Assembly: GCF_002113885.1 (NCBI RefSeq)
Contig: NW_018408491.1
Coordinates: forward strand, 190,061 to 254,060
DNA length: 64,000 nt
Reading direction: 5' to 3'
From: Mizuhopecten yessoensis
Lineage: Eukaryota
Every line of letters starts with the position of its first letter. Positions within the stretch are counted from its first letter, which is position 1. This document shows, piece by piece, positions 1 through 64,000 of the stretch. Made by a program: the position numbers and the translations under genes. The notes under the pieces were generated by a model. That model worked only from the letters and a program-made list of their open reading frames with translations, was not told the DNA's origin and searched no databases.

Positions 1-125
1 GTTTGTAGCCGTGTTTTAAAGAACCATACAGTGTTTGTAGCTGTATTTACGGTGTTTGTAGCCGTATTTTGAGTAACCATACGGCGTTTGCAGCCGTATT
101 TTGAATCGGCGTTTGTAGCCGTATT
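1..125. repeat. Minisatellite, 20-32-bp units with core GTTTGTAGCCGTATTTT, truncated by the window start
   Basis: The core recurs about 5 times, with variable spacers (e.g. AACCATAC). Confidence 0.8.
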
Positions 126-639
126 TTATTAACAAGTAAAATAAGTTAGAATTCACTTTCCCTATAATGTTTGATGCCATAATATAATTTATGTGGTCTC
201 GGGGGTAGGCCTATACCGCGTTCCCCACCCCAGAAGGTGGCGGTAATCACGTCCCAACTCGTTGTCGGGTCGTGATTATTTGGCGTTACGCGGCATTGCA
301 ATGGGTATACCGTATATATTAGGCTCTTTACTGCTGTTTTCGGAGTAAAGCGCACTTTACTAGCTATTAAAGTGACCATTCCCTACGGGGGGGTTCACAT
401 TTTATTTACGGACTACCTAAGTGTAACAGTGAGCTATTGGGCAATAACTGTTTTGGACTTTGGCCAATTTGGCCTTATTAACTGTAACATTGATGGTGCC
501 AGCCATACCTCGGCGGACCACAATGATATTTTATAACCTACTGCCGTGACCACATATCGCCAAACTTAATAAAATTATAAACCTTATTTCTTGTGTATGT
601 TATCTTTTCTTCAATAATATACATAATACACAACAATTG

Positions 640-1410
640 ATACAGTTTTATACAATTAATACAATTAGCATTATATAATTATTCAATACAATTTTGAGGA
701 AGCCGCAGGAACTACCTTAATAATAATAATAATAATTCGAGGTTTCTATATACCTCTGTATCACAACTTAGTTGGTAGGTCGTCTCAAAGCGGTTCACAC
801 ATTATTATCCGTAGTTATAGGGCTTTTGCAACCAGCCAATATCTTTCTCAACTCCATGGGGAGCATACAGTCGGTGCTGCCATTACGGCGCTCACAGCTA
901 GCATTCAACAATTCTAGCACTGCCCAACCACGTACTCATTTACAGCTGAGTAGACTAGAACAAGCGGAGTAAAGTATCTTGCTCAAAGATACAACAACGT
1001 GCCGTGACGTGACTCGAATTCGCAACCCCTCGGTCACGAGTCGGGCGTCCTACCACTAGAATACCGTGCCTCCTTATCAGGCGCTAACAACTAGTCTTAT
1101 GGCACCTGGGTAATATGTCCCTATGCGTGTATTCCTGCGTGTGTGCTGGAGATGTATTGTGTTCTGTTTGTAGCAGGGGCCGTGCTTCCAACGGTATCAT
1201 TTATAGTGCCACCTCATTTGAATGCTACAGCACTGATACTGCAACATCCATCCCAGACAATTTTATACTCCACATGGGTTGTTGGAGTTATGTGGGCAGG
1301 AGAAAAAATACTTTCTCTGAAAATTCCTTGCATACGACGACTTCGGGGATAGAAACCCGACCGCCTGCGTGTAAGGCCGGAGTGTTAAAATTACTCGACC
1401 ATCCGGCCAC
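640..1410 (-). mobile_element. Old tRNA-derived SINE-like element, interrupted by a younger SINE at 720-1071
   Basis: A tRNA-like head lies on the minus strand at ~1340-1410. Segments 640-719 and 1072-1206 align contiguously with the uninterrupted copy at 22458-22666. Confidence 0.6.
720..1071 (-). mobile_element. Full-length tRNA-derived SINE (CORE-like central domain, (ATT)n tail) with 5-bp target-site duplication CCTTA
   Basis: The minus strand starts with a tRNA-like head (A box TAGTGGTAG, B box ATTCGAGTC), continues through CTTTGAGCAAGATACTTTACTCC (CORE-like) and ends in ATTATTATT. CCTTA occurs at 715-719 and 1072-1076, and the empty site GCCTTATCAGG is seen at ~22530. Confidence 0.8.
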
Positions 1411-1844
1411 AATTTAGGGAATAACCTAAGATGTGGATGATAAGATAGAATGCACTATGTCATGTTTTTACAATCCAAATGTTATCAATTGTATCAGAGG
1501 GAGGTAACTAAACAAACTTTCTAACATTTATTATCAAAACAGTTTTTAAGTGGTCGTACTTACAGATATAATATCAGATACATGTAACCACTTAACCCCT
1601 TCACCCAACACTTAGTTGTTTCCCTCCGCTATTCATCGTTTGTCAATAACATATTTAAAGTGTCGCCATGTAGACAGCATCCAATGATACACCCATCTCC
1701 GTTTTTATGAGCAATAAATACTTCCTCATAGATGTAAAATAGTATGCATGTATCATTCCCCAAGTACAGTATACATCTGGGCGACTTTTATAGAGCTTAA
1801 CACATATCTACCCAACACGAATGTATTGAAGGCGCTAACTTTTA

Positions 1845-1870
1845 TCTCCAGGCAAGGTAAAATCACTAGG
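1845..1870 (+). promoter_or_regulatory. Splice donor of the non-coding first exon of otopetrin copy A (GC donor at 1852 or GT donor at 1857)
   Basis: CAG|GCAAGGTAAAATCACTA is homologous to CAG|GTAAGGTTAAATCACTA upstream of copy B (10232). The matching acceptor is TTTTAG at 2261-2266. Confidence 0.55.
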
Positions 1871-2273
1871 TGTAAACTCTTTAAGTAGCCATTGTAAGTC
1901 AGTTTTAGTCATTCTTATTTTGAGACAAATTTAATGAGAATGCACTAAAAGCTTGATTTATTATATTTGAATTTTTGAAAATTGACACATTTCTTGTTAT
2001 TAGGTATTATTTATCAACCATGACTGCTTTATCAATGAATAAGATCATCCATCAGTCAGAAAAGTCAATTTTGCGTAAATTCTGCTTTAAAAAACATGTT
2101 TATTTTAAATAACAAAACTCTAGAATGATCAATTAGGAATATTTCGCCATGTCGGCAAAATACTTTAAATGTCTAATTTTACCGACCTTAAACACATTGA
2201 CAATGAAATAAGTTTTGTAAACTGGAATAACAAACTCTGCATCAAATATTATCTTATTAATTTTAGGATTGCA

Positions 2274-3917
2274 ATGGAGTCGTTGTGTGAAAAGCTATTT
2301 AAATCGGTATTCATTCTACCATATGTTGCTGGAAATTACCGGAGGCGGCAAAATGGATTCTGGAATTATGACTGTACAATCTCGTCCCGTGTTTTGTTCC
2401 TGATCATCGTCGCTTTAGTGATAGTGTTCACCGCCAGCAAAGAGTTAAAAACTCATGTCGAAGTTCGGTTGGGATTCATCCTGCTTCTCCTGTCAGTTCT
2501 GATGATCTGTACAGTTTTCGCTTTGTGTCGCCTTGGGCGTTTGGTACAGAAACACGGCCTCCAATCCGTTGTTTCTGCAAGAAGACACATAAGCACTCCG
2601 AAGCTTCAGATGATATTCTTGTGGGTTTTTGGACTGGGTTCGGCACTCTATTGTGCCTTATTTGTTGGAAAGCAAATCGAGTGTTCAGCATATTCTTCTG
2701 GAGGATTTTATTGGAATGTTTTGTTGTCTTTCAATATCATATTGATCCTATCGATAATCTCTGAAATGATTTTCCTCACTTACTTTTCACCATATCAGCT
2801 GAAACAGACTTCTGCAGTGAATTTCTCTTCATTTTTTTTATTAACTGCAAATATATCTGTAGTACTGTATATATATCTCATGAAAGATACATTTTTGTAC
2901 GCGATAGAAATCTATCCTGAAGGTCATTTCATATCCTGCATAGAAAGCAACAGTACAATGACTATCCTCATGCATAAATCAAAACAATTTTTGAGCCCAA
3001 CTTTTGTGGAATATGCCTTTTTATCAATAACAGTAGTTGTCGAAATATGGTCACCTACTAAAGTGCACCAACCTGATACCAGATCAGCTCACGAGGGAAT
3101 AAATGACATAGAAAATTCGGAACAGAATTCCTTATTTGATGAATTTGACAATGGGAATTCAGAGCGAAGATCTCTCCTTCATGCAGTTGCCAATGACGAG
3201 TCACAACAGGCATGTCTTCGACAGGCAGCGATCGAACCTTATCATTCCGAAAATGGCGAAAGACGAAAAGTATCCCACATAATAACGCTGGTTGGAAGTT
3301 TAACTGCAGGACTGGGACTTGTCATTTGTTATACAGCACAAGCTATGGATAAAGGAAATATAGAAAATATTCGATACGCCACTGAAATTTATGAATTAAC
3401 ATTAATTGTTGTAATGGTGCTTGTGATCTTTGTTGGATTCTATTGTTTGGTGCATTCCTGTAATCTTGACAGATCAGCTCAACCGTTGCGGCCTGGGGAC
3501 TATGTGTACTTACTGTCAGCATTTGGTGCAATTATGTTTCATATGTATGAAGTGATAGGTGGTGACGTTTCCTCCGATTCGTCCGGTAGTGTCTTTTTGT
3601 TTAAAAGTATCGTAAGCATATTCCAGGATTATCTACAAATTGTGTTTCTACTCCAGGCGAATCGATGTAAGAAATCGCGATCAAGCGTCGTTTTACTTGA
3701 ATCTGTTTTTATATTTACTTCGGTAATTAATCTAATATACTGGTTTAACAACAGTTTTCTTAAAGCTGAATTTCCAAGTACACGCATACTCGAAAATGAC
3801 CACTTTTCTAAGGAAGTGTTGGATTTAGTGTATAAAGTGTTATTACCCGTATTAGTTTTCTTTAGATTCACTTCCTTTTTAGAATTTTATGCAATTTTGG
3901 AGGAATATAAACACTAA
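2274..3917 (+). CDS. Otopetrin-family proton channel-like protein, copy A (547 aa, single coding exon)
   Basis: About 12 hydrophobic segments in two halves. Otopetrin-like motifs: FGLGS..Y, TAN, P..VEY..L...E.W, Q...Q.VFL..A, NL..W..NSF and P...FFRF.S. The start is moved from 2169 to 2274 because a splice acceptor lies 7 nt upstream and paralog B also starts MESLC. Confidence 0.88.
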   Translation: MESLCEKLFKSVFILPYVAGNYRRRQNGFWNYDCTISSRVLFLIIVALVIVFTASKELKTHVEVRLGFILLLLSVLMICTVFALCRLGRLVQKHGLQSVVSARRHISTPKLQMIFLWVFGLGSALYCALFVGKQIECSAYSSGGFYWNVLLSFNIILILSIISEMIFLTYFSPYQLKQTSAVNFSSFFLLTANISVVLYIYLMKDTFLYAIEIYPEGHFISCIESNSTMTILMHKSKQFLSPTFVEYAFLSITVVVEIWSPTKVHQPDTRSAHEGINDIENSEQNSLFDEFDNGNSERRSLLHAVANDESQQACLRQAAIEPYHSENGERRKVSHIITLVGSLTAGLGLVICYTAQAMDKGNIENIRYATEIYELTLIVVMVLVIFVGFYCLVHSCNLDRSAQPLRPGDYVYLLSAFGAIMFHMYEVIGGDVSSDSSGSVFLFKSIVSIFQDYLQIVFLLQANRCKKSRSSVVLLESVFIFTSVINLIYWFNNSFLKAEFPSTRILENDHFSKEVLDLVYKVLLPVLVFFRFTSFLEFYAILEEYKH

Positions 3918-4706
3918 ACATAATGCATGCTAGGATATATTGTATTTTGGAAGCTTTGCGATTACGCGGTGGCCGAAGATACAATGTCTTTGTCGTGTGT
4001 TTCAACAAAATGTGACAAACTGCATTATTCTACTTCAGCTTTATAAAAGCGTGTCTAATTCTGACACTGGCCCCTTAACAAACATCATGTCGCCCTCACG
4101 CGCTCAAGTTTCCCTGATCATATTTTATCTTATTCGGATCCTCTCTAGAAAAAGGGCAAGAGCCACTACAACCTAGTTCCTAATGACGGAAGCACATCTT
4201 AACAATAGCGCGGTAAGCTAAGCATCTCTACTATTGTTTTGTTTTCTTTGTTTTTGTTTCATAGTTTCAAAAGTATAATATTTATCGCCCTTACTTATCG
4301 CCCTGTTTGAAACATGATTAATCAAGGAAACCACAAAATCGGGGTTTCCTGTAGTTGGGGCAATTAATGTATAATATAGATTTTGTATAGAAAAAGACAC
4401 TCGAGATAGAGCTACAGAAAAAAACTTCAATGCATGTATTATGTATGTCTGTAGTTAAAACCGACTCTCAAAAAATGAATAATGCCATTTGAAAATTAAT
4501 TATGATGTATGTCTATCTATAGACAATCAAGTCCGTTTGTGTTAACTGTAAGTACATATAATTAGAATTGCCAAAATGTGAGTCTTGTTCGTCAAAATAT
4601 ATATTCTCACAGAATGAGGTGAATCTGTTTACACAATATATGCATTTGTCTTGCAATGTACGTTTAGTTTTATGACTCGTGTGTTACATCCAAATATATG
4701 TACATA

Positions 4707-5153
4707 GTAATGTATTGTGTACAACTTTATATATAGTTCAATTGATATATTGTGTACAACTGGATGTATGTTTCATTAGTTTTATTGTGTACAACTTTTT
4801 GTATGGTTCATCAGATGAATTGTGTACAACTTTATGTATGGTTCATTAGATGAATTGTGTATAACTTGATGTATAGTTCATTAGATGAATTGTGTACAAC
4901 TTTATGTATGGTTCAATAGATGAATTGTGTACAACTTGGTGTATGGTTCAATAGATGAATTGTGTACAACTCTATCTTTAGTTCAATAGATGTATTGTGT
5001 ACAACTGGATGTATAGTTCATTAGTTTTATTGTGTATAACTTGATGTATAGTTCATTAGATGTATTGTGTATAACTTGATGTATGGTTCAATAGATGTAT
5101 TTTGTACAACTTGATGTATAGTTCAATAGATGTATTGTATTCGTCTTGATGTA
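4707..5153. repeat. 35-bp minisatellite (~12 copies), TGTGTACAACTTTATGTATGGTTCATTAGATGAAT
   Basis: Directly visible tandem array downstream of copy A. Confidence 0.92.
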
Positions 5154-6606
5154 TCACCATAAATCAGTTTTGAATGAAGACTCAAGTCAGTACCATAAGA
5201 CTATTTAAAAGATTTGGAATGTATTGTATTGTTTCACAATTATAAATACTTGATATTTAGATTTATAACTGAAATAGACTAGATATATCATATTCGTCTG
5301 TTGATAAATATCCTTTACACAACTATTTCAAGCTGATTTTCAATAAACGCAACGTTTTTGATTGGTAAAAAAGATGGGATATGTGAATTAGACCCGATGT
5401 TGTCGAATACGATGTAAGAACCGAGGCTTTCCTAGGGTACGTATCTGACGGTGTCTCAGAGTTGAATCTGAGTATTTTACACGTGGATACAATAGATTCT
5501 TTCTACACCTAAAATCGAATCCGTTGAGGATAGAGATATCATACAGCAGAACGTGACTCACGTTTTTATACATATTTATGTCTTCTTAGATTAACATATG
5601 GGGCTAATAATTTTCTATCACTATCGTTCCTGCTTACCAACTCTCAGGTCCTCCAGTAAATGGCACAAGTGTCGGTCGACAACTTCTGACAATTTGATTG
5701 ACTAACATTCTGAACAGTGGATCGTGGTGATGTGAGGATTGGCGCCATTTGACGTTGTACTTTCTCATTATTAATCTCATGTGTTATGTTAATCGATGTT
5801 TTATTTGACAAGAAGTTAACATTACAGATATGCATCAATGATTTAATCGACCGTGTAAAATATTTGAAATTTTGTTAGATATAAGGAGCGTTTAGAGTTG
5901 TTAACAAAGCTCCAATATGTTTATTAAAAAAATCATCATCTCAAAAACAATTTTCTTTGGCTTAATGTTCTTTTGTAAAAACAATGGTATCAACTTTTCG
6001 GTCATGTCATTATTTATCATGTTTATTTCGTTTAATATGTACATTTAAAAATGAATCCTGTTCTGTGGAGGTAAAGTATAACACTTACTAGTATAAACCT
6101 GAATTCTTCTTGAGACAAATGTAACGAACTTGCATATTCAAATTTGTTTCTAGACTCATTCCTGAGCAGAGGATGAATTTAATTGTGATAATGTTTCGGA
6201 CTCGTGCAAGTCTAACACAGCGGAAGGTGCAAAAGCATTTGACTTCATTACTGTCTGTATGACGTCATCCTGGTGAAATAAGAATAGACCATATAAGTAC
6301 ATGTTTATTTCAATCGGAAGCCTCTGAAACAAATTGGAAACAACATATACCTTATATAAACTTCTTCCCGCACAAAAGTACTGATAGTCATACGCCAACT
6401 TCAGAATTCAGGAAGAAAATATCCCTTTAGACTCATTAGTAGGTATATTGAGTCCAATTTCAGTAGAAATGTATATGTATATACATACAAGTCAAATCTG
6501 TACCTTTGATGCCTTTTCCGATGAAGGTACATATACCTTGTTTCTATGTATAAAAATAGCTATGTTCAATCAAACATATATTTAATTTATTTCTTTACAG
6601 CTTTTT

Positions 6607-6612
6607 AATAAA
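6607..6612 (+). terminator. Probable polyadenylation signal of copy A
   Basis: AATAAA followed by GTTATTTGTGGTGCG. The same context is conserved downstream of copy B (13745). Confidence 0.5.
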
Positions 6613-7039
6613 ACTAACGTGAAGTTACTAGTTATTTGTGGTGCGATGAACATTTCCTATCGCGCACAGCATGTTGTATACTTAAAATGTAGATGTATTT
6701 TGTGCTCTTGAACTATTAATAGTTTAAAGAATCAACACACTTGAGTGCTGCTTCCGGTTTTTCCGAAATGATCTCAGACAAATTCAAAAAACTTCGGACA
6801 GACAGCACGTAGGTGTTTTAAGCGCAGTACATTCTATATAATGCTATTTCATATATACATTTTGTATATATAAAGAGGTTTGCGTTCTGTTTAAATACTA
6901 CTTTCCCAGGGAGGGTCACACACCCTTTAATTATTAACATCAATTAGATTTTATTAGTGCTTACACGTTCCCATATTGAAATACTTTTGTGTCATTTTTT
7001 TTCAAACATATGCTCTATAATTTCCAAAACAAAAGCTAT

Positions 7040-7565
7040 GCCCTATTAACAGCTAAGTTCATTTAAGGACGTGCCTCCATGTGTGTAGTGTATGCGTAGA
7101 TGGATGTAGGAGACGGGGTATGTTGGTGTGCTAGCCTCCTTGTGAAAGCGCGGATCTGATTCTGATGCCGACTTTATAGTGTTATCTCACTGAAATACCA
7201 TGCCGAAGGCACTCAGCACAGCATTCTGCCCGGTTACATTATACTGACAACGGGTGAACCAGTTGTTGCCATTTCCGTAAATGCCGAACGTTAAACAGGG
7301 AATAACAACTACCATTTTAAAGGACTTTGGTATGTCCCGGCCTGGGAACAGAACCCATTTCCTTCCTCACCTGGGCGAGCGCTCAACATTAAAACCAAAA
7401 ATGAGGTATTGTTAAGCGATGTAGTATTGAGAAAGATCCCAAATATTGCAACAGGTGCAGGAAATTCCCAATTCTGCACGGGGTTCATACATTAGTCGCC
7501 TCCTACGAAACATGCAGTGGGTAACAGCAGGTGTATTCTTTTCTCGAATCCCGACCTGCAGGGGT
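7040..7565 (-). mobile_element. tRNA-derived SINE (Meta-domain-like) plus adjacent shared repeat sequence
   Basis: tRNA-like head at ~7330-7390 on the minus strand. The blocks CACATTATACTGACAACGGG and TTTAAAGGACTTTGGTATG are shared with 57705-58135; the first block also occurs at 24116-24295 and in related form at 26410-26745. Confidence 0.75.
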
Positions 7566-8243
7566 GTTCACTGAATGTAGCACATGGAGAGATTAACTTG
7601 AGTAGCTGCACTTAACAAGTCGATCGTATGTGTCATAAAAGTGAAAATTCCTCTATTCTCTGCCGGGAAAGGGGAGTTATATTGTAAATAATGTGTGATT
7701 TATACATTATTTATGTCTTCTGTTATGCCCAAACATATGGATGTTCACCTATATTTCACACAGGTACCAGACACCGCACAATTTATATTGATAGTGAAAC
7801 AGTCCGTTCTGCGTTATTTCTACCATATTTTATTTGTTAAAAATCGTTATATATTACTGTGGAGTTTTTCAAATAAAAGTGTTACAGATTTTGAATTATC
7901 ATAAGTCCATTGCATCATTTCTCTGATAAATAAAGTATATTTACAGTTGTTGCTTAATTCAGCATGGTACTCTTTCGATATGTCATTTTTGTTTATTCAT
8001 AGTGTAAACTCAATATCAATAACATTATTATTAAATGCTTAATACATGTCACATATTGGTAACTGTCCACCTTTTAATTAAAAAGAAGTTATATATTCTC
8101 CGTCAGTCTGCTATAGCTTTGACATACGTTTTTATTCAGCAGATGCAACAAGGTTACTCAGCTGATGAAATATTTACTTCATTCTCGTTTTCAATTCAAA
8201 TCGTGTTGAAAAATGCATTCAAATTATAACTCACATTATAGTT

Positions 8244-9357
8244 TTTAGCTCACCTGCCCGAAGGGCAAGTGAACTTATGTCATGGTCCGTCGTCCGTCCG
8301 TCCTCGTCCGTCAACTTTTCCTTTGAACAACTTCTTCTGAAGAACGGACAGGCCTAAAGTCATGATATTTGTCTGAAAGCTTTGTTGGTAGGACCCCTAC
8401 AAAGTTTGAGAACGAAAATGACCTTGACCTACTTTCAAGGTCACAGGGGTCAAATATGTCAAAATCTTCAAACGACTTCTTCTGAAGAACTAAACGGTAT
8501 AGAATCTTCATATTTGGCTGATGGCTTCCTGGAATGGAGTTTAACAAAGTTGGAGAACGAAAATTACCTTGACCTACTTTCAAGGTCACAGGGGTCAAAT
8601 GTGTCAAACACTTCAAACTACTTCTTCTGAAGAACTGAAAGGTATATAATCTATATATTTGGCTGGTAGCTTCCTTGGATAGTGCCCAACAAAGTTTGAG
8701 AATGAAAATTAGTTTGACCTACTTTCGAGGTCACAGGGGTCAAATATGTCAAATGCTTCCAACGACTTCTCCTGAAGAACTGAAAGATATAGAATCTTTA
8801 TATTTGCTTGATGGCTTTCTGGGATAGAGCCTAACAAAGTTTGAGGATGAAAATGATATTGACCTACTTTCAAGATCACATGGGTCAAATGTGTCAGACA
8901 CTTCAAACGACTTCTTCTGAAGAACTGAAAGGTATAGAAAATTAATAGTTGGCAGGTGGCTTCCTGGGAAAGAGACAAACAAAGTTTGTGAATGAAAATG
9001 ACCTTGACTTACTTTCAAGGTCACAGCAATCAAATATGTCAATTCTGAAGAATTAAAAGGCATACAATTTTAATATATAATATAGTAGCTTTAAGGAATA
9101 GAGCTAACCAATTGGAAAAGGAAAATGACATTGACCTACTTACAAGGTCACAGGGGAAAATATGTCGAGCAACTTCTGAAGAGGAATCAAAAAGCATAGA
9201 ATCTTATAATAATATTTTGCTGGTAGTTTTAACAGATGGAGCCAACAAAGTTTGCGAGGGAAATATTTTTAGTGCAATATAATATTTAATGAGAATATTT
9301 TGCTATGACTGCTTAAATATTCAGGTGAGCGATACAGGCCCTCTTGGGCCTCTTGTT
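8244..9357 (+). mobile_element. Non-autonomous Helentron-type element (HINE/DINE-1-like) with ~6 internal 145-bp tandem repeats
   Basis: 5' TTAGCTCACCTG with a hairpin, then a (GTCC)n microsatellite. GAC(C/T)T anchors at 8426, 8571, 8716, 8861 and 9006 give a period of 145. The 3' subterminal IR CAGGTGAGC is followed by the palindrome AGGCCC-TCTT-GGGCCT, and the flanks are T-rich. Confidence 0.85.
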
Positions 9358-10096
9358 TTAAATCTAGCATGCAACATTATACATGTACATGTTATTTATT
9401 GAAAAGAAGATAATTCGAATTATGTTAAAAAGTGCATTCAAATTATAATTCTCAAATTGCTTTCTTAAAGTCTGTGTAATGTCATCCATTGAACATTATA
9501 CATTTACATATAATTATTAAAAAGATGATTTCTCGTTAAAACATAAAATTAACGATATTTATAGCCAAGGGACCATTACTAAAAGTATATGGGAATTTGC
9601 ATCAAATGATGATATTTGAAAGGAGATTGATAAAGGGATTCTATATCAGCAACTAGTTCTATCAATAATTTATTAATAAATTAAATCCCATATCCCTTTT
9701 ATCACATCAACAAGAATCATTTCGAGAAATATTTGTGAAGAAAGCGTTATCTCTGACTTGCGTCAAGTCATCAAAAACATAATTTTGATCATAGATTTTC
9801 AACATGTTACCTGATCATAAGACGGGTATTTTCTACACAAAGGAATATATGGACGGCAGCATCGCATGCACTGCAGAAGTAATGGTATATGCATGAGAAA
9901 AAAATGATAATCGACCAAATCTGTTTAATGTCCTTACATTAAAACACATCTGGAACATGCATAATACTCAAATCAATTTGAAAGAGGGCGATTTCCGTAA
10001 CTAACGTTCTTCAAGTGTGTGTTATATCACAGTTTCTAAATTGTTGTGCTTACAGAAAACATCTTATGACACATGCATTTCCGTGGTTTTCCGACC

Positions 10097-10250
10097 TATA
10101 ATAACTTCCGCATAAACGCTTAATAGATTGAAAATAGACTTTCACTTGTGTAAGGCATTACAACGCTAAAAGATCATCTTCAGCAAACGAGAAGAATTTT
10201 AAGAAAACTAAGGAACAACGGTTACCTACAGGTAAGGTTAAATCACTAAA
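10097..10250 (+). promoter_or_regulatory. Putative promoter and non-coding first exon of otopetrin copy B, donor at 10232
   Basis: TATAATAA at ~10097 and CAG|GTAAGG at 10229-10237. The acceptor TTTTAG at 11295-11300 lies 7 nt before the ATG. Confidence 0.55.
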
Positions 10251-11307
10251 TGCCCGTTTCGGAATGACTTAAGTGAGCGTCGATAGCATTTGGCGACATG
10301 AAGTGGCAAAATTTATTTAGATAATAAATCATGTTCGTTTGATTTGTTAAATTTAGGTTTGTGAATGACTAACATCGTGCACTACATTGTAAATATATAT
10401 TTCAAATGAAACGTTATATTTGTGTATCATGTATGCTTTATCATTTAAGCAAAACAACCAACTGCCATAAAAGGTCATACGTATATGTGAGAGATCTGAG
10501 GCAACTCAATTTGTATGGATTATAAATTCCCCATCTTTTATTCTTTTTACTCTTAGCACCAATCATAGATCGTTTTAAGAATGACTTTATATATCTATCC
10601 GTCTATCCTACCACGTCAAAAGGAACTGGTGTTATTTTGTGTCTAACATTGTAGCTATAAAGCGACATGACCTACATAATCATTTTTTATAAATAGTATT
10701 GTCGTCATCATGATCTCATTTGAAAATGTACTATTTCTTTGTGTGAAATGAAGGTCGATGTTTTTTTTATCATGTTAAGTAGTATGTTTCGCTGTGTTGT
10801 TATCATTACTCCTGTTAAAGCTTTGAAAACGTGCCATTACTCGGATTTGACCTAGAACTACATGGAAAGTGTAGTCGATAAAGCAGAAGACGCTGTCTCT
10901 TCTGGGACAACTTCTCTTATTAGCCAATGTCTTTACGTTAAATTTTTTCTTTGTTGGTCTTTTGCCAAAATGTATTCTGAATTCTTATTTTTTTTAGCAA
11001 CAAGACGTGTATGCATATCTTTTCTTGACCCTGAATCAAGTTGTCCTCCTCTGCCATATATACAAATGCTTACGTACTGTCACTAGAAGCGTGACCGTCT
11101 TGATATTGCCAACGTAGAATGATTTAGAATTAGAGGATATCTGAATTGCGATACAAAATACAAATGATCTAACGCTTATATTATCACAATGCACATGAAA
11201 TTAGAACATGTAACTATCGGTATACACAATGATATTACAAATGTTCCAAAATTTTGAATTACAGTTTCGCTGCGTTATAAAATTATCTCATTTATTTTAG
11301 GTTTGAG

Positions 11308-12963
11308 ATGGAGTCGTTGTGTGTTAAACTACTGAAATCAATATTCATTCTGCCATTTTGTGCTGGGAATTTAAGAAGGCGCCGAAATGGATTATGGAAT
11401 TACGACTGTACAATCTCGTCTCGTGTTTTGTTCCTGATCATCGTTGCTGTAGTGATAGTGTTCACCGCCAGCAGAGAGATACAAACACATGTCGAAGTTC
11501 GGTTGGGATTTGTTCTACTCCTCCTCACAGTAATCATGTTAAGTACAATATGTGGCATGTGTCACCTTGGATGGTTGGTACAGAAAGACGGTCTCCTATC
11601 CATCGTTTCCGCTAAACGCGACACAAGAACACCGAAACTTCAAGTGGTATTCCTGTGGGTATTCGGTATCGGGTCTGGACTGTATTGTGCATTATTTGTC
11701 GGGAAACAAATCGAATGTTCAGTACTTACTAATGGAGGATTTTATTGGCATGCTTTATTTTATTTCAATATCTTATTAACTATTTCCATTTTCACGGACT
11801 TGATTTTTCTTTCTTATTTTTCGCCGTTTGAACTAAAACAAACAACTTCAGTTAATTTTGCTATGTTTATTACTTTAACTGCAAATGTAACTGTAATACT
11901 ATATATTTATCTTTTGGATGGTACACTTTTATTTGTGAAAATAATCGACCCTGATGTTCAGTTGATTTCCTGTATAGACAACAACAGTACAATGACAATT
12001 CTTCTAGACAAATCACGACGATTTCTAGCGCCAACTTTTGTTGAGTTCGCCCTTCTATCGACAACATTACTTCTTGATATTTGGTCACTTACTCAAGTTT
12101 ATCATCCTGATAGCGGATCAACTAGCATCGAAATAAATGACAGAGATAATTCGGAACAGACAACCTTTATTCAAAGCGCTGACAATCAGGACTCGGAGCA
12201 GATATGTCTTTTAAGTTCAGTTACATGTACCAATGATGATCCGAATCAAGCATATCGTCAGCATGCAGCGATCGAACCTTATCATTCCGAAAATGGCGAT
12301 AGACGAAAAGTATCACAGATTGTAACCTTGGTTGGCAGCTTAACTGCAGGACTAGGACTTGTCGTTTGTTATACTGCACAAGCCATGGCTATGGAAAACA
12401 TAAAAAACATTCGATACGCAACTGAAATTTATGAATTAACATTAGCAGTTGTAATGGTGCTTGTGATCTTTGTTGGTTTCTTTTGTTTGACTTATTACTG
12501 TACTCCTGACAGATCAGCTAAACATCTGCGGCCTAGTGATTATGTGTACTTACTATCAGCATTTGGTGTAATTATGCTTCATTTCTATGAAGCTTTGGGT
12601 GGTGACGTGTCCTCCGATTCGGCCGGTAGTATTATTCTGTACAGAAGTATAATAAGCCTATTTCAAGATTACCTACAAGTTGTCTTTCTACTCCAGGCGA
12701 ATCGATGTAAGAAATCTCGATCAAGCGTTGATCTGCTTGAATCGGTTCTGATATTTACAATGATAATTAATATAATATTCTGGTTTAACAATAGCTTTCT
12801 TTTAGCTGAATTCCCAAGTACAAGCATACTCGAAAATGATCACTTTTCTAAGGAATTGTTGGGTTTAGTGTATAAAGTTTTGATACCTGTGGCAATATTC
12901 TTTAGATTTACATCTTTTTTAGAATTCTATGCAACATTCGAGAAATATCGTTCTCAGGAATAA
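11308..12963 (+). CDS. Otopetrin-family proton channel-like protein, copy B (551 aa, single coding exon)
   Basis: Intact ORF, colinear with copy A over its whole length, with the same motifs. Confidence 0.9.
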   Translation: MESLCVKLLKSIFILPFCAGNLRRRRNGLWNYDCTISSRVLFLIIVAVVIVFTASREIQTHVEVRLGFVLLLLTVIMLSTICGMCHLGWLVQKDGLLSIVSAKRDTRTPKLQVVFLWVFGIGSGLYCALFVGKQIECSVLTNGGFYWHALFYFNILLTISIFTDLIFLSYFSPFELKQTTSVNFAMFITLTANVTVILYIYLLDGTLLFVKIIDPDVQLISCIDNNSTMTILLDKSRRFLAPTFVEFALLSTTLLLDIWSLTQVYHPDSGSTSIEINDRDNSEQTTFIQSADNQDSEQICLLSSVTCTNDDPNQAYRQHAAIEPYHSENGDRRKVSQIVTLVGSLTAGLGLVVCYTAQAMAMENIKNIRYATEIYELTLAVVMVLVIFVGFFCLTYYCTPDRSAKHLRPSDYVYLLSAFGVIMLHFYEALGGDVSSDSAGSIILYRSIISLFQDYLQVVFLLQANRCKKSRSSVDLLESVLIFTMIINIIFWFNNSFLLAEFPSTSILENDHFSKELLGLVYKVLIPVAIFFRFTSFLEFYATFEKYRSQE

Positions 12964-13744
12964 TACATGCAAGAAGATGTGCTCCATTGTCAACCATCTT
13001 CTTAAAATTTGTAAAAAGAAGACGTCAGAAAGTTTCATCGGGATTTTAGAACATATTTATATTTTTAGAATGTACAGTAAAACCTCGTCATATTGCCAAC
13101 ATTTACAAATTAGGGCGTTATAAGTAGGTTCGGTGATAAAGTGAGATAATAGTACATGTATAACGAAATTCTTAAGAAAACGAGAAAAAATTAAACATTG
13201 AAATATCTGGCGATAAACGAGATAGTAAATGATAGAAATTGGGCGTTACGTCGAGGTTTTACTATAAATATAATGTCTGTCTGTATACCTATTAATTCAT
13301 GCTAGTTATATCGGGTTTTAAGTAAGTGTATGGGGCCATTTAAATTTAGATTTATCATAACAAATATCTATGTCTGTTCACAATTGCAATCGTACAGCAC
13401 CATATGACTTTTGATTTACAGCGTTAAAATATATCACAATTGATCATGTTAACGAATTCCCAAGTCATCCATTATACAACAGCCGTTTTTATGAACATGT
13501 TCTGACAATTTGATTGGATAAAACCTTGGACTGTGGAACTTGTCAGCTTTACAATTGGCGTTGTAAGACTTTGTGCTCTTCCATCCACTATATAGTGACA
13601 TCATTCATGGTTAAGTTTTACAAGTGTTAGCTTTACAAACATTTTTAATTAACTCAATTCGATCATCTTTATTTCGAATCTTTGCTGTATAGTTAGATAT
13701 ATATTTGTTAATGTCTGTAAAGAATGTCTTGTCTTAAATTTTTT

Positions 13745-13750
13745 AATAAA
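13745..13750 (+). terminator. Probable polyadenylation signal of copy B
   Basis: AATAAA within a 3'-flank block homologous to 6600-6770. Confidence 0.55.
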
Positions 13751-15122
13751 ATCAAACTCACAGTAGAAGTTATAAGTTATTTATGGTGCGGCAAACATTT
13801 CCTGGTGTGAGAAACAGGCTTGTTCATTTATTGTTTTAAGTATCAGCACACATAAGTATGATTCAGGTTTTTTCCCAAAACAAATCTAAAACTTCCCACA
13901 TACACTATTAAAGTGTCTCAAGTGCAAAATTGTATACGTGTAATTATATCAGAGATTGAATTGACTAATGAAGTAACGGTGACACGGTTCATTCATGTAA
14001 TAATCTAATGTTTGTAGTGGATTTTTCTTACATACAAGAACAGAAGTTTAACAACACAAAGGGATAACACTACAACTGTGTTTAATGAAACTGACCGAAA
14101 CAGCTGATAAATAGTCGATAGGTAAGTCGCGGTGACTTTCTTTTTCAATAGGCATAACTGTGTTACCTGTGTGTCTCAATTAACATAATCACCACGCGAT
14201 ACTACATATCGATATATGTTGATCATGGTTCACAAGTATATTGACGTCGAGACAGAAGTATAAGTTTGAAGTTCATAACTTGTCCCTCTCTGGCCATCTC
14301 TCAAGCATCAAAACATCTTCCACGGTATTGATGAAGTTTGAAGAAAACCTAGGATGCAGATCACCAGGTAATTGACAGACACTCATAGGGAAGGCCCTAA
14401 AGAATACCAAATCGTATGTAGAAGATATTGAATTGTTTATCGTTGAATACCATACATATTTAATTAGCTTAGCAGAATACAGATATTGTTTACGACTGAA
14501 AATATCGGTATATTCTAGCATACTAGTGAATGAAATATGGTTTCCAACTGGAACAAAATTAGACTTTCTATTTATTACATTTTTCAAATGTAAAACGACA
14601 AATTGAATATTGCTGCATCAAAGACGTTCGAAAATTACCTTTAACAGAGCCGATAAAACAATAAAAGAAATATGAGTAGATGTTATAATTGTGGACTTAA
14701 ATGTGTTTATTTCCTCAGTCTTTTGGGACCCTAGAGATTGATCACAACTGCTGCTTGATGTCCACCTCAGACATCTGTGATTCAACCTGTGAAATATCCC
14801 GAGTTATCATTTCATCCATAATTGTGTTGCATCAATAAATAAAAAATGAAATTAAAATACAACTATCAGTAAGTTATTATTTATAAGACGTCCTCTGCAT
14901 TAATATGAAATTTCTTTAGAAATAAATATCAAACAGTCGTGTTCGTGTATATGGTTATATAAATCTGCAATACCTGTTGCACCCATTATGATATTACTAT
15001 ATAACATAGTTTAAAACAGATCTTACAGGTCAAAGGCAAGTAACTCACAATTTCTGTTATACCATATCGCGTGGTTACCGTGTAATGCGTCATCTCAAAT
15101 ATAGATTTGAATGTTGTCTTCT

Positions 15123-15525
15123 TTAATTTGACGGAAAGATACTGCCATCACTTTGTCGAGGTCGTCTACAGCAGCAAACGTTTTCCATCACATGAGACAA
15201 CAAGTGTCTTATTTCTTTGAGTGTATTGTTTATGTCTGTTACCTCCTCTATTGTCTTTCTTTCGTAATCGTCTCCCTGAAAATAAATGTCAGCTTCATGT
15301 AGCGAGGTATTCAAATACATCATTTAAATCATCGCGCGTAATGCCCGTGTTACGGAATGTATGTGTGTGCACGTTCAGCACGGACCACCTGTCCATATCC
15401 CAGTCACCACCGTCTCCCTACTACACTCTGACTTTACCTCTCGACGGTATCCAGTCACTACTTACTTTGGATGATCTTTGCAAGTGTTTATGTGTGTCAG
15501 TATACAAAAATATAATTTCAAACAT
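15123..15525 (-). CDS. Candidate small two-exon ORF (15525-15466 + 15275-15123, 70 aa), unknown product
   Basis: A canonical donor AAA|GTAAGT and acceptor TTTATTTTCAG| join in frame: MFEIIFLYTDTHKHLQRSSK|GDDYERKTIEEVTDINNTLKEIRHLLSHVMENVCCCRRPRQSDGSIFPSN. No homology recognised. Confidence 0.25.
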
Positions 15526-15856
15526 GATAAGCAGTCGTCATATTTCATCATCGTATATCCTTTTTTTCGTATTGTGAGCGATATGTGTGTGTGATTACGT
15601 ATGTTTATTTATTTCATAGGTGTATTTGTCAACGACAGAGAACGAATACAGCTAACATTTACTGGAACTGCGTTTGAGTTGTTCTTAATATTAGAACCTA
15701 CTCTTTTGTCAATAACTGGTGAATGATGCCCTGATTGTTGCAGCAACGTACTTAAAGAGCACAACTTAATCCGCCTGGTCTTCTTTGATTTATTTTGTGA
15801 CCGGACTGAGCAATCTCGAAAAAAAGAGTAAAGGGAGACTAACAAGGGTAGTATTT

Positions 15857-16861
15857 CTTGATTCAAAGTGGTCGACTTCCTTTTTTGACGGCAAGTGGGA
15901 TTTTTTCTTTAAACAGCAAATATGCAATCGATTGTAAAAAAAAACAACATAAATTCGTCACGGGATTCCCCTCATTAGTTAAGGCCCCTCTAAATTTGTA
16001 ATTACATTGTACTCCATTAGGGAGTGCTATTTTGCTTTCGTATCTAAAACCATATTCGTATTTTGCATATACTGTGTTATTATACCATCCATAAAAAGTC
16101 CAGCATTCAGTCAGCACAAAATAAGTAAAATAATGAAATGACTTCCCTAAACGATTTTAAAGGACTCTGCCTATATATGCGATTCTCTATTTTAACATTT
16201 AAATGTAAATGTTCAAGCCTGAATACTTATATTGCATATAACATTCAATCTAACCTTATTAAGATAACTTCACTTCAATGGGCGTTACTACAGGTGGAGT
16301 GGGAGACGTAGCATAGCCTTTTGCAAGTCATGTTCCTGTAAGCATTGATAGCTTCATCATTGAGGTGTTGTGTGAAAAGGGTATTGTCTAAATCATTGCT
16401 ATCTTTACTATACAGCATTACGTGTTCAGTGAAATGTAAGCATTGTCAACTTTGCTACATTGGTACATGTGAACAATGTAACCTTAATTTACATATCCTT
16501 AGTAAGTATATCACTACGCATGCGTGGTTAAGATATTGGATTTCCCAAAGTAAAATTAACTTCCTGTTTCCTTTATTACAATAGAGCAAACGCACTGTGT
16601 GATTTCTAACTTAATAACTAGTTACTTTACTCTATAATGCGGTACATATCTACTAACTAACCACCCACCGACATTGTATGTACACTACATGTAAGACCGT
16701 AGTCAATGACTGGGTCTTCGTAACATGTATACTTAGCGCATCCCCTTCCACGTCATTAAACATATCATACATGAAGTGTTGAAGACCTATATTGTCCTGC
16801 TTATCTGGCGAAGTCTACATAATTAAGGGATTTTTTTTTTTTACTTCTATACAAGGTAAGG
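15857..16861 (+). promoter_or_regulatory. Orphan duplicate of the upstream region and first exon of otopetrin copy D, ending in a splice donor at 16856
   Basis: 15857-16205 aligns patchily with 22669-23335, and 16255-16860 aligns well with 27605-28336. Both end TACAAG|GTAAG. Confidence 0.75.
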
Positions 16862-17533
16862 TATTTCGAATCATCATAGAATATTTAAGGAATCAAAATG
16901 TTTTAAAATGATATGATTATTCTTTAGTGCATTATAAATGTGTATTAAGATTATTTACACTGCATTGCATAAAGTATCCGTAAATTTATTCATGGAGATA
17001 ATAGCAGTAGATCGTTCATGATCAAACGGACTAACTGACTGAAACACACAGGTAGGCACGCTCACACACATGTACACAGGAACACCCTTAAACAAACATT
17101 CACAAATAAACACGCTCAAACGTCAATAAGGGCACGTTGTAAGATGTACGGTGTACTTATGAAATTCAACTCCTTAATTATCTTCATTGTATTGAGAAAA
17201 TTGTTAGTCATATTTGAAATAGGATGGAAGGTGGGTAAACTCCAAACTTTTATGAATTTCGAAAATTATAGAAATGGTGGTAAAATACAGACAGTGGTTT
17301 ATGTACGATTATTCAGTCTTACCTGTAGTAGGTGTATACGCTGTATGAAAGGGGGTGTTCACTATTCGTGAGCATCGAGGATGTAAAATTAAACAAAGAT
17401 ACAAAAGAAAAAGAATTTATAATTTTGAATAGCGAAAATCCGGTTGTTTGTCTGTCTGTCATATCTAACACACAGTCACTCAAGGACGTATACTCTCCAT
17501 CCTATTATTAAATGCTGTATAAAAAAAATGCTG

Positions 17534-17534
<1 letters not shown>

Positions 17535-17568
<34 letters not shown>
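17535..17568. repeat. (ATT)n microsatellite
   Basis: About 11 units directly visible. Confidence 0.9.
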
Positions 17569-19285
17569 CCTAGTTCAGCCTTGGATATGAACTATTTTAT
17601 GACGTCATTTGCACCTAGTTCTCAAGTGATACTACAAATTAGCTATATCTAATATGTTACCGATTCATTGCATGTTCTGCATTCAGCGTTATGACGTATG
17701 GGTTGAAATATATGACACTGGTTTATCTGAAGCAGAGTTGCGTTTTCGCTGTTAGTGTTATTACACAAGTTACACCCTGTTGAGTAATGTGTACCGCAAT
17801 ATTGTTGATTTGTTTAAATACATAATTGCTAATATTAACCTTTAAAAGACAAACAAATATTGCTTTATAAAATATCATTACCGTGAGGGAAAACAGGGGC
17901 TAGGAGTTGTCTCAACTCGATTTTCTTTTCTTTTTATTTTAAATTATACGTTCCTTACAACTTTTTATTTTATTTCACAAGCATGTTGATAAATGGAGAA
18001 TAGCCAGGGTAAGGGTTCATGAGTTCAATTCTCCTGAACAAATAGTGTCCTCTGTCTCTTTCATACATTATTGACGCATAATTTACTTGACGTCATGCTA
18101 TCATCATTTATTTGCATATTATTCAATACAATTTGTTGTTGATTTTCTTTATCATGCCTTCTTCTGTTTTACCCTTACAACGCTCATCACCACTCAAGCT
18201 CCTCGCTATATGACGTACTTAATGATTTTTGTTTTCCGCTTTTGAAAATATCAGCTAAATAAATATTCCGTACCTCAAAACAAAGACTGCTTGCCAATGA
18301 AATTAACTGACAAACAATAAACTACTGAAATGCTAAACGCTAGTGTTCATCAGGCAAATGGTCCTATGTTAAAAGATCTGACTAAGATTTTTCCAGTCCT
18401 TTCAATGAGAATAAATTAAAGATCAATTTCGATAATGACGTGAAATGTCATTATTTTTTCAAGCATAGGTTAAAAATCAAGATAATAGCATGTTTCAAGA
18501 AGATTGAATCAGAACGGCATAACGCAAAAAAAGTTGTTTTTATGAATACTGAGGCCACAATGCATCTACATCTTGCGTGTTAAGTCACTATGCATCGTGC
18601 ACACATGCCTTGTCTGGTCGAAGGTCACGTGCATGGAGCAATGCAGTATATCAACCAATGAATACGCCTTCATTCTCTTCATGGCAATTTTGCACAAAAC
18701 GAACGTATTCATAAATAAAACACTACGATATCAATACAGTTTAAACGAATACAAGGAAATGATTTTAAAAAAAAGGATTTTCATGTTTTACCACATATAT
18801 TATAGACTGTATGATTTTGTTCACAGTACGTTCTTAAGTGACCCTATATGTTGATAGGACGTTAAACCCTGTACAACCAACTGTTTACAGTTTTAGCTGA
18901 CAGTACTAAAAAGGCACCGCCTTAGTTTAATGCATACACCTCTATGTCTGACTCTAAAAAGTTGTGTAATATTTACGGTAATATGTTGTTTGTTTTTATT
19001 CTAAGCCAACAAATGCAAGTACATTGAAACATATAATTTCCTTACGGCATCGGGGGAAAACACTAAAACAAAATTGAACAAAGGAAAAACATCACACTTC
19101 CCTTTTGTCCATCAAACATCTTCATGTATTAGTTACCATATAGTAAAGCCCATTTTAAAAATGGTACATACCTGAAAACCATTTGGACTTAAAATCAAGA
19201 ACATATTTATTACATATCATCAAGCCATAATCTTACATTTCAATTTCATAATTTCTTTTCACGTAAGCTCTCTAAAACTATTTGT

Positions 19286-20839
19286 TTATGATGTATATCT
19301 ACCAAATGTTGCGTAGTATTCCATAAAAGAAGTGAATCGAAAGTACATTGACACGGGAAGTAAAACTTGATACATCAAAGGAAATATTTCCTTTGTTAGT
19401 ATGGCATTTGTAAGTATCCGTGTACTGGAAAATTCATAAAGGAGAAAACTATCGTTAAACCAGAGGATAAAGTTGCTTATCATGATAAATATCAGAATTG
19501 ATTCAAGAAAAGCGACATTTGAATGAGGGTCAGATTTTTTACAACGGTTTGCATACATCAAAAATACGACCTGGAGATAGTCTTGGAAAACGCTAAGGAT
19601 GCTTGTAGCCATATATATATTTGCTGAATGATCGGAAGACACATCACCTACTATCCCTTCAAACATATGCATCATGATCATACCAAACGCCGATAGCAAA
19701 TACACATACTCCCGAGATTTCAAACCTTTCGCTGAACTGTCAGGAGTACAGTAATTTACCAAACAAAAGAATCCAGCAAGTATCACTATCATCATTACAA
19801 GTTTTAACGAAAATTCATATGTTACAGCAATGAAGCTAATACTTTCTATTTTTTCTGTGTCCAACGCCATCGCGACGTAACACACAACAAGACCGATACT
19901 TGTTGTTAAACTCACAGCCAGTGTTATCAAATGGCACACCTTCATTTTGCCTTGATTTCCGGAAATCGGATGCTCAACTGATGTGAGATCGTAAGGCAGA
20001 GATATCAACTCCGTAGTCCCTCTCTCCGTGTACGATGATCCTATATCAGAATAATGAATTTCCGTGGGTGACCATATCTCAAGAATTATGGCAGCTGAAA
20101 GAAGACCATGCTCCACAAATGTTGGATCTAAAAATTTCCGTAATTTAACCCTTAGAAAAGTCATTGTAGTATTGTCTTTTAAGCAGGAACTTAAACTCGC
20201 TTCATAGTCAATGTTTATTAAATACGAAATTGTATCGCCCATCAGATAGATGTACAAAATCACAGATATATTAGCGGTTAACAGCAATAGCATAACGTAA
20301 TTCACCAAAATAGTCTGTTTCAGTTTGAATGATGAAAAGTAAGTGATGAAAATCAGTTGTGAAAATAGGCAAAAGATCAATAAGATATTGAACCAAAGTA
20401 ATGCATTCCAATAGAATCCTCCAGAAGAACACTCGATCTGCTTGCCAACAAATAAAGCACAATACAATCCCGATGCCAGACCGAAAACCCACAGGAATAT
20501 CACTTCCAGTTTTGGTGTATTGGAGTTTCGTCTTGCAGCAACAACGGATTGGATGCCTTGTTTCCGAACAAGGCATCCCATAATATAGCTCCCAATCACC
20601 CCAGAGACCATAAGTAATGACAGAAGAATTGTGACAAATCCCAATCGAAGATTCATATGTGTTGGTATCCATTTGGTGGCGGAGAATACTATCACTATTG
20701 AAAGAACGAGCAGGAACAGAACACGGGACGAAATGGTACAATCATAATACCAGGATCCATTCTGTCGTCTTCGGTAATTTCCAGCTGCGAACGGTAGAAT
20801 GAATATTGACGTCAACAGCTTTCCCAACCAGGAATTCAT
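19286..20839 (-). CDS. Otopetrin-family proton channel-like protein, copy C (517 aa, single coding exon)
   Basis: Intact ORF colinear with A and B, with a shorter central loop. The first ATG is at 20839, 13 nt after the acceptor CTTTTAG (20853). AATAAA on the minus strand at 19206-19211. Confidence 0.9.
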   Translation of the reverse strand: MNSWLGKLLTSIFILPFAAGNYRRRQNGSWYYDCTISSRVLFLLVLSIVIVFSATKWIPTHMNLRLGFVTILLSLLMVSGVIGSYIMGCLVRKQGIQSVVAARRNSNTPKLEVIFLWVFGLASGLYCALFVGKQIECSSGGFYWNALLWFNILLIFCLFSQLIFITYFSSFKLKQTILVNYVMLLLLTANISVILYIYLMGDTISYLINIDYEASLSSCLKDNTTMTFLRVKLRKFLDPTFVEHGLLSAAIILEIWSPTEIHYSDIGSSYTERGTTELISLPYDLTSVEHPISGNQGKMKVCHLITLAVSLTTSIGLVVCYVAMALDTEKIESISFIAVTYEFSLKLVMMIVILAGFFCLVNYCTPDSSAKGLKSREYVYLLSAFGMIMMHMFEGIVGDVSSDHSANIYMATSILSVFQDYLQVVFLMYANRCKKSDPHSNVAFLESILIFIMISNFILWFNDSFLLYEFSSTRILTNAILTKEIFPLMYQVLLPVSMYFRFTSFMEYYATFGRYTS

Positions 20840-22004
20840 GGTCAAGTAAACACTAAAAGAAAAATATAATAGAAACAGTTTCCTTTTGGAATATTGAGTA
20901 TTCCTTTACATAATGCCATTGTGAAATAATACGGATGTATATGTTATCGTTTTGGTTTACGATATGGTATTACATTCATAACAGGTGGTCAATATGATGC
21001 CATAGGATTGTACAAGATGGATATATAAGTTCTGTTTTATAACTTATTGAGAAATTTATACTATTAAATGCATATATGATATAGACAATTGTTATTCTGA
21101 GCGTATGTGTTTGAAAATTGACATCATAATGATATCTGTGAGAATTGGACACTCAAAAGTTTAGACCGTGGCATTTTAATCTGTATACTATTGATTTCCT
21201 TGTTATCAGTAAAATTTACGGAATTTAGAACTGCAATAAAAAACGTATACAAAGTTTCACGGAAACAGCAGACGAATCTAAGGGGACATAATAAAATTCT
21301 ACGGTCCCAAATACAATCAGAAATGAAACGAGGCATAGGTTTTACTACACATATAACGTAGTGATACTTTGTCAAGGGAACGTAGAATTTCATATATAAT
21401 AACAGTCGACAATCCTGTCTGGATTTCAACATTGAGTTCTATATACCCATCAGGGATTCCCATTCACTTAAAATCTGTTAACACTTCCTTGTTCTGATTT
21501 GGTATATAATAGTTAAACAACTTACAAATATATAGATTTTATCATACATACTCGAAAAGACAGGCGTTGACAATAAAATGAATGCATGAACCCTTGTTTA
21601 AACTTAACTCAGAATATTGATTTTTGAGACGACATAAGACATATTATCTATAGGCTGTATATGTGTATGTGAGTGTGTAGGGGTAAGGGGGTGGCGGTTG
21701 GGAAAATAACTTTACCAACGAACACAAACCAAAGCATTGATGTAAGTATAAACAAATGTCTCCGATTAAAATGAAAGTTGATCGTAGGACTCTCACATAT
21801 TATTTCACCTTTAACATTTTGTAGCCGACACAGTTTGCCAAATACGAAGAACACTGCACCATACAACTGTTTTTGTCCTTCTAGGTCTCCAAGGAGAAAT
21901 CCAGATTGGTGAAGATGTGTAAAATCCCATAAATATATGAATTTCATAAAAGCGAAAATAAGGACAGGTACGATGTAGACAGTGGTTTATATATGAATAG
22001 TAAG

Positions 22005-22133
22005 CCTTACCTGTGGTTAGCATATACGTCCGCCTTAGTCTAGTACTTGTGATGCTTTGTAAAACACATATAATGAAGTCTTTCCAAATCGCCTTGCCTT
22101 ATGCTGCAACAGAGAGCATTTACACTATTTATA
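22005..22133 (-). promoter_or_regulatory. TATA box and non-coding first exon of copy C
   Basis: TATAAATA at 22133-22126, and donor CAG|GTAAGG with the intron starting at 22010 (same donor sequence as copy B). Confidence 0.65.
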
Positions 22134-22457
22134 CCCAACGAAACAACAAGGATGTAATATTTTTAAATATATAAATAGTTTTGAATTACGTAACATGTAG
22201 TAGCGTGAAACCGTTTTTTGTGTGGTTTGTTACGAGATTATAAAGAATGTGTAAGATGATATATATTATGACGACTGTAAGAACGTCTGTGGTCGTATGT
22301 TTATTACATCAAACACAAAAACACCCAATCACAAACACTCACACACTTCAACAGGAGCAAGTGTTAAGATGTACAACGTACCTGTATAAACAACATTTGA
22401 TATTGCGCCCTATCTAACTAACATAAGCCACTCTAAAGCGCTTTAGAGTACATAGAT

Positions 22458-22666
22458 ATACAATTTTATACAGTCAATACAGTTAGCATATATATCAATC
22501 AATACAATATTGAGGAATTCGCAGGATCTGCCTTATCAGGCGCTAACTACTAGTCCTATGCCACATGGCTATTATCTCCCTATGTGTTTATGCCTGTGTG
22601 TATGCTGGAGATGTATTGTGTTCCGTTTGTAGTGGGACCGTGCTTCCAAAGGTATCATTTACAGTA
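22458..22666 (-). mobile_element. Truncated copy of the repeat at 640-1206, lacking the nested SINE
   Basis: Direct alignment, e.g. CCTTATCAGGCGCTAAC and GCTGGAGATGTATTGTGTTC. Confidence 0.75.
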
Positions 22667-24115
22667 GTTCTTGATTCAAACTGGTCGACATCCCTTTTTG
22701 ACGGCAAGTGAGATGTTCTCTTCGAACAGCAATTACGCAAATGATTGTACACCAAACCATAAATTCGTACCTTTATATTTTGTTAGGAATCATCTGTCCC
22801 TTGTAGTTTGAATTATTTCACATAAGGCAATAAAATGGGATAAATATCATTGCTAATTGGTTCATTCTAAATTGTTATATATTGTATGATCATTGTACCA
22901 AATGTAGATATCCAACAGAGGTGATAGATATGAGAAATGTTCTCAAACTTCTCTTGTTTGTCATTAATATTTGGGTTTATCCGTGCATATGATCATACCT
23001 GAACCTATTTACATTGATATAAAAATGAATAATTGATCAGTTTACTTGATTATATCCAGATGTTGGTTTTTTCCGCCATTTCTCGTGAACTGAATCAGAC
23101 AGGCCATGTGATTACCTTCAATTGTTTAAGCCCCTCTCCATGTTTAGATGTATTGCACTTCAATAGGGACTGTATCAGTCGAATGATGCGATGAATTCAC
23201 AGAACATCTTAAATGTCTCTGCCAGCCAAAACTGTTAAAATTGAAATATAATTCCATAAGTCATTCAGTTGTTTTAGAGATATCTTTTGCATTTACAACA
23301 CCTACATATGTGATTCTTTATTTAAACGTTTTAAGTTTTATTTTCAACTGAATTCTTATATTTTATGTAGAGTTATCAAAATATCAATTAAGATAATTTA
23401 TTTTTAAGTTGACGTGTTGGCTTCTGCTTTGTATGTCTTGACAAGTTTAAGTTGTTGAACAGTCATCTTAATTGATCAAATATTACAATCATTAGAAATC
23501 CCTGTCCCACTGCATTGGGTTTTTCCCCTTTTATACAGTAACCTCCTCTTAACTTCCGTTTCGATATACCTATAGCACAGTTGGGCTAGGACACTTCTGT
23601 TCGAATATAATGTAGTCCCGCTGACTTCATTTAAATCAGAACATTGTTGTTGATATTTTTTATGTTTATTTCATCTCTTTGATTTTTCATAAAAGTGTTA
23701 CGTTGTGTGGGTTTTCCTTACAAAAATGATTTATCAAGCTATAGTCATGCTGGTAAAATCGGTTGCCAGTGCATAGATACGGTTTTTGGTTTGGCAGTGG
23801 TGCAGGGAACCTTAAGTAAACACGTAATTCCAGATTCCGGGTCTCATCTTTCAATGTCTTTTTGCTGTAATACAGTTTTTGAAAACTTCCAGGTAGTCAT
23901 GATATAGGTCGCTGATGACATGTTGCATATTTAGGTTCCGTCTTCCTTGTTTGATAGGATGTGTATATTTAAAAACAAATATAATTATATGTATTTTATT
24001 TAAGTTAGAGCTGACACTATAAAATAATTCGCTCAGACGACGGGCGTCGAACCCGAACGTAACATTGAGCCACAATTCAAGTTCTTCCAGAGTCTCTCGT
24101 AATGCTTGCCAGTGT

Positions 24116-24295
24116 TTGGTTTAGTTTGGTTTAGTATTGTTTAACGTCGTCCTACCAACAGCTATGGTCATTCAGGGACGGCCTCCCCTGATGCCGACTT
24201 TATGGTGCTGCCTAACTGAAACATACTGCCGAAGCCAACCAGCAGGACACATCACCCGGTTACATTATACTGACAACGGGCGAACCAATCCTCGT
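24116..24295 (-). mobile_element. Partial SINE of the 7040 family (3' part with microsatellite-like tail)
   Basis: TTTAACGTC..CAACAGCTA..GTCATT and CCCGGTTACATTATACTGACAACGGG are shared with the other copies. Confidence 0.7.
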
Positions 24296-25439
24296 CAGAA
24301 ACTTTGCTTTGATGATTCACACTAGCATTGCAATTCCTCAATTAAAATATTTAAATATATATATAAGGATCATTTTTCTGATTTATAACATATATATTTA
24401 TATACATATATATAATGAATAGTACATTTAACAATAGAGTCTATCATATTTAGGCATGTTGATTTGGATATTGTACCCTAGGTTGTAAATTTCGGGTAGG
24501 AACAGAGTCTTTGCCGAATTTCTGACACCAAATGCTGCATCCAAGGGAGGAATTTCTAAATTCAACATACCTAAATTATGATCAATCCTTTTCTCTTACA
24601 TCTCAACCAAACTTTGGGTAAAATATGACATACACAATTCCAATGCAACACTTGATATAGCTAAATTTCTAGAACACTATTAACACAAACTAAAGCACTC
24701 TTTGGAAAGATCAGAAAAGAGAACTCAAATATCCATGCAAGAACTTCAGGGCAAGCTTATGCAGTAAATCTGATGTTCCTGAGGTGTCACACATAAGTAT
24801 TTGGTATCGGACACGTATATCTTACTTGCGTAGATGTTGTAGAATGAAACGTAAAAAATATGAAAAGAATACCACACCGTTAAACAAAAGGAGAAAGATC
24901 ACTATGAAAGGACCGGACCGCACACCACAAAGGCCTTGTAAACATAATATTACTTATATTTGACCTAGATTGACATGGCGGTAGTCATCTCAGAAACAAA
25001 AGAAGCTTACCCTTCTAGAACACTTGGTCCGTTTTATTCTTGTACTTTTCAAATGCCTTCTTTTGAATATTCAATTTGTTCAAATTTTGCGATTTATTTT
25101 GTCTACACTTTGTTATTTTAACCCTTTTTATTTATTCAATCTATATATATATGTTATAATATTTTTAAAGTTGTCGTAGGGTCAAATCCTCATAATAAAC
25201 ACTGTTTATTGTTCTGAGATTTCTCAGTTTATGAGGTACAATTAATCTAAGCTTTTCATAAGCGTGTGACTTTAAATGTTACGGAGACATAAGGTAGTAA
25301 ACATCTTTATTAAAATTAGAAGTTTTAAACAGTGTCGTGGTTACACATTTTATTTGTAAACGATTACGTGTGCTCGGTTTCAATATACTGTATTTACCTG
25401 ACTAGGTAATAACGCCGATTTGGTTGACAGATCATTGTA

Positions 25440-26025
25440 GTTATTCAAAATTAATTTGCCGCAGTTTCAATTACATTCTGTTTCTCACACTCGGTATCTT
25501 TGTTTTTTGGAAGCTGGTAAAAATCTCTGAGTATGTATGATGCAGTTTCTTTGAAGGTTACAATGTTTGCACTACTGTTGATTCCTGTGATTATGACCTA
25601 AGGTCCAAAGTGTTCCTTTAGTTTAGATTTTATGTAAACTGTACTATATGCATCTTCTCCAACAATGGCTCTCATCCTTTCCACGAGGTCGCAAATAGAC
25701 AGTAAATCTGTTTATGCAGGCACTTCACAACCGTCAGGAAAGCGTCAGCTTGGCAATCATTCTTTGGTCTTTCACAAGATTTTCTCTGCTGCTTGGTTGG
25801 AGTAAATGCTACTGGGATATGTTTATGTGTACGGAAATTCACGCTACACAGTTGATGGTATACAGCATCAGCAGCCGGTAAGTCTCTGATAAATTCGAGG
25901 CGTCTTTTAACATCATTTGCCCATTGGTCTTTTCTGTGCTCACACACTTGCTCCACGGTCTTCTGTAATTCCAGAGAGCTCACAGGATAAACATCTTGAC
26001 CTCCTTTCTTATAAGAATGTAAAGA
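25440..26025 (-). pseudogene. Decayed transposon-like ORF fragment (DLPAADAVYHQLCSVNFR motif)
   Basis: The DLxAAxAxYHxxC motif resembles large repeat-encoded proteins of invertebrate genomes (from recall). After a frameshift the reading continues with stops (YSTVYIKSKLKEHFGP*VIITG...). The 5' end abuts a MITE. Confidence 0.55.
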
Positions 26026-26036
26026 CAAAAAAAATC

Positions 26037-26365
26037 ATGAGAAGCATTGCATGTATTCATGAAATATTATATCATTAAATAGTTTTTCAAAATATCATTA
26101 CTTATATTTTCTGATTCAAATCGATTCACTGATATCAAACAATCGATTCACTGATATCATATAATCGATTCCATGATATCATAAAAATGATTCATTGATA
26201 TTATATAATCGATTCACTGAAATCATACAATCGATTCACTGATATCAAACAATCGATTCACTGATATCATATAATCGATTCACTGATATCAAACAATCGA
26301 TTCACTGATATCATACGATAGATTTAATGATATTACATTTTATGAATACATGCAATGCTTCTTAT
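26037..26365. mobile_element. MITE with ~40-bp imperfect TIRs and an internal 22-bp tandem array
   Basis: GAAGCATTGCATGTATTCAT (26041-26060) is the exact reverse complement of 26342-26361. About 9 units of ATCGATTCACTGATATCA(A/T)A(C/T)A lie inside. Confidence 0.85.
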
Positions 26366-26409
26366 TAAAAACTATTCTATTTTAGGAGTGAGTGAGTGAG
26401 TACTCGAGA

Positions 26410-26745
26410 ACTGGGGTTTAACGTCTTCCTAACAACCAGGATCATATGCCGACGGTATTATTGATGCATGATACTTGTAGTATACATGTGCTTTGGACTG
26501 CTTGTCATGGCGCGATTTCAGGCCGTCTTTATAGTGCCAGCTCACTGTAAGAACAGTGACGCATGTACCCCACCCAGACACATTATACTGATTCAAGTCA
26601 GGCTAGTCGTTGCGCTATCCCCTTAATGACAACAGTTTTGCAGGGATGCCACAACTACCAAATTTATGTCTTTGGTATAACATTGTACGCGTCCGGGATT
26701 GAACCCCACCCCCCACCCCTCCGACTCAGAAGCGAACGCTATCTT
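26410..26745 (-). mobile_element. Diverged tRNA-derived SINE (Meta-like)
   Basis: Contains GGGTTTAACGTC (tail), CACATTATACTGA, GTCTTTGGTAT and CGGGATTGAACCC (B box). Confidence 0.65.
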
Positions 26746-27604
26746 TTTTTTAGGAAAATGACCACATGTACTATATAAATTATCAAATGATATCACAAAA
26801 TCGAATTCATTATATCATGAAAAAATCACGTAGAACAAGCAATTTTCATGTTTTTAATACAAAAAATATAAACTGCGATTTTTCAATTTCATCGTTATAT
26901 TGCAGGTGTGGGCTTCCATAGTTTTTTTTCTCGGTCAAATTGCCGTTCAATAGACAAGCAAATATTTTGTCTAATGTGTAAAACAAAACATTTTCTATAA
27001 ATTCAGGTGAACACTGCCTTCCCAGTAGTTTGAAATCAGCAAATATTCAAATACCAAACGATTCTTACACTGCCCTGGTATATTTATGAATATGACTGTA
27101 TGCTGTCGAGCAATGACGTAGCACTAGCAGACGACGGAAAATGTAAATTCGTAACGGATCAAAATGTTCATGTTTTGATCATACATAAGCATCTATATAT
27201 GATGTATCTATTAGTTCACTGACCATTAGTAGTGAAACAATCCGCGGAAAAAGATGTACGCTGAAAATAACGGCGTTCTTCTGTTTATCTCATTTCACCA
27301 TAGTTCGTGTATTACCTCCCCTAAGGAACTCTTTCGTGTGACGTTGGCCCGTACAGGCCATACATTCATTTGCTAAATCAACAATTTTCATCACAAAATT
27401 TGAATATTTCCCATCGTTAGAATTTTCTAGATTTTTTATATGTTGTTTAAACACGTCTCTTATATATTCTCAACTAATAATATTTTCTGTTGCAATTGGT
27501 TTGAGGTGAAACCATAGAATGACTAGACTATTAGGATCATGAGGTATAATCAACTTATAATTGTGGTTAAATGATAAATTCTAGGTGTTGGGAAATGGGA
27601 GGGT

Positions 27605-28337
27605 GCTTATTAAGATGACTAAACTTCACTGGGTGTACCTACATGTGGAGTGGGATGTGTAGTATAGCCTTTTACAGGTCGGGTTACTGTAAGCATTGGT
27701 AGCTTAATTATTGAGGTGTTGTGTGAAAAGTGTAATGTGTAAAGCAATGCTATCTTCATTATACAGCGTTTCGTGTTCAGTGACATGTTACCATTGTCAA
27801 CTTTATTACATTGGTACATGTGAGTAATGTGAACCTTAAATCAAAGTAAATTCTATCTCTGTGAAGGGAGATTTAGACCGGTTATGGAGTAAAGGTGAAG
27901 CTAAACTACTATTTATATTGCTGCATGACTTCCTTCCATTGCATAAAACTTAAACGGGTTTGTCTCTATGTGTGGCCTTTCATGCTAAATATAGCTTTAT
28001 GTCATTCTTTTATAAACTGTATTCTTATTACATGCGTGGTTAAGATGTTGGATTTTCCAGAGTAATATTCACTTCCTGTTACACCTTTTACAGTATAGCA
28101 AATGCACTGTATGGTTTATATTTTTAAATGTAGTTTCCTTTCAATACGTTACGTGTCTACTTAATAGCCACCGACAGTGTATGATGACTGGTTCTGTGTA
28201 ATATGTATACGTAGCGCATTTCCTTACACTAGCATAAAAATATCATACATGAAGTGTTGAAGACCTCTATTGCCCTAGTTATCTGGCGAACAATTCAGGA
28301 TACTGACTCAATTGTTTTTCTTCAGTACAAGGTAAGT
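27605..28337 (+). promoter_or_regulatory. Promoter region and non-coding first exon of otopetrin copy D, donor at 28332
   Basis: CATAAAAA (TATA-like) at 28233 and CAAG|GTAAGT followed by (AT)n. The acceptor TTTTTCAG is at 30066-30073. The region is conserved with 16255-16860. Confidence 0.6.
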
Positions 28338-30103
28338 TGGGGTAAGTTATATATATATATATATATATATATGATTCATTTTATAGTTTCACAAATTTCA
28401 AAAATAATAATAAGAAAATGTTTCCGTTAATTGTCAAATTGAGAAGAATAGTTAAAAGCAAATTGTAATTGATTTATTCATGACACAAAACTAAAATTGA
28501 AATCATTTTAAGAAAGTTTACTTTATATAGATTTTACCGTAACGGTCCATAACTCTACTCTTGCTTTGATATCAAGCTTTAGTACACACATACTTAAGAA
28601 TCCCGTGCAGTCGTTTGTCAATCAACCAATTTGACAGAACCTCTGAACGAGGTTTAAGACAATCACAGAAATGCAAAATCGACAGTCAAATTACAAAATC
28701 TTTTCATCGACGATGATATTTAAAAACACTCAAAAATGCTCCTATTTACTGTATTGTATTCCTGGCGTATATTACCTGTATTACAGTGATTGTGTATACA
28801 CAATGTAAACTATATGTACGAAAGCGAGGTAAACGTGATTGATATAAGATATGCTTGTGTCGAATATTGATGGTATTTGTAAAATGTTTCAGGACATGCA
28901 CCAGGAAGATCTATCATTGGGAGACTGTCCCATAAATGACATCTGTAAAGCAAGGATTCAATGTGTTAGTTTTGTAACTTGAGTTTGAATTACTGAAATT
29001 AGTAAAAAAAAAAAAAAAAAAAGTAAACACATCAATATTAGAAATACCTAGAGCTACACGGAACAAAAATTTACAAACACATTTACCAAGCTGTGCTCTT
29101 AATAGCAATGTAAAACTTAGTAATAAGAAATGAAAATAATTTCAAACATTTCCTATATTTTAAAATATTGAAAATAACGAAAAACATTTTTCAATAAACG
29201 AACTCTCTTTATCTTAAAAAGACCACTTTTAATCATATGAGAAGTCCGTACTCGTAAACATGCATACTCCTTCAATGAGTACTCGTCTCAGCTTCACCGT
29301 CACTAAGTAGAGTACTCCTAACGACTGAATGCTGTTCTAGCTGCAGTCGAGTACCGAACACTTTCTCGGACACTTCCTAAGTGAGCCGGCTCAATGATAA
29401 GGTACATTATGTCATACTCACGAAGAGCCAACATACATACGGGAGAATTGAAGCCTTACACGGGCACATCTACTTTCGTGTCTGTTCTACAGTAAAGTGA
29501 GTTAACACCCTCATTCTTATTAAAACATTTCTATACTCTTAATATATCATTTAACTTTTTGTCCTCCAAGACCTATGGCCCCAAATACTTGTGATAAGTC
29601 CGCTGACTTCGGTCGTCTGCCTTTCAAGATTACCCAACAAAGCAATTTCCGAGTAGTGTTAATAGAACTTTATCCAGAACTCTTGATAAACATTCACTCT
29701 GAAATGGTATATTTGACTGCCGTGTTAGTCGATGACTGGGTGTGGGACGGTTCACTAAGAGACTGTATTTTGCTGTGTATTATTATGTGCTGACACTGTG
29801 ATATTTGTCATACTTTATACCTTAATTATTATAATTAGATGCATTGAATTTGGAGGTAGATTCATACATTTCTTCATATATTCCGTTTTTAACAAAAACA
29901 GCTATATCTGTCACTACCTATATACTATTTAGAGGACAAATAATATGTTCAAATGGGGGAAAATTCGTCATATAAGCTTACGAAATAGTTTCGTATTTCA
30001 ACGTTGTATTAAATACATATCAAGAAATACTGAAAAGATACCTTTTTATATCAGATCTTATGTAATTTTTCAGTGTCCATCAACCGAACGGTTTTCTATC
30101 GGA

Positions 30104-31720
30104 ATGGGGAATTTCTGTAGCGAGCTGATCACATCAGTTATGGTTCTACCAATCACGGCGGGGTACTACCGGAGGCGACAGAATGGTTCCGGGTACTATG
30201 ATGTTACCATATCGTCCATGGTTTTCTTCATTGTTTTCCTTTCTATTGTCATCGTATTTACAGTCAGCCAGGATATTGATATTGAGCAAGACAAGCGTCT
30301 AGCGATCGTGTTTTTGCTACTATCGACAATCATGATCTTTGGAATGATTGCATGTGTAGCTCTTGTATGTGTTATCAAAAAGCTTGGTGTTGAGTATGTC
30401 GTGTCAAGCAGACGACAAGGGAGCGTCATCAAACTACAGTTAATCTTCCTGTCGATTTTCGGATTACTGGCTGGCTTGTTTTCAGCTCTCCTCGTGGGAC
30501 AACAAATCGAATGTGGGGTGTTTAGCCCCAATATCGTTGGGATTCGTGGATTTTTCTGGGATAACAGATGTATTTTCAATATTATTACAATGCTATTTTT
30601 GGTCGTTGAGATGCTTTTCATTAGTTATTTTGCTCGGTTCCACCTGAAGCGATCTACATCCGTCCGTTATGTGTTATTTTTACTGGTGTGTGCAAATGTT
30701 TCCGTATGGTTGCATAGCGTCATTATTAACAACGAACCTTTCCCTGAGAGAATTCTAGACAGAGAGTTCGGCAACAAAAGTAAAATACCTGCCTGTCTGC
30801 AAAAAGCGACTTTTGGAAACCTTATCAATATTTCGCAACCGATACTAAAACCTTGTTTTCTGGAGTTCTGCCTATTGTCTATCACGATGCTTTTAGAGAT
30901 GTGGTCCCCAATTACGATACAGCAAACGTCTGAGGAGGAGCTGCCAATTTACCAAGAAATGGTTGACTCGTCCTATCATGTGAATGAAACAGAACGGGCA
31001 ACGCTTCTAGAACACACAGAATTTACTGAGAGCATCTTATCTGGAGGACACACCAACCAAAAGGTCTATCAACTCGTCAGCTTTTTTGTGAGTATTATCA
31101 TCGGACTAGTATTTATTACTTTTTATGTCATCTGGGTTTCACATCCAGATAGTTCTCAGATTCGTAAAGCGACGGATCAGTACTATGCAAGTATAACTGT
31201 TGCCATGATTGTGGCAGTTTTTGTAGGATTTTACTGTCTAGTTCACTATTGTAAGCCGGAAAGAACGCCTAAACCTCTTAAGGTCAGCGAGTACGTGTAT
31301 CTGTCGTCTGCTCTCGGGATTGTCATGCTGCACGTCTGCGAGGTATTATCGGCATATATAACTCCTGATGACACCAAAGATATATTAATGAGTACGTACA
31401 TTCTGGCACTCGTGCAGGTCTACCTTCAAGTTGTTTTTTTGCTACACGCCAGCCGATGTCGAAAAACTGTCACAAATTCTAGAATCCATCTCCTAGAATG
31501 TGTACTGATATTTCTTATCATTATTAACTTGACTATATGGATAAGTGACAGTTTCGTTATTGAACAGTTTGTTGAGATCAAAGCTATTGAACAAGATATT
31601 CTTGGAGACGTTCTTTGGAGTCTTTATCATAACATTCTCTTACCTGCTAGCGTTTTCTTCAGATTTTCGTCGGCACTCGAGATGTTTGCAACGTTTCAGT
31701 TGCATAGTGCCAGGCACTGA
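30104..31720 (+). CDS. Otopetrin-family proton channel-like protein, copy D (538 aa, most divergent paralog)
   Basis: Motifs AGYYRRRQNG, IEC, CAN.SVW, PCFLEF..L...LEMWS, QVYLQV.FL.A, INL..W..DSF and P..VFFRFSS. The start is reassigned from 29945 to 30104 based on the splice acceptor and the paralog N-termini. Confidence 0.88.
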   Translation: MGNFCSELITSVMVLPITAGYYRRRQNGSGYYDVTISSMVFFIVFLSIVIVFTVSQDIDIEQDKRLAIVFLLLSTIMIFGMIACVALVCVIKKLGVEYVVSSRRQGSVIKLQLIFLSIFGLLAGLFSALLVGQQIECGVFSPNIVGIRGFFWDNRCIFNIITMLFLVVEMLFISYFARFHLKRSTSVRYVLFLLVCANVSVWLHSVIINNEPFPERILDREFGNKSKIPACLQKATFGNLINISQPILKPCFLEFCLLSITMLLEMWSPITIQQTSEEELPIYQEMVDSSYHVNETERATLLEHTEFTESILSGGHTNQKVYQLVSFFVSIIIGLVFITFYVIWVSHPDSSQIRKATDQYYASITVAMIVAVFVGFYCLVHYCKPERTPKPLKVSEYVYLSSALGIVMLHVCEVLSAYITPDDTKDILMSTYILALVQVYLQVVFLLHASRCRKTVTNSRIHLLECVLIFLIIINLTIWISDSFVIEQFVEIKAIEQDILGDVLWSLYHNILLPASVFFRFSSALEMFATFQLHSARH

Positions 31721-31914
31721 GTTGCCATTGTGTATGCAACTAATTGCCTAGATGTTTATTGTTACTATAAACTATATATTTAGAGGACGGAAATGCCATA
31801 TGGTGATGGAAAATGTTAGCTTTTTTTGCTTTTTACATGTACACTTTTAAAACGTGCTTCCTACTTCGCTGTTTAAGTAACTATGATTTTGAAATATGAT
31901 GATTATGAAAGCTT

Positions 31915-32800
31915 GTGTTATGTTTTGTTTGTGTATGTTGACGCTGTGTTATATTTTGTTTGTGTATGTTTACGCTGTGTTATTTTTCGTTTTGGTATGT
32001 TGACTCGGTGTTATGTTTTGTTTTTGTATGTTGACGCTGTGTTATGTTTTGTTTTGTATGTTGACGCTGTGGTATGTTTTGATTGTGTATGTTGACGCTG
32101 TGTTATGTTTTGTTTTGGTATGTTGACGCTGTGGTATGTTTTGATTGTGTATGTTGACGCTGTGTTATGTTGTTTTGTTTTGGGATGTTGACGCTATGGT
32201 TTTGTTTTTGTATGTTGACGCTGTGTTATGTTTTGTTTTGTATGAAGACGCTGTGTTATGTTTTGTTTATGTATGAAGACGCTGTGTTATGTTTTGTTTT
32301 GGTATGTTGATGCTGTGTTATGTTTTGTATGTTGACGCTGTGTTATATTTTGTTTTGGTATGTTGACGGTGTGTTATGTTTTGTTTTGTATGTTGACGCT
32401 GTGTTATGTTTTGTTTTGTAAGTTGACGCTGTGTTAATTTTTGTTTTGTATGTTGAAGCTGTGTTATGTTTTGTTTTGTATGTTGACGCTGTGTTATGTT
32501 TTGTTTTGGGATGTTGACGCTATGTTATGTTTTGTTTTGTATGTTGACGCTGTGTTATGTTTTGTTTTGGTATGTTGACGCTGTGTTATGTTGTTTTTTT
32601 TGTATGTTGACGCTGTGTTATGCTTTGTTTTGGTATGTTGACGATGTGTTATGATTTGTTTTTGTATGTTGACGCTTTGTTTTGTTTTGGTATGTTGACG
32701 CTGTGTTATGCTTTGTTTTGGGATGTTGACGCTGTGTTATGCTTTGTTTTTGTACGTTGACGCTGTGTTATGTTTTGTTTTTGTATGCTGATGCTGTGGT
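31915..32800. repeat. TG-rich 30-32-bp minisatellite (~28 copies), TATGTTGACGCTGTGTTATGTTTTGTTTTG
   Basis: Directly visible. It lies between the copy D stop and the first AATAAA I can find (32916-32921). Confidence 0.95.
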
Positions 32801-33336
32801 TTTCCTTCTATTTGAAGGCAGTTTATTAATATAAGCTTTAATGTTGTTTCCATATCATGTTTCTATTTTTTCTTCTGTAAATTTGAGCAAATTGTGTGCA
32901 AATTATAAGACATAAAATAAAGTTTACACGAAATAAGGATGAGAGCGTTAACTCAATTTACTGAAAAACAAATACGGAAGTAGATGTTCCCGTGCAAGGC
33001 TTCAATTGGCTCTTATCATATTATGAAATAATGTACCATAACATTAAGCCTGCTCACTTGGCATGTGAAGGTGTTTGCGAACATTTGGCACTTGACTATA
33101 GGCATGAGAGCACTCAATCTACTACGCAACGATGCAAATGAGTTGAGTCCTCCTTATACGAGAATAACTTACTATAGATACGGAGGTAGATGGTCCAGAG
33201 TTTCTCCAATACGTTGGCTCTGTCTTATATGTACATCACTTTACAAAATAATGCACCTCATCATTGAGCTTGCTCACTTGTCATGGGCGCATTCGGTACT
33301 CGCCTTAATCAAAGTAGAACACACATCCCATCATGT

Positions 33337-33434
33337 CAATCTGATTAAAATCATATGTTACATGGCTTCGTTCACTTCGTACTACGCCTGAACGTTCAGG
33401 CGGAGCCATGTAACATATGATTTTAATCAGATTG
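33337..33434. mobile_element. 98-bp miniature inverted-repeat element with perfect 31-bp TIRs and a 9-10-bp target-site duplication
   Basis: CAATCTGATTAAAATCATATGTTACATGGCT and its exact reverse complement form the two ends. The flanks are CCCATCATGT and TCCATCATGT. Confidence 0.88.
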
Positions 33435-34681
33435 TCCATCATGTATGATTACAAAGAGGGACCACTTATATGATTATAAATATTATTTTTGAGATAAAAA
33501 GTATGTGTTTAATGAAATGGGATTATTTCCTGATTTCACTTTGATTACTGAGTTTTTAAATATAGGCGTCCTCGGGTAATATATGAAAAATGTTGCATTT
33601 ATTATTACTTAAGTTTACATTGATATTAAGAGCACAGCTTGGTTACCTGTCTTTGTAAATTTATAATATTGATGTTTTTACCTTCTTTTTTTTTTACTTA
33701 TTTCAGTAATATGATCAATAACTGAAGTAACAAACTAACACATTTAATCCTTACTTTACCGATACCTTTTTATTGGACAGTCTCCCACTATTTGATCTTC
33801 CTGGTTCATGCCAAAAATAATATTTTACAAATACCTAGCTTTTGTACAGATAGTTGACATTGTTCACACACAATCACTACATTGCAGGTAAAGTACACAA
33901 GGTATGCAGTACAGCAATTAACACAAAGTGTGTATATTTTTAAACATTTTCGTCGATGAATAGCTTTTGTTATATGACTCTCAGTTTTGCTGTTCTGTGA
34001 TTGGCTGCAACCTCGTTCAGAGGTGCTGACAAATAGAATGATTGCGGAACATCTGCACGAGAGGATTAGATACTTCACTACCGCGGCCTTATAACAATTA
34101 TTTTTGTTAAATGAATAAACGAGTTACAATTTATTCAAATCATGTTTGTTTGTTTGTTTGTTGTGTAATATTACATTTAGCGATTTTCAATTTAAACAAA
34201 AAAGATATTTTGCGGAGGCCATAGGTATGTGTGGCCCCGTCTGTGTAATGTCAATGTACGGGGCAACTATTGTAAAATGAATAAAGGTTAATTATTTTGT
34301 TTCGTGTATTTGTGTTGTGGTATATTTGCCCTATATTTATTGACACTGTGTTAAATTGTCCTTTGTATATTGACGTTGTGGTATATTTTCCTTTATATTG
34401 ATGTTATGGTATATGTGCCGCTCTGTATTGACAATGTGATACATTTTATATTTTTGTTGTTAATGTACTGGCGCATTTATATCCAAAATCCTTAATTTAC
34501 GCAATTGGTTATAATTCGTTAGTCTTGCCAATAAAAAAATAAATAAAAAAATGAATTCAGCTTTTAAAATAGCACTTTTATTTATGGAAAACAGAAGCAA
34601 TAAATAACAACGGATGAGAGGAACTATAAAGCTTGATCCGGAATCCGGACCGGAGAGGATTTCTTATTTGTAAGGACGTAA

Positions 34682-34728
34682 TCAGTTCTTGTTCAGTAGG
34701 TAAAGTCCGGCTCCAGCCAATGCGAGTG
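34682..34728 (-). CDS. Terminal coding exon of the secreted Gly/Pro/Tyr/Asn-rich protein (..SLALAGAGLYLLNKN*)
   Basis: Long pyrimidine tract plus TTTTTCAG|. It is phase-1 compatible with the GTAAGT donor at 35295, and AATAAA lies at 34582-34577. Confidence 0.7.
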
Positions 34729-35295
34729 CTGAAAAATACAAAAAAAAATATATAAATAAAAGCCACATCTATGTATCTATAATATACAGGTGTTTTTTCA
34801 TGATTATAACTTTCTTTGTCTTATGTTCCTACATCTGAAATTCAAATTATTATTTCACAATTTTTTATTATAAGAATAATGATGATCTACCAAAAGCATT
34901 CCATTGCTTGCCAAATTACTAATAACATGAATACAGTTGTTTTTCAATGCGTACGATAAGGTTCTGTTTTTGAACCCAAAGGAGCCTGAAATTCTGTCAA
35001 AAAAATGATTATAACAGTGCTCCGGTGCTTGAACCGTACACATATCTGAATCAGCAACTCTTAGTCTACGGCAGTACCAGGAACAATCATACTACCAAAC
35101 TCACTGAATTTGGCCAGCAAGTAAGGAAGTTATTAGGCCTCAAAATTGTTTGATGAAATATTGTCACTTTTTTTCTGTACGAATATTTCATGCTACATAA
35201 TGTACACAAAAGAGTTAAACTTGTCCAGATTAACAAGATTTAAGCATACAGTTACAAAGAAATATATATGAATGGTATTTTTTAGATTTACTTAC

Positions 35296-35764
35296 ATTGC
35301 CAATTCTTTTTAACGAATTCGCCTCCTCTACCGACTAAGTAATCCAAGGTTTCTGGTACGCCTGGTCGAGGGTCAACATAATAGGGGTCAAATCCGCCGG
35401 AAAATCCCATGACGCTTTCTCCATATCCATGATAAGGACGTGGCATTACTGGAGGATACTGTCCACCTGGAGCTCCGACATTCGGACTACCATAACCATT
35501 GAACCGTTTACCACCGTAGTTGTGATTTACAATTTTCTTTGGACCATTGAACATGGGAGCTGGTTTGTGAGCTTGGTACTGGAAGAAGTTTCCCGCCAAA
35601 TGGATGTTGTTAGGATACAGTCCAATAGCACCGTGTCGGTGTAATGAGGGTTCGCTGTTCCAGAATTGGTTCACTGGTCCCTTGTTCCCGCCATTACCGT
35701 AACCATCGCCGAAAACTGCCACGCAAAAACAGGCGAATACTCCGATAGCCAAAATATTTTTCAT
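35296..35764 (-). CDS. Main coding exon of a secreted low-complexity Gly/Pro/Tyr/Asn-rich protein (171 aa if spliced, 158 aa if read through to 35288)
   Basis: Signal peptide MKNILAIGVFACFCVAVFG|D, GC content above the flanks, GYG/NGG/YPP motifs, and upstream TATA and CCAAT boxes. Confidence 0.85.
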
Positions 35765-35883
35765 ATTTCTGCAGTGATATGAAAAGAAATAAATATAATC
35801 CAAATGGTTAGCGTTAACTGTTACTACTACTCAGTGGAACTATGAGCCGATGTGTTCTGCTGGTGTTGACATTGCAGAATGTC

Positions 35884-35919
35884 TATTTATACAAATTTGG
35901 TAGAATTGGATTGACCAAT
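35884..35919 (-). promoter_or_regulatory. TATA box plus two CCAAT boxes of the secreted-protein gene
   Basis: TATAAATA at 35891-35884, CCAAT at 35909-35905 (minus strand) and at 35915-35919 (plus strand). Confidence 0.7.
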
Positions 35920-38529
35920 GAAATCATCCATGTTCAGGAACAGTGAATGTGATTCATGACTTCAACGGAAGTGCAGACCACGCGTGTCCTAGTGACGCAT
36001 TTGTAGTAATACCGGCGGAAATGCAAATACCAAAATTTCGTCAGCTTTCGCAAACTGTTGTAAAAATAATACGTAAGAATATTACTTCTTGAGAATTTTG
36101 TTTGAAAATTTGGCCAACCAATTTCATTATTTTCATGTACGCGATGTTTCAATAACTGAGTAAAATGTAGTTAAAGATATTGAAAAATGGTGTGTAAATG
36201 AATATTGAAAATTGGTCAGCGGTTGCTTAAGCTAACAATACTTATGATAATTTGGCAAAGGTGTGTATTAGTGTAGTAAGTTCCCACGCCGAATTACCGC
36301 ATACATACTATACATATACGAACCCCGAGGCTGCAGAGGTGTGATGAGACCGACGGACAGATCGATCACCTGTCATCGATTGATTTCCAACAAGAGTTCA
36401 GGGAAATACGTAAATGAATCAATTCATATGACTTAATGTTGTTACATCACCACTTACACGGCGTGACAGTTTTTACTGTACCATTTTTTTAAATACTGTC
36501 CCACACGTACGATCATCGATGATTGGTTTTGTTGATCTTTTAATTGAGCTAATGACAACAGCGGGATTTTTATTCATGTACAATTGCTTCAACAAACACT
36601 TTTAAACATCCATACTTTTCGATTACCGAGATCCTCCGAACTTTAGACGGATCCCCATACCAATGAAGGGGAGTACCTGGTCGCCGACGATCGACCCAGA
36701 CCAAGTCCGCTACATTTTCTTTATTTTCGTTTTGTTAGTTTTTTTCTTATAAATATTAGCGAATCAGAGGAATATACACTGTACGTTCTGTATATGTACA
36801 AACTACGGACACTAGATGTCACGAATGGTCAGTATTCTGTAGCTGATCTTTTAGGAGAGCTACTTATATTACATGTAGTCAAGAGGAAATGGTGACACAG
36901 GATTATGAAATATTTCTGATACGAAACAAAATCTGAACACTATTAAATGACGCGAAATCGCAGTTAATCTTACGGAAAAAAATATGTATTGAGATATTAA
37001 TTTTAAAATGATGTAAAAATGTATTGTTATGACTTGACATACAGTCAATACGTTTAATTAATCATAATCCATGTAGACTCCACTACACCGCCGTGGTCAC
37101 CACTTCTCTTATGACGATTGTAGTTTATACATGTTCCTACAATGTATTTGAAAAAAAAAAAAAAAAAAAAAAAAAAANTAATTAAATATCTTGCTTTCGT
37201 CGTTTGTTCTTTCAATTTAGAGATACCAAAAAACGAATGAATACCCGATCTATCAGCATTTAATTGCCCTCCAACTGTTAATATAAAAGAGGCCCGTGGA
37301 CCGAGTATACTACTTGTTATAATTTTTGAAGTACTGACTTGAGTTGAGTTTCGAACTGGATGATAATCATGTATAAAAATCAAGATAACATATTTCATTA
37401 GCCATAATGATGGAACATTCTGTCAGCAACAAAAGCAATCTAAAAGACATCCAAATGAATTTATCACTACATACGTGTAACTTATAAGAATTGATATTTG
37501 TTGCGATTTTTCTTATATATATTTGTTTCCTTTGTAATGTTGTATCCAAAAGGTTGCATGAGACCAAGAGGCATGACATTCATTTTTTTAATGATAATTC
37601 ATCACATATTATATCATAGAGCTCAATAATCCTGCTTGAAATTTGTTTTCAAATGGCTTTCCATAATATTTTTGTAATCCATATTTACAGCACTATTTTA
37701 CCACTCCGAAGGGACCATTAGAACGAGAGAGTTATTTTAACAGTCATTTGTTAATTAGGTTTCACAAGTCATCGGACAACAATATCGGATTAAAAATAAC
37801 AACACATTGTCCTGGCAATCAAATTATTTTCATACCAAATTTCAATAACCAAATTAAATTTGAGTTTTGATTTTTAAGCATTTTTATGGAGGATTTGGTG
37901 GCCATACCTGCTGATCGACTTGATCGATAAAATAACATAATTTTATCAGAACATCATTTTATCGTATGTCATCCTTGTGTCAATTTCTAGGACATGAGAA
38001 TTTCATTTGTTTTGTTTGCAATTATTTTCGAAATGACGGTTGTCATGGACTAACATCGGTAACCTCGTCTGTTCCGGTTATCTTCATCAATATTTATATA
38101 TATATAGGTAAGGAATCTGCCGAGCTGTGACGAGGGTGTCACATGATTTTACTTGTCAACCCCTCGAAATAGCAACATTTATTTTTTTGATTTTGATACA
38201 TATTTTATTTGCATCAAAATAAACATTGGGATTGGGCACAAGTTTTCTAATTTATATAAAGCGAGAGAGAGAGACTTTGCTTTGATTTTGATTTTGAGTT
38301 TTTTTTTAAATGTTGACAATCTTTTTCGACACCGACGGCAGAAGTTTACACTATACACTTTTCAAATAATTTCATCTTGAACTATTGTCCATCACATCCC
38401 GTGCCTTGATTTGCTTCTTCCTTGTCGTTCCATTCGTTCTTGAATATCCGTTTCTCTTCTGCCGTCAGCATCGAACAAAAATACAATCTGATTTTTATTA
38501 TTACTATTCGTTTATCTATAAAGAGATAT

Positions 38530-40265
38530 AAAAATCTATGAGAGTCTGAAATATATTGCTGGGTGCTTTGACATATTTCAATGTAGTTTTCTAAAGATAA
38601 ATTATTACTACAATGTAATAGTAACTGCAGGTCTAGCGGGATGCATTCATTCAATTCACGGTACAATTTTATTCTTTGGTCCGCATAATTATTACAAACA
38701 AAGAAGAAGTGGTATGAATCTTCAATAGGATGACCGCACTGCCAGTGACGATAGACAATTAAATTAGATTGGAATAGATCATCATTAAAAGTACTAGATC
38801 TATTTCTCAGTCTGACTTGCAATATATTGGATTTCCGATTTCCGATCAAATGATAATTTGGAACTTTTGTCATGGTTCGAAGAGATTTTTTAAAGACTGC
38901 GAACGAAACACTATTTCTAATTTCAAGATCTAGTTGGTTCTAAAGTCGAGTCGTAGATGGGAAAATGATAAGTTGGTTAGTTGAGGTCGGAAATTTGGTA
39001 TGGAGTGGTTATTTGCGTCACGGAGGTGATAATGTGAGTTTTCTGAGACTAAAGGGGGCAGTAAAGAAATTAGATAACCGGGCGTGAGTTTGTTAATAAT
39101 TTTGAAGAATAGCTGTAGTTTCCTCCTAGAACGTCGATTTGATCGCGGTTCTAACGTTAACCCACTTTCAGAATATAAAGAAATTCTACTAGCATAAGAC
39201 GGCATTCCAGTGATTATTCAAACAGACTCCAACTTAAGTTTTTCCAATTTGTCTGCGTCACCGAGAGAGCACCCGTCCCAAACCTCACAACAATATTCTA
39301 ATAAGAGAAGAATGTATGATTTAAAGATTTTGAATAAAGTCTGTCGATTTAACATATATTTAAGTTTACGAAGGATACATACCTGCTTGGACACATTTTT
39401 ACATATATTTTCTATACGTTTACTCCATTTACAATTTACGTCCAAAATAACTCCTATGTGCTTATGATTATCTACAAAGTCAACACTCACATTATTGAAT
39501 TTAATATATATCACATGATCATGTTCAATGCTTGAAATGAGTAAAGCTTCCGTTTTTAGGGGATTACATTTTACACACCACTTTTCTGCCCACTTTTGAA
39601 TTTTAACTAGGTCGCTGTTAATTTTAGTTTCGATAGCCAACAGGGATGGTTTAGAGCATAATAAAGACGTGTCGTCAGCAAACAATTTTGAAAGACTTTC
39701 GAGGTTATCAGATATATCATTTATGTAGATAATAAAAAGTAAAGGACCTAAAACTGAACCTTGTGGATCGCCTGCATTTGTAGCTTTAACGGAAGATTTC
39801 CTATTTCCAAAACAAGACTTGTTGTTTTCGGTTACTTATATAGTTGTTTAACCAGACAAGTAGTTTTCCATGTATACATGTACCATGGTTTGTTAATTTT
39901 ACATTCAGTCCCTTGTGCCACACACGATCGAACGCTTTAGAAATATCATAAAAAATACCTAGACAGGATGATTCCATTTTGTCAATATTTTCACATAATG
40001 TATGATATATTTCAATTATTTGATGAACAGTAGAAAATCAGATTGGTATTTATATATCAGTGAATTTTCCAGCAAATAATTATTTAAGTATTTAATAACC
40101 AAACGTTCGAAAACTTTCCCGATAGTACTGTACTTAGTAGTGCTATTGGTCTATAATTTGCAGAATCTTTTTTTATCACCTTTTTTAAATAATGGCATAA
40201 CTAGAGCAAATTTCCACTGTTTCGGAAAGATACCAGTTTCCAAAGAAGATCTAAATATTAGAGAT
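38530..40265 (-). mobile_element. 5'-truncated, frameshifted non-LTR retrotransposon (CR1/L2-like) reverse-transcriptase region
   Basis: PQGSVLGPLLFIIYINDI, FADDTSL, HKHIGV, LEYCCEVWD and the C-terminal CGHPIEDSYHFFFVC, split over several frames. Confidence 0.9.
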
Positions 40266-40374
40266 AAAGTAAAGGGATTTATTTGGAATGCCATATTGGA
40301 TTAGCAGCTAGCACTTCCTCACATGACGACGTAAGAAGCCTATGGCAAAGCCGTTTTGGTTTTTACCCATTAAA

Positions 40375-40566
40375 AACAGATATCTGCATATTTAAGATAG
40401 ATATATCTGTAATATTGAAATAAACATATCTGTATTTCAAATACCAATATATGTATTTATGATTACAGATATCTGTATTTAAATTTAAGATATCTGCATC
40501 TCAATTACAGATATCTATTATTTATTTGCAAATAAAGATATCTGTATTTTAATTACAGATATCTAT
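40375..40566. repeat. Degenerate 21-22-bp tandem array with palindromic core CAGATATCTG, probably MITE-derived
   Basis: About 9 degenerate ACAGATATCTGTATT-like units, ~320 bp upstream of the VKOR ATG. Confidence 0.7.
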
Positions 40567-40887
40567 GAATATTTTTTTTATATATTACGGAAGAATTCAA
40601 ATTGAAAATGTGGTGTAATATGTAAGCATGGAAGTAACTGGAGGTACTCGTTACACACCGTGACACATTTTGAGCTGACGTGTGATTAGCCGCTTAGAAC
40701 AATTGAAACAGAAACTAATTTCATTCCTTCATTATAAAATACATTATGAAACATATTTCAGCATGCATCTTTAACATATTATATAACATGGATAATAACT
40801 AGCTTAAGAACTGTTAGTATAAATCAAGTATATTTTCTTATTTGCTAGAACGTAAGCGACAAAAGCCGACTGTCAAAATTTGAAACT

Positions 40888-41066
40888 ATGGGTGTTCGTG
40901 GAAGGTCCAGATTTTTGCTGTTTTCAACATATATTCTAAGTTTCGTCGGTATTTTGTTATCTCTATACGCTTATTATGTGGAGACATCGGCAGAAAAGGA
41001 CAAGTCATTCAAGGCCATGTGTGATTTCAGCGAGAGTGTCAGCTGTTCCAAGGTGTTCACGTCCAG
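40888..41066 (+). CDS. VKORC1: Vitamin K epoxide reductase, exon 1
   Basis: LSLYAYYVE..AMCDFSESVSCSKVFTSR contains the loop cysteine pair. Donor AG|GTAAGA, phase 2. Confidence 0.95.
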
Positions 41067-43849
41067 GTAAGAACTCACTTGACAGGTCGACCAGGGCAAC
41101 ACGTAACGTTACGTTTCGTGAGGCAAAATAGTAATTACGGCGTGTGTCATTGAATCAGTCTGTTGACGTCATACACATACTACACGTAGATGCCGATGAA
41201 CTTTACTACCGACACAAACAGTACTACAGTACTGTAAGGAGATTGCGTGGGTTCAGGATTGCTAAGGGCTAGTACAAGCCAGTACAGTCTGTCAATTGAG
41301 CTGTTTCGATTTTCTAAATGCTTAACGTTAGCGTAGGCAAATTCACCCTGTGACGAAAATGCAGTATGACGTCATAATACATAAGATGTGACTAACATCA
41401 CCCTAGTCTTTAACATGTAGTTAAAGCCTTCAAAAAGTTTGACAAGATGTTTATGAAAATGACGATCAGAAAATTGGATAATTCATTTTCCATTTTTCTA
41501 GTTCTTTATTTAGAAAACAACCAACGAGCAGTATCTTTTAAAAAAATATTGTTAACGTCTATCATTCAGTCATCTTACAACACTTTAATTAAAATACCAT
41601 CTGGAAATTTTCCAAATTTATTCTGAAAGAAATTGTTGTCGGCCTGAAAGTACTGCTGTACAATCGCATGATGACTGCAAGCATAGAGACCGACAGTAAC
41701 CAAAGACTGATTTGATTAAGTTTTCAAGTCCCATTTTTTTTTTTTTTTAATTTGTCAGTTGTTTCCTGTTTATGTGCAATTAGATTGGAGATGTACATAT
41801 GATAAATTATCCAAAATATGGGGGGTGAGGTGGGGGGGGGGGGGGAGACGACCATTTATAGCCCTGGACTTCTCATCCGGACCCGATGAAAAACATAATT
41901 TTGGGTATCGATTTGTAAGTTAATATTTGTTCAGGACTGAATCTTTGTTGTGATGCATGAAAATTGATCTCATCTCATCCGATCCCAGCCATCTAAGTAT
42001 TCAAACAGCATTTAAACCAGTTTCTTCAAGTTACCGAAAATTAACTAGAACAAAGTTGTGAAGAAAAGCCACTTATTTCAATGTAAATCACACACACATT
42101 CGGAGTTGTCGTATCAGTACGACTTGTGTAACATAAACATACAAAATATTACATTTAAACATTTTCATTACTTGCAAATTAGTGAAATGTTTGAAAGTGG
42201 CATTTTTGGACAAATTATTAACCGAAACTCACTAATGTGATAACTTGCCTGCACTCTCGTTATTTGTATAGCTATATGTATAATGCTCTTCCTCCAAACA
42301 TTGTCTCTTACAAATATGAATGACTTCAAATCAGGGCTGAAGAAATACCACATCAGCACATGTAAACAGATACCCCTTTGTTTCTCATTATTTTTCTTTT
42401 TATATGTTATTGTTATACATATTTCATAATGAGGATCTCCCAACACGATTTTTAGTCAATATAGTCTTTTTGTTCTAGTTTAAATTATTTCTGTGTTTCA
42501 TTATATTGTCTGTTGATGTCATTGACACTCCACGGGTTATGCTCGCTTACATTCTCTGCACCGCTGGATGTGACCTACCAAATTGACGGCATAAGCACCT
42601 ATATCTATTTGACATACACATGTGATGTCTCCCGATATGACCGGGAATCTCCCGATATCGAGCATCAAAACAGCCATCCCCAGTTCCTCCCTTTTTGACA
42701 TTGCGATCTCCCTATCATAATAAATTCCGTTATCCCCTTTTGTCACCCCAAACTTAAGAAACTTGAAAATAATTAATGCTGTAGTGCAAAACCTGTCTCC
42801 AGTGAGCCACCAACACAAGAAACCAGCAGTGACCACCCGTGTTGTTACAGTAATATAATTTAGGTATTTCAAATGCTTTAATATCTCAATGGTGATAATC
42901 AGGAGCACGGGCAGCCCAGACTTATCGAACCCGATCACATCACACAAGGATTCAGTTTAGTTGAAGCTGCTTTTGGATCATTGTTCAGCAATTATTCATA
43001 ATAGAAGGTGATGTTGTAATTGGAAGTATTTTGACATTTGTAGCTGAAATTAAACATGTCTTCCTGATCATTTAATGCAGATATATGGAATCAAAATGGG
43101 GCAAGCACAATAATTATCTTCAAGAAATTTTAAGCAATATTTATATCTTGTTAGCTTAATAGGTGTTTACCCCCACCCCCCACATGACAGTTCTTGGCAT
43201 AATAATAAGACTTTGGAAGTATATATGTAACTTCAATTATCTATTTCTTAAAAAAAGTCAGCGAATTATGAGTACAGTAACCTAAATTTATCAAAATATC
43301 TGGACTGGAAATGAATAATATTCAACAATAAATGTTTAGAATAGCTATTATATTTATTGGATAATAAATTAATATTGGTATTGTTTCTGATGGTGTATGT
43401 CTTTTATAAAATAAAGTTGATAAGAAAATTACCAAAACAACTATGAGAGATGATGGCAAAAACATGTATAATACATAGCTGGTTTCTTAGACTTCTGTCT
43501 TTAACATAATATTTATTACAATATACAGATATTAAATACATATATAATTGTCCAGGTTGATGTACCTTTCATGTTACAACACAACATTTCGCTAGATGTC
43601 TGCAGAAAGACTTGAGCATTGTTTATGTGTATGCAGCCTGTTTACGGTGAGCTATTGCGAACGCCTTTTGTTCATCGTCGTGCGTAAGCAATCACATTTT
43701 CCACTTCTCAGCAATTGCCTGTCAGATTTTGATGATACTTAGTGGTAATCATCAGCATTGGTTGGGATCAGAATCTATGAGAGGGACTTTATAATATGCT
43801 GATAATGATGTGTATATTTTGTACATTTTTTACAAATTATTGTCGACAG

Positions 43850-43959
43850 GTATGGAAGGGGCTTTGGACTTCTCCAGTATATTGTGGGACATGACAGTCC
43901 GCTGAACCAACCAAACAGTGTGTTTGGTATGATGTTCTACCTCATGCAGATCGTCTGTG
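43850..43959 (+). CDS. VKORC1: Vitamin K epoxide reductase, exon 2 (110 bp)
   Basis: [36 protein letters not shown], with CAG| and |GTGAGT boundaries and compatible phases. Confidence 0.95.
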
Positions 43960-44314
43960 GTGAGTATGAATGCATATATACATTTATTCAATCTTTGATT
44001 ATCTTCCCTTGTATTAGCATTAATTTCACTTTGTTTTCCAAAATAAAATAATTCAATTATTCTAAAATTTAATTCAAGACCTGATAGTCTGATACAAAAC
44101 TCACATTCATTTTTAGGGGTCAAACAATATCCCTATGTCCATTTTCAAAATGAAATTCTACACAAAGCCATTGAAACGTTCACTTTGATTAACGAGGGGA
44201 AAAAATCCTGTGTCTTTCCTGTATAGCATATAGTTTCACTTTATTCACCAGAAAGAAAGAAAAATTCCTTATGCACAAGCTGAAAATTAGGAAATTTACT
44301 GCTTTCCAGTATTA

Positions 44315-45694
44315 TTAGCTCACCTGGCCCAAAGGGCCAAGTGAGCTTATGGCATGGTGCGGCGTCCGTCATCCGTCCCTCATCCGACGTCTGTCCGGCG
44401 TCAACCTTTTACTTTAAACAACTTCTTCTCAGTAGCCAAAAGGCCTAGGGTGATGATATTTGGCCAGAAGCATGCTTGGATGAAGGGCTACCAAGTTTGT
44501 TCAAATACATGACCTTCATCAATTTTAAAGGTCACAGGGGTCAAATATGTTAAAATCTTTAAACAACTTCTTCTGAATAACCAATTAAAGAAGCCTAGGA
44601 TGATGATATTTGGCCAGTAACATGCTTGGATGAAGGGCTTCCAAGTTTGTTCAAATGACCTTGCCTTATATTTAAGATCACAGGGGTCAAATATGTTAAA
44701 ATCTTTTAAACAACTTCTTCTGAATAACCGAGAGGCCTAGGGTTATGATATTTGACCAGTAACATGCCTGGATGAAGGGCTACCAAGTTTGTTCAAATAA
44801 ATGATCTTGACTTATATCTAAGGTCACAGGGGTCAAATATGTTAAAAACATTTAAACAACTTTTTCTGAATAACCGAGAGGCCTAGGGTGATGATACTTG
44901 GGCAGTAATATGCTTGGATGAAGGGCTACCAAGTTTGTTCAAATAAATGACCTTGACTTATATTCAAGGACTCAGAGGGCAAATATGTTTGAAATATTTA
45001 AACAACTTTTGAATAACCAATAGGCCTAGGGTGATGATATTTGGCTAGTAGCATGCTGGGATGAAGGGCTATAAAGTTTGTTCAAATGAATGACCTTCAT
45101 CTTTTTTCAAGGTCACAGGATCAAATATGTTCTTAACCTTTAAACAACTTCTTCTGAATAAACAAGAGGCCTAGGATAATGCCAGTAACATGCTGGGATG
45201 AAGGGCTACTAAGTTCAAATGAATGACCATGACATATATATTTTAAGGTCACAGAGGTCAAATATTTTTAAAACCATTGAATGACTTCTTAATAAGCAAA
45301 AGGCCAAGGGTGATGATACATGTATATTTGGCCAGTAACATGCTGGGATGAAGGACTACCAAGTGAATGACCTTCGCCCATATTCAAGGTTACAGTGGTC
45401 AATATATGTTTAAATCTTTAAATGATTTGTTCTGTATAACCAGAAGGTCCAGGGCAATGATATTTTTCCAGAAGCATGCTGGGTTGGAAGACTATAAACT
45501 CTGTTCAACCTAATATTATAATGTCCTTGTTCGACATTCAAGGTCACAGGTGTCATATGTTTATACATCTTTTAATAGGTTCTTATGAATGAAACACTGA
45601 TATTTTGCCTGTAGCTGTATTTTAGTCCACTTTTAAGATTACAAGTGTGAGATTAATACCAGGTGAGCGATGCAGGCCCATTGGGCCTCTTGTT
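44315..45694 (+). mobile_element. Non-autonomous Helentron-type element (HINE) with ~8 internal ~146-bp repeats, in VKOR intron 2
   Basis: TTAGCTCACCTGGCCCAAAGGGCCAAGTGAGC start, (GTCC)n-like tract, AAGGTCACAGGGGTCAAATATG monomers, and end CAGGTGAGCGATGCAGGCCCATTGGGCCTCTTGTT. Confidence 0.87.
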
Positions 45695-46765
45695 ATAAAA
45701 TAGGACCAATACTGGTATCTAAGGCTATGTTCTGTGGTTATAACTTCTATTTTCAATATGTGATTATCTCCCCTTGATCATGTCCGGATTTAAAATCTGA
45801 CTTTCTATCATCTTTTTGGCATCATTCAACGTAAAAGAGTGACTTGCCTTGATTCAGGTTTAAGTTATTAAGTTGATGAAATTATACAATAATCTAACTC
45901 TTAAGATTTTTTTTAAGACAAATGAGACACACCTGAAGATGAAGTGATTACAACTATACCTATTGAATTTATTTGAAGTTCTTTCAATATACATGGCATG
46001 TTGTTCCTGTGTTTCTTTGATTGCTTCAAATGTCCCTCTATTTAATAATTTATTGTAACACTGACCAAACCCTGGTTTTCAATAAAAGGAACTTCCTGTA
46101 GGAGTTAACTCAATCAGTGTTTGATAACTGCTGCATCAACTTTGCAAGCTATCTGTTAAATGAAAGGAACACAATATTGTATTTGTGAAGATTCTTCTGG
46201 TTCCTGTTCTGGTTCTTCCTGTTATAACATGTAGGCAGGCTGTTAATCTTAGATGAAGATATCTTGTTAAATCTTGAAAAGTTGAAGTATTCCTGCATCA
46301 CCCAAAGAAGGTGTACCATGCATTGTACAGCAGTATATGCATATTGTCTTAGTAAGGGGAGACACATGATTTTATTCACAAAAATTGATCTCGAGTTTAA
46401 GGATCCCTGTACACATGTGCCACTACACTGCAATTTTTCCTGCAGATGTATTTACATGTAGTCACCTCCCTTTAATTTTCTTTTCGATATGAGTATATGA
46501 CTGTAGTACAGTTGGGCGAGGAAACTTTTGTTGACCGGGAAGCCCCGTCAGTTAGAGTGAAAGTATAGTAATCTGGAGTCAAGGGTTTGAATCCCAGTCT
46601 AGCACAGCTAAAAAAAAAATACTCTTGTTGAATACAGTTTGTTTCTTTCACCTTCATTACTTTTGTCATAAATTTCTCAAAATGTATGATTTTCTTTTCA
46701 GAAATTATTAATCATAGCTGTTGTTATGATGGAAAGTTTCTTGTGTGCGTATAGTTGTGATTTTG

Positions 46766-47463
46766 GAAGTGGTACGGGGATCTGTAAAGATCTGTAAAGT
46801 GGTACGGGGATCTGTAAAGATCTGTAAAGTGGTACAGGGATCTGTAAAGTGGTACAGGGATCTGTAAAGTGGTACAGGGAACTGTAAAGTGGTACGGGGA
46901 TCTGTAAAGATCTGTAAAGTGGTACAGTTCCCCGTACCACTTTACCGATCCCTGTACCACTTTACATATCCCTGTACCACTTTACAGGGATCTGTAAAGT
47001 GGTACGGGGATCTGTAAAGTGGTACGGGGATCTGTAAAGTGGTATGGGGATCTGTAAAGATCTGTAAAGTGGTACGGGGATCTGTAAAGTGGTACCGGGA
47101 ACTGTAAAGTGGTGCGGGGATCTGTAAAGTTGTACGGGGAACTTTAAAGTGGTGCGGGGATCTGTAAAGTTGTACGGGGAACTTTAAAGTGGTGCGGGGA
47201 TCTGTAAAGTTGTACGGGGATCTGTAAAGTCGTACGGGGAACTGTAAAGTGGTGCGGGGATCTGTAAAGTTGTACGGGGATCTGTAAAGATCTGTATAGT
47301 GGTACGGGGACCTGTAAAGTGGTACAGGTATCTGTAAAGTGGTACGGAGAGCTGTAAAGTGGTACAGGGATCTGTAAAGGGGGACGGGGAACTGTAAAGT
47401 GGGACGGGGAACTGTAAAGTGGTACGGGGAACTGTAAAGTGGTACGGGGAACTGTAAAGTGGT
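46766..47463. repeat. 20-bp minisatellite GGGGATCTGTAAAGTGGTAC (~33 units) with an internal 3-unit inversion
   Basis: Directly visible, with an inverted block at ~46924-46987. It ends ~50 bp before the VKOR exon 3 acceptor. Confidence 0.95.
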
Positions 47464-47515
47464 ATTGTTAGGTTGTCTTTCCTGTCCTCTTTCTCAAGTT
47501 TTATTTTCATTTCAG

Positions 47516-47742
47516 CCTCAAGTGTCCTACCTATGTTGACCACCGTACAGATTATAACGGGAGTGATGGCTAACTTTGGTTCAGTGTATCTCGCCTACAT
47601 TCTCTACTTCATCCTGGAGGACTTTTGTGTCGTCTGTGTATCAACGTATGTCGTCAACGCCTTCATTTTGGCCTGTGCATGTTTGAAGCAGAGGAACTAC
47701 AACTCGGCACAAAAAACAAAGAGGAAACACAAACAGAGCTAA
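47516..47742 (+). CDS. VKORC1: Vitamin K epoxide reductase, exon 3 (total protein 171 aa)
   Basis: GSVYLAYILYFILEDFCVVCVSTYVVN contains the active-site CXXC. The C-terminal KHKQS fits the KxKxx ER-retrieval motif. Acceptor TTTCAG|. Confidence 0.95.
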
Positions 47743-50700
47743 TAATTGATGACACGCAAAAACAAAAAGAAAATCCATTTCTTTCATAATATATATTTGT
47801 ATGACTGCATGTTAGTGCATTTGAATGATAAATATTTGATCAAAAGAATGTAAAAAAAAATCTGAGTAGGCTGCTTTTTATTGTGGTTGAATTTAGACCA
47901 CGGGTATACAGAAAGAGAATGGCAGACTGCTCCCTAGGTTTAAGCCATACTTGCCAACTTTTTTTAAAATTTCCACGGGGGAGATTGTGCACACTCAGAA
48001 ATAAGTCCATATATTGATATAATGTATGTATGTACACCGTAGGGAAAAATATCACTTATAAATGACTTCTTTTAGATAAAAGCATTGGATGTTAAAGCTC
48101 AATTTTAGGGTCCAAAATTGGGGAGTCTCCCTCGAAAAAAGGGGAAGTTGGAATGTTAAGCATTGCACAATCATCATTTAGTTTGACCTTAGTTTGACCT
48201 TTAGTCATTTAAGCTGGGGTTTTTTGTCTTTATTTTCTTGTACTTTGTTTTTAATTCTAATGCTTTTCACTTTCTGCCTTGTTGATACATCTGTAGAGGG
48301 GATGCAGGGAAGGACATGCAGGGGTGAATGAGGCTGAACAAGTTAGTGCAGCGAGCAGTGTCAAATCTGTTAATGTTTTATATATCTCTCAAATTAAAAT
48401 AGCAAAATTTGTATTGTTTATTAGCTCATTCACCCCTACATATTTTTAAATTGGACTTGCCCAGTCTTTCTGGGGGGGAAATTTGATAAATGTGACTTCA
48501 GGGGAAAATGGGTTAATTGCTTTCATTTATGAAGGAAAATCCTAATGTAACTTATTTTTCTATTTGCGTTGGATTGTATTGAGGTGTCCTCCAAATAGTA
48601 TGATACAAACAACGAGAATCGCATTCAAATAACTTTTTATATCTTACAAAGATTTTATCCCATGTTTTCAAAATTAGCCATTTTAAGTTTGAAATGTTTT
48701 GCAAAACATGTATTAAAAATACGTTTATACCCCTATCGACAAAAGGTAGGGAGGTAAAACTGGAATCAGGGTTTCAGTCTGGTTATCTGTCCATGGATGG
48801 AAGCTTGTATGACATGTCGCATTTATGAACTTAAATTACTGCCACTAAACTTCCCAACCTGTTTTTATGAAACTTGATACACAGATAAAATCAATACCTT
48901 AGGTTGTATTATGCTTGCAACTTACCCGTATTTATTATGTAAACAGTTTTGTTGCAAGTTATATATATTTATCTAAAGAATAATGCTTTCCTGATTTACC
49001 AATACTTAGAACAAATGATAAGTGCCTTAGATTGTGAGATTGAAATCCATTTTTGTCCCTCACCCATTCCTTCTCCACAAGTATTTAATGTGCCCCTTTG
49101 CTTATTTTTTGTTTGGGTGGCAAAGTAAAAAGTTTGTCTGTGGTTTTCAGGGTTTTTGGAATTCAAATTAATGACAAGATTGTATGTTAAATGTAAAATC
49201 AATATACGGTGAAAAATCATTCCTTCGGTTTGCTCAATTTCTTTTCAATTTAAGTTTGACAGCTACTGTTTTATTTCATAGTACTTTGTGTCAACATGAG
49301 AATAGGAAGTCATCTGAACTTAATTTCTCAATCAAAATATCCTTCATAAAATGTTCTATTTTGTAAAATTGAAGAATAACATGCATTAAGGTAGTAAATC
49401 ATTGCAAGTACAATCAATAAGCACAGTTGACAGTTGTTATTTAAACCTTTATCTTTAATTGATTTTGAAAAATCAGGAGACAGATCATTTGTTATCATAC
49501 CAGAAGAGTAAGTAAATCTGCCGGAAGCATTTAAATTTACTTTCCTGTCAAATCTTATATATAGCAATTATAAATGATTTGTTAAAGGATTTTATTGATT
49601 TCTGGTATTGATTTATACTGCTGGACTAAATTTGAACGATTGTGTCAAATTGTGTCAAAAGGAACTATAAATACATTGAGCATACAACTCTGTTGAAAGG
49701 TAATGAAAATAGACACCGTAAGAAATATGCATCTAAGATATTGATTCATGGATCAGAATGTTATTAATTGAAATTTATTTGTTTTGAACAATTATGGAAC
49801 AAGTTTTATCAACTTGTATTAGTCAATTTTGTTCCCCTAGATGGAAATGCACAAGAGGTCCTAATGTGGAAGGAAACGGGGGTATGCGGAAAAAATCTGC
49901 ACGGTGAGGGTTATGAACCCCTAGCCTTCCAACGTTATGTGTACATCCTCCTATATTCCAGGGTGTTTATTGTATCCATATTAGCATGTTTGATAGTATG
50001 TTAACAAACTTTGTTATTCTGTCAGACTATCATAGATGTATTAATTGTAACAAATAGGGTTGTAAACGGTTAATTAGTTGCTCGGTCGGAAGACTGTGAA
50101 CTATTTAACAAAATCAATAACTTAATAATCGAATATTTGTTGGTTGATTGATTACCAAACAGACCAAAACATGTTACGTCCTTAAATGACCATGCTTAGC
50201 TGTTAAAAGGGCATAAAACACAAAACAAACAACAACAAAAAACTGACCGATTGACTGGTTACTCGGCTGGTAATAAGTGTTTCAAAACTGTTACAGTTTT
50301 ATTGATTTTTTAGTATGATCACTACTTCTGGCTGAGAATATGTAACAAATGCCTTCATTCTGGTTTTTGTGTGTGTGATTTTTAACAAGCACTCTAGCTC
50401 TTCAATAATGCTCCGCACATCAAGTGCAATATAGTTTGTGCAGTATATTTCGTAATCTGATTTTAGGGAGTGAAAACAAAATGAAAAATTACTTAAAACT
50501 AACCCTTCAATTATTGGTTTGATGTAGCTTATTTGTATTCAGTTCTTGTTGTTTACTTTATCGATAAAAATAATTCAGGATAAGAAATTGGATTTTTTGC
50601 AGACAGACTCTAGTTTTTATATGTAACCAGTGACTTGTAGCAGCTCTTACAGATGGAAGTGAGATATATAGAATTCAATTTTCCATGAGATTAATTTTTT

Positions 50701-51861
50701 TCTAACTTATAGCTAATAATAGGTATTAAAAAACAACTTCCATTTTGCATTAATAGCCATATGAATGCCAAATGGAATGCAACAAATTTAACACATGCTT
50801 AATGGAATTTGGTTGAATGAAGAAGTTTTTAATATCTTGTTAGCAATAAATTTACTACTGTGGGAATTATGGTTTTTTTTTCTCTCTTTTTAATTTTATA
50901 TTTTTTCTCTGTTTTCTTTTTTTAAGCAGTACTTTATGATGAAATTTTTCTTTTTTTAAAGAGTGAAACATTTGAAGGTTACATATACCAGCCATAAGTA
51001 TTTTGTATAATGGCTTTAGGTTTTTTGTATTATTAGAAAGAAAGCGAATATGTAAATATATTTGAAATACTACCGTATTTTCCCAATCAGAAATATACAG
51101 GTCTCTGAAAACATGGAAGAAAAAAATCATGGAGCTCTGTGCTATTATTATATTGATTTAAATTTACCTCTGGCTAAACTTTTTATTGTCATACCACTAT
51201 TAAAAAGAATGTATTGAAAAAAGTATGCCACACCAGGAATTTAATTCCATGGCCACACCCACCGTGATTGGTGCATAACATAATTCATAAGTACATGTAC
51301 TATGAGATTACAGAATTGACAATGTCTTAACTGCTTGATATACTATTTTAAGGTAACAGATGACCTGCAGACACGAGAAAATCATATTTCAACACATTTT
51401 TGTTACTTTTTGACAGTTGTCTTTTTCGACAATTTACTGTAAAGCAATGAAAAGAATTATGAAACAAAATCTGATTAACACTTGTTGCCTAACAGGGCTG
51501 TTTCGACAGAAGAAACAAGATCTATTCCTGTGAAAAATAGGCTGTTTCACAATTTGAATAAACAGTTTGTTTTGAATATATCCTGAACTATAAGAAACCA
51601 CCATGACGTTTTAAACGTTAATGTAAGGTTCAAATGCATTTTTTAAAAACATTTTAAATAATATGCAACACAGTTCCATTCAAACATTTTCTCTCACAAG
51701 CGCTTCACAAAATCATGGAATAAGTTTGAACAGAACTGTATTTCATACAATCATAAATGTATTTTAAAATCCATTTCAACTCCTTAATGTACTTCACAGA
51801 ATTTAAATTTTATTTTATAAGGTAAATGCTATCAGTATTAAGAGTGATATTTAATACATCA

Positions 51862-51956
51862 TTTGTAAAATACAGTAATTTGTAAAATACAGTACATTGT
51901 AAAATACAGTACATTGTAAAATACAGAATACAGTACATTGTAAAATACAGTACATT
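51862..51956. repeat. 17-bp tandem repeat TGTAAAATACAGTACAT (~5 units)
   Basis: Directly visible. Confidence 0.8.
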
Positions 51957-53296
51957 CAATTGATGAGTTGTATTGATCGTTAGCACTCGATATTTACTGA
52001 ACGATTTGTGTGCAAGTACAGTCAATGGCAATATCCTCTGAAGACATTCATGGTGTTATTCTTAGCTTAAAATCTGTCGATCGTACCACAAAAGAGACAA
52101 TAGAATTTCGTAGAAACGTTGAAAAATATGTAACAAGCATATAAATAATGAACAGGTAAACAAATCAAAATATTTTTTATGTCAAACAGGTCACATTTTT
52201 CTATTCCACCGATCATTTTGAAAAGAATAGTTAGCTTTTTGTGTATTTTAATTTTGTGAACTTTTCTTAAGATACCGATGAAGAAAGATTATGGCTTCAT
52301 ATAAAATCTTCTAATTCACAATTTTGTGAAAGTACCAGATTGTATTATAGCTGTATGCAACAGAACAGGTTCTATTCAAGAAATCCCTCTGTATAGCATA
52401 ATTAATAAGTATAGATCATTATTTAACTGGTGTGAAATGTTTGACGGAACATTTTGTTTTGGCAAGTTTTGAGAAAAATAGAAATTCCAAGACTTGAAAA
52501 TTTATATTGATATCCATGTCAATCATTATCATTATTATACATGAAAAGAACGTATGTTATTTAAAAAATAAATCATATCAAGTTAAAATGAACAATGTGT
52601 GATGCAAGTAGAATTCCATACATCCTTTTGTAACATGCATTTAGATGATACTTGGTATAGAGTGATATTTATGTGGCAGTGTGATTGTTCAATGCAAGAG
52701 ATATAAATCTACCTTAAGCTTGTGAATGCATACAAGATACAAGAAACTTTATTTAACGTCGCATACAGGTAAACAAGGAACATTAGCTCTTGAGAGCTAT
52801 TATTGCGACAAACATATGTAAAAATAACAATAACATATTATATTACAAGTAAAGGGAGATAATCACATATATTAATAAAAAAACACCAGTAATAATCATC
52901 AAAGAAACAGAAAGTATACATATCCCAGGTTTGTAAGTGACTGGGAGTCCCCTACCTACAAAGACCCCCGGGATATATATAAAAAAATAGTGTTAATATA
53001 TGAAAAGCATTAAATGTGATCACAGATAAGTAGTATTCAGAATAGGTAAATAGAAGACATAGTTAATAGTGAATGAATACTTGAATATCACACAAGAATT
53101 ACTAAGGACTTAGGATTAAAACACTATGAAGTGTAATATACATACAATGCTAATGTAGCAAAGAACAAAAATTGACAGAATATGCACTATTATAGTGTGA
53201 ATTTAAAATGATACCGAAATCAATTAACAAAATTTATCAAGTTTTGTAAAATAAAATGCATGGTTACAGTACTGAACTGGGTCGATCGTCGGCAAT

Positions 53297-53465
53297 ATGG
53301 TAGCTCAATTGGTAGAACGTGCGTCTAAAGTTTCAATGGTCCTGGGTTCGAATCGCGTTATGGCTGTGTATTTTGCCACTGTTACAAAATTGGTGCTGTA
53401 AATAGGTTTCAAACCCAGGACTCTCCAAACTTTTCCAGACACTCTACCCATTAAACTACCTGGTC
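53297..53465. mobile_element. Pair of inverted, degenerate tRNA-like (SINE-head) sequences
   Basis: GGTAGCTCAATTGGTAGAAC..CCTGGGTTCGAATC on the plus strand and GGTAGTTTAATGGGTAGAG..CCTGGGTTTGAAAC on the minus strand. No intact acceptor stem. Confidence 0.55.
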
Positions 53466-56400
53466 ACTGAGATTGAGCCAGTCCAGGTCAACAAAACATG
53501 TGACAATTTTAGAGGCAGAAGATGTCAAAGTTCCGATGGATAAACATGCATTGTATATTAGAATATTAGAAAATAAATGTATGTACTTTTTATCATTTTC
53601 AGCAAAAAGAGAGTGCAAAAAAACAAATGTCAATGAAAAGGGTTTCTGTATTTGATATTGTGACAAAAGATATGAAATATTCGTTGTAAAGACGTACATG
53701 TTTTCATACAAACGATAAAGACAATCACTTATACAAAATGTATATATGTATGTGTATGGGAAGGGATATATATATTAATTTTTTGACATGACCAGACGTT
53801 AAGCTACTTAACTTGTAGACATTGCCATTTCATTACATTTACGTATATATTAAGTGCCATTTTTATTTTTGATTGCAATAAATTACAGTGTTATATAACA
53901 ATAAATAGTTCTTTTGAAATAGTTGTGGACAAATCATACTGTTTATTGTTTAAACAACCATACAGTGCCTTAAGACATTCTATAAATTTATTTGAAAGGA
54001 AATTTTCACTTATTCCCCAACAGCTTACAAGGGGGGAAAAACGAAACACTATATTTTTTTATTTTTTTTTTATTTTTTTTTTTCAAATCAAGATAACTTG
54101 CCCGTTCATATTTTGTCTTCAATTTTTTTTTTTTTTTTTAATAATCATACTTTATTTATTACTATACTACTCGTGTTGTCATGTATTGTAAAATTGTTTA
54201 TGTTGGTCCATGTTATATTAATATTCACACCAGTTCAGGAACGAGAGTGAATCCTGAAAGGCAGTACACAAATGGTATTGTATTATATTGATTTCATGCT
54301 TTGTTATCTGTTTGGTATGTGTTTACGTCTCAAATTATAATTATGCTACATTAATATTTTCAGTATGCCAGCCAGTATGTCTTCATTTTTGGGCATCGGT
54401 AAGACTATTTTTGATTATTTTCATGTTTCTTTTTCAATTAAATAAACGTTTTTGAAATACCATATTGTGTTAATGGTAATCACTAATTGATGTTAACGTT
54501 AACAATGATTGCTGATAATGCACCTCATTTGGTTAGGCATCCTTTGGTGTAAAACACACACTGGACATGGAGTTAAAATGTGTGTAAAACGGAATTATAA
54601 ATGTTCACGCAGTTCCTTAAATGCAGTTACTTGAATTTTAGTGGCTAATTCATAATAAGATAGTTATTTGCAAATATATTTTGTTGTATCAAATTGATTG
54701 CAGCCATTGCGTTAGCTGTTCGAAAGTACTGACAGTAAACTGAGATTGATGATGATGATGATAGCCGAAAATCCGTCGTGTGCCGTCTGCCATCCATCGA
54801 CATCTTATAAGGAACTAAAATATATTTGAACTGTAGTTTGGCGGATGGGGATGGTAAGCAAATAAGGATTGATCGACCTTTTTCAATTGAATGAACATTG
54901 AAAAAATGCTGTTCAATCCTTATATTTACATTCTAAATTTTTAGTTATTATCGACCTAAACAAAGATATTCCCTTATAAATTCGACATTGAATTGTCTGT
55001 GTCGTAAGTCCAAACGAGATTCCTTGAACAGCCTAACGTTAACCAAAACATTTGCTTCTACCGTTGTCTTTTGTTAATCGAGGTGGGAGGAGCATCTTCA
55101 AAATGACGCTGATCTAACATATTGCATTCATAGACCCATGAACGCAACTTCTTATGGTTATGCTTATAGAGGAACTTGTAGTGGAAATGTAAATAGACTT
55201 GTGTGAATGGTTAACCTTTACCCGTGTTTTGAAGGACTAAGGGGCCAAATACTTCAATCAACAACTTAAGAAACATACTGCACGAAGTAAAAACATTTAC
55301 TCTTGTTTTGCTGGAATGATAGTCAATTAGCAGTGTTGGAGTAAATGACATTGTGCTACTTTTGAAGTCACATGGGTCAAGTATGCTTTTGAAGAATTCA
55401 AACGCCTTCTTCAATTTTTCAAAAATCTTAGCGTAATGATGCATACTGTAAAGTCGATTTTTTTGCGTATGGAAATGTTCACATTGTGACCTTTTAAAAT
55501 GATTGCGCTATCAATAGTTTTGAATTCTATATATTATATTTATCTACAAAATAATATTTACGTGTGGATATTTGCACGTTAAGTTACTCTACGGAATAAA
55601 TGGCGAAACTTTTCAACTTCAAAGTATCTTTTATAACTTCTCGGAATGCGTTGACTCGACCTCAAGGATACAATGATCAAATGTGTTCGAATCATCAAAT
55701 GAGTTCAAAAGATCCATAAGGGCTGGATAATCTAAATTCAACTGCATGTACTAGCTCGCTGGAATGAGGGCTATCACGTTTGTCTAAACAAATGATCTTG
55801 ACCTACCTACTCGGTCACATTAATCAGAAATGTCAAATATAATATACAATTATATAAAGGCCATATGATTGTTTATAACAAATGAATATCGATAATGAAT
55901 TACTAATTAAACGTGTTATTTTTCACCCTAGTGAAAAAATATCAAATTGATTCTTGTCACTAGTAAAAGTAACGTTTTCTTATATTTTAACCAAAGAAAA
56001 CTAAGAATACGTATTCAAAAAGCTTGAGATATGCGAGTTCGACTTTCTCCTTGATTGCGATTTCTTTAAAATCCAACGTCATAACTGAGTTATATTAATT
56101 AGCGCCCAAAAATGTAACGGCACTTTGACTTTCTAAAGCACTCCCGCGGTTTGTTACAAGGTCCGTTATTTTGACTATTGAAAATGAAATAAACATGATA
56201 TTTAATTGTTCCCGTGGAATATGATTTCTATTTCACTCATGTGACCGAATACATGTTTACTGGGTGTTTTGCTTTGCTGGAAAATAGTTCTGAATTATAA
56301 AATGTTGCTCAATGGGAAACCCTCAATAAATAACATTCTGTCAGATCATCCATGTCTGTTTATACTATACTTCAGTTTGGTAACCATCAGGACCCATTGG

Positions 56401-56855
56401 CCTCTTGTTTATTACCCTAATTTTCCTTTTTCTGCTAGAAAAAAACAACACCAAAAGGTTCATTCATATGCAACGTACAAAAATCGACGAGTGTTTAATT
56501 GCCTTGTGAAAACTTATGTGTAAATTTATAGCAGCAGGTAACCATCTCTGCAATAATGAAATATTGTATACCGGGAACTTTTTGCCGCAGTTTCACTTTC
56601 GCTTTTTTTTTTTGTCTCTGTTATAAGAGCGAATTTATCGTTAATTGCGTACTGTAACATCAGTAAACAATACATCAAAACAGTGATAAAATGTGATGTG
56701 CGAAATTAACAATGGGCAAATGAGGATTTTACCGGCGTTGGGCCAAAGTTTCCGGATTTACAGACATGTACAATGCCTAAACATACATACTTCATCTCCA
56801 ACAGTCATTTCGTTCATATAGTAGGATTATATCCTTTACCGATATTGAATATGGT

Positions 56856-57191
56856 TTACAGTTTGTTCTGCATAGAAAACTTACTTCTAACTCGGTATAC
56901 AATTTGATGTGCTTCCTCCAGCACGGAATCAATATTTGCCCTGACCCTATCTACCCATGTTTTTATTACGGGATTTGATTCATAGAGTTTCTCCTCACAA
57001 CATGTGATAAGCTGCATCAGCTCACAGACACAAAGAAGATCGGCGATGGATATATCGCTCCCACACAAAAACGGCTTATCGTCTTTCAGGAAGTAACTGG
57101 CAAGGTGAGAGACTGTCCCTCGTACCTGGTTCCTTTCATTCTCAACTAAGTGCCATTGTATCGGAGCCTTGTTCATTGTAGGTAATCTTAC
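56856..57191 (-). CDS. GSTT: Glutathione S-transferase theta class, exon 4 (terminal)
   Basis: FLKDDKPFLCGSDISIADLLCVCELMQ...WVDRV..EEAH..V, ending in NKL*. Confidence 0.93.
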   Translation of the reverse strand, partial: VRLPTMNKAPIQWHLVENERNQVRGTVSHLASYFLKDDKPFLCGSDISIADLLCVCELMQLITCCEEKLYESNPVIKTWVDRVRANIDSVLEEAHQIVYRVRSKFSMQNKL

Positions 57192-57704
57192 CTGTAAGAT
57201 ACAGAATAAACAAAGTTGGAATACAACACCTGTAAGTAAGAGATAAATGTACGCCACATAATATATTACTGGTGTATTGTCAGGTGAGGCTAAAACCTGT
57301 GGTTGTACCTTGGTAATTTGGCAATGCCTTAAAAAATTACATTTTATTACACAGCTTTTTTATGCTTTCAGGATTCCTCGATGTACAAATTGTTTTTAAC
57401 TACTGCTGAAACAGATGGTAATTATGTACCACTCTTTAATTACATGAATTTCAAAAACTACAAGAGTACCGGGTATTTTCAAATTAATATTGTATAAAGT
57501 GTGCATTTCATCAAATGTGCAACAAATTAAAAGTGACCACTATGACTAACAAGGATACAGTAAAACGTACAACTGTTTTGATAGATGTTACGCATTGGTA
57601 CCACTGCAAAAAGCTACCTATTTATCACTTCGTACCTAGATACTGTTAAGATGAAGGGAGAAGAGGAAATAACATGCCTATTGAATATATATACCCAAAG
57701 GTTC

Positions 57705-58135
57705 GGTTTGGTTGTATATTGTTTATAACGTCCTATTAACAGCTAAGGTCATTTAAGGACGTGCCTCCATCCATGTGTGTTGTGTAATTGGCGTGCATGT
57801 GTGTATGTGTGCCGGACACGGGGTATGTTAGCGTACTTGCCACCTTGTGATAGAGCGCATCTGATGCCTACTATATAGTGCTATCTCACTGAAATACCAT
57901 GCCGATGGCATCCAACACAGCATTTCGCCCAGTCACATTATACTGACAACGGGTGATTATGCCGAATGTTAAGCAGAGAATAACAACCAACATTTTTAAG
58001 GACTTTGGTATGTAGAAGTAGAGAGAAAGACTGAGATCCCAAGTATTGTAATGGAGGGCATCAGGTTTTGGTCGCTTTAAAACAAATGCCCAATTCTGCC
58101 TGGGTTTCCCACTTTAGTTACCTCTTACAATACCC
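57705..58135 (-). mobile_element. SINE of the 7040 family in GST intron 3 (tRNA head deleted)
   Basis: Colinear with 7040-7510, e.g. ATTTAAGGACGTGCCTCCAT and ATCTCACTGAAATACCATGCCGA. Confidence 0.78.
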
Positions 58136-58294
58136 AAAGGGGTTCGTGAGCTACTTTTTGGTGTGAACTGGAAGTAGCGTACTTTACCAGGGAAGATATT
58201 ATACTAGTATAAACTTTATTCATTTTTATGACAATTAAACAAGAAACTATATATTACTTTTACAAATTATTCTTTTTGGCCCGGAAGTTAGCGC

Positions 58295-58455
58295 GCAGGT
58301 CGTCTTAATGTAGAAGAAAACCGGAGTACCCGCAGAAAACTCAAGTCGTCGGGCAGGCGACCCAATACCTTTTCACGGACGATCAGGAAATCGAACCTCT
58401 CACTACCGTCTTGGTGAAAGGTGAGTCGCTATCCACTACGGCACCCAACCACCCA
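58295..58455 (-). mobile_element. V-domain-like tRNA-SINE fragment
   Basis: GAAAACCGGAGTACCCGCAGAAAAC (reverse complement of a V-domain-like core) and GAAATCGAACC (B box). Confidence 0.6.
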
Positions 58456-59198
58456 GGGAAGAGAATAATTGAGCGTAACGCAACTGATATGAAACGGGTT
58501 AAAATGGCCTCGGTTACAATAAGCATATACATCAGCATGACCTATTACTCCAATTACTTTTATCATTGTGACCTGTTAACGGTTTATTTACATGTCTATA
58601 TATCTTGCTGTCATCTTATCGTCAGTGTACAGTACTAAGCAAATAACTCGTTACAAGTATGTGTTACGTTAGTGTATGTCTGTTTGATAGAAGTGTTCAG
58701 ATCACATGGCCTACCAATGAAAAACATTTTTTTCTAGTGTTATTTATTTAAAAACAATTAGTTCTTGTTTGTTCATAAAAGATTGAAATGTCCATTTCTT
58801 GATAAAACAGCACACACATAGCTAAAATATCTTTATTTTGCGCTTAAACTTTTAAAAGAACATTTCTAATTCGTGTATATTTTTCAAGGCATGTTAATAG
58901 ATGAATTTATTAATATTTCAACGGAAGTATATCTATATATGATTGGTTAAAAATATCCAATGTTGGGCCCTAGGGTCGTTTACCTGAATAAAAAGTTAGT
59001 GTTTGTTCGTGGTAGGGTTTTGAGACAAGGATTCGTAAAACGACCTTAATTAGATGTTCATATGATTCTTCCACCAAAAACCTTTCAGACACCACACTCA
59101 CTTTCATTATCTCATTCATTTGAACTCTTCCAATTAAAATAATTGGAATATATTTTATTATGAAATTTCAGCGATGAATGGGTTAAACAAAAACCTAC

Positions 59199-59352
59199 CA
59201 GTTCCCGGAATAATATAGTACAGTCATATCTGGTGTTCAAATGCTGATAACTCATGTACTCGTCTATTCTGGCCTGAGCCTTGAGGTCAGTCTGCGGGTA
59301 CCAGTGGTCAGGCACGTTGTGTTTCACAGCCAAGTACTTCAAGATGGCCACA
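59199..59352 (-). CDS. GSTT: GST theta, exon 3
   Basis: VAILKYLAVKHNVPDHWYPQTDLKAQARIDEYMSYQHLNTR, with AAG| and |GTAGGT boundaries. Confidence 0.93.
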
Positions 59353-59986
59353 CTTCAATGACAGAGATATCAAATAATTCTGGTGTCAACTCTTAAGTCT
59401 ATTATACAAAAGTCACTTGTTTGTTTCTACAATGTATAAACATATCGTGTACTCACTTAGTGCGAAAAATACTATCATTAATTCAAGAATCTTGGACCGA
59501 CGAAAAACGAAAATGGTTGATGAATTCTACCATCGGGTGAAAATAATGACGAAACAATATTACGTGATATATTAGTCCAAAACAAGCTGCTTCTGTAGTC
59601 GCAAAGGATGCATTGGAAATATTTTGCGTTGTAGTTATACCTTTACACACCGAATCTGAGCAAAATCTAAAAACAAAAATAGAGGGACCGTTTGCATCAC
59701 CTTGGTGTACACCCATAAATGTGTCAAATAATAACATGTATTGATCAGCCGGCTTTGTTTGATAACTTTAGTTGATCAAGAAGAAGAATTTGATTAGAAG
59801 AACTGCAACAAAATCAATAAATCACGAACTTTGTTTTCGGGTCTTAATAATGCATCATGTATAATCGTGATCAACTACAGTGTAGCTTAAATTAAGTATC
59901 CACCACTGTTAAATACGTTTTGTTGTAGGGAGTTATCATTTTAATTACTAAAATGAATTTGGTTTATTAACTAAATGAATTCGTAC

Positions 59987-60074
59987 CTCTCTGTGAGAAT
60001 AAACCCGTCATCGTCTATAACAGGTACAACACACCATGGATTGATCTTCTTGAACCAGTCCGTGTAGTGTTCGT
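59987..60074 (-). CDS. GSTT: GST theta, exon 2 (88 bp, not in the ORF track)
   Basis: EHYTDWFKKINPWCVVPVIDDDGFILTES contains the cis-Pro VP and ES motifs. Boundaries TTACAG| and |GTACGA. Confidence 0.93.
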
Positions 60075-61656
60075 CTGTAATATTAGATACACATGTGAGG
60101 ATGTGATATTTATTGGATTTAACCTACATTTACATGGCGGATGTCGTCGTTGAAGAAGGAAACGCTTACCCTTCCTCAATGCCTGGTCGTATCCGTCTTG
60201 TTTTCGTTAAAGGGTCTCCTACTTGTGAATATTTTTTTTGTTCACATTTGGCATTATTTTTCATCGATTTTGCGTTTGACCTATGGTTCTGTTGACACTT
60301 GTGGCGTTTTGTATGTAATATTGTCAGCGAGACGAAATTTGTTGAAAGGGAAGAATAATTATCCAAATCCAAATCCAAACAGTGGATCTTCTTAATGTAA
60401 GTAATTTAGTAATCTTAGTAATTTGCTTAAGATAAATGGTATGGTGATTACTATAAGTGAAAATAAAACAAACAAAAAACAAAACTCGTTTGCCGTTTGT
60501 TGTTAAATAACAAAACGTTTAATTTGAAGCTTATTGATATAGTAAATAAACGATAAAATACTTTTTTTGTCAAATGTCGCTATTTAAAATGTGTAAAATA
60601 GTGAGTTATTTTATTGGTGTTATTTTTTCCCCAATTAATACCACCAGTGAAATTAAACAACCTGTTATAGTTGTCAGGTACATGTGAGTAGTTAACCGAC
60701 CTACTGTGAATCTGAAAACTATTTCGTCGTTAGTTCACTTATCTATGAAATGTTGTCATTTGTGACGCTGATAGAAAGTTTACGACCGGAAAACTAACCA
60801 CAACGTTTTTTTCCCTTAAAAAATGACATATACATTGTAAATGATGATTAGCAGGGAATTATTTTAAAATCGGTAGGTAAAATACGTTTTTCATCAATGT
60901 ATTGACTTTTGACTTAAGTCACAGCGTAGATACATGTAATTTTATGAAATGGACTTGTGTTCATCCACACAATTAAATCACGTGGCCACATCATAACAAA
61001 ATCAGGATGAACGGCGTGCTCATGTTATCATGTACAGTATAAAGATCGAGTGTTAGCTTATATGACCAAAAATAGATAATTTCTATAACATTTGGTTATA
61101 TATATATCAAGTGGTATAACACTATGTGAACTTATCTAAACATACATTGATCATTTCTATAACATTTGCTTTCATATACAAATGTATTTGTGTTTTGTGT
61201 GTGTAATATTGTCAGAAAAACGAAATTACCTGTCGTTAATCTAACAATACTTTAAACCACTAAGGTCAGAGATATTAGTGTAATTTAGTGTATAACTTAC
61301 TTGAAACGTACTTGACCTAACGCCTCCAAGATGAAAAATTACATGTTTCCCAATTCAACTCATAGAAAAACATCAGTTGACCATAATTACATCACCAATA
61401 TATTTATTTGGTAACATCAGTGATTTTATGCATTCACAGGAGAAAAATAAAATATAAAATTGTCTCGGCTTATATTAAGCTTACAAAGCATTATAAACAA
61501 ATTAGTGTATGCGGTTCAAAAGATAGAACTCAAATTTGCTAGAGTTATATATTCAATACGTAATTAAGGGGAGGTAACTGTATATACGAAAAGCAAGCGT
61601 GCAGTGGGACAGAGGTCCTTGATGAGAAACAAATGAATGATCTATCGATTCCTCAC

Positions 61657-61768
61657 CATTCCTTAATGCAACAGGTTTGGCTGTAAACGAAATGTTGTTG
61701 ATCTGCAGAAAAATGTAGACAGCGCGTGACGGCTGGGACATCAAATCGTAGTAGAGGGTTAACGCCAT
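61657..61768 (-). CDS. GSTT: GST theta, exon 1 (112 bp, total protein 229 aa)
   Basis: MALTLYYDLMSQPSRAVYIF contains the catalytic Ser (SQPS). Donor G|GTGAGG. Confidence 0.95.
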
Positions 61769-63583
61769 GTTATCACTAGGCTAAACGAGGCTTGATAGGA
61801 CAATGTTTACTATGTGTTTCTGACCTTATTTTTTATTAGTGGTTTCACGTATTGTTAGCTTAATGATAGGTAACTAAGATAAAACAGGAAGAAGTGTTTA
61901 ATTCCTTTTCAGTTACTCGTTAAGGATATTATAGTAAATATAATATTCTGTCAGAAAAGGAGCTTTCATTTTTCATCTTGAATATGTTAGATCAAGTGTA
62001 TAATTCACCTGACCTCACGTCTTCAAGATGCATGTTTTACGATAATTAGCCTTCGGCTACAATCTAACCGAGGAGATATGCGATAACATCAGCATAAGTT
62101 ATAACTGGTTTTCTGTAATGGGCTATACTTTATGTTGTAGTATTGTACAACTGTATCATAGTGACTGTTTATCTTTGTTATCTGTTATGATATTTGATTG
62201 CTGATGTTTCAGTCTTAATAAAAGGGTCGGATTGTCATAAAAAAAATTACAAATTAATTTATCTGCACTGACGTTTATACTTCTTTGCTTATATATATAT
62301 TAAATATGTCCAACGAACATTTCTTTGATCGGATCTAGTTACCATATACTGGATCGAAGTGTCGTTAATACTTATTTATGTTAATACAATACAGCGGAAG
62401 GATTAAAAAAACCTTATATAAATCACAAGAAAAACCCTATCATTGAGGTTTCATATTTTATTTAAAATTATTTACTGATCAGTTGTAACATATTTTTTTT
62501 TATTAAACAAGCAGGGTATTTGTTCAGTTCACTCCTTGCAGTAGTGGAAAAGTATATATAAAAATAGGGGGAATGAAAATGTAGTTATTTATATGCGCAT
62601 TATTATTTACAAATAAGCGATATACAGGAAGCAATTCAAGAATTTTGAATACAAAATATATGTTCATTCACCCATAGGGAACTAGATTCCGGATTGTACT
62701 AGGATTTCTAAAGCGTGAATAAAATAGCACAAAAACATATGCTAATATCAAGAACCTGTTATCAACTTCTTGATTTGCAATATATATCAAGTATCAAATC
62801 TCTGTATATAGCGCAGCATAAAATCCGATTTTCTAAGAAAATTACACTCTACTTATCAAAGAAAAACGTAAAATTTGGGCAATGGTAGGTGACAGGAAAC
62901 ACGAGGCATGTCACAAAGTGGGTGTGTCAAGGTAAAATAAGATCCTTGAATCTGTATGAAGGAGAGATGAGGCCCAATTTTATTTCGCGGCACTGAACAT
63001 TCCGTATAGTTTTTCTTATACAAAATTGGGCAAACATTGCTGACATGGTGTATGATAATTGCCCCCAGAAAAGTGATGCGGAGACATCCAACATCCGACA
63101 TCCACTTCGGATAGTCAATGTCAACTCTTTTGAACCCTATAGCATATTGAATGTTGGTCAAGGTAGTTTATTTAAAAAAACATTGAAAGCCCTTTAACCC
63201 CTAATGATATACGGGAAATGACGTTTTTATCCTAGGCGGCCTGATTCAACATATATGGAAAAAACTAGTATGAAGAATAGAACAAATATTAACATATGTT
63301 ATTCAAGATCACTTTCTAATCAAATTCCATATCTTCCAGGATGCAGTTTAAATGTCTAATATCATAACATTGAACCTCATGCTTCATAAAAAGAAGATAT
63401 GTAACATCGGAAGACTCGTCACGGCTTACGTTTACAGACACCTCATGGAATGAGCGTTTCTAAAATGTTTGAACGTGAATACTCCCTACTTTTGTCGCCA
63501 GTTTATATCTGAATAAATGTAATTGTTGAAAATATAATCCATATCCAACCATTTTTTTTTTTTTTTTGCATTTGAATAATTAG

Positions 63584-64000
63584 TTATTGCATTTTCAAAG
63601 ACCTGTACTGCTTAAAGGTTGCAAAATATTCCAAAAACGAAGTGAATCTAAAGAAAACTGACACAGGTAGTAAAACGCTATATGCCAAACTCAACACTCC
63701 CTTTGAAAACTGCTCTTGTTTCAATACTCGTGTACTTTGAAATTCCTCGAGGATAAATCTATCACTAATCCAGAAGATAAAGTTGCCCACGAAGATAAAA
63801 ATCAGTACTGAATCAAGCAGAGTAATCTGTGAGCGTGCGCAAGATTTTCTACATCGATTAGCGTGAAGTAGGAACACAACTTGAAGATAGTCCTGGAATA
63901 TTGATAATATGCTTGTGCACAGAAGACAACCAGAAAAGACATCTGAAGAGATGCTACCTGCAATGGCCTCACAAATGTGCAACATGATCATACAACATGC
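63584..64000 (-). CDS. Otopetrin-family protein, copy E, C-terminal part (5' end beyond the window)
   Basis: The frame is open to the window edge. SIFQDYLQVVFLLHANRC, NFIFWISD and LPVSVFFRFTSFLEY match copies A-C. Confidence 0.88.
   Translation of the reverse strand, partial: ACCMIMLHICEAIAGSISSDVFSGCLLCTSILSIFQDYLQVVFLLHANRCRKSCARSQITLLDSVLIFIFVGNFIFWISDRFILEEFQSTRVLKQEQFSKGVLSLAYSVLLPVSVFFRFTSFLEYFATFKQYRSLKMQ

What the first reader, a model, noticed from the sequence alone, without database searches (positions are those of the whole stretch)
2761..3890. Putative proton-pathway residues are altered and differ between paralogs
Known (from recall): otopetrins conserve a TM12 FYR(M/F)H motif whose His faces the TM6 Glu, plus two Gln-Asn-Tyr triads. 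Seen: TM12 reads FFRFTS (A, B, E), YFRFTS (C) and FFRFSS (D), so both the Tyr and the His are lost, and a shared Glu appears downstream (LE[FYM]). The TM6 EY position reads EY/EF/EH/EF in A/B/C/D. The TM4 Gln position reads E/D/Q/E (ISEMIF, FTDLIF, FSQLIF, VVEMLF). TM10 is QDYLQ, but QVYLQ in D. Inference: this clade may have different pH gating or selectivity, or may not conduct protons, and each paralog may be tuned differently. This is the best candidate here for a new biological system.
Basis: partly seen in the sequence, partly recalled or inferred. Interest (0 to 1): 0.8.

Follow-up and report, generated by a model that had tools for sequence, protein, structure and literature searches.

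The report
Scallop otopetrin-like channels lacking key histidine
The Yesso scallop carries a tandem array of intact, selectively constrained otopetrin-like membrane proteins (one shown transcribed) that keep the proton-channel fold and its central glutamate but lack the histidine thought to receive the proton, and this histidine-less type proves common among invertebrate relatives.

Summary
The window (Mizuhopecten yessoensis) holds five otopetrin-like genes with uninterrupted coding regions, and every motif quoted is there.

- FFRFTS aligns with FYRMHS. The constriction Tyr becomes Phe and the essential His becomes Thr (Ser in copy D).
- SEMIF holds the TM4 Gln position.
- EY holds the central TM6 Glu and the N-barrel Tyr.

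The genes look functional. ORFs are intact, dN/dS is 0.2-0.4, orthologues occur in four scallop genera, and copy A has a spliced transcript.

Tyr-to-Phe, TM6 Tyr-to-Phe, TM4 Gln-to-Glu and the downstream acid are all common in His-bearing relatives. Three of the scallop's own four canonical OTOP genes have Phe at the Tyr position. Only the His loss stands out.

That loss is not special to this locus. All of about 25 single-exon copies examined in this genome lack the His. So do 115 of 167 sequences tabulated (the window and genome copies plus the nearest cluster representatives), with at least 9-14 changes of state on the tree.

The central Glu, the C-barrel Gln, Asn and Arg, and both prolines stay conserved. 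Published work calls the His absolutely conserved and essential, so these proteins are a natural test of the Glu/His relay model. Function is untested. The scan noted a similar trio elsewhere in this genome.

The parts
1775..1854 (+). 5' untranslated exon of copy A
   Evidence: RNA-run contig (X1, record 2) covers 1775-1854 and joins directly to 2265.
1855..2264 (+). Intron in the 5' UTR of copy A (GT..AG)
   Evidence: Joint 1854 to 2265 skips 410 bases with GT..AG ends, contig depth 12.7.
2274..3917 (+). Copy A coding region: 547 aa plus stop, one exon, otopetrin-like
   Evidence: ORF. Pfam PF03189 at 69 bits against a cut-off of 27.8. AF2 model with 12 TM helices, and the top 12 PDB fold matches are all OTOPs. 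RNA contigs cover 2265-4537.
2763..2765 (+). Glu164 of A, at the N-barrel triad Gln position (XtOTOP3 Q232)
   Evidence: Profile-to-6o84 alignment. Reads E, D, Q, E in A-D.
3009..3014 (+). Glu246-Tyr247 of A: central TM6 Glu (XtOTOP3 E321) and N-barrel triad Tyr (Y322)
   Evidence: The Glu is invariant in all scallop copies. The Tyr position reads Y, F, H, F in A-D.
3540..3542 (+). His423 of A on TM9, a clade-typical His at the position of XtOTOP3 S524
   Evidence: Alignments. His in 21 of 22 scallop-clade proteins. Ser in the vertebrate structures.
3624..3638 (+). Gln451 to Gln455 of A (QDYLQ): XtOTOP3 Q554 and the C-barrel triad Gln Q558
   Evidence: The second Gln is present in 165 of 167 relatives.
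3729..3731 (+). Asn486 of A: C-barrel triad Asn (XtOTOP3 N623)
   Evidence: Invariant in the scallop set.
3858..3875 (+). TM12 motif F529-F530-R531-F532-T533-S534 of A, aligned to F665-Y666-R667-M668-H669-S670
   Evidence: The Tyr is Phe and the His is Thr.
3882..3884 (+). Glu537 of A, one helical turn after the lost His (His+4)
   Evidence: 20 of 22 in the clade. An acid is also common at this position in His-bearing relatives.
3918..4537 (+). 3' untranslated region of copy A, approximate end
   Evidence: RNA-run contigs reach 4537 (records 3 and 4). Contigs cannot fix a transcript end.
11308..12963 (+). Copy B coding region (551 aa), FFRFTS
   Evidence: 69% identical to A, dN/dS 0.32.
19286..20839 (-). 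Copy C coding region (517 aa from ATG 20839), YFRFTS
   Evidence: Identical to the NCBI-annotated protein P0009, LOC110460135.
30104..31720 (+). Copy D coding region (538 aa from ATG 30104), FFRFSS and QVYLQ
   Evidence: The start was chosen by alignment to B and to paralogue L005.
63596..64000 (-). Copy E, C-terminal 134 aa only (cut by the window end), FFRFTS
   Evidence: tblastn and translation.

Best explanation
These are five tandem members of a large otopetrin-like subfamily that has lost the TM12 histidine. The subfamily is expanded in scallops, present in other bivalves, and probably occurs in other invertebrates.

Shown:
- The proteins are true otopetrin-family members with the 12-helix, two-barrel fold.
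- The coding regions are intact and under purifying selection.
- Copy A is transcribed and spliced.
- They keep the buried TM6 Glu, the TM6 and TM12 prolines, and the C-barrel Gln, Asn and Arg.
- They have Thr or Ser where canonical OTOPs have the His proposed as proton acceptor.
- They have Phe for the FYR Tyr, a hydrophobic residue for XtOTOP3 Q520, and a clade-typical His at the TM9 position of S524.

Inferred:
- Everything needed to bind a proton at the central Glu is conserved, and the lost-His site stays polar in most relatives (H, T, N, K, E, Q, S). They most likely still handle protons.
- The Glu-to-His hand-off into the intracellular cavity would be replaced by a hydroxyl/water path to nearby acids (Glu537 one turn below, Asp409 on TM9).
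- That change should alter conductance, desensitisation and dependence on intracellular pH relative to OTOP1-3.
- A many-copy, fast-evolving gene family whose one assayed copy was near-silent in bulk RNA fits a sensory or local acid-base role.
For: - Family and fold: Pfam PF03189 at 51-96 bits for A-D. AF2 model with pLDDT 70, and the top 12 PDB fold matches are all OTOPs, with TM-score 0.60-0.77 normalised by target.
- Residue mapping: three profile alignments to 6nf4, 6nf6, 6o84 and 8ug6 agree.
- Conservation of the rest of the machinery in His-less proteins: TM6 Glu 100/115, TM10 Gln 113/115, TM11 Asn 107/115, TM12 Pro 112/115, Arg 99/115.
- The genes are functional: intact ORFs, and dN/dS 0.21-0.43 in 11 of the 12 measurable paralogue pairs (0.59 for L024/L028). 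Orthologues with the same FFRFTS motif occur in Pecten, Argopecten and Ylistrum. A spliced RNA contig covers copy A.
- Extent: 4 canonical multi-exon OTOP genes keep the His, against about 25 single-exon His-less copies in the same genome.
- The window genes sit in a 43-row all-non-His clade (support 95) inside a 64-row non-His clade.
- Role of the His: PMC6483595 (H669A and H669Q give no current; H-bond to D509) and PMC11343839 (Glu325/His567 bridge; His as proton acceptor, tied to desensitisation).
Against: - No functional datum exists for any His-less otopetrin-like protein, so conduction is inferred from conservation only.
- In XtOTOP3, and reportedly zebrafish OTOP1, replacing the His abolishes current. 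That argues against conduction unless the protein context compensates.
- I had no model coordinates, so the proposed substitutes (Glu537, Asp409, His423) were placed by helix register, not by measured distances.
- Expression was shown for copy A only, in one study. Three bulk RNA runs were nearly silent.
- The TM9 His co-occurs with His loss only loosely (40/115 against 8/52, not corrected for phylogeny).
Confidence: 0.45

Rival explanations
1. They are otopetrin-fold proteins that no longer conduct protons. Having lost the acceptor His, they would act as something else, for example modulatory partners that dimerise with the four canonical OTOPs, or carriers or sensors of another ligand or ion.
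For: - His to Ala or Gln abolishes current in XtOTOP3 (PMC6483595), and the His is the proposed proton acceptor (PMC11343839).
- Q520 of the C-barrel hydrogen-bond network and the triad Tyr are also replaced.
- Canonical His-bearing OTOPs coexist in the genome and could supply the channel function.
Against: - The buried TM6 Glu, both gating prolines and the C-barrel Gln, Asn and Arg are kept as strictly as in His-bearing relatives. That is hard to explain if proton handling were abandoned.
- The substituted site stays polar in most lineages.
Confidence: 0.3
2. They are ordinary proton channels. In this sequence context the His is dispensable and behaviour is essentially that of other OTOPs, so the motif change has no functional consequence.
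For: - The His column has changed state at least 9-14 times on the tree of the nearest relatives, and 115 of 167 sequences tabulated lack it. This suggests the site is evolutionarily tolerant.
- An acid at His+4 is common and could serve the same purpose.
Against: - Every characterised OTOP reported in the papers read has the His, and mutating it is lethal to function (PMC6483595, PMC11343839).
- A non-titratable Thr or Ser cannot shuttle a proton by side-chain flipping as proposed for the His.
Confidence: 0.15
3. They are decaying duplicates (pseudogenes) whose motif changes are neutral damage.
For: Many tandem copies, low or absent signal in three bulk RNA runs, and some fragmentary copies elsewhere in the genome.
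Against: - Full-length ORFs without stops in A-D and about 20 other copies.
- dN/dS 0.21-0.43 in 11 of the 12 measurable pairs.
- The same motif is kept in orthologues of four genera.
- A spliced transcript exists for A.
Confidence: 0.03
4. The apparent loss is an alignment artefact, and the true His or Tyr equivalents lie elsewhere.
For: Identity to solved OTOPs is only 9-17%, and a single-sequence PDB search found nothing.
Against: - Three profiles of different composition give the same register around invariant anchors (TM12 Pro-x4-F-x-R-x-x-S, TM11 N-x3-W, TM6 P-x3-E).
- No His occurs within TM12 of A-E.
Confidence: 0.02

Closest known systems
Vertebrate OTOP1/OTOP2/OTOP3 proton channels (structures 6nf4, 6nf6, 6o84, 8ug6)
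   Same: - Pfam Otopetrin domain and 12-TM double-barrel fold.
- Central TM6 Glu preceded by a Pro.
- TM5 Asn, TM10 Gln, TM11 Asn-x3-Trp, and TM12 Pro and Arg of the FYR box.
   Different: - TM12 His is Thr or Ser, and the FYR Tyr is Phe.
- The TM4 Gln is Glu or Asp in A, B and D.
- The XtOTOP3 Q520 position is hydrophobic, and S524 is His.
- The TM9 acid lies one residue later in a gapless alignment.
- Only 9-17% identity, and a single coding exon.
C. elegans OTOP8 (8ug4/8ug5) and the Glu/His-bridged proton passage model (PMC11343839)
   Same: Best Foldseek match of the copy A model. Glu325, Pro559 and Phe563 have equivalents in A: Glu246, Pro525 and Phe529.
   Different: The His567 equivalent is Thr533, so the salt bridge and side-chain flip proposed for proton hand-off cannot form.
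The scallop's own four canonical otopetrin genes (G000 contigs C5592, C4526, C2776, C1345)
   Same: Same family. Three of the four already read Phe at the FYR Tyr position.
   Different: The canonical genes are multi-exon, score 204-275 bits against Pfam (51-96 for A-D) and keep the His (F-F/Y-R-F-H-S).
Other His-less otopetrin-like proteins: Mytilus 'proton channel OtopLc-like' (FYHFKS), Pinctada imbricata 'Otopetrin-2' (YFRFQS), and an unnamed environmental clade (F-F/Y-R-F-N-S)
   Same: They lack the TM12 His while keeping the Glu, Gln, Asn and Pro core.
   Different: Different replacement residue (Lys, Gln, Asn, Glu) and different clades. None is functionally characterised in the literature I could search.

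Membership tests
Otopetrin family (Pfam PF03189; OTOP/OTOPL proteins) | Significant match to the Otopetrin profile above the curated cut-off | tested here: met
   A-D score 69.1, 60.9, 51.3 and 95.8 bits against a cut-off of 27.8, but mainly over profile positions 151-434.
Otopetrin family (Pfam PF03189; OTOP/OTOPL proteins) | Twelve TM helices forming two homologous six-helix barrels | tested here: met
   The AF2 model has 12 long helices. Foldseek's top 12 PDB matches are all OTOP1/2/3 or CeOTOP8, probability 1.00, target-normalised TM-score 0.60-0.77.
Otopetrin family (Pfam PF03189; OTOP/OTOPL proteins) | FYR box in TM12 (Hughes 2008, PMC2268672: present in all family members) | tested here: inconclusive
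   The box is recognisable (P-x3-[FY]-[FY]-R-F-x-S), with the Arg kept in A-E. The Tyr is Phe, which is also seen in 14 of 52 His-bearing relatives.
Proton-conducting OTOP channels as currently modelled (Glu/His relay) | Buried central Glu on TM6 (XtOTOP3 E321) | tested here: met
   Glu246 of A. Invariant in all 15 scallop copies aligned. Aligned to E321.
Proton-conducting OTOP channels as currently modelled (Glu/His relay) | TM12 His (XtOTOP3 H669, CeOTOP8 H567), the proposed proton acceptor | tested here: not met
   Thr in A, B, C and E, and Ser in D.
Proton-conducting OTOP channels as currently modelled (Glu/His relay) | C-barrel constriction triad Gln-Asn-Tyr | tested here: not met
   Gln455 and Asn486 are present. 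The Tyr position is Phe in all five copies; copy C has a Tyr one residue earlier.
Proton-conducting OTOP channels as currently modelled (Glu/His relay) | N-barrel constriction triad Gln-Asn/Asp-Tyr | tested here: not met
   Only the Asn is kept in all copies. The Gln position reads E, D, Q, E and the Tyr position reads Y, F, H, F in A-D.
Proton-conducting OTOP channels as currently modelled (Glu/His relay) | Acid-evoked, Zn2+-sensitive proton current; homodimer | not testable with these tools
   Needs expression and electrophysiology or pH imaging, and a solved or multimer-modelled structure.

The most novel reading that the evidence does not exclude
His-less otopetrin-like proteins form a functionally distinct class. 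Either they conduct protons by a route that bypasses the inter-barrel Glu/His bridge, or they have switched substrate or role. One candidate bypass runs through the C barrel, where this clade has placed a His at the XtOTOP3 S524 position just above the Gln/Asn constriction. Either outcome would mean the Glu/His relay is not the general otopetrin mechanism, and that bivalves have built a large sensory or acid-base gene family on the variant.
Probability: 0.2. Interest if true: 0.8.

Novelty: new variant of a known kind. Interest (0 to 1): 0.55.

Why it matters
The current mechanistic model of otopetrin proton channels rests on a TM6 Glu and a TM12 His described as absolutely conserved (PMC11343839). 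Mutating the His kills the channel (PMC6483595).

In this scallop all ~25 single-exon copies examined lack that His, and 115 of the 167 related sequences tabulated lack it too, while the rest of the machinery is preserved under selection.

These proteins are ready-made natural mutants. Expressing a few of them, with and without the His restored, would test directly three things:
- whether the relay is obligatory;
- whether it sets desensitisation and dependence on intracellular pH;
- what else the fold can do.

For mollusc biology, an expansion to about 25 or more copies alongside four canonical genes suggests a role in acid, CO2 or ammonium sensing, or in local pH control. Both are relevant to calcification and ocean acidification. 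That role is a conjecture.

Tried and rejected
- A single-sequence search of copy A against PDB sequences found nothing. Profiles were needed.
- The word-indexed homologue search returned only 18 scallop-family proteins, with both a single query and the alignment A2. The exhaustive representative search was therefore used.
- Naming the relatives mostly failed. 20 representatives were looked up and only 6 carry names: Mizuhopecten, Mytilus, Pinctada, Stomoxys, Saccoglossus. One contig look-up gave only an ENA sample code. The Atlas look-up gave only 'commonest Mollusca / Nematoda'. The last homologue search, on the Asn-type clade, returned 60 unnamed environmental proteins. The taxonomic range of His loss outside bivalves therefore stays open.
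- The pseudogene idea is rejected.
- Misalignment is rejected.
- 'Tyr loss is clade-specific' is rejected.
- 'The downstream Glu is a clade-specific compensator' is rejected, because an acid there is common in His-bearing relatives.
- 'Triad positions are unusually variable between paralogues' is rejected.
- TM9 His as a strict compensator for His loss is not supported. The association is loose and confounded by phylogeny.
- Saotome et al. 2019 is not in the held library under its DOI. Its PMC id, PMC6564688, appeared later in a reference list but was not tried. Its zebrafish result is cited only as reported in PMC11343839.
- Literature searches for otopetrins in molluscs or bivalves, or for natural loss of the His, found nothing relevant.
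- The scallop's canonical OTOP genes are multi-exon. I analysed only their last coding exon by reference and built no joined model.
Full report
**What is there**

The window is Mizuhopecten yessoensis (Yesso scallop), contig G000:C5164:190061-254060. The species follows from the names of identical and same-contig proteins and the genome search.

It carries five otopetrin-like genes whose coding regions have no introns:

| Copy | Coordinates | Strand | Note |
|---|---|---|---|
| A | 2274-3917 | + | |
| B | 11308-12963 | + | |
| C | 19286-20839 | - | |
| D | 30104-31720 | + | |
| E | 63596-64000 | - | only the last 134 codons; cut by the window end |

A-D each match Pfam Otopetrin (PF03189) above the cut-off, at 51-96 bits, mainly over the second two-thirds of the profile.

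An AlphaFold2 model of A was built on 19 scallop-family sequences (mean pLDDT 70). It has twelve long helices. Its twelve best PDB fold matches are all OTOP1, OTOP2, OTOP3 or C. elegans OTOP8, with target-normalised TM-scores of 0.60-0.77. After them the scores collapse to unrelated MFS transporters.

**The observation**

| Position | A | B | C | D | E |
|---|---|---|---|---|---|
| TM12 | FFRFTS | FFRFTS | YFRFTS | FFRFSS | FFRFTS |
| Glu three residues after that motif | present | present | present | present | present |
| TM6 | EY | EF | EH | EF | not in window |
| TM4 | SEMIF | TDLIF | SQLIF | VEMLF | not in window |
| TM10 | QDYLQ | QDYLQ | QDYLQ | QVYLQ | QDYLQ |

**Are these the right positions?**

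A single-sequence search against PDB sequences failed. Three profiles of different make-up give one consistent register:
- 19 scallop-family proteins;
- 15 diverse scallop paralogues;
- 59 proteins spanning His-bearing and His-less relatives.

Against Xenopus OTOP3 (6o84), whose chain numbering matches the paper's:

| Copy A | XtOTOP3 equivalent |
|---|---|
| Glu164 | Q232 |
| Asn193 | D262 |
| Glu246-Tyr247 | E321-Y322 |
| Gln451 and Gln455 | Q554 and Q558 |
| Asn486 | N623 |
| Pro525 | P661 |
| Phe529-Phe530-Arg531-Phe532-Thr533-Ser534 | F665-Y666-R667-M668-H669-S670 |

One detail on the source paper. Its text names the C-barrel triad Gln as 'Gln585'. Residue 585 of the chain is an Arg in a loop, and the invariant TM10 Gln is Q558. 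I take 585 for transposed digits.

Three further changes were not in the finding:
- The Q520 position, part of the C-barrel hydrogen-bond network, is hydrophobic.
- The S524 position on TM9 is His in 21 of 22 scallop-clade proteins.
- The TM9 acid that pairs with the His in canonical channels (D509) is one residue later in a gapless alignment.

**What the literature says about these residues**

Chen et al. (PMC6483595):
- They define the two constriction triads.
- N-barrel mutants mostly still conduct, while C-barrel Gln and Asn mutants do not.
- E321Q is dead.
- H669A and H669Q are dead, and H669 hydrogen-bonds D509.

Gan et al. (PMC11343839):
- They call the Glu and the His 'absolutely conserved'.
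- They visualise a Glu325-His567 salt bridge in CeOTOP8.
- They propose that the His accepts the proton from the Glu and releases it to the cytosol, and that this underlies desensitisation.

Hughes et al. (PMC2268672) state that the FYR box is present in all family members they sampled (vertebrates, arthropods, nematodes).

**The genes are alive**

- A-D and about twenty further copies have uninterrupted reading frames.
- Pairwise dN/dS is 0.21-0.43 in 11 of the 12 measurable paralogue pairs, which range from 55% to 96% identity. One more divergent pair gives 0.59.
- Orthologues in Pecten, Argopecten and Ylistrum keep FFRFTS.
- In one RNA study, assembled contigs cover 2265-4537 of copy A. They join an upstream exon (1775-1854) to position 2265 across a GT..AG intron. 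This shows a processed transcript and fixes the start codon at 2274.
- Three bulk RNA-seq runs from other studies were almost silent over the gene, so expression is low or restricted.

**How special is the motif change?**

The scallop genome has 42 Otopetrin matches:
- Four are multi-exon genes scoring 204-275 bits. All four keep the His, but three of them read Phe at the Tyr position (IFFRFHS, ILFRFHS, IFFRFHS against IFYRFHS).
- The rest are roughly 25 single-exon copies scoring 50-94 bits. All of them lack the His, with Thr, Ser, Glu, Ala or Phe in its place.

An exhaustive profile search of 1.84 billion cluster representatives found 1478 relatives at E of 0.001 or better.

Two tallies were made. 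One search counted the P-numbered proteins only (the best 150 representatives plus the scallop-family hits of the word search). There the His column reads H 52, T 23, N 23, K 12, E 10, Q 10, S 5, with a few hydrophobic residues. One search added the window and genome copies, giving 167 sequences with a residue in that column: 52 with His and 115 without.

In the His-bearing subset:
- the TM12 Tyr is Phe in 14 of 52;
- the TM6 Tyr is Phe in 17 of 52;
- the TM4 Gln is Glu in 4 of 52;
- an acid sits at His+4 in 30 of 52.

I could show this only for sequence relatives, not for channels proven to conduct.

The His loss is the real departure, and it is widespread. On a FastTree phylogeny of 155 full-length proteins:
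- the window genes lie in a 43-row clade with no His (support 95), inside a 64-row clade with no His (support 81);
- the His/non-His character needs at least 14 changes, 9 of them forced by well-supported branches.

Named His-less relatives include Mytilus 'proton channel OtopLc-like' (FYHFKS) and Pinctada 'Otopetrin-2' (YFRFQS). Named His-bearing ones include a fly and a hemichordate. A separate all-Asn clade of at least 60 clusters is known only from unnamed environmental contigs. I could not establish the taxonomic range beyond bivalves.

**What stays the same in the His-less proteins**

| Residue | Conserved in His-less set |
|---|---|
| TM6 Pro | 105/115 |
| TM6 Glu | 100/115 |
| TM10 Gln | 113/115 |
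| TM11 Asn | 107/115 |
| TM12 Pro | 112/115 |
| TM12 Arg | 99/115 |

These proportions are about the same as in His-bearing relatives.

The two prolines are the hinges of the helix-to-loop transitions. In the Gan model these expose the Glu to the outside and make room for the hand-off.

The substituted site itself remains polar in about nine of ten proteins. That fits a side chain still facing a water-filled cavity.

**Mechanism**

This section is inference. The machinery for taking a proton onto the central Glu looks intact, and the acceptor does not.

My preferred reading (about 0.45) is that these are still proton-handling channels. The proton would leave the Glu through a hydroxyl/water path toward nearby carboxylates (Glu537 one turn below position 533, Asp409 on TM9). 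The expected consequences are changes in rate, desensitisation and sensitivity to intracellular pH.

The main rival (about 0.3) is that conduction is lost and the proteins serve as partners or sensors.

A smaller possibility (about 0.15) is that the His is simply dispensable here.

The idea that each paralogue is tuned differently gets little support. Within 22 scallop-clade proteins the TM4 and TM6 triad columns are of average variability for TM positions. The Gln/Glu/Asp alternation at the N-barrel constriction is nonetheless a real chemical difference.

The clade-typical TM9 His is a lead, not a finding. By helix register it should sit about one turn above Q520, toward the outer vestibule of the C barrel. 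I had no coordinates to measure it, and its association with His loss across the family is loose.

**Comparison, novelty and limits**

These are members of the otopetrin family by profile and by fold. They fail two features of the channel as currently modelled: the TM12 His and the complete triads.

The genes are already annotated as uncharacterised proteins or 'Otopetrin-2'. I found no paper in the held library on otopetrins in bivalves or on natural loss of the His.

I class this as a new variant of a known kind. Its interest is moderate because it offers a direct natural test of the Glu/His relay model.

Nothing here tests function.

Noticed in passing
window 1775-2265: Copy A has a 5' UTR exon and a 410-base GT..AG intron ending 9 bases before ATG 2274. 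The longer ORF from ATG 2169 lies inside that intron and is not the start.
   Followed up: yes
G000 contigs C5592, C4526, C2776, C1345 (L001-L004): The scallop keeps four canonical multi-exon otopetrin genes with the TM12 His. Three of them already have Phe or Leu-Phe in place of the FYR Tyr motif.
   Followed up: partly
L007, L024, L028; L027; L010/L011; L022 (own genome): Other single-exon scallop copies replace the His with Glu (FYR[LI]ES), Ala (YYRFAS) or Phe (FFRFFS). One pair has also lost the Arg (YYSFTS).
   Followed up: partly
PDB chain 6o84_A versus the text of PMC6483595: The paper's 'Gln585' cannot be the C-barrel triad Gln. Residue 585 is an Arg in the TM10-TM11 loop, and the invariant TM10 Gln is Q558. 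The digits were probably transposed.
   Followed up: yes
P0121 and relatives P0186-P0240; L031: A large otopetrin-like clade with Asn at the His position (48 of 55 checked) is known only from unnamed JGI/ENA environmental contigs. Its host organisms are unknown.
   Followed up: partly
window 8326-9042 and 44413-45364: Two arrays of a satellite with a unit of about 145 bases (4.9 and 6.6 copies), lying between the otopetrin-like genes.
   Followed up: no
window 31914-32798: A 31-base minisatellite (29 copies) begins about 200 bases after the stop codon of copy D. It accounts for the strong GC/AT skew in that bin.
   Followed up: no
window 46767-47464: A 20/40-base tandem array (GATCTGTAAAGTGGTACGGG-like) in a locally GC-richer stretch.
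   Followed up: no
window 1000-1300: Very high RNA-contig depth (456-1398) with many loose ends at 1139-1176 in all four runs. It looks like a dispersed, expressed repeat rather than part of copy A.
   Followed up: no

Follow-up and report, generated by a model that had tools for sequence, protein, structure and literature searches.

A tandem family of single-coding-exon otopetrin-like genes lacking the TM12 histidine in the scallop Mizuhopecten yessoensis

The canonical otopetrins (OTOPs), represented by vertebrate OTOP1-3 and C. elegans OTOP8 (PDB 6nf4, 6nf6, 6o84, 8ug4-8uga), carry the Pfam Otopetrin domain, have twelve helices in two homologous halves, each a six-helix barrel, and are characterised by a Zn-sensitive conductance selective for protons. 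Structural work on these proteins treats a TM6 glutamate and a TM12 histidine as an invariant proton relay. Both residues have been termed absolutely conserved, and changing the histidine to alanine or glutamine kills function in Xenopus OTOP3 (PMC11343839). The N barrel and the C barrel each contain a Gln-Asn-Tyr triad (10.1101/542308). We describe here a large scallop clade that contrasts with this picture, since it keeps the glutamate but lacks the histidine, shows purifying selection and includes at least one member that is transcribed. In the literature that we searched, we found no paper describing this otopetrin-like family, and its genes are named only "uncharacterized protein" or "Otopetrin-2" in public databases. 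The family bears on whether the histidine is indispensable for conduction or whether the otopetrin fold allows another route or function. It also provides candidates for the poorly known machinery with which bivalves sense acid/base state or chemicals, a matter that links to their responses to ocean acidification.

The window (the whole 64,000-nucleotide stretch analysed, Mizuhopecten yessoensis scaffold C5164:190061-254060) contains four complete single-ORF otopetrin genes, O1 to O4, plus the 3' part of O5, a fifth copy. O1 (2274..3917, + strand; ORF 2169/2274-3917) is a single-exon CDS for an otopetrin-like protein of 547 aa plus stop. O2 (11308..12963, + strand) is a single-exon CDS of 551 aa plus stop whose product is 69% identical to that of O1, and O3 (19286..20839, - strand) one of 517 aa plus stop. 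The CDS of O4 (30104-31720, + strand; 538 aa plus stop) lies in a long ORF spanning 29945/30104-31720. O5 (63584..64000, - strand) was recovered by tblastn (match 63599-64000) and ends with a stop at 63584-63586; a genome search showed that its whole ORF has 526 codons and reaches C5164:255224, beyond the window. No otopetrin fragments other than O1-O5 were found by tblastn across the window. The ORF list and tblastn thus agree with the preliminary description, which had read four complete paralogs and a partial one in the order +,+,-,+,- with all frames intact.

The otopetrin identity proposed in that description was confirmed by several approaches. In the Pfam search that it had suggested, O1, O2, O3 and O4 matched PF03189 (Otopetrin) at 69, 61, 51 and 96 bits, respectively (range 51-96, cut-off 27.8), with matches restricted to profile positions 151-434. 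A family profile compared with chicken OTOP3 matched in both halves, including the N-terminal half (E 3e-18), and an ESM Atlas model aligned to an OtopLc-like cluster from arthropods (TM 0.76). For O4, the AF2 model (pLDDT 79.5) has 12 long helices, with the TM6-7 linker disordered. The top 12 Foldseek matches to this model were all OTOP PDB entries (probability 1.0), and VIA-align gave OTOP structures a Z of 16-19.8 over residues 61-534 versus 10.2 for the next unrelated fold. Identity to the solved OTOP structures is only 14-19%. The model superposes on them with an rmsd of ~14-16 Å (TM 0.3-0.4), so the relative position of its two barrels is unreliable. According to these profiles and models, the window genes encode proteins with the predicted 12-helix otopetrin fold and, like canonical OTOPs, two homologous halves.

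The window proteins also resemble canonical OTOPs in the TM6 Pro-x3-Glu, the TM9 acidic residue, the Gln and Asn of the C-domain and the TM12 Pro and Arg. In OTOPs, the TM6 glutamate is buried where the two barrels meet, and a proline stands one turn above it; the pair corresponds to P250 and E254 in O4, and among 21 family members, the Glu is invariant and the Pro nearly so. The TM9 acidic residue (D369 in mOTOP2, D439 in CeOTOP8) is Glu or Asp in 5/5 window genes, and O4 E396 aligns to D369 with HMMER. The Tyr of both canonical triads is mostly Phe in the scallop family: the C-barrel triad keeps its Gln and Asn and has Tyr changed to Phe, and the N-barrel triad keeps its Asn, with Glu, Asp or Gln at the Gln position and Phe, Tyr or His at the Tyr position, depending on the paralog. 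In contrast, the canonical TM12 His (mOTOP2 H551, CeOTOP8 H567, zebrafish OTOP1 H574) is replaced with Thr in O1, O2, O3 and O5 and with Ser in O4. No His was found in the TM12 motif of O1-O5, and this residue is absent throughout the 40-row clade, while canonical scallop OTOPs and oyster relatives keep it. A clade-specific His is present in TM9 of O1-O5 (H410 in O4). Raw counts for an absent TM12 His with a present TM9 His are 34/100 vs 3/45, a link that is unsupported when relatedness is allowed for (independent-pairs test, median p = 1, almost no informative pairs). Both histidines are missing in several relatives (C4651 and the C4827 trio).

Because the TM12 His is Thr or Ser in this family, a plain proton-channel function is doubtful. 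The loss also weakens the "pH-handling toolkit" for calcification that the preliminary description had put forward, as the residue is required in tested OTOPs. According to such a reading, the genes would encode ordinary proton channels that manage acid-base balance during calcification (in mantle, larval shell field and haemocytes), Thr or Ser would be tolerated, and the copies would serve dosage or tissue-specific expression. The conserved OTOP fold, central Glu, TM9 acidic residue and C-domain Gln/Asn are compatible with it; sea-urchin calcifying cells reportedly use an otopetrin (PMC13000164), and otopetrin-domain mRNAs have been recorded from invertebrate mineralising tissues and haemocytes (PMC2268672). 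However, every window copy lacks the residue whose mutation abolishes Xenopus OTOP3 currents, and four His-bearing canonical OTOPs already exist in the genome. An ω of ~0.3, reaching 0.6 in extracellular loops, and the presence of decayed copies are moreover unusual for housekeeping ion transport. We consider ordinary proton channels unlikely.

The same residues bear on whether these are non-conducting otopetrin-fold proteins, which seems doubtful to us. They would either dimerise with canonical OTOPs, as regulatory or dominant-negative partners, or have abandoned channel function for a scaffold or lipid-binding role in the membrane. The proton-accepting His is lost in the whole clade, and in related clades even the TM6 Glu is gone (Gln in P0031/38/44/58, Ala in P0025/27), which indicates that the otopetrin fold can outlast the relay. 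In addition, the dimer interface of OTOPs, which are obligate dimers, regulates their activity (PMC11343839). Yet pectinid copies show little or no variation at the TM6 Pro/Glu, the TM9 acidic residue and the TM12 Pro/Arg, which argues for continued selection on the relay core.

A polypyrimidine tract and an AG precede the conserved ATG in 23/23 single-ORF copies examined genome-wide. In the window, the predicted AG is found at -7 in O1 (2265-2266, +), -7 in O2 (11299-11300, +) and -13 in O3 (20854-20853, -), read from the sequence, and at -30 in O4. Contigs from RNA run X10 join 28142-28331 to 30074 onward and define an exon 1 (28142..28331, +, minimum extent; contig 8), a 1742-nt 5'UTR intron (28332..30073, +) with donor GT at 28332 and acceptor AG at 30072-73, and an exon 2 (30074..31720, +) made of 30 nt of 5'UTR and the CDS. 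Depth within the intron was zero in this run. Contig 9 (1894 nt), which covers exon 2, is colinear with the genome at 30072-31799 and continues past 31799, and the 3'UTR extends at least 162 nt beyond that position. Exon 1 is non-coding, since it contains an in-frame stop (28230-28232) that no in-frame ATG follows. O4 is thus transcribed and spliced as predicted. No O4 reads were found in two raw-read RNA runs, and 14 runs from 7 studies contain 0.29-0.39 of the words of a 6-kb stretch. Among the window copies, the RNA check covers O4 alone; in O1, O2, O3 and O5, both the acceptor and the remote first exon are predicted, with only indirect support from RefSeq models. Consequently, the acceptor 7-30 nt upstream of the ATG and the distant non-coding first exon proposed earlier hold at the RNA level for O4 and stay predicted for O1-O3, while the uninterrupted CDS behind a 5'UTR intron is upheld by the 23 acceptors and the O4 contigs.

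Outside the window, several copies on C5164 carry stops or frameshifts (61026-62485, 75242-76804, 132123-134846, 147930-149491 and 263275-264841). Together with the intronless CDS, they could suggest that the genes are functionless, either decaying retrocopies or annotation artefacts. This is very improbable: five ORFs of 517-551 codons are intact despite dS of 0.6 to >1, ω is ~0.3, the splice acceptor is conserved, O4 RNA is spliced, and counterparts exist in four other scallop species. The splice junction also makes genomic contamination an unlikely source of the RNA contigs.

Scaffold C5164 carries ~15 otopetrin-like loci over 215 kb, with more clusters on C5554, C696, C4827, C5510 and C5302. 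Genome-wide, ~25-30 single-exon copies exist beside four canonical multi-exon OTOPs. The window is part of a large tandem array; successive tandem duplications enlarged the family, and some copies decayed. This copy search supports the proposal that duplication expanded these genes in a shelled mollusc; "at least five" genes was correct for the window but understated the family. Where canonical OTOPs have several coding exons and three to eight genes, the scallop family has one coding exon and dozens of tandem copies.

The comparison of dN and dS among paralogs, also suggested in the preliminary description, indicated purifying selection with ω ~0.3. O1 and O2 differ by dN 0.18 and dS 0.59 (ω 0.31), and the remaining window pairs are saturated; among pairs with dS < 0.6, ω is 0.27-0.42. 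By region, ω is 0.30 in TM helices, 0.62 in extracellular loops and 0.80 in the TM6-7 linker. Selection on intact copies is purifying but relaxed, and the window paralogs are old.

Counterparts of subclades of the family occur in other scallops (Pecten, Argopecten and Ylistrum; at least four species in all), and the CDS of the counterpart in Pecten maximus occupies a single exon. Two oyster genes annotated "OtopLc-like" or "uncharacterized protein" (Crassostrea virginica LOC111133628 and Saccostrea LOC134253668) fall on the same side of the 96* split as the scallop family. Oyster and scallop proteins have a similar length (~530 aa) and share an N-terminal Pro-Phe-Thr-Ala-Gly-Asn motif. Like the scallop genes, the C. 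virginica gene has a single CDS exon (1593 nt, chromosomal). The oyster proteins differ in keeping the TM12 His and lacking the TM9 His, and the oyster locus examined, unlike the scallop one, shows no tandem array within ±10 kb. The single-coding-exon state thus predates Pectinidae, and "lineage-specific", as first proposed, applies to the youngest duplications only.

The four canonical scallop OTOPs (C5592, C4526, C2776, C1345) belong to the same genome and Pfam family and provide the multi-exon contrast previously pointed out. Their CDS spreads over several exons and they match the profile exon by exon (204-275 Pfam bits on the last exon alone), whereas the O4 CDS is intronless, its RNA being colinear with the genome. 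They group with insect OtopL proteins. In an unrooted tree of the C-terminal half, in which most relatives are represented only by unnamed transcripts and the gene structures compared are those of bivalves, they cluster with a fly protein (100*), and a 96* branch separates them from every single-exon gene. Our results show that the family is an old clade of single-coding-exon OTOP-like genes including oyster members, apart from the four canonical OTOPs. One ancient loss of all coding introns may have occurred before the scallop-oyster split, most simply if an OTOP mRNA was retroposed into a site supplying a 5' exon. As the trees are unrooted, intron loss versus gain rests on parsimony; a retroposed origin is plausible, because the single-exon genes stand together on one side of the 96* branch, apart from the multi-exon ones. 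At such an age, with dS saturated, a leftover poly(A) tract and target-site duplications would be expected to have vanished.

Vertebrate T2R bitter receptors are an intronless tandem family with pseudogenes, moderate ω and faster-evolving extracellular parts. In evolutionary mode only, the scallop genes are comparable: they too have a single coding exon, stand in mixed-orientation tandem arrays in which pseudogenes are interspersed, and show a moderate ω that rises in the extracellular parts. T2Rs are however GPCRs, unrelated to the channel fold of the scallop family. The chemosensory-like alternative of the preliminary description would fit the evolutionary pattern of the family.

Overall, we lean slightly towards an old single-coding-exon OTOP-fold clade that underwent an ancient intron loss and has an altered proton relay and differently tuned sensors. 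Its members probably still form OTOP-type double-barrel dimers, and a proton probably still binds to the buried TM6 glutamate (E254 in O4, one turn below P250). With the TM12 His acceptor gone, proton exit would have to be rerouted, perhaps via water and hydroxyl groups or via the clade-specific TM9 histidine (O4 H410), or conduction would be weak. The paralogs, with their faster-evolving extracellular loops, would act as a set of acid/base or small-ligand sensors, each tuned differently, and bulk proton export would not be their role. This mechanistic part (dimer, relay, sensor repertoire) is the least certain, as conduction, selectivity and gating are all predictions. A bolder and distinctly unlikely version is a bivalve class of otopetrin-fold sensors in which the Glu-to-His(TM12) relay is rewired to the TM9 His or to a water/hydroxyl path, and which expanded in tandem as a chemosensory repertoire with loops tuned to pH, CO2/bicarbonate, ammonium or other small ligands. 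If true, otopetrins would be a second channel family, beside ionotropic receptors, recruited as expanded chemoreceptors in invertebrates.

RefSeq proteins of M. yessoensis match ORFs of the genome at 100% identity. The O1 protein is an exact RefSeq/UniRef entry (277,097-nt scaffold). For O3, RefSeq isoform X2 uses a second acceptor within codons 18-19, and P0010 (LOC110460135 isoform X2) is 100% identical to O3 from residue 19 onward.

According to the mechanical ORF list, the window holds four ORFs of 519–591 codons, which correspond to the complete single-exon genes O1 (2274-3917, plus strand), O2 (11308-12963, plus), O3 (19286-20839, minus) and O4 (30104-31720, plus). A tblastn search with the window proteins added a fifth, partial copy on the minus strand (O5, 63599-64000); beyond these it found no otopetrin loci within the 64-kb window. 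The ORF of O5 is complete in the genome, where it has 526 codons and reaches position 255224 of scaffold C5164, of which the window covers 190061-254060. The ORF list and the tblastn search thus bear out the mixed orientation (+,+,-,+,-) and the intact frames reported in the preliminary description. All coding sequences analyzed are single genomic stretches, none of them spliced or joined, and the window contains one N, at 37178. At the protein level, O1 and O2 are 69% identical, O3 shares 52–56% with either of them, and O4 shares 35–37% with the rest.

NCBI and UniRef have entries for the exact O1–O4 proteins, placed on a scaffold of 277,097 nt; five RefSeq M. yessoensis proteins are 100% identical to ORFs of this genome, and the closest proteins among the database matches listed are from scallops. 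RefSeq annotates the genes without giving them names: members of the family are called "uncharacterized protein LOC..." (O3 isoform X2, for instance, is "uncharacterized protein LOC110460135"), and UniRef uses "Otopetrin-2" for relatives on other scaffolds. In the paper library searched, nothing relevant turned up on otopetrins in molluscs or bivalves, or on intronless ones.

The assignment to otopetrins was confirmed with the Pfam Otopetrin model, which matched all four complete ORFs at 51–96 bits (cut-off 27.8), the matches covering only profile positions 151–434. A profile built from 21 family members aligns with both halves of chicken OTOP3 (E 3e-18) and also with zebrafish OTOP1 and mouse OTOP2. 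In an AlphaFold2 model of O4 (pLDDT 79.5, pTM 0.78), twelve long helices are predicted, with residues 270-318 forming a disordered linker. Searching with this model in Foldseek placed all twelve OTOP entries on top with probability 1.0, and VIA-align gave OTOPs Z scores of 16–19.8 over O4 residues 61-534, versus 10.2 for the next, unrelated fold. The Atlas's own model compares with an arthropod OtopLc-like cluster at a TM score of 0.76. The barrel-to-barrel geometry of the O4 model is not to be trusted, because its global rmsd versus OTOPs is high.

The preliminary description had proposed an uninterrupted coding sequence behind a distant non-coding first exon, with a splice acceptor close to the ATG of each complete copy. 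One conserved Met starts the alignment of all single-ORF copies, and the N-terminal motif after it is strongly conserved. A pyrimidine tract and AG lie 7–32 nt upstream of this ATG in 23/23 copies with a placeable start, those of the distant subclades on scaffolds C4827 and C5510 included, which argues that the 5'UTR intron is ancestral to the single-ORF family. For O1, an in-frame ATG further upstream (2169) was rejected as the start, since all copies line up at the conserved Met.

For O4, the structure was borne out by RNA. In the RNA library X10, one contig links 28142-28331 with 30074-30097, and a second one of 1894 nt runs colinear with the genomic sequence from 30072 to beyond the O4 stop, extending at least 162 nt beyond 31799; depth over the O4 intron is zero in this run. 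The junction uses a GT at 28332 and an AG at 30072-73, a two-base ambiguity being allowed for. In exon 1, an in-frame stop at 28230-32 is followed by no in-frame ATG, so that this exon is non-coding and translation starts at 30104; position 29945, another candidate start, was rejected as it lies in the RNA-verified intron. Fourteen runs from seven studies contain 0.29–0.39 of the words sampled from the 6-kb O4 region (25800-31799), the share expected if an mRNA of about 2 kb alone were present in this stretch. Two raw-read RNA runs were sampled to about 19% each, too thinly to be informative: X20 gave no O4 reads and X23 only repeat-like partial reads at 27400-27599. Run X1 showed heavily mismatched coverage both in the intron and upstream; this signal probably comes from repeats or DNA, and the O4 structure rests on X10 instead. 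A 31-nt tandem repeat (about 29 copies, 85% match) occupies 31914-32798, starting about 200 nt past the O4 stop. As the RNA contig reaches about 162 nt past 31799, the O4 3'UTR runs into this repeat.

In the other copies the acceptor is predicted from the sequence, and the distant first exons of O1, O2, O3 and O5 are likewise predictions. Two RefSeq models lend them indirect support. P0005 extends the N-terminus by 19 residues, the join falling precisely on the -13 acceptor of the gene, and P0010, the O3 isoform, uses a second acceptor at codons 18–19. No upstream coding exon, as implied by P0005, was found within 1.5 kb.

We then gauged the size of the family by searching the whole genome with two models, Pfam Otopetrin and a profile of the window proteins. 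The array of at least five copies described from the window stands, and the genome-wide count is larger: scaffold C5164 carries about 15 loci between 48 and 265 kb, of which ten are full-length and open, the others having stops or frame changes or being fragmentary, and further loci lie on other scaffolds. Outside the window, the profile searches placed full-length open copies on C5164 at 48610, 139313, 157922 and 166438, and broken ones at 61026-62485, 75242-76804 (one TGA), 132123-134846 (many stops), 147930-149491, 168743-169157 and 263275-264841. Additional groups are found on C5554, C696 and C4651, and more distant single-ORF groups on C4827 (a trio), C5510 (a pair, with a near-identical copy on C81948), C76689 and C5302. 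In the loci on C5592, C4526, C2776 and C1345, the profile match is divided among exons, the last of which alone scores 204–275 bits; these are the canonical multi-exon OTOPs. Between O4 and O5, the ORF at 56859-57257 (minus strand) matches a GST C-terminal domain (PF00043, 24.5 bits) and probably represents a single exon from a GST-like gene; the otopetrin array is therefore broken by at least one unrelated gene.

Word-based protein searches, which stopped at 8000 candidates, gave at least 10–11 hits each and cannot speak for absence outside scallops; an exhaustive profile search returned 1208 cluster representatives at E ≤ 0.001, 108 of them at E ≤ 1e-30. In a FastTree phylogeny of 150 full-length rows, a 22-row clade (support 100) contains the window genes and has two parts. 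In the O4 group, each scallop species (Pecten maximus, Ylistrum balloti, Argopecten irradians) is represented by one or two members, and the group of O1, O2, O3 and O5 also holds Ylistrum and Argopecten proteins. O1 and O2 are sisters and their next relatives are an Argopecten pair, so the youngest duplications are at the species level and the subclades are pectinid-wide. The enclosing 40-row clade contains only scallop-named or unnamed sequences, few relatives carrying taxon names, and oyster proteins fall outside it.

The single coding exon is shared by the Pecten counterpart of O4 and by a Crassostrea virginica "proton channel OtopLc-like" gene, a single 1593-nt CDS on its chromosome. In an unrooted maximum-likelihood tree of C-terminal halves, the four canonical scallop OTOPs group with a fly protein (support 100), and all single-exon scallop and oyster genes lie across a branch with support 96 from the canonical OTOPs. 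The proposed lineage specificity holds for the youngest duplications only; among the bivalves in which gene structures were compared, the single-exon type is not confined to scallops, as oysters share it. The tree fits one ancient loss of coding introns, which may have preceded the scallop–oyster split and probably occurred by retroposition. In earthworm, 20 otopetrin-domain transcripts have been reported, nine of them without BLAST homologues (preprint, 10.1101/2023.04.12.536649), and large divergent sets may therefore be general in lophotrochozoans.

To estimate divergence, we calculated dS and ω by the Nei-Gojobori method. O1/O2 gave a dS of 0.59 and an ω of 0.31, and O3 with its two nearest copies a dS of 0.25–0.31 and an ω of 0.32–0.42; the remaining window pairs have dS above 1 or saturated, where ω is not reliable. 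Because dS is high or saturated in window pairs, the array is not a recent burst. The dN/dS comparison among paralogs suggested in the preliminary description points to purifying selection, with ω of 0.31–0.42 for O1/O2 and for O3 with its nearest copies. Regional ω was obtained by pooling eight young pairs, with topology taken from the model and termini cytosolic as in solved OTOPs. It is 0.30 in transmembrane helices, 0.25 in the N-terminus, 0.62 in extracellular loops and 0.80 in the TM6-7 linker. OTOP1 extracellular loops are implicated in proton sensing (PMC9585144), and under the modelled topology the faster change of these loops would be compatible with diversified gating.

In known otopetrins, the TM6 glutamate and TM12 histidine are called absolutely conserved; the proton passes between them, the histidine is partnered by a TM9 aspartate, and function of Xenopus OTOP3 is abolished by Glu to Gln as well as by His to Ala or Gln (PMC11343839). 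The two OTOP barrels are lined by Gln-Asn-Tyr triads (10.1101/542308). We mapped these sites through HMMER alignments and the family alignment. All window genes keep the TM6 Pro-x3-Glu, and they also keep the TM9 acidic residue (as Glu or Asp), the C-barrel Gln and Asn, and the TM12 Pro and Arg. Unlike canonical scallop OTOPs, oyster relatives and fly proteins, which keep the TM12 His, the window genes have Thr (O1, O2, O3, O5) or Ser (O4) at this site; in other single-exon groups of the scallop the residue is Ala, Glu or Phe. The triad Tyr of both barrels is mostly Phe, and the N-barrel Gln is Glu, Asp or Gln by paralog. The unnamed transcripts P0031, P0038, P0044, P0058, P0025 and P0027 have lost the TM6 glutamate too (Gln or Ala at the site), so that parts of the superfamily lack both relay residues.

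A TM9 His lies 14 residues past the acidic residue in 5/5 window genes (H410 in O4). Among 145 scorable relatives, it occurs, in raw counts, in 34/100 without the TM12 His versus 3/45 with it. We do not claim this co-variation as compensation, since an independent-pairs test of TM12-His loss versus TM9-His had almost no informative contrasts, hence no power; the raw counts are suggestive.

The window genes thus belong to an old, large and partly decaying tandem family with an otopetrin fold and one coding exon behind a 5'UTR intron. Purifying selection acts on this family, which is distinct from canonical OTOPs and is missing the canonical histidine; at least one of its members is transcribed. 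Its proteins may have a modified conduction or sensing mechanism. A proton-handling toolkit for calcification had been one suggested role, a receptor-like family the other. A plain proton-export toolkit is disfavoured by the loss of the histidine, by the four canonical OTOPs that remain intact and by the pattern of gene birth and death; these features would accord somewhat better with a repertoire of sensors or with regulatory subunits.

Other features were noted between the genes. A partial duplicate of the O4 exon-1 region, without an otopetrin ORF behind it, lies between O2 and O3 (16255-16860): 16255-16487 is 84% identical to 27606-27839, and 16519-16860 is 70% identical to 28031-28336, which holds the RNA-verified exon 1. 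The minus-strand ORF at 35291-35803 has no Pfam match. An inverted pair with 67% identity, 28601-29265 (inside the O4 5'UTR intron) and 33441-34062 (downstream of O4), probably represents two copies of an interspersed repeat. Arrays of a unit of about 145 nt at 8326-9042 (4.9 copies) and 44413-45364 (6.6 copies), about 68% identical to each other, are probably a satellite or the tandem portion of a mobile element.
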